Shown here in pieces: positions 1-64,000 of a stretch of DNA of 64,000 nucleotides (positions within the stretch are counted from its first letter, which is position 1; every line of letters starts with the position of its first letter). The stretch is taken from the NCBI RefSeq assembly GCF_003918875.1, contig NW_025765607.1, positions 1 through 64,000 on the forward strand, in the 5' to 3' direction. Position numbers and translations under genes: made by a program. The notes beneath the pieces are model-generated. The model had not been told where the DNA came from. It did no database searches and was given only the letters and a program-made list of their open reading frames with translations. The stretch is from Haliotis rubra. Its lineage: Eukaryota.

Positions 1-1
1 T

Positions 2-1906
2 AGATACCTGGGGAAGGGTGGTTTCCAGTCGGAATTGGTTGATTTGCACGGGTTTCACACCCTACTGTCTCCTGTGCAATTGGTACCACCGTAGACATCT
101 TGTCTAGGAAACTAGACCGTATACGTTTTCCTAAAGATGCAACCTCACAGCGGGAAGTCAAATAGGTGTTTCACGCACTTTCTGGCTATTTTCCCAATGT
201 GCTTGGCTGCATCGACGGTACTCTAATTGCAATCGTCCGTCCACAAGCATGCGAGGAGGCAGCGTATGTTTGCCGGAAGGGATTTCACGCTGTAAACATC
301 GAAGCCATATGCGACGGAGATCTAAGGTCAGTATGAAAGCACTCATAACTTTCTAAATCATACCTGCATACGTAAAACTGGATGGATACAACTCTACTGT
401 ACAATATTTACAGAGAGAACACAGTAATATTTTGATGCAAGCCAAATGCGGAAGTGATTACTTCACAATCTATAACCTTGACATTGAGTGATTAATTTGA
501 ATATCTATTTTTAGAATTTAAAGCCTGAGAGGCCCGTTTGAGGTGTCGCAGTTATTTTATTCTAATGAAAAACGTCTAAAAATTAAAACTGGAATTGTAC
601 ACTGTAATGTCATTGACCGAGTGCAAAGGATGTAAATGACATGTTCATGCATTATTGTTAACATAAAGAAATTAGTACACAATTAGAGATAGAGAGTGTA
701 CTATTCCTTACATGTATGGATTATAAATTATATATTGGAAAGGAAATTTTAAACTATGATACATACTGCATATACCCTGGAAATATATATTTTAGCATTA
801 GCATCACATAAATTGTTTTGTACTCCGGCAACACGATTTTCTCTTCTTGGTATGTTGGTAGAAATGTATGTTGTGTTATTACAGGTTCACCAATGTTGTA
901 TGCAGATGGCCAGGTGCAACACATGATAGCTACATCTTTAATAATAGTACAATTGAAGCTACCTTTAAGAGTCTGGAGGTAGAAATGGATGGTTGCTTGG
1001 AGATTCAGGGTAAATTTGATTATCATTTTGTAATAAAATAAGCTTAAAATGAGTGAAGTTTCATAAATAAAATATATGTACTTGATTATTCCATTTACTA
1101 AGAGTAAGAATACATCCAGTTTGAATTTGTGTTGTATTTACTAACATTGTCTTCATATTTCTCTTATAAATCATTTGCGTGTATATCTACAAAATCCTTC
1201 AGACATGCCTGCAGACCATGGATGGTCACCCCTGAGAAGCAACCCCAGACACAGGAGAGGAGAGATTTAACCGAGCGCTCTGTCAAAAAGGAACACAGTG
1301 GAAAGAGCTTTTGGCCTAATGAAGTCTCAGTTTCGGTTAGTTCGATTATCATAATGAAATTAATATTTCAGAATAAGCAAAATAAATAATTAAAAAATAT
1401 ATAATCTCAAGGTGTTAAACACAAAAATTAAAAGTTCATTTATATCAAAACTGAAGGCATGAATCTGTCATTTACTTACAAAGAATTAAACCATTTTGCA
1501 AAATGAAGTTTAAGATAAAGTATGAAAATATTGTAAAAATTATCCATATAGTTATTGTCTGATAGAGTAAGGAGACTATCTCTTTACAGACATAGCTCCA
1601 AAACCTATAAATGGAACTTTCAATCACTGAGGTATCGATAAATTGATATAGCTTTAACATGAATGTAGTAGGTTCTCTTTAATAATTAGATGCCTACACA
1701 AGTCAACGGGCTGCCTGCCTTTCAAACCAGACAAGTGTCATCGGCTCGTGTATGGTGTGTGCCAGCTACACAACCTGTGTATCAACCATCGCCTTCCACC
1801 CATGCCAGCCCTACCTGCAGAGGATGGCAATGACCAGCCATATGACGGTCCACTTAGAGATGGACACCAGACAAGGAAACGCTTGATAGAAAGCCCTTTC
1901 AACTAA
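2..1906 (+). pseudogene. HARBI1-like DDE transposase, 4 visible exons (~2-327, 885-1009, 1204-1336, 1690-1906), frameshifted
   Basis: Manual translation gives RYLGKGGFQSE..HG, FPNVLGCIDGTLIAI, YVCRKGFHAVNIEAICD, VVCRWPGATHDSYIF, LGDSG|Y(A)CRPWMVTP, LHNLCI: the DDE_Tnp_4 motifs. It contains stops and frameshifts. Confidence 0.9.
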
Positions 1907-3399
1907 CATATATGGTAAGTTTTTACAACAGTTCATTTGTTTTCCTTGTATATGTCAGCATGAAGAGAAATAAATAACCAATTTTTCGATAAAAATATAA
2001 TCTGTTAATGCATTTAACTATGGAAAATACACTAAGTACATACATCTTATGTTATGAATGTACACTGGTATTTTGATAAGGACTTGTTGTATTTGTAACA
2101 GGAACATTGCAAAGCATCATTAAATTGGTTCATTTTTCAAATTTCTGGGTTATCCTAAAGGCACCAACTTCAACTTCATATGTACATCAAATGAATGTGT
2201 AAATTTCATAACCAATTTCATCCAAAAAGTATTTCTTAAGTAAATTTAGTATCATTAAAATGTCAATATATATATATTTTTCAATCTTCTAAATAATTAA
2301 TTTCAAGGATATATTTCAGAATATGATAAGAGAATTCAATGCCATAACAATTTCACCATATGAATAATCAAAATACATTTTTACCTCACATACATTGCAA
2401 GTTTGTCAATTGCCAATATCCTGAATCATTGGAGCAATGTAAACTTAAATCTAGTAATCAATCATAACATTATTCTGCAGATGAGGAAAATAGGTCTTTA
2501 GGTGATAAATTTCATCAAAGACACCACTGAACCATCTATGGAATGTTTCAGTAAAATATTCAGTAAAATAACAGTTGATGTTTGAGATATGCATGGCATA
2601 AACAATGGGACGGATTGAGTGAAAAACAGTGTTAGGGACATGTATATCAACTCCTATGCAAGTGGTGGTACAATAAATAGATTCATTTTCACAAAAGCAT
2701 TATATCAGCAGACACATGGAAGTTTTATTCAGTATTTTAGCCGATATGACCTATTACAGTACACTTGTAGATGTTTTACACTGTACAGTATAGTTAAAAT
2801 AGAAATATACATACATAAATGAACTTATATTTGCAAAAATAATATTAGATTGATATTTCTTGAGTTTAATCAGTTTTCCATTAGTTGATATCTTTGTACA
2901 AAGTTGTGAACATAGAGAGGTATCTGTTTAAGAAAATTAAAACTTTACAAATGAAAAGTTCATGACACTCATCCTTGACATTGCTTTCATGACAATAATG
3001 ACATAAACTGAACTATTATTGTTATCATGTACATTTCTCTTCTAAGTTTTAAAAGACATGAAATTTTGGTAATGATATTTGTAATGTAACATATGTTTTA
3101 TTTGGGATTACTCTTCTTAGTGTATTAATGATATTTGTAAGGCTCAGAGAGCTCCTAAAGTCCTGTAGCTTGCAGTTAAGGTACATACCTTCTGTAACAA
3201 CAAATGATTTCATACAAATTATTAACAACCAATGGTACTTGATAATTTAACAGGACAACTCGAACAAGCTTGAACTACTCACATCCCCAACATATGACAA
3301 AATGGATTTATTTCACTTCATTGTTAGAATGTCTTAATAGCAAAGTATTGTATATACATTCAGAATTCAAATGTGATGATGGGTGAGATGCATATGGGA

Positions 3400-6161
3400 G
3401 TTACAGTCTGATCTGCCTGTTTTCTCATCAGCCGCAACCATTGAGTATTGGCTCTTGCAGGCGCTCTCTGTCGATCTGCAAGCGTTCCGCAAGATGGCCA
3501 CCTTCTCCCTCTCCTGCTGGACCACTTCAGCTGCCTGGGCTGCACTGTCTTCTAAAAACAAACGACAATCATGTCATATCCACAATAATTTTCAACAATT
3601 TCAGATACAAACATTGTTTTGTTTTTCCTTTTGTATTTTTTACTATAAAGGAACTTACTTGCAATCATCATTGATTGCATTGTACCTTGTAAAGTTGAAC
3701 TGGTATATCACATTGTTAATATATGAGACAATTTCATCTTTGAAAAACTTTTCATACAATCATTACGAAATATTACTCATTGACAGTACAAAGGTTAATA
3801 ATTACCATGAGTATGAACTTTTGTCTTTTGTTTCTTACTCCCAGGTCTCGAAACTACAAAGAAAATTCACAATATAATTGTTTTCAAGGATATATTGCAG
3901 AATTTGAATGTAATAACATTAAATTATTTTTTTGACTGCATCATATTATAAATGCAGTACGTATACATAATTCTTCCATTACTATAAGAAAATAGTATTG
4001 AACTGGAACTTGGAAATCTGAAGTTAAATCTTGGAATTTATTAAAATCTTAAGTATTTATAGACTAATAAACATTGTATTTGTCAAGAATGGACATATTT
4101 TCTATTTATTTTCATTTTAATACATTGCGTGACGTAGTAAGTGATATCACACTGAAAACACCAAATATTCTCTATATATTAGTCTGAGGTATATTGTCTA
4201 ATTTTGCACACCAAATCTAAACGAGATAAATCTATAATTATCATGATTTGCGATGTGATATTATTACCTATGTCTGGTGACAATTGGAACGATGCTGGTG
4301 GATCATGCGGTGTTGGTGGTGCTGCTTGTCGAGGTGGAGTGCAGGGCGAAAGGAGGATAGGTGATGTCCGGGCAGAGTCGACATTCAAATTGTTGCTGCT
4401 AGTTGAAGTCGAGGGAACAGCTGCATCAAACAACACACTGCCCAATCCTGAGAAGGCTGGAAATTAATGTTTTATATGTCAGAATACCTTTGCAAGTATA
4501 TTCTTTAACAAAAATGTATAAATTTATTTGGAATATTTAAAAAGTACATGACACTTAAACAAAGAGGTAAGTTACTGGTTTGCAAATATTTTAGGGCACA
4601 ACTTATCATTATGCAATTAATGCTATAGGCCCCCATACTGTCACTTATACAAAACATTAATTTCACACATTACTTGGTGATCACTTGTATATCATAAGTG
4701 TTTTATGATAACGGATGAATACCTGACAAGTCTTCACTATCCAGCCCCCCTGTGCAACCATTGATTTGTGCGGATGGAATGAGGGACACCACCTGTAAAA
4801 AATTAAATGAACTTTTCAGTAATTAAACAAAAGCATAAATTTGATTATACATAGACACATTGTTACAGGTGTGACAATGCAAAAATTTAACTTGAGACAT
4901 GTGCAGGTATACAGTACAAAAAAGTGACTGTACCATGATACTGAAAATATCATTGATTTATACATTCTCATATCAACAACATCCAGTAATAAACAAGTTT
5001 TTAAATTCATAATTTTATAATTTCATTACTTAAGTTTCCTCATACAAATATAGATTTATGCAATATACCTTATACTCAAAGTCACTCAGTGGAGATGGTG
5101 ATGGCCCTCCGCCTGTCTGGAATATAGCCTTCTTTAGGCTAGTGGCTTTCCTCCTTGTGTCACTCCTGTTACAGATTAAAGTACATTATATCAAATTATT
5201 TCCATCTTTAAGATCATTTACATTCAAATAACACTGACCTTGATAAATTCATTTCTTTGAAGAAAATTATCAGCCTGAAATTGAATTATTGTAAAACTAA
5301 ATATGTACATTTTCAATTTAAGTAGATTTTAAGGTTCTCAAAAAGATGTTATTTTAATAAATAAAATTATCCTTTTGGAAGTTAGTTCTTTGTTTCAGCT
5401 TGTTTGTCAAAGTTAAAGCCGCAGTATTGAAGGCATCCTTATAATATATTAGATAGGTTTACTGTTCTTGTTTAGTACATGAATATTATATTTTATGTAG
5501 TCTTACTTTAGAGTGGTCCATTTTTTTGACATCCTCTGATGAGCGGATAGAGGACCCGCAAGCACTGACTCTGAAAATATCAATAGGATTTGTGTACTTC
5601 ACTGCAGACATTCTAATCTTTTCTTTATCAGTTATGAAAACTTTAGTAGCATGTAATATACTGTTAAACAGTATAATTCATTATCAAAAGAATAGATTGA
5701 ATTCACATCAGTACTCAGAGCTCATGATAAAATATCTAATGTCTTTCTGAAATTCACTCATCAAAATATTGTGATCAATAACATTAGCCATTTCTGTGGG
5801 ATTGCTAAAAATATAATCAGATAAAGTTATTTTGAATTATTTTTCGAGAGGAGAAACATGCCTGTGAAAACAATAATTTTGACTAAAATGACCAACAGAG
5901 CCAATGAGTCCTACTTTGACATTGCATTGTTTACATTTACGAGCTGATCGCGATCAATAAATTGAATAATTAGATTCACCTGTTTGATATGTCCTTCCAA
6001 ATCTGTTGCTTCTTGCTGTTGGTAACAACGGATGAAAATGAGCTAAATAGAATAGACTTATGCTTCTCCACCTCATCAACTAAACAATCCATCTCGTTCC
6101 GAGTCCAGTTGACTTTTCTCGCTTTCTTTTCTGCGGTCGCCATCTCGCTTGAGCTTGACAT
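3400..6161 (-). pseudogene. Myb/SANT-like DNA-binding protein of the Harbinger element (multi-exon; 3' end uncertain)
   Basis: Exon ~6161-5979 MSSSSEMATAEKKARKVNWTRNEMDCLVDEVEKHKSILFSSFSSVVTNSKKQQIWKDISNR. Further GT/AG-bounded pieces lie at ~5569-5506 (IRSSEDVKK), 5166-5068 (AIFQTGGGPSP), 4793-4722, 4457-4268 and 3553-3400. Confidence 0.8.
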
Positions 6162-6782
6162 TTTGACGTCTGCTCGGGGATTTCCCAAAAAGCTGTGACG
6201 TCATATGGGAAATCCCTTCGCTTTTCTATCTCACCGACTGAAGAGCTCGCTATCCTAGCTAGGATCGGAAACTCAAGTTAGGACAGGGATAGGATCGTTT
6301 CGAGAATGGGTCTTATCTTAAAGTTAGGATGTCCTAACTTCTGTCCTAACTAGTTAGGATCTGTCTTAGCTGGGACACTTTCGAGAATAGGGGCCCTGGT
6401 ACTTATTTGTAACGTGCAATGTTAGCCATGCTGCAACAGATTAAATATCAGTTTAGGTTGCACGGGATTATGACGTGTGTTTTGTTGCACCATTATGGAC
6501 ACACCACCTTCCCAGTGTTTGATGATTAGCTATGTTAAGTATTATGTGAAAAAGAGTGAGACATCGGACAAAGGTTCTGAACGTTCATGATGTGCGATGT
6601 GAGAGATGGTATTCAGCAATTTATTAGCGCCAGCTATCTTGTCTTTACGGTTTTCCATAAGAAGGTCAAATCCGCCATTTTCTTTTTATGACGTTACATA
6701 GGTGTGACCTTTGTGTGACCTAATCGATTGTTGAACCCCACCCTCCTTCGGGAGTCCGGCCAAGGTGTGTGTGTCACCTTCA

Positions 6783-6858
6783 GGTTCACCTTAGTGGTCC
6801 GTGATTATTATTCAATTATCTTATGAGTGGTATGAGTTTGCCGACTCGAGTGTTCACA
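6783..6858 (+). repeat. Left arm of 76-bp inverted repeat
   Basis: GGTTCACCTTAGTGGTCCGTGATT...TATGAGTGGTATGAGTTTGCCGACTCGAGTGTTCACA is the reverse complement of 11427-11502 with about 2 mismatches. Confidence 0.95.
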
Positions 6859-6970
6859 CGAGAAACATGTGTTCCTTCTGTAACCCTAGTGACTACAGTC
6901 GTTGGGTGTAATACCATTCTTGGTTTAGACACTGTACTGTGCGGACGTATTACCACTGCTCTGGGATATC

Positions 6971-7318
6971 ATGGATGTGTGTGGACATTACCCAATCGAC
7001 AAGACACTCGATTGCTGTGCAATCAGTACTGCATGGGCTTCATTCCAGAAAAGATTTGATTCGTTTAAGGACTGGTCAGTGCAGATGAAACCGAGTCCTA
7101 GTCGCATGGCCCAGGCAGGATTTGTGTACTTAATCAGAGGGGACACTTGCAAGTGTTTTCAATGTGAGCTCGTTCTCAAGAACTGGGAAGTAGATGGCGA
7201 TCCCTGGGTCGAACATGAAAAATGGTCTCCAGACTGTCCGTATTTGGCCCTGGTGGGAGTACCTCAGAAACATATGGCCCGCTGGGGTAGTCATGTGGAT
7301 TTGCAACCAAGAGAGTGA
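6971..7318 (+). CDS. Single-BIR-domain (IAP-like) protein, 115 aa, intronless
   Basis: RFDSFKDW...MAQAGFVY..GDTCKCFQC-x16-H-x6-C (CPYL): a complete BIR zinc-ligand pattern. No RING. AATAAA follows at ~7340. Confidence 0.85.
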   Translation: MDVCGHYPIDKTLDCCAISTAWASFQKRFDSFKDWSVQMKPSPSRMAQAGFVYLIRGDTCKCFQCELVLKNWEVDGDPWVEHEKWSPDCPYLALVGVPQKHMARWGSHVDLQPRE

Positions 7319-7479
7319 TGTAAAATGTGTGAATATTAGAAATAAATCAATGTTAAGAGTATATCTATGCATTGGTTGTCTATGTATAGTCTTTTGTTGA
7401 TGTATAAATAGAGGTTTACTCAAATACTAATCTCATTGATATCCCAATCACGATAAGAGCTTGTTTGCAAGAAATTATT

Positions 7480-7863
7480 ATGGCTAGGTACGTGTTGAAA
7501 CATTACGAATTTTTAAGGTTCATGTTAATGTTTCAAGACATTGAGGAGATTCGACAAGACATCTTAGAAATGAACAGCAAACAGATTCTTGCCGTCAATG
7601 GTATTATCAAAAGGTTATTAAAGGGAAGGTTACCAGTGACTCGATATGAAAGGCGTCGTGTCCTGTGGAAAAATGATAGAAATAACTATCTAGCTGTGTT
7701 ACGAAGATTAGTTCACCCCCTTTGGACGACAGACAGTATGTGGAAGAGTCTTTTTGCCAGTAACATGCCTATCGTAGCATTTGTTTTGAAACCACAGTTT
7801 GTCAATGCACTTAGAGATGAGGCCATTCAAAATGCCTGGTTGTTTGATAGAGCATTGGCTTAG
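7480..7863 (+). CDS. Small basic helical protein resembling the conserved Maverick ORF found near the ATPase
   Basis: Open ORF from ATG 7480: KHYEFLRF...KQILAVNGIIKRLLKGRLPVTRYERRRV. The resemblance to Maverick small proteins (N-x-L-K-G-x-[VL]-P-[LV]-[TS] pattern) is from memory only. Confidence 0.5.
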   Translation: MARYVLKHYEFLRFMLMFQDIEEIRQDILEMNSKQILAVNGIIKRLLKGRLPVTRYERRRVLWKNDRNNYLAVLRRLVHPLWTTDSMWKSLFASNMPIVAFVLKPQFVNALRDEAIQNAWLFDRALA

Positions 7864-7989
7864 TACATCTGGTACACCCGTCTTAGGTTTGTCAATCCGG
7901 GAAAAGAGCATGTATGACCATCCTGGCAGCGATGTTGAAAGCTACACCAAGCCCAAGGTCAATGAAGATATCTAAATAACAGGCCACAA

Positions 7990-8317
7990 GGGCTATCTAA
8001 CTTCATTTAGCCGTGGACAGTGGACACGATTTTACATGCTCAGGGCTGAAGGGAAAGGAGATCCTTATCATTCTATAATGCGTTGAGGAGAAAAATCTCC
8101 CATAATGTCTGTCGATCGATATTTGGAACTGTATGATCCAGAGTGGAAGAAAGATAAACCAAAAGAAACCTCAGTACAACCTAAGATTAATTTCGTTACC
8201 CCTACTCAACAAGTGGTCGAACAAACCAAGGCTCTTATTCAGATGCAGAAGAAAGGGGGATCTAAAGTTGGAAGTTCCTATCAGATTCCCATGAAGAAAT
8301 GGAAGACGACTTTTTAG
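7990..8317 (+). pseudogene. Small Maverick-like ORF with internal stop (ORF track shows only 8105-8317)
   Basis: In-frame WTRFYMLRAEGK...*...QPKINFVTPTQQVVEQTKALIQ. It resembles a small ORF recalled from invertebrate Mavericks; unverified. Confidence 0.4.
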
Positions 8318-8367
8318 ATAAAAGCAGTCAGTAGACATGGTTCCCTGCCATTTAGACTCGGACCACC

Positions 8368-10049
8368 ATGCAGTCAACAACGTGTCCCGTGTGCTACCAG
8401 ACTTTTTCCAGGACAGACAATATGTTGAGACATAGAAGACAGAAACATAACAACTCCCTCCTCCTCCTCCTCCTCCACAACCACATCAACAACTCTCTCC
8501 TCCTCCTCAACCACCATCACCACCACCACCACAAGCATCACCTCCACCTCATGGACCTCCTCTTTCATTAATGCAAACTTGGCAACATCATCATCAGCAT
8601 CAGCAACTACAGCAGCAGCAACCAGTGCAACCACATTCACCAGAAAGTACTACCCAGTCATTGGAAGAATCAAGGCTGCAACGTCCATTCACCATGATCG
8701 TCTCAGGGCCCACCTCCTGTGGGAAAACCTACTTAGTGAAACAGCTTCTAGAAAGAATGAACATTAAACCTTATCCTGAACGTATTATATGGCTCTACAA
8801 ACGATGGCAGCCATTATAATGCCATTCAAACCCATGTTTATCCCTATGAAATTTCATCAAGGCATTCCTTCTGATCTCGAAAAGGATGCATTTCTGGACC
8901 CCAGTGTTGTGAACGTGGTTATCCTCGATGACTTAATGTCTACTGCCAGCAAAGATCCACGCATTACAGATTTTTTTTACCGAAGGAAGTCATCATCGTA
9001 ATCTCTCAGTGATATCCTTGAACCAGAATTTCTATTACAGTAAGGATCCCACACAACGAAGAAACTGTCATTATCTGCTTCTGTTCAACAACCCTATTGA
9101 CCAACAACCCATCATGACTTTGGCGAGGCAAATGTTTCCAGGTAACACAGACCACTTCATGGAGCCATTTCAAAGGGCCACCCAGAAGCCTTATGGCTAC
9201 TTGTTGGTAGATCAAAAACCCCAAACACCTCCCCATTTGCGACTTTGTCCCAACGTATTTAATTTAAAAGGAGGCCTCCAAGCTAGGACAATTCAGTCCG
9301 AGTTAGACGTTCAGAGTGAGCAGATGTGTGAAGAAAACCTCCCAACAATGCCATCTTGTGATGACTGTGGACTCGTGTTTCAAGACGTGCATGATTTGCA
9401 AAAACACAGAAGAAACTGGTGTCCTGAAAAGTCTTCAGTGGGTCCACCTGGAATACCCTAAGTGAAAAGGAAGTGGGAGGAAGACGACAACTTCTCTCTT
9501 GTGAAGAGACCATGTCCTCTGTCAGATTGTGACTATTGTGGTCACTTGTTTAGCAATAACCACAACTTACAAAGACATTTACACGATAAACAATGTCCTG
9601 AAATGGAAACTGATGAGGATGATGAATCGTTAAAAGATGTCACACATGGCAACAGGAAAAATAACATAGTTGATCTCGAGGAGCAAGGTATAAAACGAAT
9701 GTATTCACGGACGTGTGAGGTAAATAAAGACTTTTCGGATGAGAAACGACAGCTGTACATGAAAAGAAGTATAAACAAAGACATGATTCAAGCCAAACTG
9801 AAGAAATTCATCTGGAGCACGTTTAAAGAGACGTATGCCCGATTTATTACTTATCTGTACCATATGTAGTATGGACCAAAGACACAAGGAATACTGAAAC
9901 GAGTAAAAGATACAAATGATATGTATCATGACGTGTTTTCCAAACTGTACCAATATAAATCTTGGGTAGAAGACTTAATTGATGATGATTATGAAGACAT
10001 GACATCTGATGTAGAGAGTGAAGGGCCGGACGTTGAGGAAGGGCAATAA
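8368..10049 (+). pseudogene. C2H2 ZnF / Pro-Gln linker / A32-like packaging ATPase / two zinc fingers / acidic tail fusion, broken by ~3 frameshifts and 2 stops
   Basis: CPVCYQTFSRTDNMLRHRRQKH; Walker A PFTMIVSGPTSCGKT; Walker B VVILDDLM; FTEGSHHRNLSVISLNQN; LARQMFPG; KPYGYLLVD. These are the characteristic motifs of the Polinton ATPase. Then CDDCGLVF..DLQKHRRNWC and CDYCGHLF..NLQRHLHDKQC. TAA at 10047-10049, AATAAA at ~10125. Confidence 0.85.
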
Positions 10050-11426
10050 TACAATTAGCACAACAGGTAAAGTAGACATTTGGGTGAGCTCCTATCCTAA
10101 AGCCTACTCATTTGAAACTGAGCTAATAAACAATGAAATCTGTATATCTTTCTTGTTTTTAAATGTATTGTACCCATGAAGGTCTAGGCTACCCTTCAGT
10201 AACCCATGCTTGTCGTAAAAGGCGACTAACGGCATGTGAGTAACCTATGTGTCACATGATGTCAAATAAGTGTCATAAACATGGACATAAGATGGGTGTT
10301 TTTCATGTTTGCAATTTGAGAGTAAAAGTTTTAAAATGTTGAGTAAAAGTGAAAGTTTTACAGGAGAACACATATTTCTTATTCAGTATTATATATGACA
10401 AATGCTAAATCATTTCATCGCTGTACAACCAAACTACTTGAGATATTCAGTGACCATCTGTCCTGAACTGCTTACTATTTACTGTCAATAATTCCGGTCA
10501 GACACTTGTCTCCTTACATAATGGAAGCTGACCACTTGTCAGCATACATTCAACATCACATTGAAAATTATCCATGCCATGTACTCATGATTACAGTCTG
10601 ACCTTTAAACAGCGGAAGCTGACCGTTTGTGACCACGCTGAAAATAATCAACAACCATGCACACATGATTACAGTCTGACCTTTAACTTACAATAAAACA
10701 ATTTCTGGTCAACTTGAACCGGATAACTTTGCGAGCACAGGAAGCTAACACATCAACCCTCCCAGGTCCGCACCAACTGTCACCTACTTGAACATAATTT
10801 GTACACGCATAATTGATACAAATGACAGCATTAAATACTTAAAAATGGTGGTCAGTTTTAATGACTGGATGCTGGTGCTTTTAACAAACATAACACCTTA
10901 CACTTTTTCATCCAATCACAGCTGTCACATGTCTCTTCAGAGACGGCTCAGTGAGCAAGCGATTCTGCTATGCAAAATAGCATAGTGTTATGTATTAATG
11001 CCTATAGACAGGGCCCCATTCACGCATATACAGGTTCACGTGAAATTTAAAAGCTACAACCGTTTATTGTTGACAGATATGTAAAATACTTGTTCCTTGT
11101 TTGACAGCTTATTTTAAACTGGCTAGTGATTTAACAAAATGCGCTGTGATATTTTGACCTTATAAATAGCAGCTAAATTCCCCCTCATTGTGTGATATTA
11201 ATTCTACTTTGAATACCTATGCTTATTCTGTCTCACTGTCCCTGAACCACATTATTTTCCCTCCTTCCACATGCCCTCTCTGCAGTGCTAAAACCCTAAA
11301 TAAAACAAGTCTAGATTTCCTCAGGTTCTGAATCTCTGGGGTCCTTAGGGATCCTTTTCAATTTAAACGGGCTTGTTGGTTATTATCAAAATTATATATA
11401 CTCAGAGACTAAGCATTAGTTTGTCC

Positions 11427-11502
11427 TGTGAACACTCGAGTCGGCAAACTCATACCACTCATAAGATAATTGAATAGAAATCACGGACCACTAAGGTGAA
11501 CC
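11427..11502 (-). repeat. Right arm of 76-bp inverted repeat
   Basis: Reverse complement of 6783-6858; followed by a C-rich run. Confidence 0.95.
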
Positions 11503-11520
11503 ACCCCAACCCCCCAACCC

Positions 11521-11810
11521 CATACAACAGCTAGATCACATCGTGCACGTGCCTTTGGACACTTCTTCCGACAAGAGGCGGTAGCAAATCTACCTTGGCC
11601 TTCGTGTAGTCCAGATCTCAAGACATAGATAAATGCTTGGGACATTATGGGTCGTGGTTTACGCCACAGAGATCCCCCAGTACAAGGAATAAACATATTG
11701 GAACAAGTCCTCCATCAAGAATAGAACACACAACATCGCATCTTCTGATAGTCACTGCTTGGAATTATTGCAATTTTCGGAGGTGACGGATGTTACACCA
11801 GATATTGACA
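11521..11810 (+). mobile_element. Tc1/mariner transposase C-terminal remnant
   Basis: ARSHRARA..FFRQEAVANLPWPSCSPDLKT*INAWDIMGRGLRHRDPPVQ..LEQVLHQE* ... YTRY*, matching the Tc1 NARPH / WPxxSPDLNPIE / GGxTxY motifs. Confidence 0.85.
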
Positions 11811-12760
11811 TAGTGCTCGGTTTGTGATTCTTGATTGCACGCCAGAATCTTGAAAATGTCCACGGTTATCAGCACTACTATCTGATTCAAGTTTTCACCA
11901 GGTTTGCTTTTTGAAGAAACTGCAGTGTGTTCGTTCTTTTAGATTGGTAAGTAAAATAATCCTCCATGGTTAATTTATTCAGATTCTAAAGAAATTTGAG
12001 GTTTGGATGAGTTCCCTTTGCTATAGTTAATAGTTGCATGTTGATATTATAACAAATAGAGGGTCTTTCGACACTGTTTTCCGTGTGTACATGAACTGAA
12101 CAAACTATTTCTTATTTTTTCCAGGTTAAACCGGTAAATAAATATGAAAACGAAATTGTCATCTTGTAATAAATGTGCTATATAAAATGTGGCTTCATGT
12201 GATGTGTATACATATAGGTGTTGTTCCGGTTAAGATGAAATACGTTCCTACATCAACTATGCAAACGCTAAAGCAAGACATACACCTGGCACCCAAGTGT
12301 TACAACAGGTGTTTGCATGGTCAGCGGTTGATAGGTGACCGTAGCCCTACTGCCCCATATGAAAACATTTATCTTGATAGTAGATGCCATGACGCAGTTT
12401 AGGCTGTAGCAACGACCATATATTAAATGAAGAGCGTGTTTAACTGGTCTCAATATATTTATTTATGGAATATGCGGCCCATTTTGAAACACAAGTCGCA
12501 GGTTGATAGTGTGCATGGCTTAAATATTGAAGATCTCAGAAACTTGGTTGAACAACTATTTTGTATAAAAGTCCAATTTTCTATGCAGAACTAAGTATAA
12601 TCTACTCGTTTGTGTATTTAACATATTGTGCAAATTAACTACAAAATGCATGCTTATCATTCATTTGGTCTATATATACAACAACCCTGACATGAGACAA
12701 TATGCGTAATGCCCTGTAGATATGGAACACTATTCTACATAATACCGCTGCGGAACAGAT

Positions 12761-12931
12761 ACTGACTGACTGACTGAGTTTGGTTTTACGCCGCTTTTAG
12801 CAATATTCCAGCAACATCACGGCGGGGGACACCAGAAATGGGCTTCACACATTGTACCCATGTGGGGATTTGAACCCGGGTCTTCGACGTGACGAGCCAA
12901 CGCTTTAGCCACTAGGCTACCCTACCGCCCC
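12761..12931 (-). mobile_element. tRNA-derived SINE, family A
   Basis: Reverse complement of the 15991-16156 copy; A/B boxes, (CAGT)n tail, flanking repeat CGGAACAGA at 12751 and 12934. Confidence 0.9.
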
Positions 12932-13065
12932 TACGGAACAGAGAAGAACGTACTCTTAAAAACCTAATGAGATGAGTAGACAGGGTGACACTTTCCATGA
13001 TAATAAGTGGCGGGGCGGGGGTGGGGGTCGTGGTGTTTGGTGTGTGTGTGTATGTTGTGTATGTG

Positions 13066-13213
13066 TGGGGGGTAGCCAAATGGTTACTAGCGTCCACTCG
13101 TCACACTGAAGACCCGGGTTCGATTCCCCACGGGTACAATGTGTGAAGACGGTTTCTGGTGTTCCCCGCCTGAAATATTGCTAAAAGCGGCGTTAAACGA
13201 TACTCGCTCACTC
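13066..13213 (+). mobile_element. SINE family A, diverged (another partial copy at 13678-13790)
   Basis: GGGTTCGATTCCC B box, ATGTGTGAAG..TTTCTGGTGT core, ATATTGCTAAAAGCGGCG tail. Confidence 0.8.
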
Positions 13214-15641
13214 TTAGAAGTTGGTATGATGAAGGAGGAACAAGTTTATTCGTGTCTGCACGTTGAATTTATTGCAATTCATAAAAAAACTTCAAATACA
13301 GTCATTTGGCAATTCACAACTGGTTCTCAGTATGTTTCTGGTACGGATCAGTTGTCTTGTAATTAACAAGATATGTGAGTTAATGTATGTTGTTTGTTTA
13401 TGTCGCCATAGCTACGGTATAGCACACCATAACAAACCAAAAAATCATGGCGTCGTGAGATACCTGAGTAGATTGAGGGCCTCGCATATATTAGTGACTG
13501 ACAAAGACGCATTTTGCACCGATGTCATGTAACACAAAACATCGTACGCTCTGGTATTACCCTACTGCGTGTTTACAGTTGATAAGATATTGATCATGTG
13601 TCCAGATCATATATATCATATGTATCCGGATCGTGTACAGTGTCTCCTTAGTGTTTTCCTTAATCATATTACATACCGAGTTCGATTCCCCATATTGGTC
13701 CGATATATGAAGCCAATTTTTGGTGCCCCCTCCGTGATATTGCTAGAATATTGCTAAAAGCGGCTTAAAACAATACTCACTCTCTCACTCACAATACGGT
13801 TCAATGTTGGCACAGAATCGAGGCGGCTACAGTACGTAGCTGAGATTGGGTGGGTAGTTGTGCCTGTTCTCTTTAATAATGTGTGTGTAGACGACCTGGA
13901 TACCGATGTTCCCTGGAAACAAAGGATCGAGAAAGCTACAGGACGTAAGACAACGAAAAAATGGAGAAAGTGTGTTGCATGTAAGCGGTCTATATACCAT
14001 GGCTACGCAAGCGAGCTTATACGTGAGTGCGTTTGCATTTGTGTGGGCGTGTGTGAGTTTCAAATACAGTACCAAGACGCTTTACGCACCATGGTTCATT
14101 GTAGGCTCGGAAAGGCTACAATAGGGAACAGAACTTGTAGAAATTCGTTCTTTTGTACCTATGTGTGTATGTCTCTGCTTGTTGTGCATGCTTTTCAATA
14201 TGTTATGAGCGAATATGTTATGTTCCACGACAGACTGTCGTAGAAGGCAAAATCAGGCTACAGTACGTAACACTGACTGGGTGGTTATATGCGCGTATTT
14301 GTATCCGTGTGCGTGCGTGCGTGTGCTTTACTATTTCCTGAAGACGAACTGTACACTTCACTGTGAGTACGTGCTTGAAAAAAGCTTCAGTACTGTCTTT
14401 GTGTACATCGAAAAGGATATCATGAGTGAGTGAGTGAGTGAGCATAGCTTAACGCCACTCTGAACAATTTCACTTATTTCATCATGTTGAAGGAAAGGCA
14501 AACATGACATAGCGGCGAATAAAATGCCAAATCAAAAAAAAGAACAACAAAAAAATTAAACCCTCGATTAAAAATTTCCACTCAGCGAGACAAATTTATG
14601 TGAGAGCGAGTGGGGTTAATATTCATGACAGCAATATAAGCCCATTTGTAAGGCCTTTTGTTTATGCTGAATGTCAAGTCCAAAGTCCATTATCACTCCT
14701 TGGGAGTTTACAACTCAAACTGAATTTAATGTGCTCGTTGATTCTACCTGGTATTTATCAGCTGTTGGCTGTGAAGTCGTATTTGGAACAACTTCACTCC
14801 CAAAAAGAGACACCACATGTATGTGCTTCAGTGTAGGGCAGGATCTAAGCAGGCCTCAAAACATTCGGGAACCAAGTTGCCGAACACGGTCACCCATCCA
14901 AGGACTCCCTGCGACTAATGTGACATACCTTCGCCTGATACGTAGACTAAATCTTAATGTCGTCTTGAACAATATTTCAGGTTTTCACAGTATGTCTGCT
15001 AGATATCGGAGGAAGGCACAAAGTGATGTGTATAGTGCTAGGATTCGAACCCAGGTTCAGAGTTTGCACCTCAGAGACGCAGCTCTGCACAGCGAATTGC
15101 GCCGTCTAAAATGGCAAGTCCATCATACGCATCGACTTGAAAGTTGTAGGAGACCGTCTATTAGAGACGACACCAACATACACACATGAACAAACTTGTC
15201 GAGCAGCAAACCTCAGTGCCATTGATACGCAAACAATATGTTAAGAACTAATGGAGGTAACAAAAGACCACAAGAGGTTTAAAGAGAGAGGATAACTATT
15301 CCCGAGCATGCGTAGATTCACTTACTACACGTGCGCAATACTAGTAATAGTAATAGTAATTTATTCGCTTATATGGCGCTCATATCCATGCACATTGCCT
15401 GTTTACGGCGTTACGTACATTACTATCATAGGACACTATCGTACTTTCCAAAACCTTTTTCAACTCCCGCGGGATCATACAGCCATGCTGCCTGTTATGC
15501 GCAACGAACTATACACTGACATTGCCAGCACATCTTCACGGGTACCCAATTTACAGCTGTGTGAACTGAGACAATGTGGATCTAGACAACTTGTCCAAGG
15601 ATTAGAGACAGCTGTGCCTACCTCGGGACCCAAACCTAGGT

Positions 15642-15713
15642 GCCTCCACCGGGGATCGAACCTGGGCATTCAGCGTGATAGGCAGACGACTTACCACTGC
15701 ACTATTAAAAGGC
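15642..15713 (-). pseudogene. 72-nt tRNA-like sequence (Asp-like pseudo-tRNA or SINE head)
   Basis: Reverse strand GCCTTTTAATAGTGCAGTGGTAAGT...CCAGGTTCGATCCCCGGTGGAGGC has A/B boxes and a weak acceptor stem; the anticodon arm pairs poorly. Confidence 0.45.
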
Positions 15714-15990
15714 AACTGTGCGACAGTGTCCCTTTAGGATTCTATAATTTAGCACTTTACGGTCGGATTCTCATTTCGAATTTTGTAGAAACCATGTTAT
15801 TTGAGCTATGTATGAACGCTGGTAAGTTGACTCTGTGTTTAGTACTCTATCGAGTACTTCGATCACTTCAAAAGTGTAATCCAGTAATACGTGTCTGTCA
15901 ATTACCATATACTAAGTTTTTGAGCGTTTATTTTTATGACGTTACGTTTGTCATTGCCTACCAACGAGCAGCAAACCTCGTGATACAGTG

Positions 15991-16156
15991 GGGGCGGTGG
16001 GGTAGCCTAGTGGTTAAAGCATTGGCTCGTCACGCCGAACACCCGGGTTCGATTCCCCACATGGGCACAATGTGTGAAGCCCAATTCTGGTGTCCCCCGT
16101 CGTGATATTGCTGGAATATTGCTAAAAGCGGCGTAAAACTAAACTCAGTCAGTCAG
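15991..16156 (+). mobile_element. tRNA-derived SINE, family A, full length
   Basis: GGGGCGGTGGGGTAGCCTAGTGGTTAAAG...GGGTTCGATTCCCC...GCTGGAATATTGCTAAAAGCGGCGTAAAACTAAACT(CAGT)n; 13-bp TSD TCGTGATACAGTG. Confidence 0.92.
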
Positions 16157-19004
16157 TCGTGATACAGTGATATTTACGCGTAACGGCTGACAAACACCCT
16201 TCACCATGCGGTACAAAGGGCGGGGTAGAGCACGGGACAAGTATAACACATAGATAACATTTCAATGTGATAAGGTGCGTTGGCTCACACAGAAATCATA
16301 TCAGGGTCATTTGTGCAAGCTGCATTCAGCCTACCACATAGGTGGGTCTTCTCACAATAACCCAGCTGACAAAGACAGTATCGCCCTGTCGATAGATATC
16401 AGTTATCTCCCTTTTAATGCAAAACGAAGAGCATGATCAGCTTATTTCTCACCCGTATATTAATCATGCATTCACAACCCGGAAGAAAATGAGCGCGGTG
16501 TCAGAAGTCCACAAACAGTTTTTTACCACCAACCGGCCTGACCTACAAGGAAGAAATATTAAACTTGTTGCCGAACTCTTACCCAAGAAAAAGGGTGTGC
16601 AAACACAACATGAATGTTTTTGACACCTCGGCGTGGGAGTCTGGGTACATCTGCCTAATTCTGAACCACAGTTCTGATAGCCTAACTACAGCTTGTTGTA
16701 TATCTACAGAGTCACCTGTATATGGTTAGCTATGTTTTGGTATCTCTACTGACACAGTTGTTGTGTGACGCCATAGTCAGGTGAACAACAATGTGTTCCA
16801 GAAATAGAAGAAACAATTACTTCCTCCAACGTAAAGTACTAAAGTATCATACAAGACCGTTTATAATTTATGGCTAGGGGGGCTGATGATGATGTTCATG
16901 GAGAAGTATGTACAATGTGAATGACAACCACCTTCACCCCTGAAATATATATACAAAGTAAGTGACACCACCTGCCTGTCACGTTCAAGATTGCTAAACT
17001 TCCCCTGGTACATATGTGCAAATTTGATGAAATGATGAGCGATATTCCTGTAGATAACAATTTCATACATGTTTCGCTTTCATGCACATTTATTTAAACT
17101 GTTGAGCGTGATTAGAAAATTGTAAATTGAATAAAAAGAAGCATCTGGTGAAAAATAATTACAGATAATTATAGATATATCATTCATTCATTCAGTTGCC
17201 ATCATCTATTTACAGGGGCAGGAAGCGTGGAAGAAATGAAGTAACAATGTTTTGTATTTTCCTCACCCAGACCTAAAACTCTCAAAGATCAGCTTCACAA
17301 AGAATAAACACCCAAGTAGCGTGCGAATGTCTTAACTCCTGAGCTATCTAATAGCTCCCTCGCTGACTATTCATGCCCTGTTATCTCCCGGTTTTTCTTG
17401 GATTATTGTATATGTATACATCATACCTAGTCAAATTGACCTGACAAGTTGTTTCAGTTGGTTAAAATATTGTAAACAATCTGTCTCAGGAAATGATTAA
17501 AGAAATATAATTGCTGCCCCGAAAAAAAATCAATCTGCAAAGAAATCACTAGGATCCTATGAATAAAACTACAGATGAGGGTGAAAATACACGTTACATG
17601 ATTATACCTGTTATTTAACTGCTCGGTCCTGTACCATGAACGGTTCGACAGTTTCAGCCTTATGCCCTTTCCCAAGGAGCTGGACATATAAAGAACGCAA
17701 TGAAACCAACACATTATAGGCTATCTTTCGTTTGAGCGAAGAATCACCGCCGGGTCTAAACATTCCACTGTAACTGTTTCCTACAGAAACAAGAACTGAA
17801 TCCAGAGTAAAGAAAAAAATAGCATAGTAATAGGGAAAAGAAGCATTTTGGCTTAACAAGGTAAAATTTGTAGACGAACATGAACTTGAACAACCCTCTT
17901 TTTCGTTTGCAGACCTTACAGTTATCTTGTGAATTACAATAGTTGGTACGGATACAGTGCATCTACAGGTACAAGACGTTTTAGGGGCCCTCGTAACTCT
18001 ACAAAAGCCAATAAAACTGTCGAAGAGGCACTTCACCCTTGTTGAACACGTGCTTTGTGACACTAGCTACCTCTGTAATATCAACCGGAGCAATGTATTG
18101 GGAGACACAAACAAGAAGAGCTTAAAATATCTTGAAACACCCAATAAATGAAGAACTTTCAATTGTCATGCGTCATCAGTTTTGCTAATTTAGATAAGAG
18201 GGGATGATCGCGTGTGTGCGTGCGTGTGTGTGTGACGCCGGAGACCCGGGTTCTATTCTCCACTTTTTCAGTATACTTCAGAATAGGGATGGGATGCATC
18301 TCATCTTTTCGAGAACGTTACTGTTTTCAGTGAATAGAGGGAGTTTACAGGCGGAAAGTCAGAAATGTCGAATAAGTCTTTCATCATGACTTCACAGATG
18401 TTACCAATGGGCATGATGTAGCACAAGGAATCGGTAGGGGTATTGATCCACAACAGATGTGATGCAGTTTTAGTAGAAATAGTAGAATTAAATCTTGGAT
18501 ACTTTTAAAATGGAATTCAAATACAAATGCAATCTGTGTACTGCTACCAACCTGTCGTTGAAATATACTCAGGACGTGAAATGAGCGTTTGACCAAATCA
18601 GGCCCTCTTCTATCCTTGAACTAACTTCACATCCACGTACCTGCGTAAATTATCCACGAAAAATACGCCGAAGGGTGAATTCTTTATCAATTTCAATCCT
18701 GTTTCAAAGTGAATCCTGAACCTACACTATGCGGGGTTAAAATTCAACGTATTCTTTCAGCTCATATTCTCGGTTGAATTGGAGCATCCAGTGGACTTTG
18801 GTCAATCTTAATCTTCAAATTTTAGATACTGCTAATGGATCATATACTTTGATTTGGACTGAAGACCGGGGATGAACTTTTCAGCGGTGGTCCTTCTCAG
18901 ACTAAGATCCTGCATGACGTGTTTGGCATATGGCGAGAACATGTCTTCTGTCACTCTCAGTCTCACAGGTGCTTGGGAGATATCCTCCTGGAGCTACTGA
19001 GGAT

Positions 19005-19255
19005 AGTCCCGGTCCTCCCTAACATTCACCAACCAGAAAGTGGAACTTACTGAGTGGCACCCATTGACCTTAACCTGTGTAACCTTTGACTGTTAAATTG
19101 CTTCTACTGTCAAGTGGTACAGTATCGCAGTGTTCCATTGGCAAGAAGGATATCAAATTAGGCACTGTCCAGACAAGTACAGTGACCTTTACCCTTTCAG
19201 GGTTGACCATCGTCATACAGTTGATTGTCGCGCCATCAACATCCACACACTCACA
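19005..19255 (+). pseudogene. Relic Ig C2 exon homologous to gene B exon 41998-42318
   Basis: DNA similarity by eye, e.g. TGTCCAGACAAGTACAGTGACCTTTACCC..TGACCATCGTCATACAGTTGATTGTCGCGCCATCAACATCCACA vs TGTCCAGACCACAAGTACAATGACCTTCACCCC..TGACCTTGGTCATACAGTCTACTGTCGCGCCACCAACATCCACA. Also NQKV..PLTLTCV. Frameshifted. Confidence 0.8.
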
Positions 19256-20117
19256 GGTCAAATCGTCAATCAAACACTTGCCTTTCTTTTTGGCAAACGG
19301 TCAAGCAGTCACTAAATCCAATAACATAGCACCAGTGATTTATTGTCTCATGTTAAAGAGTGAGTTCGTCAAACATTTAGGTCAAAAGAATTTTGGTTGA
19401 AAAAGGTATGAAACTGCATCACGGTAAATATTAAAGAATGTAGACATTCATGTAGATTCAAATAACATCATAGCTGGTCGGAGGTTGGCAGATGGTCACG
19501 GCAGCAATACTAATGCGGTAAGAGGTCCAGATAACACTGTTGCTAAAGATTATTGTCCTGTATTACTTTCCAGAATAGTTCACGTGAGAGAGCCAGAAAA
19601 CACTGTGGCCTTAGAGAACAAACCTAACATATACTCCCACTCTCCATTGTCGAAATTTCTTCGGTCATGCGATCGCGCCTTGTCAGACGAATTAGGTCAG
19701 GGTCATCGTGGTCATTGCTACTCCTCGATCTTCAGTGTCTTGGATCATCCCTTATTTTTACCGGTAGGTACGTGCTTCCTCAAAGGTCGACCAAAGACCG
19801 GTTTGTTACCATCAAGTTAGCACCAATGTTGCATCAAGACATCATTGCGTCATGCAATCCAAAAACTTGCCATCGCGTATTGTTTCGTGTGCCTTGTGAA
19901 GAATAATTAATTCTTAATACTTTAGCTATGAACGCCTGTTAAATGTTCAAATGTACCCTTGCATACAGCTGGTGCTTAATCGATGCTCATTTGTCGAGAA
20001 GGGAAATCATAATTTTGTGTGTGATGTTCTGTCATATGTTCGCTTCACTGTGACATTTGAGGGAATTGAAAGATCTGCATAATAGTCACAATCAGTCGTT
20101 TGTATTTCATGTCGACA

Positions 20118-20255
20118 TGGGGCGGTGGGGTAGCCTGGTGGTTAAAGCGTTTGCTCGTGACACGGGTTCGATTCAGCACATAGGTACCATGTAGGGAGCC
20201 CATTTCTTTTTCCTCGCCGTGATATTTCTGGAATATTGTTAACAGCAGCGTTGTA
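20118..20255 (+). mobile_element. SINE family A, degenerate
   Basis: Same head and tail motifs as the 15991 copy, with internal deletions. Confidence 0.75.
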
Positions 20256-21174
20256 AATTAGACCACTGCCATGACTAACCGTATCTGTTGACATGAGTGG
20301 TTTACCATCATAGCACATGGACTCCCTCTGCATCTCTGTTGACTGTCACCAAGGACGACACAGACAGGGAAGTGGTCTTTGACAATGTGCGTACATGGTG
20401 TCCACGAGTGGGGAACCTACGGGAGAGGAAACATTTACCTGTTCGCCAAGCCCTGGAATCTTCACTGTGTGATACTGATTCATAAACACATGCTTATGAT
20501 ATAGTTCATATGTTCATGCTCATGAGTGGATCATATGAATATGGAAATCTAAAATTCATGGTCTGATAAAGATTACTAGATCAATATATTTGGTAAATGT
20601 TTGTATATAAACGTTGCGAGTCTGTCGAGATCTTTTCGTATATAATCTGTATCATGATATTATTTTGTATCATGACATGATGAATCCAAAGATAATCTTC
20701 TAAGTGTTGAATTGGTCTCAATAAATATGTTCACGGTAGATAAGCTACGCATAGTATCTTTGATACTGAGTCATTCTTGAACTTGGTGTTAATGAAACCA
20801 TACAGTAAAATATGACCTTGTTCTTTTCTCTTTCGGGTGAGATGTCCATTCTTATAGACACCACTGTAAACTCCGGAGTCCAAGTGCCCTTGAGTATCAC
20901 GCTACACCTGTCAATTGATCACAGCTGTTGGTGGCATGTTTCATGTACTTCTGTTGCTTTAATGATCCTAGGATAAGGGTTTTTATGAAAGCTTAAATAA
21001 CCTTAAGATGTTTATGACAGTCCGGACCGACGGATGGAATCTAACATTATTAAACGGTACTGAGATACATATAATTCTATTCTTTAGATCAAAACTCATG
21101 TTGAGATGACAAAGGGTTTCACTGTGAACGTGTTTGCTTTACATACAATGGACAATGGCATTGTAACGCTTTGT

Positions 21175-21400
21175 TTGTTTGCTGTTTAACGCCTCACTCA
21201 TCAATTATCCAGCTATATGGCGGCGTTCTGTAAATAACCGAGTGTGAACCAAGCAATCCAGTGTTCACCGCCATGAGCATTGGTCTACGCAACTGGGATA
21301 CAATGACATATATCAACCAAGTCAGCGAACCTGACTTCCGATCTCGTTTACGCACAAGCATGGGTTGCTGAAGACCAAATCTTACCCGGATCTTTACTTG
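21175..21400 (-). mobile_element. SINE family B, diverged
   Basis: Reverse complement aligns with 35291-35562 (CAGCAACCCATGCTTG...GCTGACTTGGTTGA...CCGCCATATAGCTGGA). Confidence 0.8.
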
Positions 21401-23066
21401 CAACTCACGACCTTAAAGCGGAGAAAGTAATTTCATGAATGTGTACAAAATTATACAGCATTTAATTTCGGAATAAATATTTGTTACTGAACTTTATGTG
21501 AGGCACAGTTATATTTTTCGTTAGTGTATTATTTGTATTGTACAGGACTCAAATAAATAAAACTATGTACTTTATCTTACTTCCATTTAGTATACGTGTA
21601 TTCAGAATGATTGATATACAACGTTTTTGTTCTGTCAAAAGCGACGTTTCGACATCGATTCTACTGTCGTTGCCAAGCAAGTAATGTGATTCTAAAATGC
21701 CCATCAAAGATGTTCTACATGTTTTGCCAATTGATATTATTTCTGAATCATAGTGTCTAGAAATGAAAATGATTACTGTATCCAACAATGTTACAATTAT
21801 CCGCCTATAATGATATTACGGGGTGTGTATAGATCTGTTTCCTGGTGGTTAAGTCTTTAAACTGACATAAAGGTTGACAAAGCTCTAAGAGTAACTTAGG
21901 TAAGATCCAATCTCCAAAATAAAACAGAAAGATGCGATTACAATCGTCTTGTTTTATGATTACAACGATACATAGGAAGCTCCTTTTCTCTCTGAACAGG
22001 TTGGCCTGTCTTGAAAAAAGTATCATAAGAGTCATAAATTGGCACGTATCTATACATAAATTGACTACGATATGTTATTATCTCACGACCGCCTCAGATG
22101 TATATATGTTTGAGACGGTAGAGGTATACTGAACTATATTTAGACACAGCCGAACTAGTTTGTCATGGGCGATGTGCATGTACACAGGTACTCTACTTCC
22201 GTGTTACGTTCCCCAGTCAGACAGGACGATAACATCCTGGACACACCGAAGTCTCAGCTGGTATGTATAATGTATAGAATGTGAACCGTAACTTCTTATT
22301 GGTCTGAGTGGTCCATATCCTTATATCACTGCTGAAATACAACCGTGTCTGTTTGAAACCTGTCTGCAAAATATAACAGACCACTGGTGGATCGAAACTC
22401 CTTAATTACATAACTCTGTAGCTATACATACGTGTCAATAGCATAATGCATTGCTAATGTAGCGTTAATTAAATGCAACATTTTAACGAGTTACGTACAG
22501 TTTTAGTACAGTTTGTGTACAACAAAGTCTGTTTACGGTTCGTGTGTGAGCCAGCCGCTAAGTAGAGTTGCGTCCCTTGGTCCATATACCGTTTTGTATG
22601 AGCTTTGATGTAGATATGCACATTATAAACTAGTTATATGAACGCAGGACATCTTTAGACTTCCCGTCAGTAAAAAATTGGCTTTAAAAACAATGTCATT
22701 TGATTGACAATTAACATTAATATAAGTCATATACATTTCGTCGCCTAATATGGATCAACGCACAACATTATATGAGAGTTTCTGCATTATGTTTACGCTG
22801 CATAACGGCTTGAGTATTAACAATTCGGGTTGTGTCATTATTGTCTCAATTTGTTTATATATGTGACATTATATACTCTTATATGCATGCATGAACGCAC
22901 GCACGTGCTTTCTATACATTCATACAGTGTTAACAAGTATATATGAACATAAAAAATTGACAGTAAATGTTGCCTGCTACATATATACAAGTAACCACTA
23001 TACAGAGTAGTTATGGTAAACGATGACGATTTTCTCCAGATCTCACCGAGGTGCCAGACAACAGGC

Positions 23067-26000
23067 ATGGTCAAGGTAGTTTCGGTTGCTATTTTTTGTG
23101 TGACTGCAGGTACGTCTTTCATATCTGTCTTATGAGTTTATGTTAAACTTAATTATGTTCTTTGTTCACATTTGAGACCTTGTTTACCTGATACACATTG
23201 AATGCCGGTTTACTCATTCTACTTCGTTTCTGCCACCTCGTAAGTGACTTCTCTCTACAGGTGTTGTATCAGGTGCCGCCAGTGCCAGTCCAGTGTTGTC
23301 TGCTGTGTCTGACACAGCCAGGTTCAGCTGGGAGATTCCACAGGGAGGTCTGGGGACAGGAAGTACTTTCTATGCTCTCAGTCCTGCTGGTGTTGTTGTG
23401 TTCATAGTGACAGGCACTGGGACATTCAGCCCCACCCCCAACTACACATCTAGACTGGTGTACCAGGGGAACAGAGCAGCCAGGAATGTCACCTTCACCC
23501 TCAGCAACATCCAGACATCAGATGCAGGGACATACACTTGTGGGGCTGGAGGGGCCGCTAGTGTGATACAGAACTGTGGACAGAAGCTTGTTGTCCTGGG
23601 TGAGTGGTTACTTTATTAGTTGTTGTTTAACATAGGATTAATATGGATCATCCATGTTTGTATTCAACATACATATTCCCATGAAAATATAGTATGTCTC
23701 AGCTATGTTACGTGTGTCATTATTACACCAATCAAAGATTATTCGAAATTTAATAAAAGCCCGGGTGTATTAGGTTTGTCGAGTTAATTGATGATCAAAT
23801 CTATTGCACCAATCCCCACGTATCAGAGTTTTAGGATATCTATAAACATGAACGTCTACACTGGTTGCAATGTACTTGTTGTCCGAGAGCAAAAAGGTTG
23901 TTTTCGTAGAACAATTTACATTTGCGATAAGATACCTTGGGTACCGCATCGAATATGCTTAAACCTCTTTTAAATATAAATACAATTAGAGCAACTTTAT
24001 GCAAAGGCCTGTCCTAATCATGGAAGAATAACCGTATACATTTTTTATTTCCAAGTTACAAACTGTTGTAATGTAAGTTAATGTCGCATGTGTGCAAGGA
24101 ACCAATGATGTAACTGATATGTGTAGTGTTTGTAATGATCAATCGCATTCCGTTTTGGGTTATATGGTTTTGTGTTAACCCAATTTGCATAAATCGACAT
24201 GTACAAGCACCTAATTTACATATACTGTATTTTGAAAGGCAAACCCACATCACCTGGTCGTCCACCAGTGTCAACAACACCTGTCTACAACCAGCAAGTG
24301 ACCTTGACCTGCAGCTCCACCTCTACCACTGTCCCTGCTGACCATGGTCTGACCTTGACCTATACATGGCAGCGGGACAACACTGACATCACAGTTACCT
24401 CCCCTGGTTCCTCCTTCACCTTCACAGTGAGTTTCCGGGACAGTCACAGCTACAGATGTAGAGCGAGAGAAAGTCAGGGTCTGGAGTCAGAGTGGAGCCA
24501 GGTGTACAACATGGAGCCTCAGTGTGAGTACGCACGACGACTACCAACACTCTTATCTAATCGTAAAAAGTAACTACTTCTTCACATTTATACATACACA
24601 ATGCATGAATATATGCCATTTTTCTATTGAAATCATGCTTTTTAAACCGATAATGAGGTTTTTTCATGGACTACTGAGGACTGTGGGCTACTTTTGTCAG
24701 AGACAGAGTTTCAAAATGTGCAAGGTGTTAAGCGACAGGAGTGTTTGGGCAAGATGAAACGGGAATATATTCTCTATCGCTACATTCGTCTCACGCAGCG
24801 CAGCACGTCTCAGGCATCGTAATTGCTGCACTTTTAAAATCGACCAGCAAAACACCATTAATGCACTGTAAGTACACTTAGGACCGTAGTGATTGGCGTC
24901 ATCTATTGGTAAAGTGGTAAAGGGGGATAACTGAGGAATGTACCCCCATTGCAAAGAAAGAGTTTGTGACAGAAACAGCAAAACCTAATTTCAACAAACT
25001 GATGCTTACCCGAACTGCAGAAGATAAGTTGTATTGTCTGGTGTCCTATAGTCACGAAAGGAAATATTTTTGCAGTGAAGCCCCGTTAGTCTGGACCCCG
25101 ATAATCCGGATGTCTCGCCTCACCGACGATTTCAGCTTGTTGCCAATCTATGCCTATTTAATTTGCCCTGATAATCCGGAAATTCGGTTTCCGGAACGTA
25201 GCTGTCACCAATCAGTATAAATAAACAGTAAATTGCGTCACAGTCCGGACGCTGTAAGTCGTGTTCACGAACCGTAACAACACCTCCCGGCGGGATGGCC
25301 TAAAAGTCGGGCCAAGAAAAGTCGGGTCGGGCCACCGGGTAATACTAAAAATGGATTGCAGAATATTAAAACGAAACCTGCACATTTGGGTCGATACACT
25401 TCCTGCCTTCACAAATGCATAGTTTGATTGAAAATGTATAGTTAATGGTGAAAAAACCCACACAACAACAATGACTACATACCGAGATTCCCGTAGAAAA
25501 GACACTGTCTTGTTGTTATGTGTTTTCCTTGATATGTCTATGAGGGAAGGTTGCGTGTGACATCCTGGTGTCCTCGGCAGGAAGTGACAGTGTTTTGACT
25601 GCTTTTCTTTCCTTAATTAAGATAGTGGGGTTCAGCATTTAACCTTTGTTGTCTCAGGCTGAATCAGCACAGGATGTTTATGTTAAAGAGACGTGGATAT
25701 CGGCGAGTGTCAATGGGCAAATATGACATGATTATGTATATTAAAAGGAATATTTGAAATCACAAACTTTTTGTATATGTTATAAAGGATCAAACAAAGT
25801 ATGCATTCACAAACACCAAAATTTTTGTTTTCATTGTAAACAATACCAGCTCAAATCAGATAGCCAGCGCGTATGCATATTCTTATATTTACCAATACAC
25901 ATGAAACACAAAATGGTATTATATCTACCTAAATACCACTTCATAAAGTAAAGTAAAAGTGAAGCCCCTTTCTCTCTCCATTCCCAACGATTTAGGAAAA

Positions 26001-29000
26001 TGAAATCCTCGGAAAACAAAATCCGCAATCAAAAGTGTTTAGTCTCTGTTCAGCCCGACTTGGCCCGCGCTGTCAAAAAACAACTTAAACCTCACACATG
26101 TATTCTGATTTGTGTTTAAATCCATAGATTAGTATTATATCTACCTAAATATCAATGTGTGATGCTACAAAATGCCACATGTAAAGATAACTGCTCCGTT
26201 AAAGTGAAGCCCTTGTCTCTCATTTTTCAACATAGCCTCAATCAAAAGTGTTTGGTCTCTGTTCAGCTCGACTTGGCCCGTGCTGTCAAAAAACAACTTA
26301 AACCTCACTCATGTATCTTGAAATGTGTTTAAATCTATAGATTAGTATTATATCTACCTACATTTCACGTTACAGAGTCTCAAAGCGTATATATTTGAAG
26401 CAAACACCTTGCTCAAAGTGAAGCCCTATTTCCTATACATACTCAACAAAGACACAGTGTCACAAGCTTTCGGTCCGGCTTGGCCAGGGCTCTTAAATGC
26501 ATCTTATATCTCACAGATGTATCTTGGATTGTGTTTAAATCCATAGATTGGTATTATATCTACTGTTCAGTGTAAGTATATAGTCTACACTGGTGACAGT
26601 GTTACAGGCAGTGTTGACGGAGTCAGTATACTGTGTCTGAGTGGGGTATTCATGCTTCACTGCGGCATGGTATCTCAGTGAGCTAGCACTATAAAACCAG
26701 CTTTAAGTGAGTTTATGGGGTGGTATGTGATTGGATATAGATGTAAAAACATTTTCGGGCCGACGGAAATGTGTATCGGAATTGGCTGAAGTATTTATAC
26801 GTTTTAAATCGCGTTTCGTTTAACGATTCCACTTTTGGACGTAGCCTCGGTCAGCCAGTTCACAGGCTTCTCGTCTTCCTTGGTTTTAGCCGATTTACTC
26901 GAAATAAAGTTGTTATGGTACGCGTTTGTGGCTCCCGATTGATCAATATTATCATGAGTGTATGTTGCATTGATTAATTGTAGGCATGGTGTTCGTTAAT
27001 GGGTTTATTAGCCAATAATAGATTTGACCCGCCTTGGCCCGGCCCGGCCCGGCCCGACTTTTAGGCCATCCCCCTCCCGACGATGTTTATTTGACTGGCC
27101 TCAAACAATGAACACTCGGTGTCATGGAGTTGACAAGATGAACTCTGCTAACTTTTGAGAATGTCAATTAAAGGTTGTTGTTTTAATTAGACATTAAAAG
27201 CTGTACTCACAAAAAAATTGTATATGTAGTGTGTATATCATATCTCGGTAGCAACTACGTACCGTGGGAGTGTGACCGATCACTGAGGCATTTGATGCTT
27301 TTATTTTGTGTTGGTTCATTGTGGTATAGTTTTCAAGGTTCTTTTCAATGTCGGGGCGATGGGGTAGCCTAATGGTTAAAGCGTCGGCTCGTCACGCCGA
27401 ACACCCGGGTTCGAATCCCCACATGGGCACAATGTGTGAAGCCAATTTCTGGTGTCCCCCGCCGCGATGTTGCTGGAATATTGCTAAAAGCGGCGGAAAA
27501 CCAAACTCAGTCACTCAGTCAGTCTTTTCACTGTCATTTTTTAATACATGTAATTATAAGAAGTGTTTTCTAAATGTGTGGAAGTGCATGTTCATGCAAA
27601 CATAGAGATAAATCGTACACACAGTATCAGTGCCACATTACCCTCTACTCCAGACGGTCCCTACCAGATCTCCTTGACTCCCTCCACCTCCTCCTACACT
27701 GTGACAGAACACCAGGCTCTTCCATCAATCTTATGCTCCGCCCTCTGTAGACCCGGATGTAGCTACAGGTGGTTACACAATGGAACCGTCTTCAGCAGTG
27801 GAGCGGTGCTCCAGGGACAAGCTGACAGATCCAAGACAGGCTCCTACAGATGTCAGCCTTACAACACACACGGGAGAAGTGACAGTGTTACAGTCAGTGT
27901 TGATGTTCAGTGTAAGTATATAGTCTACACTGGTGACAGTGTTACAGTCAGTGTTGATGTTTAGTGTAAGTATATAGTCTACACTGGTGACAGTGTTACA
28001 GGCAGTGTTGAGGTTCAGTGTAAGCATATAGTCTACACTGGTGACAGTGATACAGTCAGTGTTGATGTTCAGTGTAAGTATATAGTCTACACTGGTGACA
28101 GTGTTACAGGCAGTGTTGATGTTCAGTGTAAGTATATAGTCTACACTGGTGACAGTGTTACAGTCAGTGTTGATGTTTAGTGTAAGTATATAGTCTACAC
28201 TGGTGACAGTGTTACAGGCAGTGTTGAGGTTCAGTGTAAGCATATAGTCTACACTGGTGACAGTGATACAGTCAGTGTTGATGTTCAGTGTAAGTATATA
28301 GTCTACACTGGTGACAGTGTTACAGGCAGTGTTGACGGAGTCAGTATACTGTGTCTGAGTGGGGTATTCATGCTTCACTGCGGCATGGTATCTCAGTGAG
28401 CTAGCACTATAAAACCAGCTTAAGTCTGGGCTAGTAGAAGCAGCCGCACATACACATACACACGCATGCACGTCGTCATATGAGCGAAATATTCTCAAGC
28501 AAGACGTTAAACCCAATTTCACCTCACCTCACAGTCAGTGTTGATGCTCAGTGTAAGTATATAGTCTACACTGGAGACAGTGTTACAGTCAGTGTTGATG
28601 TTCAGTTTAAGTATATAGTCTACACCGGTGACAGTGTTACAGTCAGTGTTGATGTTCAGTGTAAGTATATAGTCTACACTTGTGACAGTGTTACAGTCAG
28701 TGTTGATGTTCAGTGTAAGTATATAGTCTACACTGTTGACAGTGTTACAGTCAGTGTTGATGTTCAGTGTCAGTGTATAGTCTACACTGGTGACAGTGTT
28801 ACAGTCAATGTTCCGTATACCATACTTATTTCAGATTGAAATGTTTAGCCATTTTGTTTTAACCAATACCATGTCAATGATGCAGTTGTTCCCCATTTTC
28901 AGACCCAGCCGACATAAGTATGTTTACTGTTTTTTCTCTTTTGGAAAACCTCACATTGAATTCAGTGTTCAGCCATTTAGTTTCAGATGATACAATATCA

Positions 29001-32000
29001 ATGATACAGTGGTTCTTCTTTTCAGATCCAGCCAACATAAGCACTTTTACCGTCAACTCTCACAGTGGCTCAGTGACAGTTAACGAGTCTGATGAAGTGA
29101 TCTTGAGATGCCAGATTGATAGTAATCCAAAGTCAGCCATCAGGTTACTGAATGGAACTGAGGAGTTGACAAGGGCAGATAACTCCGTGACAGCAATATA
29201 TAGACTGGAGTCAGCAGACTGTAGACAAAGAGGGAACTACTCGTGTACTGCCACCAACAACATCGGGGCAGCTGTCACCCAGAAGGTGGAATTGCTGGTC
29301 AGGTGTGAGTACTTTGCACTTCAGCAAATGGTGGTTACATGTGTACAGGTACATGTGATTGTCATTATACCATAATTATTTCACACTCGTTATGGGCAGG
29401 CACAAGTAACACCTTTGGATACAATGCTCGCATGGTAGTGTTATGATTATACTCACTTCTGGTTTTAGATATGTGTTTGTCTGTATCGTCAAATGTCTGA
29501 CAAACTCACAAAATGAATTTAAGAAGCATAAACAATCCTGCAGAATAATTCCTCTGTAATTGTTTTCGAGTACGTACATAAATTTGCTACTTTGATCTTC
29601 ATCTTACCCCTCCTGTGTGACCGGGCTAGTAGTTGTACCTGAGCCAATATCAGTTATATATCAGAATTTAACCAGGTCCACCTCGACTTGACGACTCGAT
29701 TTCCAAGCAACTCAAGTTCCCTGCTAGACTTGGTGGTGACGTGACTCTATCTGTGTCAGTCCTGGCCTACCCCCTTCCTACATTTACCTGGAGTAGATCG
29801 AACAGCACCAGCCAGGACGTCAATGGTTCCTCCAGCCCTGTCTCAGACATCTCAGTCACTGCCAGACTACATCTTACTGACCTCCAACAGCAGGACTTCG
29901 GGGACTACAATCTGTCAGTGGGCAATGGCGTGGGCAGTCCAGTCACATACACAGTCAGTGTAGTGCCTGTAGGTGTGTTGTGCTTTCAGATTTGCTATTG
30001 AAGCTTAAAAGATTCAACTGTTTTCCGTCCGTCCGTGCACATTTGTCTTTCCGGAGCTGAACTCTAAAACCGTTCACTATTTCTTCACCAAACTTGGCAC
30101 ATAGATAGATCTGGTGGTGTACTGGTCCCTTTTGGTAGTTTTGGAATTCTGAATAAAATATTTTGGCATTTCAATGGCAAAAAGTTTTACTTAAACAGAA
30201 ATTAGTGGTGGTGTACTTTTCCGGAGCAGAACTCTAAAACCGTTGACTATTTCTTCACCAAACTTGGCACATAGATAGCTCTGGTGGTGTACCGGTGCCT
30301 TTTGGTAGTTTTGGAATTCTGAATGAAATATGTTTGGCATTTCCATAGCAACAAGTTTGACATAGACTGAAATTGGTGATAGTGGTCCTTTCTGGAGCAG
30401 GACTTTACAAAACCTTTCAATACTCTCCTTCCACTTTTCTATATACACACCTAAATATTTGACATAATCATAACTTGTAGATATAATCATGAAGAGTATT
30501 TTGCCATTGCGGGGGATATTGATGACTTTGTCTTCTTGTTTATTCTGTATAGGTGACGTTTCGATCGACATAGATTCTAATGCCGTTGTCAAGCAATAAT
30601 GAGTTGTATATCCATAACAATTGTCCTCATTTTTTATTTGAACTTTTCAACCAATGGAATTACATTACAATAATGACGTTTTTATTTGTTTATTTCTTGT
30701 AAGGGCCACCTCAGACACCTACACAGTTTCGAGATCTGGATAATGCAACAGCGTCGTCAATATGGTTCTCGTGGCTGCCTGGGTTCAATGGTGGACGCCC
30801 TCAGACGTTTCTAATTGAGTATCTTCAGTTTGCGACAAGAACGTGGACTGTGTACAAATCCTATGATGATCCTGGCGAGATGATGGTTGTTGAAGTGACC
30901 GGGCTTACACCAGGAGAGATTTACATATTCCGACTACAAGCTAGAAATGACTACGGGGATTCTGATAGTTATGTATTGGTAGAAGCGGTGACTGCTGGTG
31001 GTAAGTGTGTCTTCATGACCATCACTCACTGGTAACACTATGTATCTTATGGAAAACGTGTTTGCTGCAACTGAAGGAAATATATGGGTATCTTTCATGT
31101 ATAATTTCTTATTTGGGTATATATTCAGAGAACAGAAAAAGAGTAATTTCTGAGTCCTTGTACGCTAATGCACTTCGTGTTTCACAAAGGGAATGTAAAT
31201 GACCATATATCTGAATAAATATAATTATGTAGCCTAAGTAGACTAAGACTAAGATATCAATTCATCATCAGATATTAGGGCGTAAATATGAATATGCACA
31301 ATCAACGTTGATTTAGACAAATGGTTTCGCAATTCTTTGGAATTACAGTAAACATTTATGTCGGGGTTTGTTGTGATGAGGATGGGCGTGAATAACAATG
31401 GGACTGAACTGCTTGGGGAACTGGGTAAGAACTGGTTCCTCATTGACCCCTGCTTGTTGTAAACGGTGACTAACTGGTTCTGGTTGTCAGACTCTATTGA
31501 TGCATGTTATCAAGTCACTGCATGGTCTGATGGAATGTCTACAGACCGACGTCTATGTCACTAAGATATTGCGAGAAGCGTCTAAGCTAAAAATGAGCTA
31601 TATACGTTGTACCCGTCTTTGGAATTTATCATGTGTCATGTATATTACAACCCACCGCTTGCAAGGGTAGCATCTACAGATAAATAGTGAAGACCGAATC
31701 TCAAAGTTAATTTTATCCTAAGGGTTTTACAGAAAACTCTTTCGTGACACCAAGTTGTAGATAAAGCATTATTATCATACTTGTGAGGAGCCCAATGCAT
31801 AACGTTTCCTCAACGTAAACTTGCAACAGTGATATTACGTTGTGACACAAGGTTGCACAGTGATGTGATAATAACGATGTCAGAAATAATGGAAATTACG
31901 TCTCTGTGTCTTTAGTATATTAATTGGATGGAAATAATGCACTACCGTCTTGTTTTCTGCCGAATTACAAATAATTCGATGTACGCTCTTGTTCTTGCAA

Positions 32001-33534
32001 TTTTCGGGAAAGAGACAGTTTACGTCGCACCACCGTTTAAGAAACGATGAATCATAACATTGTGTAACAGTCGATACACGACGTTTTGACAACGTATGTA
32101 TGTAATGTTGCTGTAACGGTGTGAAATAACTTTTTATAATGACGTCATATTAATGTGGCGACAGCGTTGTATCATGACGTTACCAATGTACATCCGGAAA
32201 CGCCAAGTAAACGTTGTGTGAGCTTGGCACACACACTAATGATTTGTGCGAGGCTTGTGCTTGTCACTACAATATTGCACAGGGCTCAATTGAACCCCAA
32301 ATGCACACAAATGACAGTCATATTTTATGCTGTTTTGATTACATAATAGATCCACCAGACCAGGAAAAGCTCGAAGCGTCATGCATCGGTACAGGGGTAA
32401 TAGCAGGAGCTACAATAGGAACCTTTCTTCTTACCCTGCTCATTGGAGGGATGGTTCTAATGGTGCTGTACCGAAAGGGATACAGAGTTGCAAACATTCT
32501 AAAAGGTACATAGTATAAGTACAACGCATGTATTTTTATAGTTTCCATCCACAGTAACTTACAGAAAAGGTATTTGTGTCTCTCCATTTCGTTTATGATA
32601 CGACATGTTGATATTTGTGAAGTGTGTTTCAACCACCATGACATATTTACTATTCCTGTTTTCCAGGAGCTGCACGAAAAAGGTAATCCATATATCAATA
32701 CAGTTAACTGAAACACTGCATGTAAAACTACGAAATAAGTAAGTAACTTACAATAGGTTAACTAAAGCATATTACTTTTACATTATGAGGTTTATCACCC
32801 GATTGTTTTAAAAACCTGACCTGATGTTGTTTTGTAGCTCCAGCCATCTTGAACCTGTGGAAATGGACAACAGAGGATATTCATCTCTAGGTATGTACTG
32901 GCTGCTGGGTGTTTCCCTCTAGTTGATATTACAACCATCTCTCGATCTGTTAGCACTAAATCATTACAATATGTTTCAGATCAGATCGCGGCTCCAGCGC
33001 AGTATTCAAATGTGGAGGAGGGATCTGAAAAACAACAGTACACACAGTTGAAGATATATGAGAACACAAAAGGTAGGGGCAGCTTGGTTCATATTGTTTA
33101 ATCTCATGTTTCACATGGATGTATTGTCAGCTTGTTGAAGAACCAGTTCAAAGAATTGAGGTGTAATTTGTATTTGGACATATATTATTTAATTAATCTT
33201 ATCTTCAGTGGATGCTGCAGCAGATACAAGTACCTATGAGGGCGTGACAGAGACTGCTCCTGTGACCTATGAGTCCATCAGGGCATCGCCATATCAGAAC
33301 ACTGGGGCACATCCTCAAGGTAACCAAACCATGAAACACTCCTGGTGATTCTAATCGCGTTACATCGTCATCGATCAACTGTGTTCTTAAGTGTTTCAAC
33401 AGTAGTAACCCAAAGCATATGCTTCCCCTTCTGTTCGAGTTTCATACGTTTACTTTATGTGATATGTTCAGTTGATGTGATATTTGTATGTTTAATTACC
33501 TTGACTTCTGTACATTTCAGGTCTTGACGAATGA
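23067..33534 (+). CDS. Gene A: IgSF type-I membrane receptor (signal peptide, V-like Ig, 4 further Ig, FN3, TM, multi-Tyr tail), ~746 aa, apparently intact; nephrin/CEACAM/hemicentin-like annotation class
   Basis: 13 coding exons, all GT/AG and phase-compatible with no stop: 23067-23109, 23261-23599, 24239-24523, 27654-27911, 29026-29304, 29676-29972, 30704-31000, 32350-32505, 32667-32682, 32838-32890, 32980-33072, 33209-33319, 33521-33534. Motifs: SDAGTYTC, TLTCSS..YTW..YRCRA, YGP..CSALCRPGCSYRW, CQIDSNP..GNYSCTATN, FN3 SWLPGFNGGRPQTF, TM GVIAGATIGTFLLTLLIGGMVLMVLY. Probable 5' UTR exon ends at 22260. Confidence 0.88.
25074..25260 (+). mobile_element. Left end of a probable non-autonomous Tc1/pogo-type element, interrupted by the 25292-27072 insertion
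   Basis: Starts CAGTGAAGCCCCGTTAGTCTGGA with repeated GATAATCCGGA motifs; right end not found. Confidence 0.45.
25292..27072. mobile_element. Non-autonomous TIR element with 9-bp TSD (Mutator-like)
   Basis: Perfect 22-bp TIR GGGATGGCCTAAAAGTCGGGCC / GGCCCGACTTTTAGGCCATCCC. Flanks are CCTCCCGGC (25283-25291) and CCTCCCGAC (27073-27081). Three internal ~210-bp repeats at 25915-26563. Confidence 0.85.
27352..27523 (+). mobile_element. SINE family A, full length
   Basis: Matches the 15991 copy; flanking repeat TCTTTTCA(A/C)TGTC. Confidence 0.9.
27881..28810 (+). repeat. 54-bp minisatellite made of exon end + splice donor (~8.5 + ~5 units, split by a SINE)
   Basis: Unit GACAGTGTTACAGTCAGTGTTGATGTTCAGT|GTAAGTATATAGTCTACACTGGT. 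The variant pattern repeats every 4 units (216-bp higher-order repeat). Confidence 0.95.
28336..28530 (+). mobile_element. 5'-truncated SINE (V-domain-like core) inserted in the minisatellite
   Basis: CAGTGAGCTAGCACTATAAAA core, GACGTTAAACCCAA..(CACCT)n tail. Confidence 0.65.
30022..30541 (+). mobile_element. Helentron-associated non-autonomous element (HINE/DINE-like)
   Basis: (TCCG)n microsatellite, ~170-bp tandem core (30049, 30219, partial 30390; TTCACCAAACTTGGCACATAG), 3' GCGGGGGATATT...CTTGTT end. Confidence 0.7.
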
Positions 33535-35290
33535 AATACGAACAAAGTCAACATCATGTCATGAGTTTCAGCTGTGGACACAGAAACACGACGTTCAGGA
33601 CATAGCATCACTTTGCTTTGTGACAGGACGTCCCTGTTATTGCTTCATATTCACATTACTTCACACGATAAAGTTCCACATGCACGTTTACTGTTAGAAA
33701 TTCAAATCATGTTGGTTACGCTTATGTCATCTTTGTCGATTATGTATTTAATAGTGAATATTTCGCAAAGCAAATAAGCAATATATTTTCACAATGAACA
33801 CACAAATCCAATTGGTGATTACGTTGACAGATGTACATAAACAGAGACAGAACAGTCTGAAAAGTATGGCATAATATTATGGTAGCAACATAGGGGGATC
33901 AGTCATGATTTAGTGAGGTGTCAGTGGGGCAGGAAGAACCGATCCCCAGTCCTGCAGTAGGCACGAGGATACCTGTGCACTACAGAATTAACATCTGGGT
34001 GTGTAGTGACTCGAACGAAAACGAACGATTTCATCGTTGATTTGAATGACTGAATCTGTGAATCTCAACAAAATTTCAGTAGTATAATATATGCAAGTGC
34101 CTTCAGCTGAATTGATTTGAACAGACAGCGTGTATGATTTCCAACAGGTTCACAACAGCCACAAAGCAAAACTTGATTTCACGGACGGACATCGGTGTAA
34201 CCATTTTATTTCTTCAGAGTTGGACGGGGCTCCGACTGGTACAACAAACTGTTATGCAAACTGTGTCTTTAGTTTTTGGAGAATCTTCGACACTATATTT
34301 AGCACAACACTGACGTCATCCTAGACGCCTAGGGGAATCGAGGAAAAGTCAATACGTTGAAGTAGTAAATTAGTTACCGCCAAAAGGTAAATAACAACCC
34401 AAGAACATTAAATATTTCACTCTTTAAGCCTTCAGTATCCCAATAGGCGTTCCTTCAATCGGAATCAGCGTTTACTGTAGGGTGTATAATACCAAACAAC
34501 AACCAGGAAAACTCAGCCTGTGGAACGACCCGCGTAAACAACACAACCGGAAGTTGATCATGCATAACAACTTGGTGTATATTTTTCTTATACAAAAAAG
34601 CTACTGGCAGTTATCAGGACACAACGCAAATACCAAGTAACTTTGTAAACACCTACCAGGAAAAAGTGAGGAGGTCAGGGTGAGTGTACACACCAGATGA
34701 TTATATAACTGACTTTGATTGTGTCCAAAACAGGATTCCGTAGATGTCATTGTGTAAAATGAAAGAAGGATGAGGTTACAGTGATCTTTGTGTTACCTGC
34801 AGTCACTTCCAGGTTACTTACTGTGGTGTGAAATGGTCTTACGACCGTCCACCAGAATATTGCAGACTGGCAGCACATTGGCTGAAGTGAATTACCCGAA
34901 GTTGTTTGTGACATAATCCAGATTTATCGAAGTACTGACGACATGCTGCAGCCACGTCATGGCACTTACATATCTGTGAACGAAGACAGGGCTGTTTTTA
35001 TCTCTACCAGTGTGAATACTGGATATGAATCGTTTACCTCGATATAGCCAAACATGTATTGTGTACGAAGCTGTTATCACCACTAATATAAGTATTGAAT
35101 GTATATCATATATGCTAAGTGTACATCAAGTATAGGTGAATAGGGATTATATTATGAGGTTATATTATGTTTTTGCCATTATGGATATTGAATATATACC
35201 GTATATCGGGAGTGTATTGCAGACATATTGATGAGACCTGTCAAAACTGACACCAAGCAATATTCTTTTTGGTTTCATCGTGTTTAAATA

Positions 35291-35562
35291 GACCCGTGAA
35301 GATCCGGGGTAGAATAGGTCTTCAGCAACCCATGCTTGCCACAAAAAAGGCGACTATGCTTGTCGTGAGAGGCGAGTAACGGGATCGGGTGGTCAGGCTC
35401 GCTGACTTGGTTGACACATGTCATCGATTCCCAATTGCGCGGATCCATGCTCATACTGTTGATCACTGGATTGTCTGGTCCAGACTCGATTATTTACAGA
35501 CCGCCGCCATATAGCTGGAATATTGCTGAGTGTGGCGTGAAACTAAACTCACTCTATCACTC
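35291..35562 (+). mobile_element. SINE family B, full length
   Basis: GACCCGTGAAGATCCGG..GCTTGTCGTGAGAGGCGAGTAACGGGATCGG..GCTGGAATATTGCTGAG..AACTAAACTCACTC; 13-bp TSD TCGTGTTTAAATA. Shares its 3' tail with family A. Fragments at 10170-10233, 31440-31600 and 46573-46713. Confidence 0.9.
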
Positions 35563-37050
35563 TCGTGTTTAAATAAACGATAATGTTCTCTGCCGACTGC
35601 AGGTTACACCGAACGACCAAATGCAGTCTTCATGGCCAAAGTCTGTCGTGTGGCCAGAGATGGTTGGAGCTAAGTCGTCCGACTGCAGGATACTAAGTGG
35701 TGGTTCATTGTGTGTCATTTGTTAGCATGTGTTAGGTTTGTCCACATGTAGTGTAACCTCAAACACCCAACAGTGTTTGTAAATTGTTATCAAAACAAAA
35801 CCATGCAATTGGTCTCGAATATTCACATCATTATTATGTCGTTTCTTTTAAAAAAATTGTACATGTTTTGTGTATTATATTGTCCCAGGGTATGTTAATA
35901 GAAAAGAAACCAAGGATTTCACATATGTAATGATAAAAGACTGAACTCCATGGATTTGACACTTTTGTTGTTTGCTATACGCAAATGCATATGTATGTGT
36001 TTCATTTATTCATTATCATGTTGTGATATGTTGTGGAACTCGGGAAGTCCCTCTCTACTGCTTCAATATTGGAGACTGACATATTGAAGAGTTCTACAAG
36101 TTTGTTTAGAGACTAGTCTTTGAAACTAGTTCAAGTCACACATTAAATCTGCAGGTATTCTGTATGAATATATACCGACTCTTGGTAATTACATCAATGG
36201 GTATATAGAGTCTACACAGCCACATATTAAAACACATATACAGACACTCAGACAAATAGTACGTACACATATACCCGGTCGCCCAACACTATATGTGACG
36301 CACGACCTATTTGATTTGAGTGACATGTAACCTGTAGTGAATATCCAGGTGTTATGCTACGTCTACACAGACACATTATACAAGCAACAAAGGTACACTG
36401 TCGCCTATCATAATCGCTAAATGTCTTGACACATGACCTACTTCTCTGAATACCCGTCTGAATGACACACATCAAGCCATACATATCCAGCTAGCATATC
36501 AACACCGGAAGTATAATTACATACACTGTTCACCAGTGCTAGTATCTATTACTTGTGTCACTAGTTTCACACACCACCAACATGTCCATGCTGTACCTCC
36601 GTCTTATCTTCACAGTTGGGACTCGACTGGTGGACGTTCCTCACAAACAACGTGGTATGTACACGTATCTTACTTGTATGTCTATAACATGTTTTAGTTG
36701 TCACTGCATTAGGGGCAACGCAACGAGTCTCACGCCTCAGGTCCCACACACACAGTCGCCTACAATAGAACCAGGAAGTAGATTTTATGTACATCAGTAC
36801 ATGTCAACGGGTAGTACAGGTCTGCAGCTTTATAACTGGGGCCGGATTCACTAAATTTCGCCGAATATTCTTGAGCCTTAAGAATTCTTAAGTCTGGTAA
36901 GAATTCTTAGTTTCCATAGCAACCTATCTAAAACTAAGATTTTTGCTTAAGCAATATTCATCAAACCTCTTAGTGCTTAAGAGTTGTTCTGAACTTAAGA
37001 GTCCTCCACAGGTTACTTACGCACTTAGAATTTTCTTAAAGTAAACAAAG

Positions 37051-38118
37051 ATGGCCGCCTATGCATTCATCGATAGAACCAACATTTTAGAAACATACAC
37101 AGAAACAGAGTTGAAACGAAGATTTAGATTATCAAAAGATGGTATACAATTTGTAGTAAGTCTCATTTCCAATGAAATTTCGCCTCTCACTCAAAGAAGT
37201 CATCCTTTATCAAAGTTCTACTGACGCTGCGTTACTTTGCTTCACGGGCAAAGTACAGCTGTGTAATGCGGACCTCATTGGTGTTTCACAGTCTTCAGTG
37301 AGTAGGGCCATTAACCAAACAATAACTGCATTGTCTGCCCCTGCCATTGTTCGACAGTTCGTTTCGTTTCCTACCAGTCCGACTGAAATCCGACGAAACC
37401 AACTTGGTTTCTATAGCATCGCTAACTTTCCCGAAGTGGTTGGGGTTATAGATGCACATTCAGATTATAGCACCATCCGAGCACGAACCTGCTTATGTGT
37501 ACAGAAAGCAGTACCACAGCATCAATACTCAGGTTGTCTTTGACCACAGTTCACATATCATTGATGTAGTTGCGAAATGGCCCGGGTCCGCTCATGACTC
37601 GCGCATACTGACCGAGAGCGGCGTTTGCACTTTGTTCTCTCGCCACATGATGCCTGCCGGCTGCCTCTTGCTTGGAGACAGTGGATATCCATGTAGAGAC
37701 TGGCTCCTCACTCCTTATATTCAGCCTAATCCCGTCTCTCAGACAGCATACAACAGGCATATCGAATCTTGCAAACGACATGACTTTTCTCGATTAGTCA
37801 ATTAGAGTTATGCCCCTGTCAAATATGACTATAAGTGAAACTGGGTTGCATTAAAAAAGTGATGTGTTCTTTCCTGGAACAATCTACAATCCTAGAATAC
37901 ATCAAAAGCTTTCTGACAAATACATAATGAAATGACAGTAAACATAAAAGAATACTTTAGGGCTGAATAGATTATTTATCTACATCTGTATCATGTTATG
38001 TATTTACATGCCAGTTACAAATTGCAAAATATGCTACTGAAGATGTTTTTCATAACATTTGATTTTTTGACTGACAGAGCTCATAAGAGGACACACAGCA
38101 TGGTGGAGAGGGGAATAA
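37051..38118 (+). pseudogene. HARBI1-like transposase, frameshifted and truncated
   Basis: LKRRFRLSK, GVSQSSVSRAI, FPEVVGVID, YVYRKQYHSINTQVV, KWPGSAHDSRIL, LLGDSGYPCRDWLLTP, YNR|AHKRTHSMVERGI. Confidence 0.9.
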
Positions 38119-38238
38119 GGAACGTTTAACTTCTTTACAAATCAACAAAATATACATTAATTATTGTAGGAGGCAAATACTTCACAGTTACACATACAAG
38201 GTGATAACATTTTAAAGTGCACTCAAAATTTACGACCG

Positions 38239-38424
38239 TCACTTCCCTGTGAAGGTGGCATTGATCTGCTTGGTTATATTCGTCCAAATTTCCTTCTTTC
38301 GAGCAGATGTAACGCCCGGTCCAAACTTGCCGAGTAATACAGCCTTGTTTTCCTCAACAAGGCGAGTTAAGAACAACGTCTGTTCGGCCGTCCAGTTGGA
38401 TTTTCTGGTACTTTTCTTCTCCAT
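38239..38424 (-). pseudogene. Myb/SANT-like exon 1 of Harbinger 2
   Basis: MEKKSTRKSNWTAEQTLFLTRLVEENKAVLLGKFGPGVTSARKKEIWTNITKQINA. Confidence 0.85.
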
Positions 38425-38710
38425 TCTGATGTGTTGTTGTCGTCTGCGTAACTGTTTTTATATCTCCACGCGAGGAGAGTTCAACTATGCTATTAATAGA
38501 TACGGGTATTTCGAATACGTCATCTAAGAAAACTCTTAGCATAAATTTGTATCCCATAATCCCATGCGTTTCTCACTTAGAAAATTCTAAGCATTTTAAA
38601 ATATCTCAGGTAAGATTTATGCTCAGTGGCTTGGTGGATTGCTACTTAAGATAAATTCTCAGGTAAGAATTTTTAAGGAAACTTAAGCATAAACTTAAGC
38701 AAATTCTTGG

Positions 38711-40257
38711 AGAGAGTAATAGTTACCTGTACCGTTGATAACAGACAGAGCGGCCTACACAGAGAGAGTAATAGTTGGCTGTACCGTTGATAGCAGACAG
38801 AGTGGCCTACACAGAGAGTGTAATAGTTACCTGTGCCGTTGATAGCAGACAGAGTGGCCTACACAGAGAGTGTAATAGTTACCTGTGCCGTTGATAACAG
38901 ACAGAGTGGCCAACACAGAGAGAGTAATAGTTACCTGTACCGTTGATAACAGACAGAGTGGCCTACACAGAGAGTGTAATAGTTGGCTGTACCGTTGATA
39001 ACAGACAGAGCGGCCTAAAGAGAGAGTGTAATAGTTACCTGTGCCGTTGATAGCAGACAGAGTGGCCTACATAGAGAGTGTAATAGTTACCTGTGCCGTT
39101 GATAGCACACAGAGTGGCCTACGCAGAGAGTGTAATAGTTACCTGTGCCGTTGACATCAGACAGAGTGGCGTACACAGAGAGAGTAATAGTTACCTGTAC
39201 CGTTGATAACAGACAGAGTGGCCTACACAGAGAGAGTAATAGTTACCTGTGCCGTTGATAGCAGACAGAGTGGCCTACACAGAGAGTGTAATAGTTAACT
39301 GTACCGTTGATAACAGACAGAGTGGCCTAAGCAGAGAGTGTAGTAGTTTACCTGTGCCGTTGATAGCAGACAGAGCGGCCTACACAGAGAGAGTAATAGT
39401 TACCTGTGTCGTTGATAACAGACAGAGTGGCCTAAACAGAGAGTGTAGTAGTTTACCTGTGCCGTTGATAGCAGACAGAGCGGCCTACACAGAGAGCGTA
39501 ATAGTTCCCTGTACCGTTGATAACAGACAGAGTGGCCTACACAGAGAGTGTAATAGCTAGGAACATAAAGCAAAATCGAAGAAATAAGGAAAATAATGTA
39601 ACACCTTCAAACAAACCGAGGAAAGATTAAGTTATGACAACTTCCGGGTAATAGTTACCTGTGCTGTTGATAGCAGACATAGTGGCCTACACAGAGAGTT
39701 TAATAGTTACCGGTACCGTTGACAGCAGACAGAGTGGCCTACACAGAGAGTGTAATAGTTACCTGTACCGTTGATAACAGACAGAGCGGCCTACACAGAG
39801 GTTGTAATAGGTACCTGTGCCGTTGATAACACACAGAGTGGCCTAAACAGAGAGCGTAGTAGTTTACATGTGCCGTTGATATCAGACAGAGTGGCCTACA
39901 CAGAGAGTGTAATAGTTCCCTGTACCGTTGATAACAGAGCGGCCTAAGCAGAGAGTGTAATAGGTACCTGTGCCGTTGATAACAGACAGGGTAGCCTAAA
40001 CAGAGAGTGTAATAGTTACCTGTGCCGTTGATAACAGACAGAGTGGCCTAAACAGAGAGCGTAGTAGTTTACATGTGCCGTTGATATCAGACAGAGTGGC
40101 CTACACAGAGTGTGTAATAGTTCCCTGTACCGTTGATAACAGAGTGGCCTACACAGAGAGTGTAATAGCTAAGAACATAAAGCAAAATCGAAGAAATAAG
40201 AAAATAATGTAACACCTTCAAACAAACCGAAGAAAGATTTAGTTATGTCAACTTCCG
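38711..40257. repeat. 52-bp minisatellite (~25 units) with a ~610-bp higher-order duplication
   Basis: Unit GAGAGTGTAATAGTTACCTGTGCCGTTGATAGCAGACAGAGTGGCCTACACA. The non-repeat segment AACATAAAGCAAAATCG...CAACTTCCG occurs twice (~39562, ~40174). Confidence 0.95.
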
Positions 40258-42403
40258 AATAAGTAATATACTTGCTTCCTAATGAAGTTAGTTTAAATCT
40301 GGTTTAAACAGTAAGTGAGTCCCGGTGTGAGGTGACAGGTCGGTGAGGGTGGAATGACAGAATGTATGTATATCTTGGTCATTTACCTTGGTGAAACCCA
40401 TGGACACAGGTGTGGTGCAGACACACCAAAACACATAATGTGGTAAACAGGTATTGGATGCCCCAGGAATATGTTTCCAGCACGCCTAAAGGGACGCAAC
40501 TCCGCAAAGAAAATTGCGGTGTTGTGGATGACTGGGACACATGTTCCTCTGCATCGTGAAACAATATGACAACAGAGGTGACGTCAGTGACAACAGCAGT
40601 GCTGAATACGTCAGAGAAGTTGTTTACCGGAGAGAGAAGATTTTGTCTTTGATAGTCATGTGTTGTTATTCTTATTCTGAAGTCGTTTGCTTCCGTGAAG
40701 ATTATGTCCATGCAGCTGAACATCGTTCTGTGAACTTTCAGTTTCTGCCCAGAACTATCAGCTGACGTCATCATGTGGAGGTTCTGTGGAGGCAGGAGGG
40801 AACTGTACTCTGATGTGTTACACAGGAGACGCTTCACATGCAACTATACAGTGGCAGAATGGAACTATATTATACAGCGTAAGCCAGGGTAGCTGCAGCT
40901 CCACCTCCCCCTCTCTCCCAGCTGACTACACCACCTCCTGCCACAGCTCCACCAACTACACCCTCACCATCAACAACGTCGTGTACGGCAGGGATAGATT
41001 CAGATGGAGGTGTGACTATCAGTTTGGAAGCAGAGCCAGTAACCAGATACAGATGGATGTTCTTGGTATGTTTGTCATGTTGACATATGGTTAAAGTTGG
41101 GTGGATGTGAGGTGGAAGCACATCACCTGTGTTTTCAAACCTCAACACTCAACTGCTCAAACCTGTATATATTGTTTACTTTTTTGGTATTTGTTTATGT
41201 GTAATGATCACTTGACTTCAAGAAAGCGTCGTCCCACATGGTCATATCATACTGTAGCTGTGCTATTATTGACTTCCTGTGACCAATGTTACCATCTCCA
41301 GAACTACTGCATCTACCCCCTGTGTCTCCAAAGGACTGCCGTCCTACACATATACACTGTTACTTATATAGCTATTTCGTTGTTTCTCTGACCAGTGTTA
41401 CCATCACTGAACCTCCTGTATCTGTCACCTGTGTCTCCAGCCCACCACCCTCCTACACAGAAACACCATACTTCATAAAGCTATTTAGTTCTGTTTTTCT
41501 GACCAATCATACCATCACTGGAAATTATTTCAACTATCGCTCATATCTTTCACCTACCACTAATCTACACCATGACAGCATACTTCATAAAATGGTGTTA
41601 TTATTTCAGTTCCTCTGAACAGTGTTAGCCTTACTAGAACTACTACATCTATCGCCTGCGTCGCAGTCTCCAACCCACCACCGTCCATGACGCTGTACAG
41701 AGACGGAACCAGAGTGGTGACCAGCCCAGCAGCAGTAGAGGGATACACTGGCTGGACAGCCACCATCAATTACCAGCTAACAGGCAACATGAGGAACTCT
41801 CTGTACTACTGCCAGGCTTCCAGCACACAGTCTAGACACAACTCTACTTATTCCTTTCCTGACAGTAAGCACATGTACTGATATATCCTAAAATGTCATT
41901 CATGCTGTTGAGATACTTGTTCTATCCCTGAGATATTGACATGTTGGGTATGACCTGTATATACGATATTCCCTTTCCTTATTCCCTTTCTATCCAGTTG
42001 CTGTCAACAGTGTGTCACTAACAAACATCACGTCAGCCAATCAGGAAGTGGGAGCTGCTGAAGGTCAGCCCTTGGCCTTGACCTGTGTGGCCTCTGCCAG
42101 TTACCCTGCTGCCACAATCACGTGGTACAAGCACAGTGTTCAGGTGGCAAGTGGGATATCCATTGATCACATACCCCAATCAGGCGTTGTCCAGACCACA
42201 AGTACAATGACCTTCACCCCTGTCAGAGGTGACCTTGGTCATACAGTCTACTGTCGCGCCACCAACATCCACAACCCCTCCCCAGTGCAGTCTGACAGCG
42301 CCAGGATAGGAGTATGGTGTGAGTTGTATATTAGGTAGTTGTTCAGTTTTCATGTCAGCCAATCAATACTTGTCTAATTGTCACACTGAGTGAATAGAGA
42401 CAC

Positions 42404-42870
42404 CTAGTTGAATAACATGACACCGATGATAAATTAAGAAGATCAAATATATTTTGGTTATACATTATGAGAGTTATTACGATAGATATTTACCTTATGT
42501 TGACGTGCTTGTAGAGATATAACAGACAGCGGTCATCTAGTTGAGCAACATGACGCCGATGATAAACTAAGAACATCATGAGTGTTATTACGATAGATAT
42601 TTACCTTATGTTGACGTGCTTGTAGAGATATAACAGACAGCGGTCATCTAGTTGAGCAACATGACGCCGATGATAAACTAAGAACATCATGAGTGTTATT
42701 ACGATAGATATTTACCTTATGTTGACGTGCTTGTAGAGATATAACAGACAGCGGTCATCTAGTTGAGCAACATGACGCCGATGATAAACTAAGGAGATCA
42801 AACATTTTGGCTAAACATTTCGGTACATATTGAACTATGTTGACGTGCATGTATACACATAACAGACTGT
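42404..42870. repeat. 111-bp intronic tandem repeat, ~4 units
   Basis: GATAGATATTTACC recurs at 42481, 42592 and 42703. Confidence 0.9.
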
Positions 42871-45800
42871 CAATATTAATGCAGTAAGAGGACCTTCACC
42901 GCCGCCACAGATTATTGTGCTGCATTACAGTCGGTCCAGAACAGGTTGATGTGACAAAACCAGACAACTCTGTAGCTGTAGAGAACAGAAACCTGACCTT
43001 GACCTGTACTGCCTCCGCCTATCCCAACGTGACGTTCACCTGGGACTACAGTGATTGAACACCTGTAGATGGCAGCACGGGGTCTGTGACAGGATCTTCT
43101 ACCTGGTGGTACCAGACTCTCACCTTCAGGCCAAACAAAAACAAGACAACCGTGAGATGTCAGGTCAGAAACACAAGGACTTTGACAACTAAGACAGGTT
43201 CTGTGTCACTGGATGTCAAATGTGAGTATTCCTAAGTATTCTTAGTATTCTCTTTAATGTATACAGTCTCGACATGATGACTTGCCAATGTTCAGTTTTT
43301 GCTATGTGTCTGTGCCATCTCTTGTATATTCTTATTCTGTTGATGTGCATCGAAAGACCTTCTGGAATTTGTAAATAAATATAAACAGGGTTGCCTAGGA
43401 GTGTTATACAGAGGAGTTATCACACTTGGATACATTGTGCATTCTATCTGATGAAGGGATTTCTTTGGGTGTGGAAATACCGAGCTAATTGTATTGAGAT
43501 CAGTTGGGTCATGGGTTCTGCTGTTACATCTGTACTTTTATTGGTTGATAGTTGCTAACTTGGTTGTTCATGTTTCAGATCCCCCGCCTGTCCCTCCTTC
43601 CATCACACAGTTTCCGGATGTCATGTTTGAAGTTGACCAACAGACAATCAGCTGCTCGGTGACAGGAGGAAATCCTCTAGCTACGATCACGTGGTTCTGT
43701 CCTGGCACTGGATCAGCATCAGTCAGTGACAGTGGTCAGACAAGGACATCTACTCTCTCCTTTACAGTCAGCAGGAGTCAACATGGTCAACAGTGTCAGT
43801 GTCTGGGGGCGTGGCAGTATGGAGGATACAACTACACTGATGTCAGGACATTCAACGTCAGCTGTCAGTATCGTTAACTGTTTCTTGAGGCACAAGTCTA
43901 TAATTTTCCAAATAGCGACACGTATCTAGGATAAGATTTCTATGTGATGGATCCCTAACGTTCGCGGTCATGCCATGAAAAGCCAGGAATACCATGAATC
44001 TTAAAGGGAAATATGTTTTACATTTCTTGTGTACCGATCCTTTGTCGCACAGTTTCTAAAACTGACATGTATTACACACCATAATTGAAGGGTAGATCGT
44101 TGGTTTGGAATATATAGGTGTACGATCTCCTGCCTGATATTATGCCGAGGACATAGTTAAATGTAATCAGCCTTTCTAACAGCAAGCTATCTGTCTGTAA
44201 AGTAAATATTGCAGTTCCCATCGACAGATGTATTTTTGAATACGTGTATGTGTGATACTATTTGTGTAACACTTAGGACGATGCAGTTTAGATATAGAGG
44301 GAATCTTTATAAAGCACGTGGCACGGAAAGAAAAAACAGCTTAAAATGCAAGTCAACTCTTTCATTACGAAACAAGATATACTTCACGTATTTATCATTT
44401 TATGCTGCAGGTCCCTCAAACCCGGAACCGCTCAAAGCCGACTGTAACATGACAGGTGTAATAATAGGAGCCACAATAGGAACCCTACTTGTTACTTTGC
44501 TGATTGAAGGATTAGTTCTAACGGTTCTCTACAGGAACGGGTTTAGGTTTGGAAACATTTTCAAAGGTAAATTTCAGTAGCATTTGAAGTAGAATCGTGT
44601 TGTGGAGATAATTACAGAAGGGATCTTTCAATTCACACTTTTATAGATAAAGATGAGTGACACTCGTGGTATAACAACTTCACATTGAGCTCATCCTGTA
44701 GCTTGAATCTATACACAATCAATAATGACAGGAACCATTTTTCACCAATGATTGCTTAGATGCAGGGTGTTGTTTATTAAATCGTTATCCTTTCATATAT
44801 CTCATTTTTCCTTTCCAACAATTCCTAAATACCAAATTCGTCATTTGTGATGTTTGTATTTCGGGGTACTAAATAGGTATTCTCTCCTTTCAGGAACTGA
44901 TTCACCAAAAAGGTAGGCTAAGCATGTAAATAAAAAATTTTGAAATTATCTGCTTTGAGATAACGTACGAAGCCATTTATAGTCAGATATAAACATCAAT
45001 TATTTAACGCGTTCCTTTCCATGGTATGTTCAGTAATCGACCTTACTTGCCTTTGTAGCACCAGAAATCCTGAAACTGAAGAAATGGAAAACACAGCAGG
45101 ATATTCATCCCTTGGTAGGTTCAACATTTCTAGTCAGACATATCGAGATGGCCACTGACAGGGAGATGTACTGATACCGTTAATATATGTTCATGTTTAT
45201 TTGTTACTACAGATCACATCAACAGTCCAGCTCAGTCCCCAACCATGGATACAGAGGGTTCGGAAAGACAACATTACACACAGCTGAAGGTGTATGAGAA
45301 TACAAACGGTAGATGGATACAGTTTCTTACATTACTATAGCACTCAATCATAAGTGTAGTGAGGGTATGCCATATTTCAGGAATTATATCTATCGTTGTG
45401 TTTACGTTTGGAAGGGTATACAATATATGAAATGTTCTTAGGAAATGTCATGATTTTCAGTTGAGGCCAAAGCTGAGGCAAGTAACTACGAAGACATGAC
45501 AGAGACGCCTCCTGCGCCATACGAGTCCATCAGCGAATCTCCATACCAGAACAGCGGCTCTCAACCTTGAGGTAACCAATATTTTGGTTATCAATAATCA
45601 TGAATAAAGAAAGCTACTATAATGAACTGTACTCAAGAAGCAATGATTATTTTCAAACATATGCCCAAGCTTCTGTTTTCTAATGTAGAATGCATTATTT
45701 TAAAAAAAAATTAGCACATTTTGTGCGATAATAAGGTAAGACATTTCACTGATATTTTTCAGATCTTCACTTTGGGAATGCGTGGAAAAAGACATCTGAC

Positions 45801-48067
45801 ACTTGGATGGATATGACTGCTTAAACTTCCTTTTGTCCAAAGTGAAGGACACCTTATAATGTGTTTTGCTCTATAACAGATGAGTTTATGGGAGGAGATG
45901 AAACAATGAAGGATTGAACCAACATCCAATCCCAATGCGAGCGATCTTAACTTACTTTAATCGAATAGATTGTAATATTAAAACACAAAACATAGCAATA
46001 TCTTATGTCACATGACATTGGAATCTGACTGGTTGACACTAACTTTCTTGCACAACCTTGTGTTCATGTTGAGGGAATACCTTATAATGTTTATTACGTG
46101 TGTTAAATCTGTAACATATGAGTTCATGTGAGGAATATCATCCAGCAAGACATATTGACCCAATATCGCATTTGCTTCAGCTTGTTAAACATCTAAATGT
46201 AAGTACAGTTACCTTACCGAGGCTCGTGAGGTTCTAACATCCATTGTGTATGGCCTATCTTGTAGGAAATCCTGTCAGACAGCTGGCATAGCCCACCCAA
46301 AGGAACATAGCATAGTATAGCATAGGAACAAGTCAATCACACCGCGCAGCCATCTGACGGGAACCGCTCTCACTGTAAGGAAACATACACACGGCTTTAT
46401 GTTGTACATACTCAACCACATTTGAGGAACTTATGCTGGACATAAATAGCTACGTTGATATGTCGTCTGTTTGTATCACACTTTTCTCGCAATGAATATC
46501 GTGTTGATAGAAAATAAAGTTTGTTTTCACGCTGAATATATATCGCATTACTAGTGCCAACTTCACTTTGTCGACCCGTGAGGACCCGGATTAGAACTGA
46601 TCTTAAGTAACCCATGCTTGTCGTAATACTAACGGGATCGGGTGTCATGGTTGACACATATAGCTGGGGTGTTGCTGAGTTGTGTGAGGTGTAAAACTAA
46701 ACTCACTCACTCACGTTTGTCGGTATTTAGACAACATTTTCTAAAATATGCATTTTATATCATTCACTGTTTCTTTGAACTAGAAAGTTTACTCCGATAT
46801 CCACTGCACCAAATACACACGTATCCATCCCTACTGGGACATTACCTGCTATGCTAACAATTCTACATAAACATATTATCAGTAGTATCTTACAGTAAGT
46901 AATATATAAACACGTGTTTAAAATCGTTGTTTCACAATAAAAAGTATAATTTATATATCTGCAGATATATGTAAACACCATACAACATATCCGTTTACAA
47001 CTTCAAAAACACTTCCGTAAACTGCTACACAGACCTGATAGGTTTGAAATTACTATGTTATAATCAGTCGTTTGAATATCATGTCAACAGATATGGTGAG
47101 CCCTTTTGTTGCTCGTGGTGTACTTCAGAACACTACAGAGTCAGTCGTCTGTATGTGCGTATTGTAAGCCGAGGCTGGTTACACGGATCCACATTATTCG
47201 TGTTTTGTATAGGTCTTTGCAGCAGAACAGAACGTTGAACGTGAGTGCAGTGAACTTTCCGAATTATTTACATTCTTATTGTAAGGAAATCATTCTGAAC
47301 ACGTCTACCAAAAACAAACATACACCAGATAGTCCCCTGTGAGAGGGAATAACGTAACAAATGTTATTAACAAATGCCCTGTACACGATGTCCACAGAAT
47401 TGGGGAGTATTCATGCACAGGGTGGAGTGGTGTAAGACTTCATTGCACACTTTGTGGTGAATTGTCAGAGTTGCCTTGTTACTAAGGTGACAAGTGCAGA
47501 TGATTATTACAAGACCTATTCAGGAACTGCGGAAGGTGATAAGGTGTCATTTGGCTGCCATATTCTCATTGTTGTGATAGTTTGACACGGTGGTATTTAG
47601 AATGACGCTGCAACGCATCACAAGTGATCTACAGGATGAAATGTCATCAAACAACAAGGCGACCAGATAAACACTGGTGGCCAGTTAATAACATCTTGAA
47701 CTGAGGCCCAGTGCAGAGTGTGTCCATCACCGCATCTATATCACAGGAGGAAGCAAACACTATTTGTGTTGATTGCCGCGTATCAAAGACAACGGGCCAC
47801 GTATAAATATAATCTTATGTATGTAACCAGGTATTAATTGAATGAATTGTTCGTTTAACACACTGGCAGGGGAAAAAATAAATTTAACAAACAGTAATTT
47901 TCAAGATTGTTTTGACCAGTCGGTGAAAAACAAGCATCTCGTTAAAATTGTGTTTCCAGTTTATTTTATTTCTTTAGTGATGCAGAAGGAAATTGTAAGA
48001 AATGATACATATCTGTTTGTTCAGACCAATGAACATCGACAATATATATTTAGTTTAATATCATTTT

Positions 48068-48600
48068 TAGTGAGTGAGTGAGTGAGTGAGTGAGTTAATA
48101 TTTAACGTCACATCGGCAATATCTTAGCCATATCGTGACGAAAACAATTTATACAATAAAAAAATGAAAACATTGTGAAGAGTTAAACCTGTCGACGATG
48201 GACAGTAAAAATACTAGAGTATCACAGATATAAACATAAAACTAGCATGTAAAACTAAAACAGTGTAATCAAAGAAGACAATACAATATAAAACACAGCT
48301 ATAGATCGCCAGCATCTGAAGGCAGATCACCATACTAGGAACCATGGGGACTTACATTACTTTTGCTACCTCTATGGAGCCTAGCTGGATTAGGACCATC
48401 CCTTCAGCCACTGGCGATTGTAGGATAATTTAGAATAACAAAAATACTACGTTTACAAACTTGGTACGTGAAAATGTTACTTTGAAAGTTTTTAGGACTT
48501 ACGTACACTCTCAGGAGGCCAATAATTTTACGCTACTTCAACCCCCTTTGAGGGTACAGCCACTAACTATCTAAGTTGATAATCTGAACTACCAATTATA
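48068..48600 (-). mobile_element. Probable LINE 3' UTR fragment with (ACTC)n tail
   Basis: The reverse strand ends GTCACGATATGGCTAAGATATTGCCGATGTGACGTTAAATATTA(ACTC)n, similar to the SINE A/B tail. The inner boundary is approximate. Confidence 0.55.
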
Positions 48601-51600
48601 AAACTTTATTTTTTTACAAAACATATATCAAGGGTTAAGTCGTTGAAGAAACGTTGATACTGAAGACTTAATGTCTGTTGGACGTGAACCTGATACTTCT
48701 GACAACAAGCTGACACATTTACGTTGTCACCTCATTGTGGATCAAGGCCTCCGTACAACACAGTAAATGTGGAGATATCCAAATATGATACATGTACAAT
48801 GAATCAGAGATTGAATATGTACACATACCTACACAGCCTGTCTGTCAGCTACCCGGAAGTAAATTGGTATTGTCAGCTCTACATACATCGCCTCTACCTG
48901 TGTATGTCGGTGGGCTGCTGCAAGCTTCAGTCAGTGACACGAGTCCACGTGTGTTTCTGGAGTTGATTCCACTACTTATTCTGCTAGATACTGCCCAGAT
49001 ACGTCGTTGTAGTAGGTACACATTGTCACTTATACTGAATGTTGTTTGTGTATAACAAACGTTCACTAACCTGTGTGCACCTGTGCATCTCTTGACGGCA
49101 TTGACAGGACACATAACTTCCATACAAACCTTGTGCTGGGAATTATCTACTTTGACAGATGGTTTTCTCTCTAGCACATGTGACATATCAGATGATACCA
49201 TATTTCTTGTCATAGTTCTTGTCATATGGCGTTTGGAACGCAAGTATCAACACACAAGTGTGAACAGGGTGTCTTGAAGAGAAACGCGATTTTCATTGTT
49301 TACAGTTACCTCCCTTAGTACACTGCTCAAAGAGTTCCCCCGATAAGGACTCACAGATCTGCACAGTACCTCATCTGAAGCAGGGCGATTACCGATGACG
49401 TGATTGGGAAGATATTCAATGCAGTATTAAATCCAACTCATCCTCAAGTACTAATCTTCTATGAAGTGAAAATAAATCAACATTTCTATTACAATACATT
49501 AAGCTTAAACAATATATTTGATTATTAAAAACCAAAAGAGAATAAGACGCCGACAGGCTCTCTGCCAAACTAGGTCTTGTTGGTGAAATCACATCAAACT
49601 TACAGAACATCCGTTATTAAAATAATAATGTAATATACATGTACACAGTATCGTTTCTGATGCAACTTTGAAAGTAAGAAATAATAACTAACTGTACATA
49701 TAACAACATATTAGGAGCAAGGGCGACATTGTGCTGTTCCATATGTTACCAGAAACATATATAACAGCTGCATTGATGTCCCCAATATCAAACTGACACA
49801 CCCAGATGACATTCTGTTCGAAACAGCGTTATAACATAACAAGGTTACCAGCAACACGGAAAACATACAACCTACGCGCCATACTGTTTCAGAGTCAGCT
49901 CCGGTTCTTGCCACCAACAGACGTGTTCCTGTGGAGGGTGTCAGCTTCACCATCACCTGTACACTAGATGCAGCTATCACTTCCACTGCACGGTTCATTA
50001 AAGGTCCTACTTCTGTCCAGGGAGGCTGCTTCTCATCCGGCAGCTGTAGGACATCTGTGTCAGGATACACTCTGAGTCTGGACAGTGCATCCAGGATCAT
50101 GTCTCTAGACATCGCCTCTCCAGATTCCACCAGAGACAGCGGGACTTGGAGATGTAGTGTTGGCGCTGCAGTGTCAAATAGCATCACACTGTCTCAGTTT
50201 GCAGGTTGGTTTTATGTGTGTCAATAACATCATGATGAATGGAAACCCTTTAACTGTGGCTGAACCTGTGTGTACATTGCTACATCCGAGGGCAGGCCCC
50301 ACGTCAAACCTCACACCACCAGGTTGTGTTGTCAAAATAGCACTGTTGTTTGAGAAGACATTTGGTATGATTGTGAACATGTTGGGTGGCTTTCATTTGC
50401 ACTAAATTTCGTGTGAAAAGGATTAAAACTTTATTGGAAAGTACAACAATTGGGTAACACATATATTTATATTAATATATTATATATTTTTCAACTATGT
50501 AATGGAAACATTTTTATTTATTTATTAGCCCTCACTGTAACGAGATCATTACTATGACTGAGTATTTTGCTTGTTTTTCGGAGCTGTTAAAATACATAGG
50601 ACAAACTTATCCATTGTTTATTCAAGTCAAGGAATCCACACATCTCTTATACTCTGTTGGTAAAAGTCTCTCCGTAACGTACAGCGAAACTGAACTGACA
50701 ATATTTCCACTTAATTGGTTGTTTCTGATTGGTCCACATACATGTCGACGCCCTGTCATGTTAGTCTCTCCTCTTGTATCCAGCTGACACATAGGACATA
50801 ACTGGTTAAAAGTGTGTTAAACATACACACACTTCACGTAGTCATGGGTAATGGAACAAGAGAACTAAATATCATACAAGGTTATAACATTGTTATGACA
50901 CATTTGGTATTTTTGTGTTTTTTATAATACCATTGTGGCCGTGCAAGGTGCTTAAAGGTTTAGTTATGTAAACAGACACTATGTGTCGATACCAATCCTT
51001 CACTGACTGAAACGTATTGCGCTGTACGATCTAGTTAAACCACGAGGACTAATAGTTGACATCAAATCTTTACTGTATTACTCTTTACACGATGGCAGAG
51101 CGAACTGTATTTGGTTTCTGAGATGATATTTTCTACACCGGCGATTAATCTAAGGTACAAAAGAAGTCATAACGATGTTATCATGATCTAAATTAACAAT
51201 CCTTGTTTAGGGCTAACTGACGTTTTGTATCAGGAGTTCGTCTCCTCTATACGTTAGGGTACATGCTACCAATAAAGAAAATGATTAAAAGTTTCAAGAC
51301 GGTTCACGTTTAGGTTAATATCTTCTATTTATAAATTCAAATATATTTATCATTATATAACATCATATGGTTTATATGAAAAATATGAACGACGCACTTT
51401 TACTGCCAAATTTAAGTAAAAATAGTCACGTCATCTTGCACGGATGTATTGTTGGACAGTGGGCGTTGGACAAATTAGAGAACATTTTAAGGTCCCAGTT
51501 TACTTGTGAGTCAAGCCACTAAAACATGAAACAAGCTGTTTGCAATGCAATGAAGGATACTGCAACAGGCTATGCCAAAACGTACGTTTGATTACAATGT

Positions 51601-51921
51601 GGCAGACAAGAGTGGCGTACGGAAGCCAATTCATTGTGATGTAATGTGAAAGGCGTACTTTATTGCCATAATAGTCGGTGCCATTGATCTTTTAGCGAAG
51701 TATCTCAGAAAGACGTGTAAATATCAACATCAAGGCGATATTATTATCTGTCCTTACCAGCTGTCCTAGACTGGAGCTCTGTGACCTTCTCAACACTACT
51801 GACTTCTCTCCCGTCCTCCGTGACCCCGCAGAACACCATCTCCGTCACTGTGACCACTCCGTGTGCTGCCACTGCCGCCGTCATCACATGGGGATACCAA
51901 CAGGTAAGACTCTTCCCACAA

Positions 51922-52290
51922 GTCCATCCCTCCCAGCAGTACATCTTCCACTCAGGGATCATGTCCACCAGGCCAGGTCCAGACAACCAACACTCTGTCT
52001 CTACCAGGGAACACAGTCAGACTATCTAACTACTGTTTTGTGTTTACAGGGTGTGAGTGGCGTCCCTCCCAGCAGTACATCTTCCACCCAGGGATCATGT
52101 CCATCAGGTCAGGTCCAGACAACCAGCACCCTGTCTCTACCAGGGAACACAGTCAATCTATCTAACTACTGTTTTGTGTTTACAGGGTGTGAGTGGCGTC
52201 CCTCCTAGCAGTACATCTTCCACCCAGGGATCATGTCCATCAGGTCAGGTCCAGACAACCAACAACCTGTCTCTACCAGGGAACACAGTC
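51922..52290 (+). repeat. 136-bp tandem triplication of acceptor + exon start
   Basis: CTATCTAACTACTGTTTTGTGTTTACAG|GGTGTGAGTGGCGTCCC with exon starts at 52050 and 52186; three exon-like copies. Confidence 0.92.
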
Positions 52291-54032
52291 AGTCTCTACA
52301 ACAGGCAGGTGTCTCTCACCGTCAGTGTGGAACATGACTCCTTTGATCCCCCGACGTATACCAAGTCTGTCACTTATAACACCATACAGTTCCTTGGTAG
52401 GTACACATCAACAGCCAATCATCCTGTTGTTAACTCATGGTTTCTATTGCAGCAAAAAGAAAGATAAGTTTCACATCGGCAGTAAACAAAGACAGTGTCT
52501 TAGCAAAAGTCTTGGACGGACACCCAATTATTAAATGTGGTGTTTTATGCGCCACGAATGGAACACAGATCATAAAAAATGCCACTTAAGAAGCTGTATC
52601 TGTTTGTAATGCATGTTATGCTTCAAACACCTCGTACACGTGAACCAAGGTAGGAAGAAATGAACTTCGCAAACTGAAACCAACAATCGGTTATACCAAC
52701 TTGGGTTGTCCGTCAAGACGTGATGGCGTATTTCTACGACGATGTCGTATTGGCCACAGTCGGTATACTCATGGCTATCTGCGCAAAACAGATGGAGATG
52801 GACCTAGTTAGTGTTTTCACCATCAAACATATTCTGTTTGGTTGAGTGGACTTTTCAAGCAGGCATCTCATTACCAACTATTTGAGAGAAAATTTGAGAC
52901 TTCACGCCTGTGTCTGTTCATCCTGAAACTAATGGTCCTCATCAGTGTATATCGAGCTATTCACATTTTGTTGGATATATTTTGTATATTTTAAAACTTT
53001 ATCCTTGGCAAACTGCGAGTAGTATAGAGTCGATACACATGCATTTTGTGTCGAATTTTTGCACCGGACATCACGAAAGATTGTTCTCTATCAACCAATT
53101 TACACGAGAAATGTTTCGTTAAAGCAAAGTTGTTCTGAAAAGTCGAATTTAGAAACAATTGCGTAATTATGAGGGATTGTATGTTTTCTAACCCTTAGAC
53201 CAATACTTTTCTACATCTCCACTCTAAGACAGCGCAATCGTCCAGCACAGATACCTTGTGTTGCCGTCTTTAATGGAGATTAAGCAACCACTCTAAACAC
53301 AAGACGCGGCAAACAGTGTCTGGTGTAGTGGTGCAGGATTCTAAAATGTCATGGTGGAATATTTATCATATTGAAATGCGTCAAATTGGTGCAGCTACTA
53401 TTGCTGTCAGATTTGTTTTATTTTCATGTGGGAAGATCAGTTGATATTCTTGTAAATATACTAGCAGAATATTCACTTTCTTTAAATGGCCTTTTGTAAT
53501 ATATCCGATTTTGTTACAACCAATGGGTGCTATGTCGATATGTTTCCAGAAGAGGTACACAAGACCGTACTTTCAAAATATCTCAAATCAGCATCGAACA
53601 CTAACTCGGAGGTTCTTTATAGCATTTTGTAAATATCACGATATCATCAGCTCTGTGGTTTATGGTACTAAAATAGTGATATCCGGTATAATTGTTTGTC
53701 ATGCCGATGTTAGCATCGATGAGTTCATTTGTTACAGTCCCGGTCAGCTCTGTGACACTGGCAAACATCGGTTCCGATAATGAGGAGATAGGACGTGAAG
53801 CAAATCAATCTTTGACCTTGACCTGCGTGACCTCAGCCAGTTTTCCCATTTCCACTGTGACCTGGGTGACCTTGCCATCAGGAACGTCACCTACAGTCAG
53901 CACAGAGACGACATCTGGTGTCCTGGTGAAGAGAACAAGCTCCGTCACATTCACTGTCAGTAGGAGTGACCAGGGGAAGAGCTTTCGCTGTCAGGCTGAA
54001 AACATCAACGGTCAGACATCCCCGTAGTCTAC

Positions 54033-54690
54033 CAGAGCCACACTGGAGGTCTGGTGTAAGTAGACACATTCTAGCAGAGATATGTTAGATGTTTGATTTA
54101 AGTAGAGACAGTCTGGAGCAGAGTGTAGACAGATTAGATGTTTGATTTAAGCAGAGACATGTTAGATGTTTGATTTAAGTAGACACACTAACTGGAGGTT
54201 TGGTGTAAGTAGGTGACAGAGCCACACTGGAGCAGAGACATGTTAGATGTTTGATTTAAGTAGACACAGTCTAACAGAGCCACACTGGAGGTTTGGTGTA
54301 AGTAGACACAGTCTAACAGAGCCACACTGGAGGTTTGGTGTAAGTAGACACAGTCTAACAGGGCCACACTGGAGGTTTGGTGTAAGTAGACACAATCTAA
54401 CAGAGACATGTAAGATGTTTGATTTCAGTAGACACAGTCTAACAGAGCCACACTGGAGGTTTGGTGTAAGTAGACACAGTCTAACAGAGCCACACTGGAG
54501 GTTTGGTGTAAGTAGACACAGTCTAACAGAGTCCGATTTGAGGATTGGCATAAGCAGACACAGTACTAGTCTTGTTGACCAATGCTGGAGGTTTGGAGGG
54601 AGTAGCATGGGTCTAACAGGGCTACACGTTTGGTGTAATTTGTCCAACAGAGTTATACTGGAGGTTTTATCTGAGTAGACACGCTGAAGG
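54033..54690 (+). repeat. 42-bp minisatellite made of exon end + splice donor
   Basis: Unit ACAGAGCCACACTGGAGGTTTGGT|GTAAGTAGACACAGTCTA (e.g. 54274, 54316) plus a diverged variant. Confidence 0.92.
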
Positions 54691-57600
54691 TTGGATGTGA
54701 GTTGTGTGACAGGTATGCAATGTCATGTTTACCAGAGCCATAAGACATGTTTGGTGTCAACAGACTTCTATCTATTGATCAGTCACAGTGTAACACAGCA
54801 GAGATGAAGCGTTTGTGAAAGTAGGTGATTTGTACAAAGAAGATAGAGTCTTCAGAGCTACACTGAACGATTGCAATAATTATACGAAACAAATTGGTGG
54901 TTTGTGACAAAGTGACAAAGTGTAACAGAATAAAGGTAAAGCTGATGCGGACACATATCTGTCAGATGTACGCTAGAGGTTGTGTATCAGTAGACACGGT
55001 TTAGCAAGTAGCACTGTAATGATACATAATTGTGCTGCATTCCAGTCGGACCAGAGCAGGTTGATATGACAAAACCAGACAGCAACGTGACTTTAGAGAA
55101 CAGTAACCTGACATTGACCTGTGGTGCCACCGGTTACCCCAACCTGACCTTCACCTGGGACTACAACTCTCAACTTCAGGCCAAACAAAGGCAAGGCAAA
55201 TGTAAGATGTCACGTCAGAAACACAAGAACCTCCCCCACTAAGACTGGCTCTGTGTCACTAGATGTCAAATGTGAGTATTCCCATTGAGGAAATATCGAG
55301 CTAATTGTATTGAGGCCATTCTGAAAAAAAGGTTCCTAGTCTCTGCTGTTACATCTATACTTCATACATTGTCATTTATACTTCATTTATACTTATACAA
55401 TCTTGATTAATCCTATTACAGACCCACCACGTGCCCTTCCTTCCATCACACAGTTTCCGGATGTGATGTCTGAAGGAGACCCACAGACAATCAGCTGCTC
55501 GGTGACAGGAGGAAATCCTCTAGCTACGATCACATGGTCCTGTCCTGGCACTGGATCTGCATCGGTCAGTGACAGTGATCAGACAAGGACATCTACTCTC
55601 TCCTTTACTGTCAGCAGGAGTCAACATGGTCAACAGTGTCAGTGTCTGGGGGCGTGACAGTATGGAGGATACAACTACACTGATGTCAGGACATTCAACG
55701 TCAGCTGTGAGAATTAGTGTATCTGGAGAGGTTGATAAGTACAGAAAGCAATTCCCCACACTAAGATTTGAAGGATATATAGCATCCGATTTAAGATATC
55801 ATTGTGGCCAAAATATGTCTATTTACGTTATGTTATATACCACTCCTTTCTCGAACAATTTTCCACATGACACGAATCAGACACTAAAAAGTGACAGTAC
55901 TTTGGTATGGTGAGGACCGGTTATTTTCACGTCTTCAGGTGTACCATCACCTGTGTTGGAGCAAGCTGTTGATGAATTAAAGTGCAGCTAGGTTCTAACC
56001 GCGGGTTATCTTGTTTCGCAAAAGTTAAGAAGCTTAATGGTACAGTTTTCTTCAACAGATATACATATTTATATCGATATATGTGGATGCTGTAAACGAT
56101 ATTCAATTACGCATAGATATGTCTGTGCATTATCTTTAGGTTTCACTTTAGGTAGATCTTTAGAAGCTGTATCGACGAGGTAGATGATACTTTTGTAAAA
56201 CACGTCACGTCACACAGAGGGATAACAATGCCTCAGTACTAACTCAGTAGTTATACAGTCAATATATATTTCATTTCATTCGCAGGTCCCACAAACCCAC
56301 AACCACTCAAAGCCGACTGTAACATGACAGGTGCAATAGCAGGAACCGCAATAGGAACCCTACTTCTTACCTTACTGATTGGAGCACTAGTTCTGGTTGT
56401 CCTCAACAGGAAGGGGTTCAGGTTTGGAAACGTCATGACAGGTATGTTGTTAAATCTCATTGTATTGGAAGTATAATCATGAAGTATTTAATGAAATATT
56501 TACAAAATAGAGATGTTTCATATCAAAGTGGCTATATTGATGACTATTATGGTGAATGTCAAAGTTACCAGGGAATCAGTTCTGACTCAAATGCGCAAAT
56601 CCAGGGGTGGTAATATATTAACGATGAAACATTATATCCTTCAGAGCAGAATTTTTTCTTTCATTAAATAATTAACGTTTCACATTTCTTGTTCTTCCTT
56701 TGCAAACCCTGCACCAGTAACCAACATTATCCAAATTGTCGAATCTTCATTTGTGTTTATTTCAGTGTACTAAATGTTCATTCTCTTTGTTTCAGAAAAT
56801 GCTTCTCGAAAAAGGTATACTTCATTTGTAAATAAACTGTTTTGAAATAAGTTTGAAATACGTTAAATGTCACATACTGAAGGTTCGTTTCCATTATTGA
56901 ATTCAATAATCGATCGCCTTTACCTTTGTAGCACCAGAAATCCTGAAATTGAAGAAATGGAAAACATAGGATATTCATCACTAGGTAGGTTCAACATATC
57001 AGGTTTGATACAGGTGGTCACATTTAGTCATACACCTCGTGTTTTATGTATTCATGTTGATTTGTTACAGATCACATCAACAGTCCAGCTCAGTCTCCAA
57101 CCACGGATACAGAGGGTTCGGAAAGACAACATTACACACAGCTGAAGGTTTATGAGAATACAAGCGGTATATATATACAGTTTCTTACATTACTATAGAA
57201 CTCAATCATAAGTGAAGTGAAGACATGCCATATTGCAGGTATTATACATGTATGTATCGTTGTGTTTACGTTTGGAAGGGTATGTAATAATGTGTATATA
57301 TTTTGTTTAGTCGATGCCAAACCAGAAACAAGTACCTACGAAGACATGACAGAGACGCCTCCTATACCATACGAGTCCATCAGCGCTTCTCCATACCAGA
57401 ACAGCGGCTCTCAACCTGAAGGTACCCACAACTGAGGTGATCTATCGTATTGAATGAGAGGAAAGTTACAATAATGAATTGTACACAAGAAGCAGTGTTA
57501 GTTTCCAACAAATACCTAAGCTTCTGTTCTAGTGTAGAATGCAATATTTTTATTTTTGTCATATTCTGTACGATAATAATGTGACACATTTAACTGATAT

Positions 57601-58493
57601 TCTGTTTTCAGATCCTCACTATAGGAATGCGTGAAGAAACACCAGATGAGACGGACACTATGTCACGGGATAGTAATACACAGCCTGTGAACTGATAGGT
57701 TTCTTAGCTCTCATGTAGTGTGTTTTAATGTCATCATTTTCTCGTTACCTCATAGTATTCCCCTATGATATTTCCAAGTAGTATGTACATTATAGTAAAT
57801 AAACCCAGAACATAACAGTCGTTTATGTTACTTGCATGGAATCCGACTGGTAGAATTTCTTGCACCGCCTTTTGTCCACATTGACGGTGCACACATTAAC
57901 ATGTTTATTGCGTATGTCTTTTTCTATAATAGTAGATGAGTTCACGAGAGGATATGCCATAATGAAGGATGAATGGTGTTCATTGTCTGTTTGTATCAAA
58001 TTTCTTTTTAAAGATTACGAGTTATATCGGACATAAACACTGAATATATACTGCACTCGTATTACCACTGACATTTTAGTATTAAGACAACATTTTCTAA
58101 AGTATTTTTGCTTATTTACTGTCTTATTGAACTGGAAAGGTTCCTCCGATACCCACTGCACCAAATACACACGTATCCATCCATATTGGGAAATTATCTG
58201 CTGTGTTAAGAGTTCTACATAAAATATTATAAATAATATAACATCTTTGTGTACGTAATACAACAAATCCGCAAACTGCTGCACAGACCCGCTGGGTTTG
58301 AGATTACAGTGTCACAATCAGTCGTTTGAATATCATGTCAACAGATATGGTGAGTATTTTTGTTGCTCGTGGGCTACATCACAACACAAAAGTCAGTCGT
58401 CTGTATGTGCGTATTGTAAATCAAGGTCAGTTACACGGATCCATATTATGTACGTTTTGTATAGGTCTTTGCACTAAGGTGCCAAGTACAGGC

Positions 58494-59083
58494 CCGTTCA
58501 CCTGTACAACGAAATATATTTCTCTTACTGTTGAAAACGTACTAAAAGATCAGTTTTTACAAAGGTGGCAATGTGACATCAGAAGCAGTCCCAAAGGACT
58601 GAAAATTATCGTGTCCTGAAAGATTTCCCATCAATTGAAAAATACCTTCTATTACCAAAAGAAATATCTTATCCCTTGCTATTATTTAGAACGAGTAATC
58701 GTCATCTCCCAATTGAAACTGGCCGTTGGAAACGCATCCCGCAAAATGATAGAACCTGCCATCTCTGTAACTCACCTTCAACAGCTGATGAATTCCATTA
58801 TCTATTTAGATGTTCTGCCTTCACTCAAACTAGACGTCACTATTTGGAACCATATTATTGTACGTTCTCTAACTTGTATAAGATGAAATCATTGTTCGCA
58901 TCCAACAAACTGTCTATTCTTAAGAAATTATCAAAGTTTATATCTATTATCAATAAGCCACGCACAAACTGTAAATAATGCAACGATCTTCCAACAATGC
59001 AATTAAATTTATGTATACTATATATCCTATGCTCTTGTACCACCGTGGAGGTTAAAGGAGAATAAAGATTGATTGATTGATTG
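58494..59083 (+). mobile_element. 5'-truncated non-LTR retrotransposon (ORF2 C-terminus, RTE-X-like)
   Basis: FRTSNRHLPIETGRW..RTCHLCN...DEFHYLFRC zinc motif; AATAAA + (GATT)n tail; perfect 21-bp TSD ACTAAGGTGCCAAGTACAGGC (58473-58493, 59084-59104). Confidence 0.92.
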
Positions 59084-59221
59084 ACTAAGGTGCCAAGTAC
59101 AGGCTATTACCATATCTATCAAAGAACTGTGGCAACGGATTATGCCTTACTTTCAGCAATGCGTCGACGTGTTTTTGGCGTGTATTGAAGCCAATGTTGA
59201 TCACACTCACAATCGATTCAT

Positions 59222-60225
59222 CATTCTACCATGGCTACGTGAAATGCTCGGTTTTGACTGGTCAATCAATAAAATTAGACGCTATCAATTTTGGATTGAA
59301 AATTGGTCTGATTTCACGACCGCTTCACTGCGCACGTATGCAACACTGCCGCATCAGCTTGACCACCAACATGGCTGATATCAACACAACAGACGTGATG
59401 GAAATGCTGATAAAACATTTATTAAAACTCGAAAAATACAATTTTTATATGATTTTTCCTCCCCAATTTATTAGGGAACCTCACTATCATATAACCTTCA
59501 ATAATAAAATTTTCAATTTCAATTACAATACACAGCCCCAAACATAAACAAACATTATCTAACATGTAAATCAGAAAGCCTTGTAATTTTTATCGCTATC
59601 TATACAAACTGTGCAGCAAATCCTTACTAGACATTTACCTACCTGGTAAATGGTATATTTGTTTCCGTTTAGAATCATAAGAATTGGAAATTCGCAAGGT
59701 AACGGTCAGGCTAAATGTTCACAAAATTTATTCCACTCACACTCCATCATGTCCCGTTGCATCGTTCAAAAAATACATGTAAAAAATTGAACCACCAGAA
59801 TTCTGCTCTGCCAGCTTCCCCACAAGACTGTCACTGCTGGTGATCTATGTTCGTACACTTTGAAAAAAGCTTGGCCACAATCCAGTCCCAAATGATGAAA
59901 CCAATGTTTCAAGGAATCCCAAGTTAGTCGCATGTACACAAAGCAGCACTGTCACTGTTTTCGTAGCTTGCCGGGGTGGAGGCACCTACAGCCTTCTACT
60001 CCCTTCACAGAAGAGTTCAATTCGCCTCTCGCACCATGCCGGATGTCGCAGTGTCTTCCGCGGAAGGAAGGAAATGGATTTTAAATCGGTTATGGTAGAA
60101 TGGAGATAAACGTATTGTGTTGGAAACTTATGTGAATGTTAGGCAGAATTGACACTCTCTAAATTAATCATTTGAACCGCGTTCGGTTCAAAATGAAATT
60201 TAGAGACTATCAATTCTGTCTAACA
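59222..60225. mobile_element. Putative non-autonomous DNA element with short IR and terminal hairpin (Crypton-like?)
   Basis: 11-bp IR CATTCTACCAT (59222) / ATGGTAGAATG (60092); long hairpin at 60137-60225. The family assignment is a guess. Confidence 0.4.
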
Positions 60226-60581
60226 CAGTACGTTTAACTCCTAATTTGATAACATTTTGATATACAGAAAACGCCTTATATATGTGTTTCTTTTCTTTTC
60301 AACACTGTATGCTTTCTTACGAGCGCTAGTTTATATTCTTACCTCAGCCTGGGCACAATATGAAAACGGCCCTGAGCTATAACATACACACAATTCCTAA
60401 AAATGAGCCTACATGTTGATGCATGTTAAACATTGCAGAAAATAACATTGCAATTTTCCGCTGCTTAACTATTTTAAAAAATCAGACGAAACCTATCCCA
60501 GAGCAGAGGTTACGACTAACACTCCGTACTTCAACTTTAAGGGTTCAGGGCAAACCTCTACCCATTGTAGTACACATAGGA

Positions 60582-61745
60582 ACATCGTCAGAGTCGGGTC
60601 TTGAAGTTTGTAAAGACATCAAGTAAACATACCAAACTAGGAGACACTATTCAATAGTCAAGAGGGACCCGCCATTCGGGAAACGTAGAGGTATTCCACA
60701 TCGTCAGTGTCGGATCTTGAAGTTTGTAAAGACATCAAATAAACATACCAAACTAGGAGACACTATTCAATAGTCAAGAGGGACCCGCCATTCGGGAAAC
60801 GTAGAGGTATTCCACATCGTCAGTGTCGGGTCTTGAAGTTTGTAAAGACATCAAGTAAACATACCAAACTAGGAGACGCTTTACAATAGTCAAGAGGGAC
60901 CCGCCATTCGGGAAACGTAGAGGTATTCCACATCGTCAGTGTCGGGTCTTGAAGTTTGTAAAGACATCAAGTAAACGTACCAAACTAGGAGACACTATTC
61001 AGTAGTCAAGAGGGACCCGTCATTCGGAAAACGTTGAGGTATTCCACATCGTCAGAGTCGGGTCTTGAAGTTTGTAAAGACATCAAGTAAACATACCAAC
61101 CTACGAGACACTATTCAATAGTCAAGAGGGACCCGCCATTCGGTAAACGTAGAGGTATTCCACATCTTCAGTGTAGGGTCTTGAAGTTTGTTAAGATATC
61201 AAGTAAACATACCAAGCTACGAGACACTATTCAATAGTCAAGAGGGGTCCGCCATTCGGGAAACATAGAGGTAGTCCACGTAGTCAGTGTCGGGTCTTGA
61301 AGTTTGTAAAGACATCAAGGAAACATACCAAACTAGGAGACACTATTCAATAGTCAAGAGGGACCCGCCATTCGGTAAACGTAGAGGTATTCCACGTAGT
61401 CAGTGTCGGGTCTTGAAGTTTGTAAAGACATCAAGTAAACTACCAAACTAGGAGACACTATTCAATAGTCGAGACGGACCCGCCATTAGGGAAATGTAGA
61501 GGTATTCCACATCGTCAGTGTCGGGTCTTGAAGTTTGTAAAGACATCAAGTGAACACACCAAACTAGGAGACACTATTCAATAGTCAAGAGGGACCCGCC
61601 ATTCGGTAAACGTAGAGGTATTCCACGTAGTCAGTGTCGGGTCTTGAAGTTTGTAAAGACATCAAGTAAACGTACCAAACTAGGAGACACTATTCAATAG
61701 TCAAGAGGGACCCGCCATTAGGGAAACGTAGAGGTATTCCACATC
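60582..61745. repeat. 116-bp tandem repeat, 10 copies
   Basis: ACATCGTCAG recurs at 60582, 60698, 60814 and onward; the units are near-identical along their whole length. Confidence 0.95.
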
Positions 61746-63228
61746 CAACGGTGCTAGATGCTTTCTTGTAGTAAGAAAATGGATATGGATGAAATACAAT
61801 GACACATATCAACCGTGAAATGTGCATCCGATAATCCTTGACATGGGTTGATTTGTTGCAAACTTACCCAGTTAATTATGAATGGGATTTTACAATATAG
61901 ACTGGTTGGTGACTTTGCAATCTCATTTCTCCACACAATGCATTCGGATATAAGGCAAATGTTCTGTTATTGAAGGATCACTTCAGCATGACATCAGTAT
62001 AGAACGAATGTGTCCCCACTGAGCTACCACATATTAGGTCTAAATATAGCCCGTCCTACCCGACAGCAATGAGGAAGTATGATGTGTGATATTATTAGTG
62101 CACTGTGTTCAGGTTTCCACCAGACGTAGGTAGGATGCTTCATGGATAAAATACAAATTAGAAGACCATACCAGCTGAATCCAGGTAAGTGTTGTTTTTA
62201 GGCAATGCAACAATCATCCGGGTACTTTTAACCCCCCGGCCCAAACGGAGACCCAGGCAAAGACAGAGCAGTGGTCGCACACAGTGAATCCAAGAGGGTT
62301 CGATACGTTTAGGATAGGATATTAAGTGTACGTATTTTCAGGTGCTGGCGTTCTCTTTCAGGGAGTTATGAAACAAGAGGTGTAGGTATCTATATTACAC
62401 TCTACGTTTAACTCCATTACTTCTAGCAGAAGCACACTTGGCAATATGCCAGCGAGAGTACGCCTACCTGTATGTTTACACAGGTGAACACCAGTTGCAT
62501 GTACATATGGATTATGAGTGCTGCATGACTTGTTGAAAGCTTTACACAAACAGACGGCCCACAGGAAGGTTGTACTACACACACAAAGGCGGCCTGGTGA
62601 GATTAATCTGCATTTTACCACAGAAATATCACCAGCATATCCTGCCAGTTCAGGGCAACGGTTTTCGTTTAGGTCGCTCACGAATATGGTGAATGCTACA
62701 AGTGGTGGAGTTTCAATTTGTGTATCAATGTGTCAGTGTACAACTCAAGTGTACAAGTCAAGTATAAAGATATAACTTCCCATGAGGCACTTTCCAATGA
62801 CAACCAGGGGCTCAGATAGTGGACTTTGAAATGTCCTGACGAACAACAATAATCTGGTTTGATACCATTATTTGCGGATGAACGGAATACATTTGGAAAA
62901 GTGACAGCATAGAATCGATGTGTTTACAACTGGCCACGTTTCAAACTTGATGAATCGAATTAGGTGCGTTGAATTTGGAAGCTGAACTGTAAGTTTCGAC
63001 AGACCAAAGGCAGATGACTTGTCGTGTTACCTTTGGATAAGAGAGTGAGTTTGGCTTAACGTCATTTTGCACATGCTTAGAGAATGAAGAATACAGAAGA
63101 ATGAATAAATAAAGAATTGGTTTTATGGGAAACCAAAAAGAGAGACAACATATATCCCTATTAAACCAGACATGTGATAATGATACTGATTGTTAAATTC
63201 AACCAGAAATCGTTTTCTTTACAGAGAC

Positions 63229-63307
63229 ATGACCAATCCGACCAGTTTTGTCATGGATACTTTGCATGCGGGTTTGATGATGTATGTTATCGGAATTGTC
63301 ATCACTG
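63229..63307 (+). CDS. Probable signal-peptide exon of a further gene continuing beyond the window
   Basis: Acceptor TTTTCTTTACAG (63224), MTNPTSFVMDTLHAGLMMYVIGIVIT, phase-1 donor G|GTAGGT. Same layout as exon 2 of gene A. Confidence 0.5.
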
Positions 63308-64000
63308 GTAGGTTTATTCTGTTTTTGTAATACTCTTACACACACACAGGTGAAGTTTTACCTTATCCACTAACTTCCACTTTCCTCGATGTGTTCGGGT
63401 CAGATCCAGTACAATATCCGTTTTTTACATTTCTAATACATTTAGCCCAATGCACAAAATCAACAATCTCTACACTGTGTTGTTGTGTTTTCTCCATTCT
63501 CCGAGAGGATTCGGTGAAACAGTGCACCTCCTCAGTCCGTGGCGTCCATAGAAATCAGAGCAATAATATCTGGGGAACGAAGTCAATCAACCGAAGTAGA
63601 GGCATTTGAATGTAAACTGGCTCTGGCACTAGTACTGACTAAATGTGTAATCTATGTTTGGATCTTAGTTCGGGTTTAAAACTAATGTACGGCCATTGTT
63701 AAAAGGTTCGTTTTAGTTTATGTCTGCACTTTCCATATGCTTTGCGAAGTGTCCATAGAGAAATATCTATTTTCAAGTGTTAAACTGTAAACCATTTAGG
63801 TTCGTGTTTCAGAACTGCTTCTTTCTATACAGTAGGGATATATCAGAATACATGCATTGCAGTTGCAGAAATTGTCGAACGAGTCAGAAAACACTGTAGG
63901 ATGTAATGGGTCAAACTGGTCATGATACTGGTGATACTTGTTTATAAAAGATACATTGCCATTTCTCACTGTCTTTGTTGTACAAGGCCGTTGTATGTAA

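What the first reader, a model, noticed from the sequence alone, without database searches (positions are those of the whole stretch)
6783..11502. Compact IR-bounded Polinton/Maverick-derived element lacking replication, integration and capsid genes
Seen: four intronless co-oriented ORFs (BIR, two small ORFs, ZnF-ATPase) between a near-perfect 76-bp inverted repeat, 4.7 kb overall. Known: Polintons are ~15-25 kb with pPolB, integrase, protease, capsids, AG-rich termini and 6-bp TSDs; none of these is visible here. Inference: either a deletion derivative or a satellite/non-autonomous virus-like unit (or genome segment) that kept only packaging and anti-apoptosis genes. The IR is almost intact while the ATPase has ~5 lesions, hinting at mobilisation or homogenisation after coding decay.
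Basis: partly seen in the sequence, partly recalled or inferred. Interest (0 to 1): 0.7.

Follow-up and report, generated by a model that had tools for sequence, protein, structure and literature searches.

The report
Mini-Polinton satellite keeping foreign packaging motor
This is a decayed copy of a small jumping DNA, present in well over 100 copies in an animal genome (likely a mollusc), that has the ends of larger virus-like Polinton elements but not their polymerase, integrase or major capsid genes, and keeps a foreign DNA-packaging-type motor under selection, so it likely travels as a satellite inside their particles.

Summary
The inverted repeat and four ORFs are real, but the window holds a damaged copy of a large family. 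Intact copies are about 6.2 kb, with ~1.45-kb arms, 5'-TGTTGTA ends and 6-bp target duplications. Full-length Polintons in the same genome have the same end motif and duplication length. The zinc-finger ATPase has over 140 close matches. Of 75 loci examined, 0 carry the polymerase and 1 a 66-aa capsid scrap.

The ATPase is not the helpers' own (30-37% identical). It sits where a capsid-bearing sibling has its major capsid gene, occurs on at least three different sets of Polinton ends, and is under purifying selection (dN/dS 0.10-0.38; shifted-frame controls 0.8-1.5). Its nearest relatives in this genome lie in capsid-less polymerase-ATPase-integrase elements.

Best reading: a non-autonomous Polinton family, copied and integrated in trans (well supported), whose own ATPase likely packages it into helper capsids (inferred, about even odds). 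The idea of mobilisation after coding decay is not supported: a same-site copy has an open 520-aa frame. No description of such an element turned up in ten literature searches; Repbase could not be checked.

The parts
6661..6866 (+). Remnant of the left terminal arm; the outermost TGTTGTA/G-tract and about 1.3 kb of the inner arm are missing.
   Evidence: 80-97% to the ends of other copies
6971..7318 (+). Single-BIR (IAP-type) ORF, 115 aa, frame open; predicted anti-apoptotic cargo
   Evidence: Pfam BIR E 7.6e-22; 58% to a BIR in full Polinton C509 and 44% to the C1606/C142 family; dN/dS 0.47-0.65
7480..7863 (+). ORF2, 127 aa, frame open; member of the conserved small Polinton protein family that usually lies beside the ATPase; function unknown
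   Evidence: 44-46% to a gene between protease and ATPase in 5 capsid-bearing Polinton loci; aligns at 17-21% with the small gene of other families; no Pfam hit; no database homologue
7930..8022 (+). Likely 3' remnant of the minor capsid gene (approximate limits, by collinearity with L061)
   Evidence: Minor-capsid profile hits 53 of 89 loci of the mini-element set, including L061; the window itself was not in that scan; collinearity
8021..8317 (+). ORF3, the small gene that lies between minor and major capsid genes in full Polintons; 5'-truncated and interrupted in this copy
   Evidence: DNA 91% to full Polintons C855 and C2769 over 8021-8254; protein 90% to C855
8368..10049 (+). ZnF - proline/glutamine tract - A32/FtsK-type ATPase - 2 ZnF - helical C-terminal domain (561 aa in an uninterrupted copy); broken here by 4 indels and 2 stops
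   Evidence: the model matches STIV B204 (E 8e-7) and A32-like ATPases (E 5e-10)
10198..11529 (-). Right terminal arm ending in TACAACA (11523-11529). Lacks ~115 nt just inside the G-tract.
   Evidence: 84-95% to both arms of other A-type copies; 87-90% to one end of deleted Polintons C477 and C80; host repeat

Best explanation
It is a decayed copy of a multi-copy, polymerase-, integrase- and capsid-less mini-Polinton that is likely copied and integrated by full-length TGT-ended Polintons of the same genome, and whose own selected, foreign packaging-type ATPase likely loads it into their capsids, which would make it a satellite. SHOWN: shared end motif and 6-bp duplications with full Polintons; absence of pPolB and of a whole major capsid gene; a foreign ATPase placed at the ORF3/major-capsid boundary; the same ATPase on three or more end sets; purifying selection within and between those sets. 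INFERRED, high odds (~0.9): helper pPolB primes at the termini and helper integrase inserts the copies. The long identical arms of the window's subfamily likely arose by copying the polymerase-side end onto the other end. INFERRED, about even odds (~0.5): a gene that acts in trans is kept only if it favours its carrier, so the element likely has a phase outside the chromosome in which its ATPase matters. Expressed from the capsid transcription unit, the ATPase would use its three extra zinc fingers and C-terminal domain to select its own DNA for helper capsids. BIR would delay cell death during that phase.
For: Ends and TSD: 27 of 77 loci have a TGTTGTA...TACAACA pair with a 6-bp match at <=1 mismatch. 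Of these, 21 of 27 are exact at 6 bp and 0 of 27 at 4, 5, 7 or 8 bp; 26 of 27 end pairs are alike beyond the motif; 7 of 702 cross-locus pairs match. Full Polintons C2283 (15.5 kb), C108 (14.3 kb) and C69 (16.2 kb) have TGTTGTA ends with exact 6-bp duplications, found by self-alignment. Their integrase, protease and CARD-PC4/NADAR genes are named by Pfam; their capsid model, though weak (pLDDT 50), matches double jelly-roll capsids. Gene content: 0 of 75 loci with pPolB, 1 of 75 with a 66-aa capsid piece (profile search 1 of 89). Foreign ATPase: 30-37% to the ATPases of the TGT-ended full Polintons; own clade (SH-aLRT 100) inside a mollusc ZnF-ATPase clade (99), apart from them. Slot: integrase-bearing intermediates L209 and L218 are 88-93% collinear with capsid-bearing C2769, and the homology stops in the ORF3 3' end, about 100 nt before the capsid match. 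Chassis swap: ORF3 is 85-95% to helper C69 in most C-type copies but about 35% to the A/B type, while the ATPases are 84-91% alike. Selection on ATPase codons 104-300: 0.36 in 11 copies found by their ends, 0.24 in 40 rank-spread copies; unchanged without CpG codons; shifted and antisense controls 0.82-1.48. Within chassis 0.25-0.38 with bootstrap intervals below 1; net between chassis 0.10-0.15; Walker A intact in 39 of 44, Walker B in 35 of 44. Capsid-less kin: C1402 (AGTAGT ends, ATTATG duplication; pPolB-ATPase-integrase) and relatives, with 0 of 22 stretches hitting either capsid profile. 0 of 46 metagenome loci hit the major capsid profile.
Against: No particle, extrachromosomal form or transcript was shown. 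The ATPase clade is also kept in capsid-less elements that have their own polymerase and integrase, which fits a non-packaging role equally well. Most of the 46 metagenome contigs are short (only 6 of the 10 checked have >=1 kb beyond the integrase), so a capsid gene could lie off-contig. Two of them have the protease next to the ATPase (L225, L253), as in capsid modules. Only 75 of at least 150 loci (1211 raw candidates) were examined, so a rare full-length parent with this ATPase could be missed. The tree is the quick one (the careful search was unfinished, long-branch warning, 2 of 75 rows left out). The single pair of integrase-bearing intermediates gives dN/dS 0.89 (0.48-2.18). Pairwise dN/dS counts shared branches many times. 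No complete element with A-type ends and all core genes was recovered: C80 and C477 are deleted, and C2769 is truncated. The 27 TSD pairs were picked by a 6-bp search, so their length test is conditioned on it.
Confidence: 0.55

Rival explanations
1. Non-autonomous Polinton family whose ATPase was repurposed for an intracellular job: it helps replication, partition or integration of the element's DNA, or jams the helper's packaging motor like a defective interfering genome. It has no packaging role of its own.
For: The clade carries extra zinc fingers, a basic patch and a helical domain in all molluscan homologues aligned. It persists in capsid-less pPolB-ATPase-integrase elements. Selection is equally explained.
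Against: The fold and motifs remain those of packaging ATPases. The gene sits in the capsid slot next to ORF3, which is kept in 70 of 75 loci and tracks the helper lineage. A pure jammer need not keep catalytic motifs (inference).
Confidence: 0.25
2. Ordinary deletion derivatives of an undetected autonomous Polinton; the low dN/dS is inherited from that parent's diversity, and the ATPase does nothing for the minis.
For: A graded series of deletions exists (integrase-bearing 7-kb forms, 6.5, 6.2, 4.3 and 1.6 kb). Only half of the scored loci were read. BIR and ORF2 are dispensable (46 and 36 of 75). Named non-autonomous Polintons exist (PMC4028283 Table S1).
Against: 0 of 75 loci have pPolB. 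Every full Polinton read has a different ATPase. dN/dS is below 1 inside each chassis, among copies sharing the same deletion. The two zebrafish non-autonomous Polintons lost the ATPase together with the capsid.
Confidence: 0.12
3. One segment of a multipartite Polinton-derived virus, as in bidnaviruses (recalled, not checked), with partner segments carrying the polymerase and capsid.
For: Elements with the same A-type ends carry complementary modules: C80 has pPolB, C477 has integrase. The size is segment-like.
Against: C80 has its own canonical ATPase, and both C80 and C477 look like broken full Polintons. No capsid-only element with these ends was seen among the 31 end-found loci. Full-length helpers exist.
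Confidence: 0.05
4. The ends are moved by a Ginger-type transposase rather than a Polinton integrase.
For: TGTTG fits the TGTNR pattern of Ginger ends (PMC2836005 passages).
Against: Ginger duplications are 4 bp (5 bp for TDD); here 0 of 27 are exact at 4 or 5 bp. The ends match full Polintons at up to 88-98%.
Confidence: 0.03

Closest known systems
Polintons/Mavericks (polintoviruses, adintoviruses)
   Same: Terminal inverted repeats, 6-bp target duplications, A32/FtsK-type ATPase, IAP cargo (PMC8097293 passages; PMC8502044 section 3.2); shared ends and ORF3 with full elements in this genome.
   Different: 4-6.5 kb; no pPolB, integrase, protease or major capsid; ends are TGTTGTA, not the AGTAGT, AGAGAG or ACACACA motifs listed for vertebrates; the ATPase is foreign to the helper.
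Non-autonomous Polintons (Polinton-1N1_DR, Polinton-2N1_DR; Polinton-N1_NV)
   Same: Named as non-autonomous Polinton forms; dependence on a partner in trans is recalled, not read.
   Different: The zebrafish forms are 11-15 kb and lack capsid, ATPase and protease together; the Nematostella forms keep capsids (PMC4028283 Table S1). The paper reads such loss as concerted. Here the ATPase alone is kept and selected.
Capsid-less Polintons that keep an ATPase (P_Pd1.1 of Platynereis, P_Gi1.2)
   Same: ATPase present; major capsid, penton and protease absent. This resembles C1402 here, the nearest in-genome kin of the ATPase.
   Different: Single 11-kb entries. The table gives no selection test or helper link, and no mini form. 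Their sequences were not compared here.
Transpovirons
   Same: Small linear capsid-less DNA elements with few genes, including a zinc-ribbon gene, that go with a larger virus (PMC3671162 passages).
   Different: They go with mimiviruses and encode an SF1 helicase. No helicase family hit here. This element integrates with 6-bp duplications.
Phage satellites that encode their own packaging protein (PICIs, P4; recalled, not read)
   Same: Works like them under the best explanation: no capsid gene, but a packaging component of its own to steer helper capsids.
   Different: Eukaryotic, unrelated proteins, no own integrase or replicon in most copies, shares the helper's ends; hijacking is untested here.
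Virophages and PLVs
   Same: Integrating dsDNA hyperparasites of the same virus supergroup (PMC11296320 passages).
   Different: They encode their own capsids and parasitise giant viruses; here the presumed helper is itself a Polinton.

Membership tests
Autonomous Polinton/Maverick | Protein-primed DNA polymerase B | tested here: not met
   0 of 75 loci
Autonomous Polinton/Maverick | rve integrase | tested here: not met
   Absent in the window; near-whole in 2 of 75 loci (L209, L218), a 43-aa piece in 1, outside the element in 1
Autonomous Polinton/Maverick | Major capsid, minor capsid and protease | tested here: not met
   Major capsid piece and protease in 1 of 75. Minor capsid only as a remnant in the minis, near-whole in L209 and L218. 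The profiles hit 9 of 11 control stretches; the 2 misses begin past the capsid genes.
Autonomous Polinton/Maverick | A32/FtsK-type ATPase | tested here: met
   broken in the window copy
Autonomous Polinton/Maverick | [quoted passage not shown] | tested here: met
   Met in the family; no duplication recognisable for the window copy
Non-autonomous Polinton derivative | Ends shared with an autonomous Polinton in the same genome | tested here: met
   B-type ends match C855/C2283, C-type ends match C108/C69. A-type ends match deleted Polintons C80 and C477 at 85-87% and only the first 52 nt of C69 at 80%; a complete A-ended helper was not recovered.
Non-autonomous Polinton derivative | Dispersed multi-copy insertions with own duplications | tested here: met
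   151 ATPase matches among 150 scored of 1211 candidates; 27 bounded elements
Non-autonomous Polinton derivative | Simple internal deletion of one parent, with coding decay or concerted loss of packaging genes | tested here: not met
   Chimeric origin and purifying selection
Viral satellite | Depends on a helper for replication and encapsidation | tested here: inconclusive
   Missing genes and shared ends imply dependence; no direct test
Viral satellite | Packaged in helper capsids | not testable with these tools
   Needs particle-fraction sequencing
Viral satellite | Own genes distinct from the helper's and maintained by selection | tested here: met
Ginger transposon | TGTNR ends | tested here: met
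Ginger transposon | 4-bp (5-bp for TDD) duplication and Gypsy-like transposase | tested here: not met
   0 of 27 exact at 4 or 5 bp; no transposase family hit
Transpoviron | SF1 helicase | tested here: not met
   No such Pfam hit in the element's ORFs
Transpoviron | Association with a giant virus | not testable with these tools
   No relative found in viral contigs

The most novel reading that the evidence does not exclude
Mollusc genomes harbour a hidden class of Polinton satellites defined by one mobile gene: a zinc-finger packaging ATPase that is swapped into the capsid slot of different helper Polintons and steers their capsids to its own genome. It comes in three grades: capsid-less polymerase-ATPase-integrase elements, integrase-only intermediates, and 4-6 kb minis. 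It would be a eukaryotic counterpart of packaging-hijacking phage satellites, and population-genetic evidence that animal Polintons really make particles.
Probability: 0.4. Interest if true: 0.87.

Novelty: new variant of a known kind. Interest (0 to 1): 0.7.

Why it matters
Polinton virions have not been observed (stated in PMC8097293 and bioRxiv 2023.08.22.554363, passages read). An element with no capsid gene that still keeps a packaging-type motor under selection is hard to explain without either helper particles or a new job for that motor. Either outcome is informative, and both can be tested by sequencing.

Such elements would be filtered out by screens that demand major capsid, minor capsid and 10-50 kb, as the coral survey did (PMC11131425 passages). 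That may be why none turned up in my searches. Here the mini ATPase gave over 140 close matches, while a DNA search with a helper-type ATPase region gave 57 matches in about 45 loci (both lower bounds, different methods). The parasites may therefore outnumber their helpers.

Tried and rejected
Searches that found nothing useful:
- Viral contigs: no relative.
- ORF2: no homologue in the 5.8-billion-protein search; the protein atlas gave no answer.
- Capsid profile against PDB sequences: 0 hits; the fold match came from a weak model.
- C-terminal domain of the ATPase: 8 hits; the 6 looked up are unnamed or 'hypothetical' metagenome proteins, and no function was gained.
- Earlier scan notes: none by words or sequence; one unrelated note on a Polinton of this genome.

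Sequencing runs: no RNA holder was listed. One run guessed to be RNA covered the element patchily and shows nothing on expression. Contigs of three DNA or unlabelled runs, under three organism labels, cover the element far deeper than its flanks; that is not a copy number. None of the joints shown skips the whole element (15 of 181 were shown), so the empty-site test did not complete.

Ideas dropped:
- That the host repeat inside both arms proves arm homogenisation after insertion. The same fragment is already in the A-type end of C80 and C477.
- That the lesions predate mobilisation (see first-reader verdict).
- A possible degraded duplication at the window's left end was too weak to call.

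Not done or not available:
- No complex prediction was sent.
- The careful tree did not finish.
- Kapitonov and Jurka 2006 is not held, and Repbase could not be searched; mollusc non-autonomous Polinton entries there may already cover this family.
- Eighteen further loci picked (for example C198, C203, C767, C2503) were not read, so more integrase-bearing forms or a complete A-ended helper may exist.

Literature searches that found no description of this element: (listings and abstract starts only, except the papers cited as read). Supplements were read for PMC4028283 only; those of other papers may bear on novelty.


Full report
OBSERVATION. The window is G000:C717:1-64000 in a 1.38-Gb assembly. 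All named database homologues of the ATPase but one are from bivalve molluscs, so the host is likely a mollusc (inference). The inverted repeat (6783-6866 / 11419-11502, 84 nt, 95%) and the four frames are there. A search with the repeat scored 40 of 191 candidates, and all 40 matched at 94-100%. Reading 31 stretches around them showed that the repeat is a remnant. Eight paired copies have arms of 1387-1521 nt, 86-99% alike, around a 3.3-kb core. The real end is TGTTGTA plus a G/GT tract. The window copy has lost the inner 1.3 kb and the tip of its left arm and ~115 nt of its right arm, which ends at 11529.

FAMILY. The ATPase core gave 151 matches among 150 scored of 1211 candidates, many with open frames above 500 aa. 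I read 60 of these loci (the top-ranked 17, three distant ones, and 40 spread down the list) besides the 31 found by their ends. 77 loci held an ATPase match of at least 55%. 27 were bounded by the end motif with a 6-bp duplication at <=1 mismatch: 21 of 27 exact at 6 bp, none at 4, 5, 7 or 8 bp, against 7 of 702 cross-locus matches. Those pairs were picked by a 6-bp search; duplications read directly from aligned ends (L034, L036, L060, L061) agree. The copies fall into chassis: A (window type, 6.2 kb, long arms), B (6.5 kb, short arms), C (4.3-5.4 kb, no ORF2, BIR optional) and a few others. After dropping the two distant AGT-type loci, 75 remain, three of which are the same insertion. Among them pPolB occurs in 0, a capsid piece in 1, ORF3 in 70, BIR in 46 and ORF2 in 36.

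HELPERS. A pPolB family search gave 142 matches. Three full elements were delimited by self-alignment, at 14.3, 15.5 and 16.2 kb, each with TGTTGTA ends and an exact 6-bp duplication. Their order is CARD-PC4, NADAR, integrase, minor capsid, ORF3, major capsid, protease, and on the other strand pPolB, ATPase and two small genes. The major capsid is named from a weak model that matches double jelly-roll capsids; the minor capsid is named by position and recall only. B ends and ORF3 match C855/C2283, and C ends and ORF3 match C108/C69. A ends match the polymerase-side end of two deleted Polintons, C80 and C477; a complete A-ended helper was not recovered. In A copies that one end appears at both sides, which explains the long arms (inference).

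THE ATPASE IS FOREIGN AND SITS IN THE CAPSID SLOT. It is 30-37% identical to the ATPases of the TGT-ended full elements and 54-69% to molluscan and metagenomic proteins that share its N-terminal finger, proline tract, later finger and helical tail. A model of an uninterrupted copy (mean pLDDT 69) matches the STIV B204 and A32 packaging ATPases. In a quick tree of 73 rows (2 left out; careful search unfinished; long-branch warning), the 21 mini and intermediate copies form one clade (SH-aLRT 100) inside the molluscan clade (99), away from the 12 full-element rows. Two intermediates, L209 and L218, carry CARD-PC4, NADAR, integrase, minor capsid and ORF3, then this ATPase and an A-type end. They are 88-93% collinear with capsid-bearing C2769, and the match stops in the 3' end of ORF3, just before the major capsid gene. 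ORF2 comes from yet another source: 44-46% to a gene between protease and ATPase in five loci of another capsid-bearing family.

SELECTION. Pairwise counts on natural copies give dN/dS for codons 104-300 of 0.36 (11 copies found by their ends) and 0.24 (40 rank-spread copies); without CpG codons 0.35 and 0.27; shifted and antisense controls 0.82-1.48. The top-ranked 17 give 0.13 but are biased by their choice. With those left out, within-chassis values are 0.33 (A), 0.38 (B) and 0.25 (C), all with codon-bootstrap intervals below 1, and net between-chassis values are 0.10-0.15. The one pair of intermediates gives 0.89 with a wide interval. The C-terminal part, BIR, ORF2 and ORF3 give 0.17-0.65 (without frame controls). 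Selection inside a chassis, among copies that share one deletion, means the ATPase mattered after the capsid and polymerase were gone (inference; shared branches are counted many times).

CAPSID-LESS KIN. The nearest in-genome relatives (62%) lie in AGTAGT-ended elements. C1402 holds pPolB, ATPase and integrase between 291-nt repeats with an ATTATG duplication, about 8.2 kb once a 5.2-kb insertion is set aside. Neither capsid profile hit any of 22 stretches of this family. In 46 metagenome loci, the neighbours were integrase in 15, pPolB in 8, protease in 2, an ORF3-like gene in 2 and major capsid in 0; most contigs are short. L222 (10.6 kb) and L239 (4.2 kb) begin and end in inverted repeats and show no capsid hit. 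Gene models from Mya and Mytilus fuse the ATPase to a following integrase or protease.

THE WINDOW COPY. It is dead: four frameshifting indels and two stops in the ATPase, and a truncated ORF3. The same insertion with its flanks recurs on C353 and C2791 at 94-97%. C2791 has an open 520-aa frame, and C353 has 14 indels. The damage therefore came after insertion or from assembly error, and it does not show movement after decay.

MECHANISM. Shown: structure, ends, duplications, gene absences, foreign origin, slot, selection. Inferred with high odds: replication from the termini by helper pPolB and insertion by helper integrase. This follows from established Polinton biology, where the integrase leaves 6-bp duplications (PMC8097293 passages). 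Inferred with about even odds: the ATPase selects the element's DNA for helper capsids. The main rival is a non-packaging or interfering role (0.25), then inheritance from an unseen parent (0.12).

KNOWN AND NEW. It works like a satellite but is shown only to be a non-autonomous Polinton derivative. It fails membership of autonomous Polintons, Ginger and transpovirons. PMC4028283 (passages and Table S1 read) reports concerted loss of capsid, protease and ATPase in nine elements. Its table lists two 11-kb elements that keep only the ATPase, a precedent for the C1402 type but not for the minis. PMC8502044 (passages and section 3.2) notes IAP cargo. Passages of PMC6431247, PMC2836005, PMC11131425, PMC3671162, PMC11296320 and three preprints (2023.08.22.554363, 2024.01.15.575659, 2026.10.13.758929) were read; none of the passages describes such an element. 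Ten searches found no description. Repbase and most subscription papers were out of reach. The comparisons with PICIs and bidnaviruses are recalled.

VERDICT. A real, multi-copy, chimeric mini-Polinton; a new variant of a known kind; interest 0.7, rising to about 0.87 if packaging into helper capsids is shown.

Noticed in passing
G000:C2283:398041-413575, C108:33489-47760, C69:1468052-1484291 (L147-L149, L153-L154, L159-L160): Full-length Polintons with 5'-TGTTGTA ends and exact 6-bp duplications, an end motif not among those listed for vertebrate Mavericks; they carry CARD-PC4 and NADAR genes.
   Followed up: partly
G000:C1402:1345113-1358520 (L139, L164); also C2361, C2521, C2733: AGTAGT-ended Polinton family with only pPolB, ZnF-ATPase and integrase and no capsid hit; C1402 holds a 5.2-kb foldback-like insertion.
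   Followed up: partly
L209 (C2367) and L218 (C1613): Integrase- and minor-capsid-bearing intermediates without pPolB, major capsid or protease; more candidates were not read.
   Followed up: partly
L190:6163-6795 (- strand): Open 210-aa CARD-BIR fusion in a C-type mini, an IAP-like architecture likely made by deletion between the CARD-PC4 and BIR genes; similar joins in L199 and L203.
   Followed up: no
L239 (metagenome contig, 4242 nt): 340-nt inverted repeats around an ORF2-like gene, a ZnF-ATPase and a CARD gene: a possible independent mini-element in another organism. True ends not established.
   Followed up: partly
L225, L253; proteins P0046, P0077: ZnF-ATPase directly followed by the protease, in L225 preceded by a minor-capsid-like gene: the ATPase again stands where a major capsid gene would be.
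   Followed up: partly
L224, L228, L237: ORF3-like gene directly followed by ZnF-ATPase in another animal's contigs, with no Polinton core gene downstream in L224.
   Followed up: no
L032:2599-4280; L034 and L035 (C56): A 1.6-kb derivative made only of arm sequence, and a copy with unrelated inserted DNA and a tandemly repeated right end.
   Followed up: no
window 1-18180 against G000:C353 and C2791: The locus occurs three times in the assembly at 94-97% identity: alleles, haplotigs or segmental duplication. The indel load differs strongly between them.
   Followed up: partly
window 5974-6393 and 37160-37543: Likely PIF/Harbinger remnants (Myb/SANT-like and transposase-like frames, recognised from memory, not tested); the first abuts the element's left side.
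   Followed up: no
window 23248-29375 and 40720-52467; repeats 43559-45605 / 55402-57455: Immunoglobulin-like exons (recognised from memory), an ~11.85-kb-period duplication, several minisatellites (periods 42, 52, 54, 111, 116, 136) and many copies of a SINE-like repeat.
   Followed up: no

Follow-up and report, generated by a model that had tools for sequence, protein, structure and literature searches.

A tandem family of type I immunoglobulin superfamily receptors in abalone with a common transmembrane and tyrosine-motif tail module

The window analyzed here, a 64,000-nucleotide stretch of Haliotis rubra DNA (contig NW_025765607.1, positions 1 to 64,000), contains three neighboring genes of the immunoglobulin superfamily (IgSF), termed A, B, and C. 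All three are on the + strand, as is every feature described below. The genes follow one plan, in which each Ig or FN3 domain is encoded by a single symmetric phase-1 exon and the ectodomain is followed by a fixed series of a transmembrane (TM) exon, a micro-exon, and three tail exons. An earlier reading of the letters without database searches (the sequence-only reading) had placed all ectodomain junction introns in phase 1, and phase 1 is seen at every Ig, FN3, and TM junction examined; the intron phases across the tail are 1, 2, 1, and 1. Pfam agrees with the architectures given in that reading, V-Ig4-FN3 for gene A and a stack of five Ig domains without FN3 for genes B and C, the C-type D2 being degenerate and giving no match in the profile search. 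The profiles Ig_2, Ig_3, I-set, or C2-set_2 score above cut-off for D2-D5 of A and for D3 and D5 of both B and C.

Gene A is intact. Its exons add up to 2256 nt (752 codons), a length that fits RefSeq proteins of 749-751 aa from other Haliotis species. By Pfam, a V-set-like domain comes first, then four Ig domains and one FN3 domain; a TM segment and a tail of ~110 aa follow. Exon 1 (23067..23109), placed from the sequence, begins with the ATG at 23067, encodes a putative hydrophobic signal peptide, and ends at a phase-1 donor (CAG/GTACGT). The V-set-like D1 (23261..23599; 339 nt, phase 1 at both ends) was assigned from splice sites, Pfam, AF2, and Foldseek. Splice sites and Pfam define the Ig exons D2 (24239..24523; Ig_2, 35.8 bits), D3 (27654..27911; Ig_2, 29.6 bits), D4 (29026..29304; Ig_2, Ig_3, and I-set), and D5 (29676..29972; Ig_3, 37.1 bits). 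The FN3 exon (30704..31000) is matched by PF00041 with 35.3 bits, against a cut-off of 25, over the region 30703-31032. Directly at the end of D3, TRF detects a 54-bp minisatellite with 17 copies (27879..28812), the unit of which consists of the 3' end of the D3 exon together with its GTAAGT donor; a minisatellite of this type adjoins D3 in paralogs as well.

The TM exon of gene A (32350..32505; 156 nt), located by genome search and splice sites, encodes a hydrophobic span of ~23 residues followed by basic residues. It is followed by a micro-exon of 16 nt (32667..32682; phase 1 in, phase 2 out), a conserved block with AG/GT flanks that is present in RefSeq paralog proteins. Alignment defines the remaining tail exons: one that ends in GYSSL (32838..32890), one with YSNV, YTQL, and YENT (32980..33072), and the last coding exon with YEGV, VTYESI, and PYQN before the stop codon (33209..33348). 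A conserved GT at 33320 within this last exon is a possible alternative donor; the corresponding position is used for splicing in two RefSeq paralog models, P0031 and P0039. With its hydrophobic exon 1, single TM segment, and cytoplasmic tail, gene A has the layout of a type I receptor.

Gene B is a 5-Ig paralog without FN3 that is disabled by a single nonsense codon. Its D1 (40742..41065) is a weak Ig domain (Ig_3, E=0.008) bounded by splice sites, and D2 (41610..41864), the C2-set domain D3 (41998..42318; C2-set_2, 49 bits), and D5 (43579..43863) are likewise assigned by Pfam and splice sites. Comparison with paralogs identifies D4 (42931..43221) and its in-frame TGA at 43056-43058. Four paralogs encode Gly (GGA or GGG) at this codon, and a stop common to the whole family is thereby ruled out. 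The 156-nt TM exon (44411..44566), with splice sites at both ends, has a Glu within the membrane span. The tail (44894..45570) aligns as a micro-exon (44894-44912), the GYSSL exon (45059-45114), the YTQLK exon (45213-45308), and the last exon (45461-45570). A stretch at 38249, considered as exon 1 of gene B, has neither an ATG nor a GT donor; an alternative candidate is a conserved Met-hydrophobic stretch near 35950. A 52-bp minisatellite of 28 copies (38710..40168; TRF) lies upstream of B D1, with the same repeat upstream of the paralog B2, and the remnant of a Harbinger-type transposase (37452..37802; DDE_Tnp_4, 83.4 bits) is situated between genes A and B.

Gene C is a multiply broken pseudogene of the same 5-Ig type, also without FN3, and carries three clear lesions. 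Its start codon has probably been lost as well, because the candidate exon 1 (48939..49011), assigned by comparison with paralogs, reads ACG where the paralogs C2 and hC1 carry ATG. D1 (49893..50204), delimited by splice sites, is Ig-like in its Cys/Trp pattern and has no Pfam match; seven full-length copies of it occur in the genome at 77-100% identity. The D2-like exon, with approximate boundaries (51761..52400), contains stop codons and a 136-bp tandem repeat (51927-52292; TRF). The C2-set domain D3 (53738..54058; Pfam) has a stop codon at 54025-54027, where paralogs encode Gln. Behind it, a 42-bp minisatellite (54249..54564; TRF), also present in C2 and hC1, is built from the D3 exon end and its donor. 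On alignment to gene B, D4 (55046..55271) is missing 65 bp, equivalent to B 43051-43115, which shifts the frame, and in D5 (55422..55706; alignment) a TGG has become TGA at 55655-55657. The 156-nt TM exon (56286..56441; splice sites) and the tail (56796..57435; micro-exon 56796-56814, GYSSL 56932-56984, YTQLK 57071-57166, last exon 57311-57435; alignment) complete the gene. The pseudogenes in tandem proposed from the sequence are thus borne out by lesions in B D4 and in D3, D4, and D5 of gene C. With B and C both broken, as are no fewer than five of 11 copies inspected elsewhere, much of the array may be inert.

The common module was confirmed in detail. The TM exons of A, B, and C are each exactly 156 nt long, with AG/GT flanks and phase 1 at both ends, and they are followed by the collinear series of micro-exon, GYSSL, YTQLK..YENT, and YE..YESI..PYQN exons with canonical splice sites, as the sequence-only reading had described. 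The micro-exons measure 16, 19, and 19 nt in A, B, and C, respectively, and RefSeq paralog proteins run without a break through the same junctions. At the amino acid level the TM exons are 63% (A-B), 56% (A-C), and 72% (B-C) identical, and when the TM exon of gene A was used as a query against the whole 1.38-Gb genome, those of B and C were matched with E=8e-13 and E=6e-11.

In a comparison of four species, seven tyrosines of the tail are conserved, each being present in 24-32 of 32 family proteins, and the Tyr of the YESI site is found in 31 of them. The ITIM consensus (S/I/V/L)xYxx(I/V/L) is matched by VTYESI and STYEGV in gene A and by IPYESI in gene C, as a match of pattern only; gene B reads APYESI, with an Ala at position -2 that falls outside the consensus. 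Short tyrosine motifs match such consensus patterns easily. An ITAM pairs two Yxx(L/I) motifs set 6-8 residues apart; gene A has a YSSL separated by eight residues from YSNV (Val at +3; the family consensus is YSNL), a spacing that resembles it. The second Tyr of this pair occurs in 24 of 32 family proteins and is absent from B and C, which suggests that YSSL-x8-YSN[LV] is an ITAM-like element of the A-types only. In the mechanism that we propose, engagement of a ligand would lead to phosphorylation of the tail tyrosines and recruitment of SH2 proteins; the [VI]xYESI site would fit the ITIM consensus for phosphatases of the SHP/SHIP type, and the YxN sites would fit Grb2-type adaptors.

Genes A, B, and C together make up one unit of ~42 kb in a large tandem family, and further copies of the unit lie both on this contig and on others. 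Here, the segment from 20 to 62 kb, introns as well as exons, recurs at 62-106 kb with 84-93% identity. A search with the TM and tail exons, suggested beforehand as a means to enumerate the family, gave 41 TM-exon matches in the genome (~34 at E<1e-4), corresponding to about 35 TM exons, as well as 32 last exons. There are also 17 D1 exons, 11 D5 exons of the B/C-type (eleven copies of B D5, 87-100% identical), and ~21 copies of the FN3 exon at an identity of at least 66%. Paralog sequence was compared over 64-124 kb of contig C717 and 1-140 kb of C2418, to which the exons of the H. rubra protein XP_046545506.1 map at 100%; the clusters on C353, C2791, C366, and C2387 were covered by match tables and 3.3-kb loci around the D1 exons. 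Copies on other contigs are 87-92% identical, and some could be divergent haplotypes.

It is rather unlikely that assembly artifacts account for this picture, through divergent haplotypes kept as separate contigs and RefSeq models chained over neighboring genes that would inflate the family size and part of the mosaicism described below. Segments of C2418 are indeed collinear with the second unit of C717 at 87-92% identity, and some RefSeq models are chimeric (P0154 spans two genes in L023, and in P0031 the D4 exon belongs to a different gene). However, two A-B-C units lie on one contig at 84-93% identity, the order hA3, hB1, hA4 on C2418 has no intervening C-type gene and is not collinear with C717, and the exon trees were built from genomic exons rather than gene models.

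Outside H. rubra, the family was traced only within the genus. A search of 5.8 billion proteins with the tail returned 38 relatives, all from four Haliotis species and none from outside Haliotis, and the canonical A-type architecture is retained in all four. No B/C-type protein is among the 38, with exons or database proteins as queries; D2 and D3 exons of the B/C-type lie beside one H. rufescens gene, and none was found within 10 kb of two H. cracherodii genes. When the FN3 exon was searched against 1.84 billion representatives, family members made up seven of the 150 matches listed and the rest were mostly giant multi-FN3 proteins, whose domains are 30-36% identical to the query, compared with 64-85% for family members. 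NCBI has automatically named the paralogs turtle, nephrin, NCAM, syg-2, hemicentin, and DSCAM. These names derive from generic Ig/FN3 similarity and are misleading. Turtle/IgSF9 proteins have five Ig and two FN3 domains and a long tail conserved across phyla; gene A has one FN3, and its tail relatives are confined to Haliotis, so that orthology to Turtle/IgSF9 is not upheld. Literature searches found no paper on this receptor family. The abalone type I IgSF receptors form a real family that is undescribed and functionally uncharacterized.

The exons of these genes differ in history. Between B and C, DNA identity is 93.7% for D5, ~84% for D4, 82% for the TM exon, and 56-58% for D3, with dS values of 0.1 for D5, 0.4 for D4, and 1.6 for D3, and the D1 domains have no significant similarity (28% over 90 aa, E=0.19). 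The ~94% noted from the sequence for D5 is correct, but identity falls outward in steps rather than evenly, and in D5 it reaches a local maximum that exceeds the TM exon. Incongruence among per-exon trees had been named in advance as support for shuffling, and the trees, built from genomic exons, are significantly incongruent. One tree for all exons is rejected by AU tests, for which the groups were chosen with the identity matrices already in view: for D5 the split between B and C is rejected (p=0.007), and for the last exon C is grouped with hB1 and C+C2 is rejected (p=0.009). Module exchange among the family genes is supported by these comparisons. The family evolves by birth and death, in which segments are duplicated and genes undergo conversion and unequal crossing-over, and neighboring exons consequently differ in history. 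The mosaicism demonstrated is mostly gene conversion or unequal crossing-over among tandem paralogs, not classical exon shuffling. Of the proposal that an uncharacterized molluscan family was diversified by exon shuffling, the family stands and the shuffling is partly supported.

The contrast between A and the B/C-types would, on the evidence of rates, reflect an old module exchange. For the tail module, dS is about 0.7-0.8 and dN/dS 0.33; the A and B tails differ with a dS of 0.65-0.82 and a dN/dS of 0.32-0.43. Any likeness between the ectodomain exons of A and B/C is that of Ig domains in general, with E values of 1e-4 at best. The A and B tails do not owe their similarity to recent gene conversion, which is ruled out by a dS of ~0.7 and by introns that cannot be aligned. 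The two kinds of ectodomain may have joined a common TM and tail module through old intronic recombination, that is, exon shuffling, and the sharp step in B-C dS exactly at the D3-D4 intron shows that intronic recombination does occur here. The same step speaks against the unlikely alternative that no shuffling took place and that A- and B/C-types descend from one ancestor by whole-gene duplication, their ectodomains having diverged and gained or lost domains while selection held the TM and tail. This would suit the age of the tail split, with its high dS and introns that no longer align. Ig domains may also diverge past recognition, and symmetric exons are readily lost or skipped, as in the hA2 RefSeq model, which leaves out the broken D3 and FN3 exons of that gene. 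However, domains separated at the same depth should stay alignable even if constraint is weak, as do the B and C D3 domains, which still share 46-49% of residues at a dS of 1.6, and no A domain pairs by position with any B or C domain.

The D1 domain would form the ligand-binding tip of the receptor. A D1 scores 24.7 bits against Pfam V-set, below the cut-off of 26. An AF2 model of this domain (pLDDT 86) has nine strands, including C' and C'', and its top 50 Foldseek matches, at TM-scores of 0.6-0.73, come from antibody V domains. A-type D1 domains have no canonical disulfide between strands B and F, strand B lacking a Cys, and the cysteines that are invariant, in 25 of 25 sequences, are residue 93 in strand F and residue 105 in strand G. 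Sequence entropy is gathered in three patches, which coincide for the most part with the BC, C'C'', and FG loops of the model and their surroundings, so that D1 variation concentrates in three loops at the antibody CDR positions of the predicted fold. With variable D1 loops and seven tail tyrosines kept, the earlier description of variable distal domains on a conserved Tyr-motif tail holds. The dN/dS of D1, which had been proposed as a check, gave a divided answer: every exon, D1 included (0.46-0.67), has a whole-exon value below 1, and only the loop codons reach 1.23 (95% bootstrap interval 0.81-1.81), compared with 0.58 for the framework. Because the interval for the loops includes 1, they are not significantly above it and relaxed constraint could also explain the value.

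We consider it probable, with some reserve, that the A-B-C unit is a tandem, abalone-only repeat of receptors built from modules, with a tail that would signal through SH2 proteins in a setting of recognition; the most likely such setting would be recognition of non-self or of cell surfaces on hemocytes, for which the family is a candidate. A more far-reaching form of this reading is doubtful. In it, dozens of V-set receptors would form a germline repertoire, with selection maintaining the diversity of their CDR-equivalent loops and gene conversion reshuffling them. With a dual ITIM-/ITAM-like tail and a partner switch at a TM Glu/Gly, they would be gastropod equivalents of the paired immunoreceptors, activating and inhibitory, and would act in the recognition of pathogens by hemocytes.

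We also regard as improbable a lineage-specific expansion of adhesion or neuronal-wiring molecules of the Turtle/IgSF9, Nephrin/Kirrel/SYG, or Dpr/DIP kind, in which D1 would match cells by homo- or heterophilic contacts and the tail would signal adhesion. The automatic names are those of neural adhesion molecules, the Ig and FN3 layout and the C2-set_2 domains of B/C are typical of nephrin- and nectin-type proteins, and both the overall purifying selection on all exons and the A-type architecture held in four species would be expected. The Haliotis-only tail, the large pseudogene load with copy-number turnover and gene conversion, and variation in CDR-equivalent loops with dN/dS ~1.2 argue against it. 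A Haliotis discus hannai "protein turtle homolog B-like," linked to the family by name only, rose in hemocytes 6 h after Vibrio challenge (PMC11250055), which would also count against it.

The V-type tip of these receptors varies where antibodies vary, in a family hidden under misleading names. The cluster also shows, in a clean natural case, how the architecture of receptors is reshaped by gene conversion, by minisatellites at splice junctions, and by the symmetry of phase-1 exons. In vertebrates, IgSF receptors that are clustered, turn over fast, and have tyrosine-motif tails are central to innate immunity, and in a few invertebrates to allorecognition; to our knowledge, no such family has been characterized in gastropods. 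Farmed abalones suffer heavy losses to Vibrio, withering syndrome, and herpesvirus, so that a candidate receptor repertoire can be tested directly against resistance traits. If the repertoire reading is true, it would bear on resistance to these three diseases.

Like the abalone genes, Turtle/IgSF9, nephrin, hemicentin, and DSCAM have Ig domains in series, accompanied or not by FN3; gene A is set apart from them by its single FN3 and by its ~110-aa tail, whose relatives were found only in Haliotis. Abalones are solitary, and we know of no allorecognition phenotype in them. The Hydractinia Alr genes, as far as their description goes, are likewise an invertebrate cluster of unusual IgSF receptors, situated in a histocompatibility complex (bioRxiv 10.1101/2022.03.04.482883); the abalone D1 differs in lacking the B-strand cysteine and in its predicted nine-strand V-set fold. 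The nearest functional analog, compared by description, is oyster CgNCAM1, a molluscan type I protein with Ig and FN3 domains, a TM segment, and a tail with two ITIMs, which is expressed in hemocytes, binds microbes, and recruits SHIP2 (PMC11841013). The oyster protein has three Ig domains and is described as a single gene, and the abstract mentions no clustered diversification (PMC11841013). With the vertebrate KIR, LILR, SIRP, CEACAM, and Siglec/CD22 receptors the abalone family has in common its tandem arrays, pseudogenes, gene conversion, one phase-1 exon per Ig domain, and a single TM segment. In both groups variation is concentrated in the distal domain, and the abalone tail, like that of CD22, combines an ITIM-consensus site with YxN sites. 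Among the abalone copies, some of which have a TM Glu, neither a basic residue in the TM span nor an activating partner with a short tail was observed. The sequences of the two groups are related only through the Ig fold; relatives of the abalone tail come from Haliotis alone, and the A-types have a membrane-proximal FN3.

Because the window is eukaryotic, its genes were modeled manually, guided by stop-to-stop frames, a self-comparison, scans for splice sites and the paralogues; the query units were single exons or proteins returned by databases. Self-comparison in all reading frames and at the DNA level reveals three collinear plus-strand genes, A, B and C. Each contains a transmembrane (TM) exon of exactly 156 nt (A, 32350–32505; B, 44411–44566; C, 56286–56441; all on the + strand), which is preceded by AG, followed by GT and in phase 1 at both ends. 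Alignment of the 3′ regions shows four more conserved blocks with canonical splice sites downstream: first a micro-exon (A, 16 nt; B and C, 19 nt), next the exon whose end reads GYSSL, then the exon with the YTQLK and YENT motifs, and last the exon carrying YE.., ..YESI and PYQN. The tail exon phases are 1, 2, 1 and 1 in all three genes, and the RefSeq proteins of paralogues run across precisely these junctions. All Ig, FN3 and TM junctions are in phase 1. The common TM exon, the collinear series of small tail exons and the phase 1 ectodomain introns put forward by the sequence-only reading are thus all present.

This common module carries different ectodomains. By Pfam, gene A consists of a V-like D1 followed by four Ig domains and a single FN3 domain, and gene B contains five Ig exons, of which D3 and D5 are of the C2-set_2 type. 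In gene C, D3, D4 and D5 are recognized by a Pfam profile, D1 is Ig-like solely on its Cys/Trp pattern, and D2, degenerate with a 136-bp tandem repeat inside, has no Pfam match. The proposed contrast of V-Ig4-FN3 in A with five Ig domains and no FN3 in B and C is borne out by Pfam for A, for B and for D3–D5 of C, and by this pattern for D1 of C. The 136-bp repeat occurs in C-type D2 exons at 51927–52292 of the window, at L004:3778–4389 (a genomic stretch) and at C2418:9107–10393 (a second H. rubra contig), with a copy number that varies among paralogues. The unit length of 136 is of the form 3n+1, and the reading frame therefore moves from copy to copy through all three; gene C2, the C-type copy of a second unit on the contig of the window (C717), nevertheless keeps a 204-codon frame open over the repeats.

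In gene A, 12 of 12 exons are open with canonical splice sites, and the coding exons total 2256 nt (752 codons), the same size as the annotated counterparts of 749–751 amino acids in other abalones. Gene B contains a single in-frame TGA at 43056–43058, where four paralogues have GGA or GGG. Gene C is clearly a pseudogene: a stop interrupts D3 at 54025–54027 (Gln in paralogues), 65 bp are deleted from D4, a TGG codon of D5 has become TGA at 55655–55657, and a candidate first exon has ACG where paralogues read ATG.

The whole H. rubra genome was searched exon by exon. There are 41 matches to the TM exon, ~34 of them at E<1e-4, and 32 to the last exon, as well as ~21 family-type FN3 exons, each 0.5–2 kb upstream of a TM exon, 17 close copies of D1 plus a few at 42–43% identity, and 11 B/C-type D5 exons. 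The copies are located on contigs C717, C353, C2791, C2418, C366 and C2387. The A-B-C order is repeated on C717 at 64–103 kb as A2-B2-C2, with 84–93% DNA identity including introns and intergenic DNA, and C2418 contains additional units at 87–92% identity.

The FN3 exon protein search returned H. rubra and H. cracherodii RefSeq members at 64–85% identity amid many generic FN3 giants; the exons of one H. rubra member map to C2418 at 100%. The TM and tail sequence of one full-length protein of H. cracherodii, used as query, matched 38 proteins, all from H. cracherodii, H. rufescens, H. rubra or H. asinina. Their database names include turtle homolog B-like, nephrin-like, hemicentin-2-like, CEACAM-like and CD22-like. 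All 38 have A-type membrane-proximal domains, and the distal parts vary: they may contain the canonical V-set D1, a V domain of a second type (~42% identity), an N-terminal set of a third kind or a duplicated D1, with FN3 present or absent. Gene models that chain neighboring paralogues or skip broken exons account for part of this variety. RefSeq models in these clusters are at times chimeric or exon-skipping (L023 from H. rufescens, 10001–34073; C2418): P0154 covers two adjacent genes, D4 of P0031 maps to another gene, and P0164 leaves out the frameshifted D3 and FN3 exons of hA2, an A-type copy on C2418. B-type exons D2 and D3 are present in H. rufescens too. Literature searches turned up no paper on the family, which is real and so far uncharacterized.

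The condition of the copies was judged on fourteen of them on C717 and C2418 (the latter prefixed h). A and hB1 have zero lesions in the exons examined, and C2 is open apart from its odd D2. Nonsense or frameshift changes occur in B, C, B2, hB2, hA1, hA2 and hA3. D3 of A2 could not be placed, D4 of hA4 exceeds the reference by 7 nt, hC1 is without D5 and TM, and hA5 continues past the contig end. The family evolves by birth-and-death.

Two minisatellites, of 54 bp (27879–28812) and 42 bp (54249–54564), have units made of an Ig exon 3′ end plus a GTAAGT donor, both multiples of 3 in length; others lie at the same junction in paralogues (C717:74129–76059, C717:99322–100815 and C2418:97552–98396), and B-type D2 exons contain partial duplications of the same kind. 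These arrays may promote unequal exchange. A frameshifted Harbinger-type transposase remnant (37045–37805; DDE_Tnp_4, 83 bits) lies between A and B, and remnants resembling non-LTR retrotransposon tails are found at 58676–58975, with a weak zf-RVT match, and at 52644–52842, without a Pfam match. Upstream of A, an isolated Ig-like exon fragment (19007–19246) with a stop codon and 38% identity to D3 of B may be what remains of a further gene of the family. Downstream of C there is a 116-bp satellite (60582–61745; 10 copies, 92% match), found again at the corresponding place on C2418 (65393–66429). A short repeat whose open frame is conserved (..RWGSL.VKA.ARHAEHPGS..) is dispersed at 27330–27570, 16010–16138 and 12778–12911 and also in paralogue introns (e.g. 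C717:97039–97242); it is probably a SINE-like element.

The exons of B and C do not share one history. Their DNA identity is 93.7% in D5, ~84% in D4, 82% in TM and 56–58% in D3, with no significant similarity between the two D1 exons; the outward fall described earlier is correct, with D5 at the value claimed, but it is not smooth, as D5 peaks above its neighbors. Identity matrices vary exon by exon, and maximum-likelihood trees with AU tests were compared per exon. The D3 tree splits B-types from C-types with support of 100/100, and the D4 tree recovers this split with 71/71 (not starred) and joins C and C2 at 100/99. In the TM tree, C groups with C2 (99/97) and B with B2 and hB2 (100/99). 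In contrast, the D5 tree places B2 next to C and hB2 next to C2, and the last exon pairs C with hB1 at 99/97. The AU tests reject the B-type/C-type split for D5 (p = 0.007), C with C2 for the last exon (p = 0.009) and C with hB1 for TM (p = 0.016), where the groups were chosen with the matrices already known, so that the p-values are indicative. The trees are thus incongruent, which the sequence-only reading had named as support for shuffling. Between B- and C-types, dS is 1.6 in D3, drops in steps to 0.4 in D4 and 0.1 in D5 and comes back to ~0.35 in TM, and between A and its H. cracherodii counterpart it is 0.17 in D2 and 0.75 in TM. The tree conflicts and dS steps therefore demonstrate gene conversion and unequal crossing-over among paralogues, with breakpoints in introns, and modular, mosaic evolution of the family is well supported.

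Between A and B or C, the TM and tail module differs at dS 0.65–0.82 with dN/dS 0.32–0.43, alignment of the introns in this part is lost, and no pairing of A domains with B/C domains rises above generic Ig similarity. Plain divergence from one ancestral ectodomain does not easily explain this, since D3 of B and D3 of C still have 46–49% of residues in common despite a dS of 1.6. An old exchange of modules between the A and B/C types would be the better reading. Of the diversification first proposed, most of the demonstrated mosaicism is gene conversion or unequal crossing-over among tandem paralogues and not classical exon shuffling, which we infer for A versus B/C.

Among 16 D1 sequences of canonical A-types, 17 of 112 columns exceed 1.5 bits of entropy, compared with 1 of 94 in D2 and 2 of 85 in D3. 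The variable columns form three patches in an almost invariant framework, mainly in or around the BC, C′C″ and FG loops of an AlphaFold2 model (pLDDT 86) with nine strands as in a V-set domain; antibody V domains rank first for this model in Foldseek. D1 of A (23261–23599) is without the canonical B-strand Cys. Its invariant Cys residues, at position 93 in strand F and position 105 in strand G, possibly staple the FG hairpin. For 17 genomic D1 exons, with loops delimited from the model, pooled loop dN/dS is 1.23 (bootstrap interval 0.81–1.81), C′C″ alone gives 1.53 and the framework 0.58. The loops thus lie above the framework, but the interval spans 1 and whole-exon values are 0.2–0.67, with D1 top among ectodomain exons. 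The pattern fits a diversifying binding surface, with positive selection unproven.

Seven tail tyrosines are conserved in 24–32 of 32 proteins from four species, and consensus patterns suggest putative signaling roles for their motifs. As a consensus match only, the ITIM pattern fits VTYESI in A and IPYESI in C and does not fit APYESI in B. YSN., YENT and YQN. match the Grb2-type YxN pattern, the family consensus YEGM is a YxxM site (A reads YEGV), and YSSL-x8-YSN[LV], confined to A-types, is ITAM-like. Within the membrane span, B-types (..LLIEGL..) and some H. cracherodii A-types have a Glu at the site that is Gly in A and C; such an acidic residue could pair with a partner chain.

An immune or allorecognition role of the family is a hypothesis. 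A gene named 'protein turtle homolog B-like', linked to the family by name only, is up-regulated in H. discus hannai hemocytes after Vibrio challenge (PMC11250055). The nearest functional analogue of the abalone family is oyster CgNCAM1, which has three Ig domains, FN3, a TM segment and two ITIMs, binds microbes and recruits SHIP2 in hemocytes (PMC11841013).
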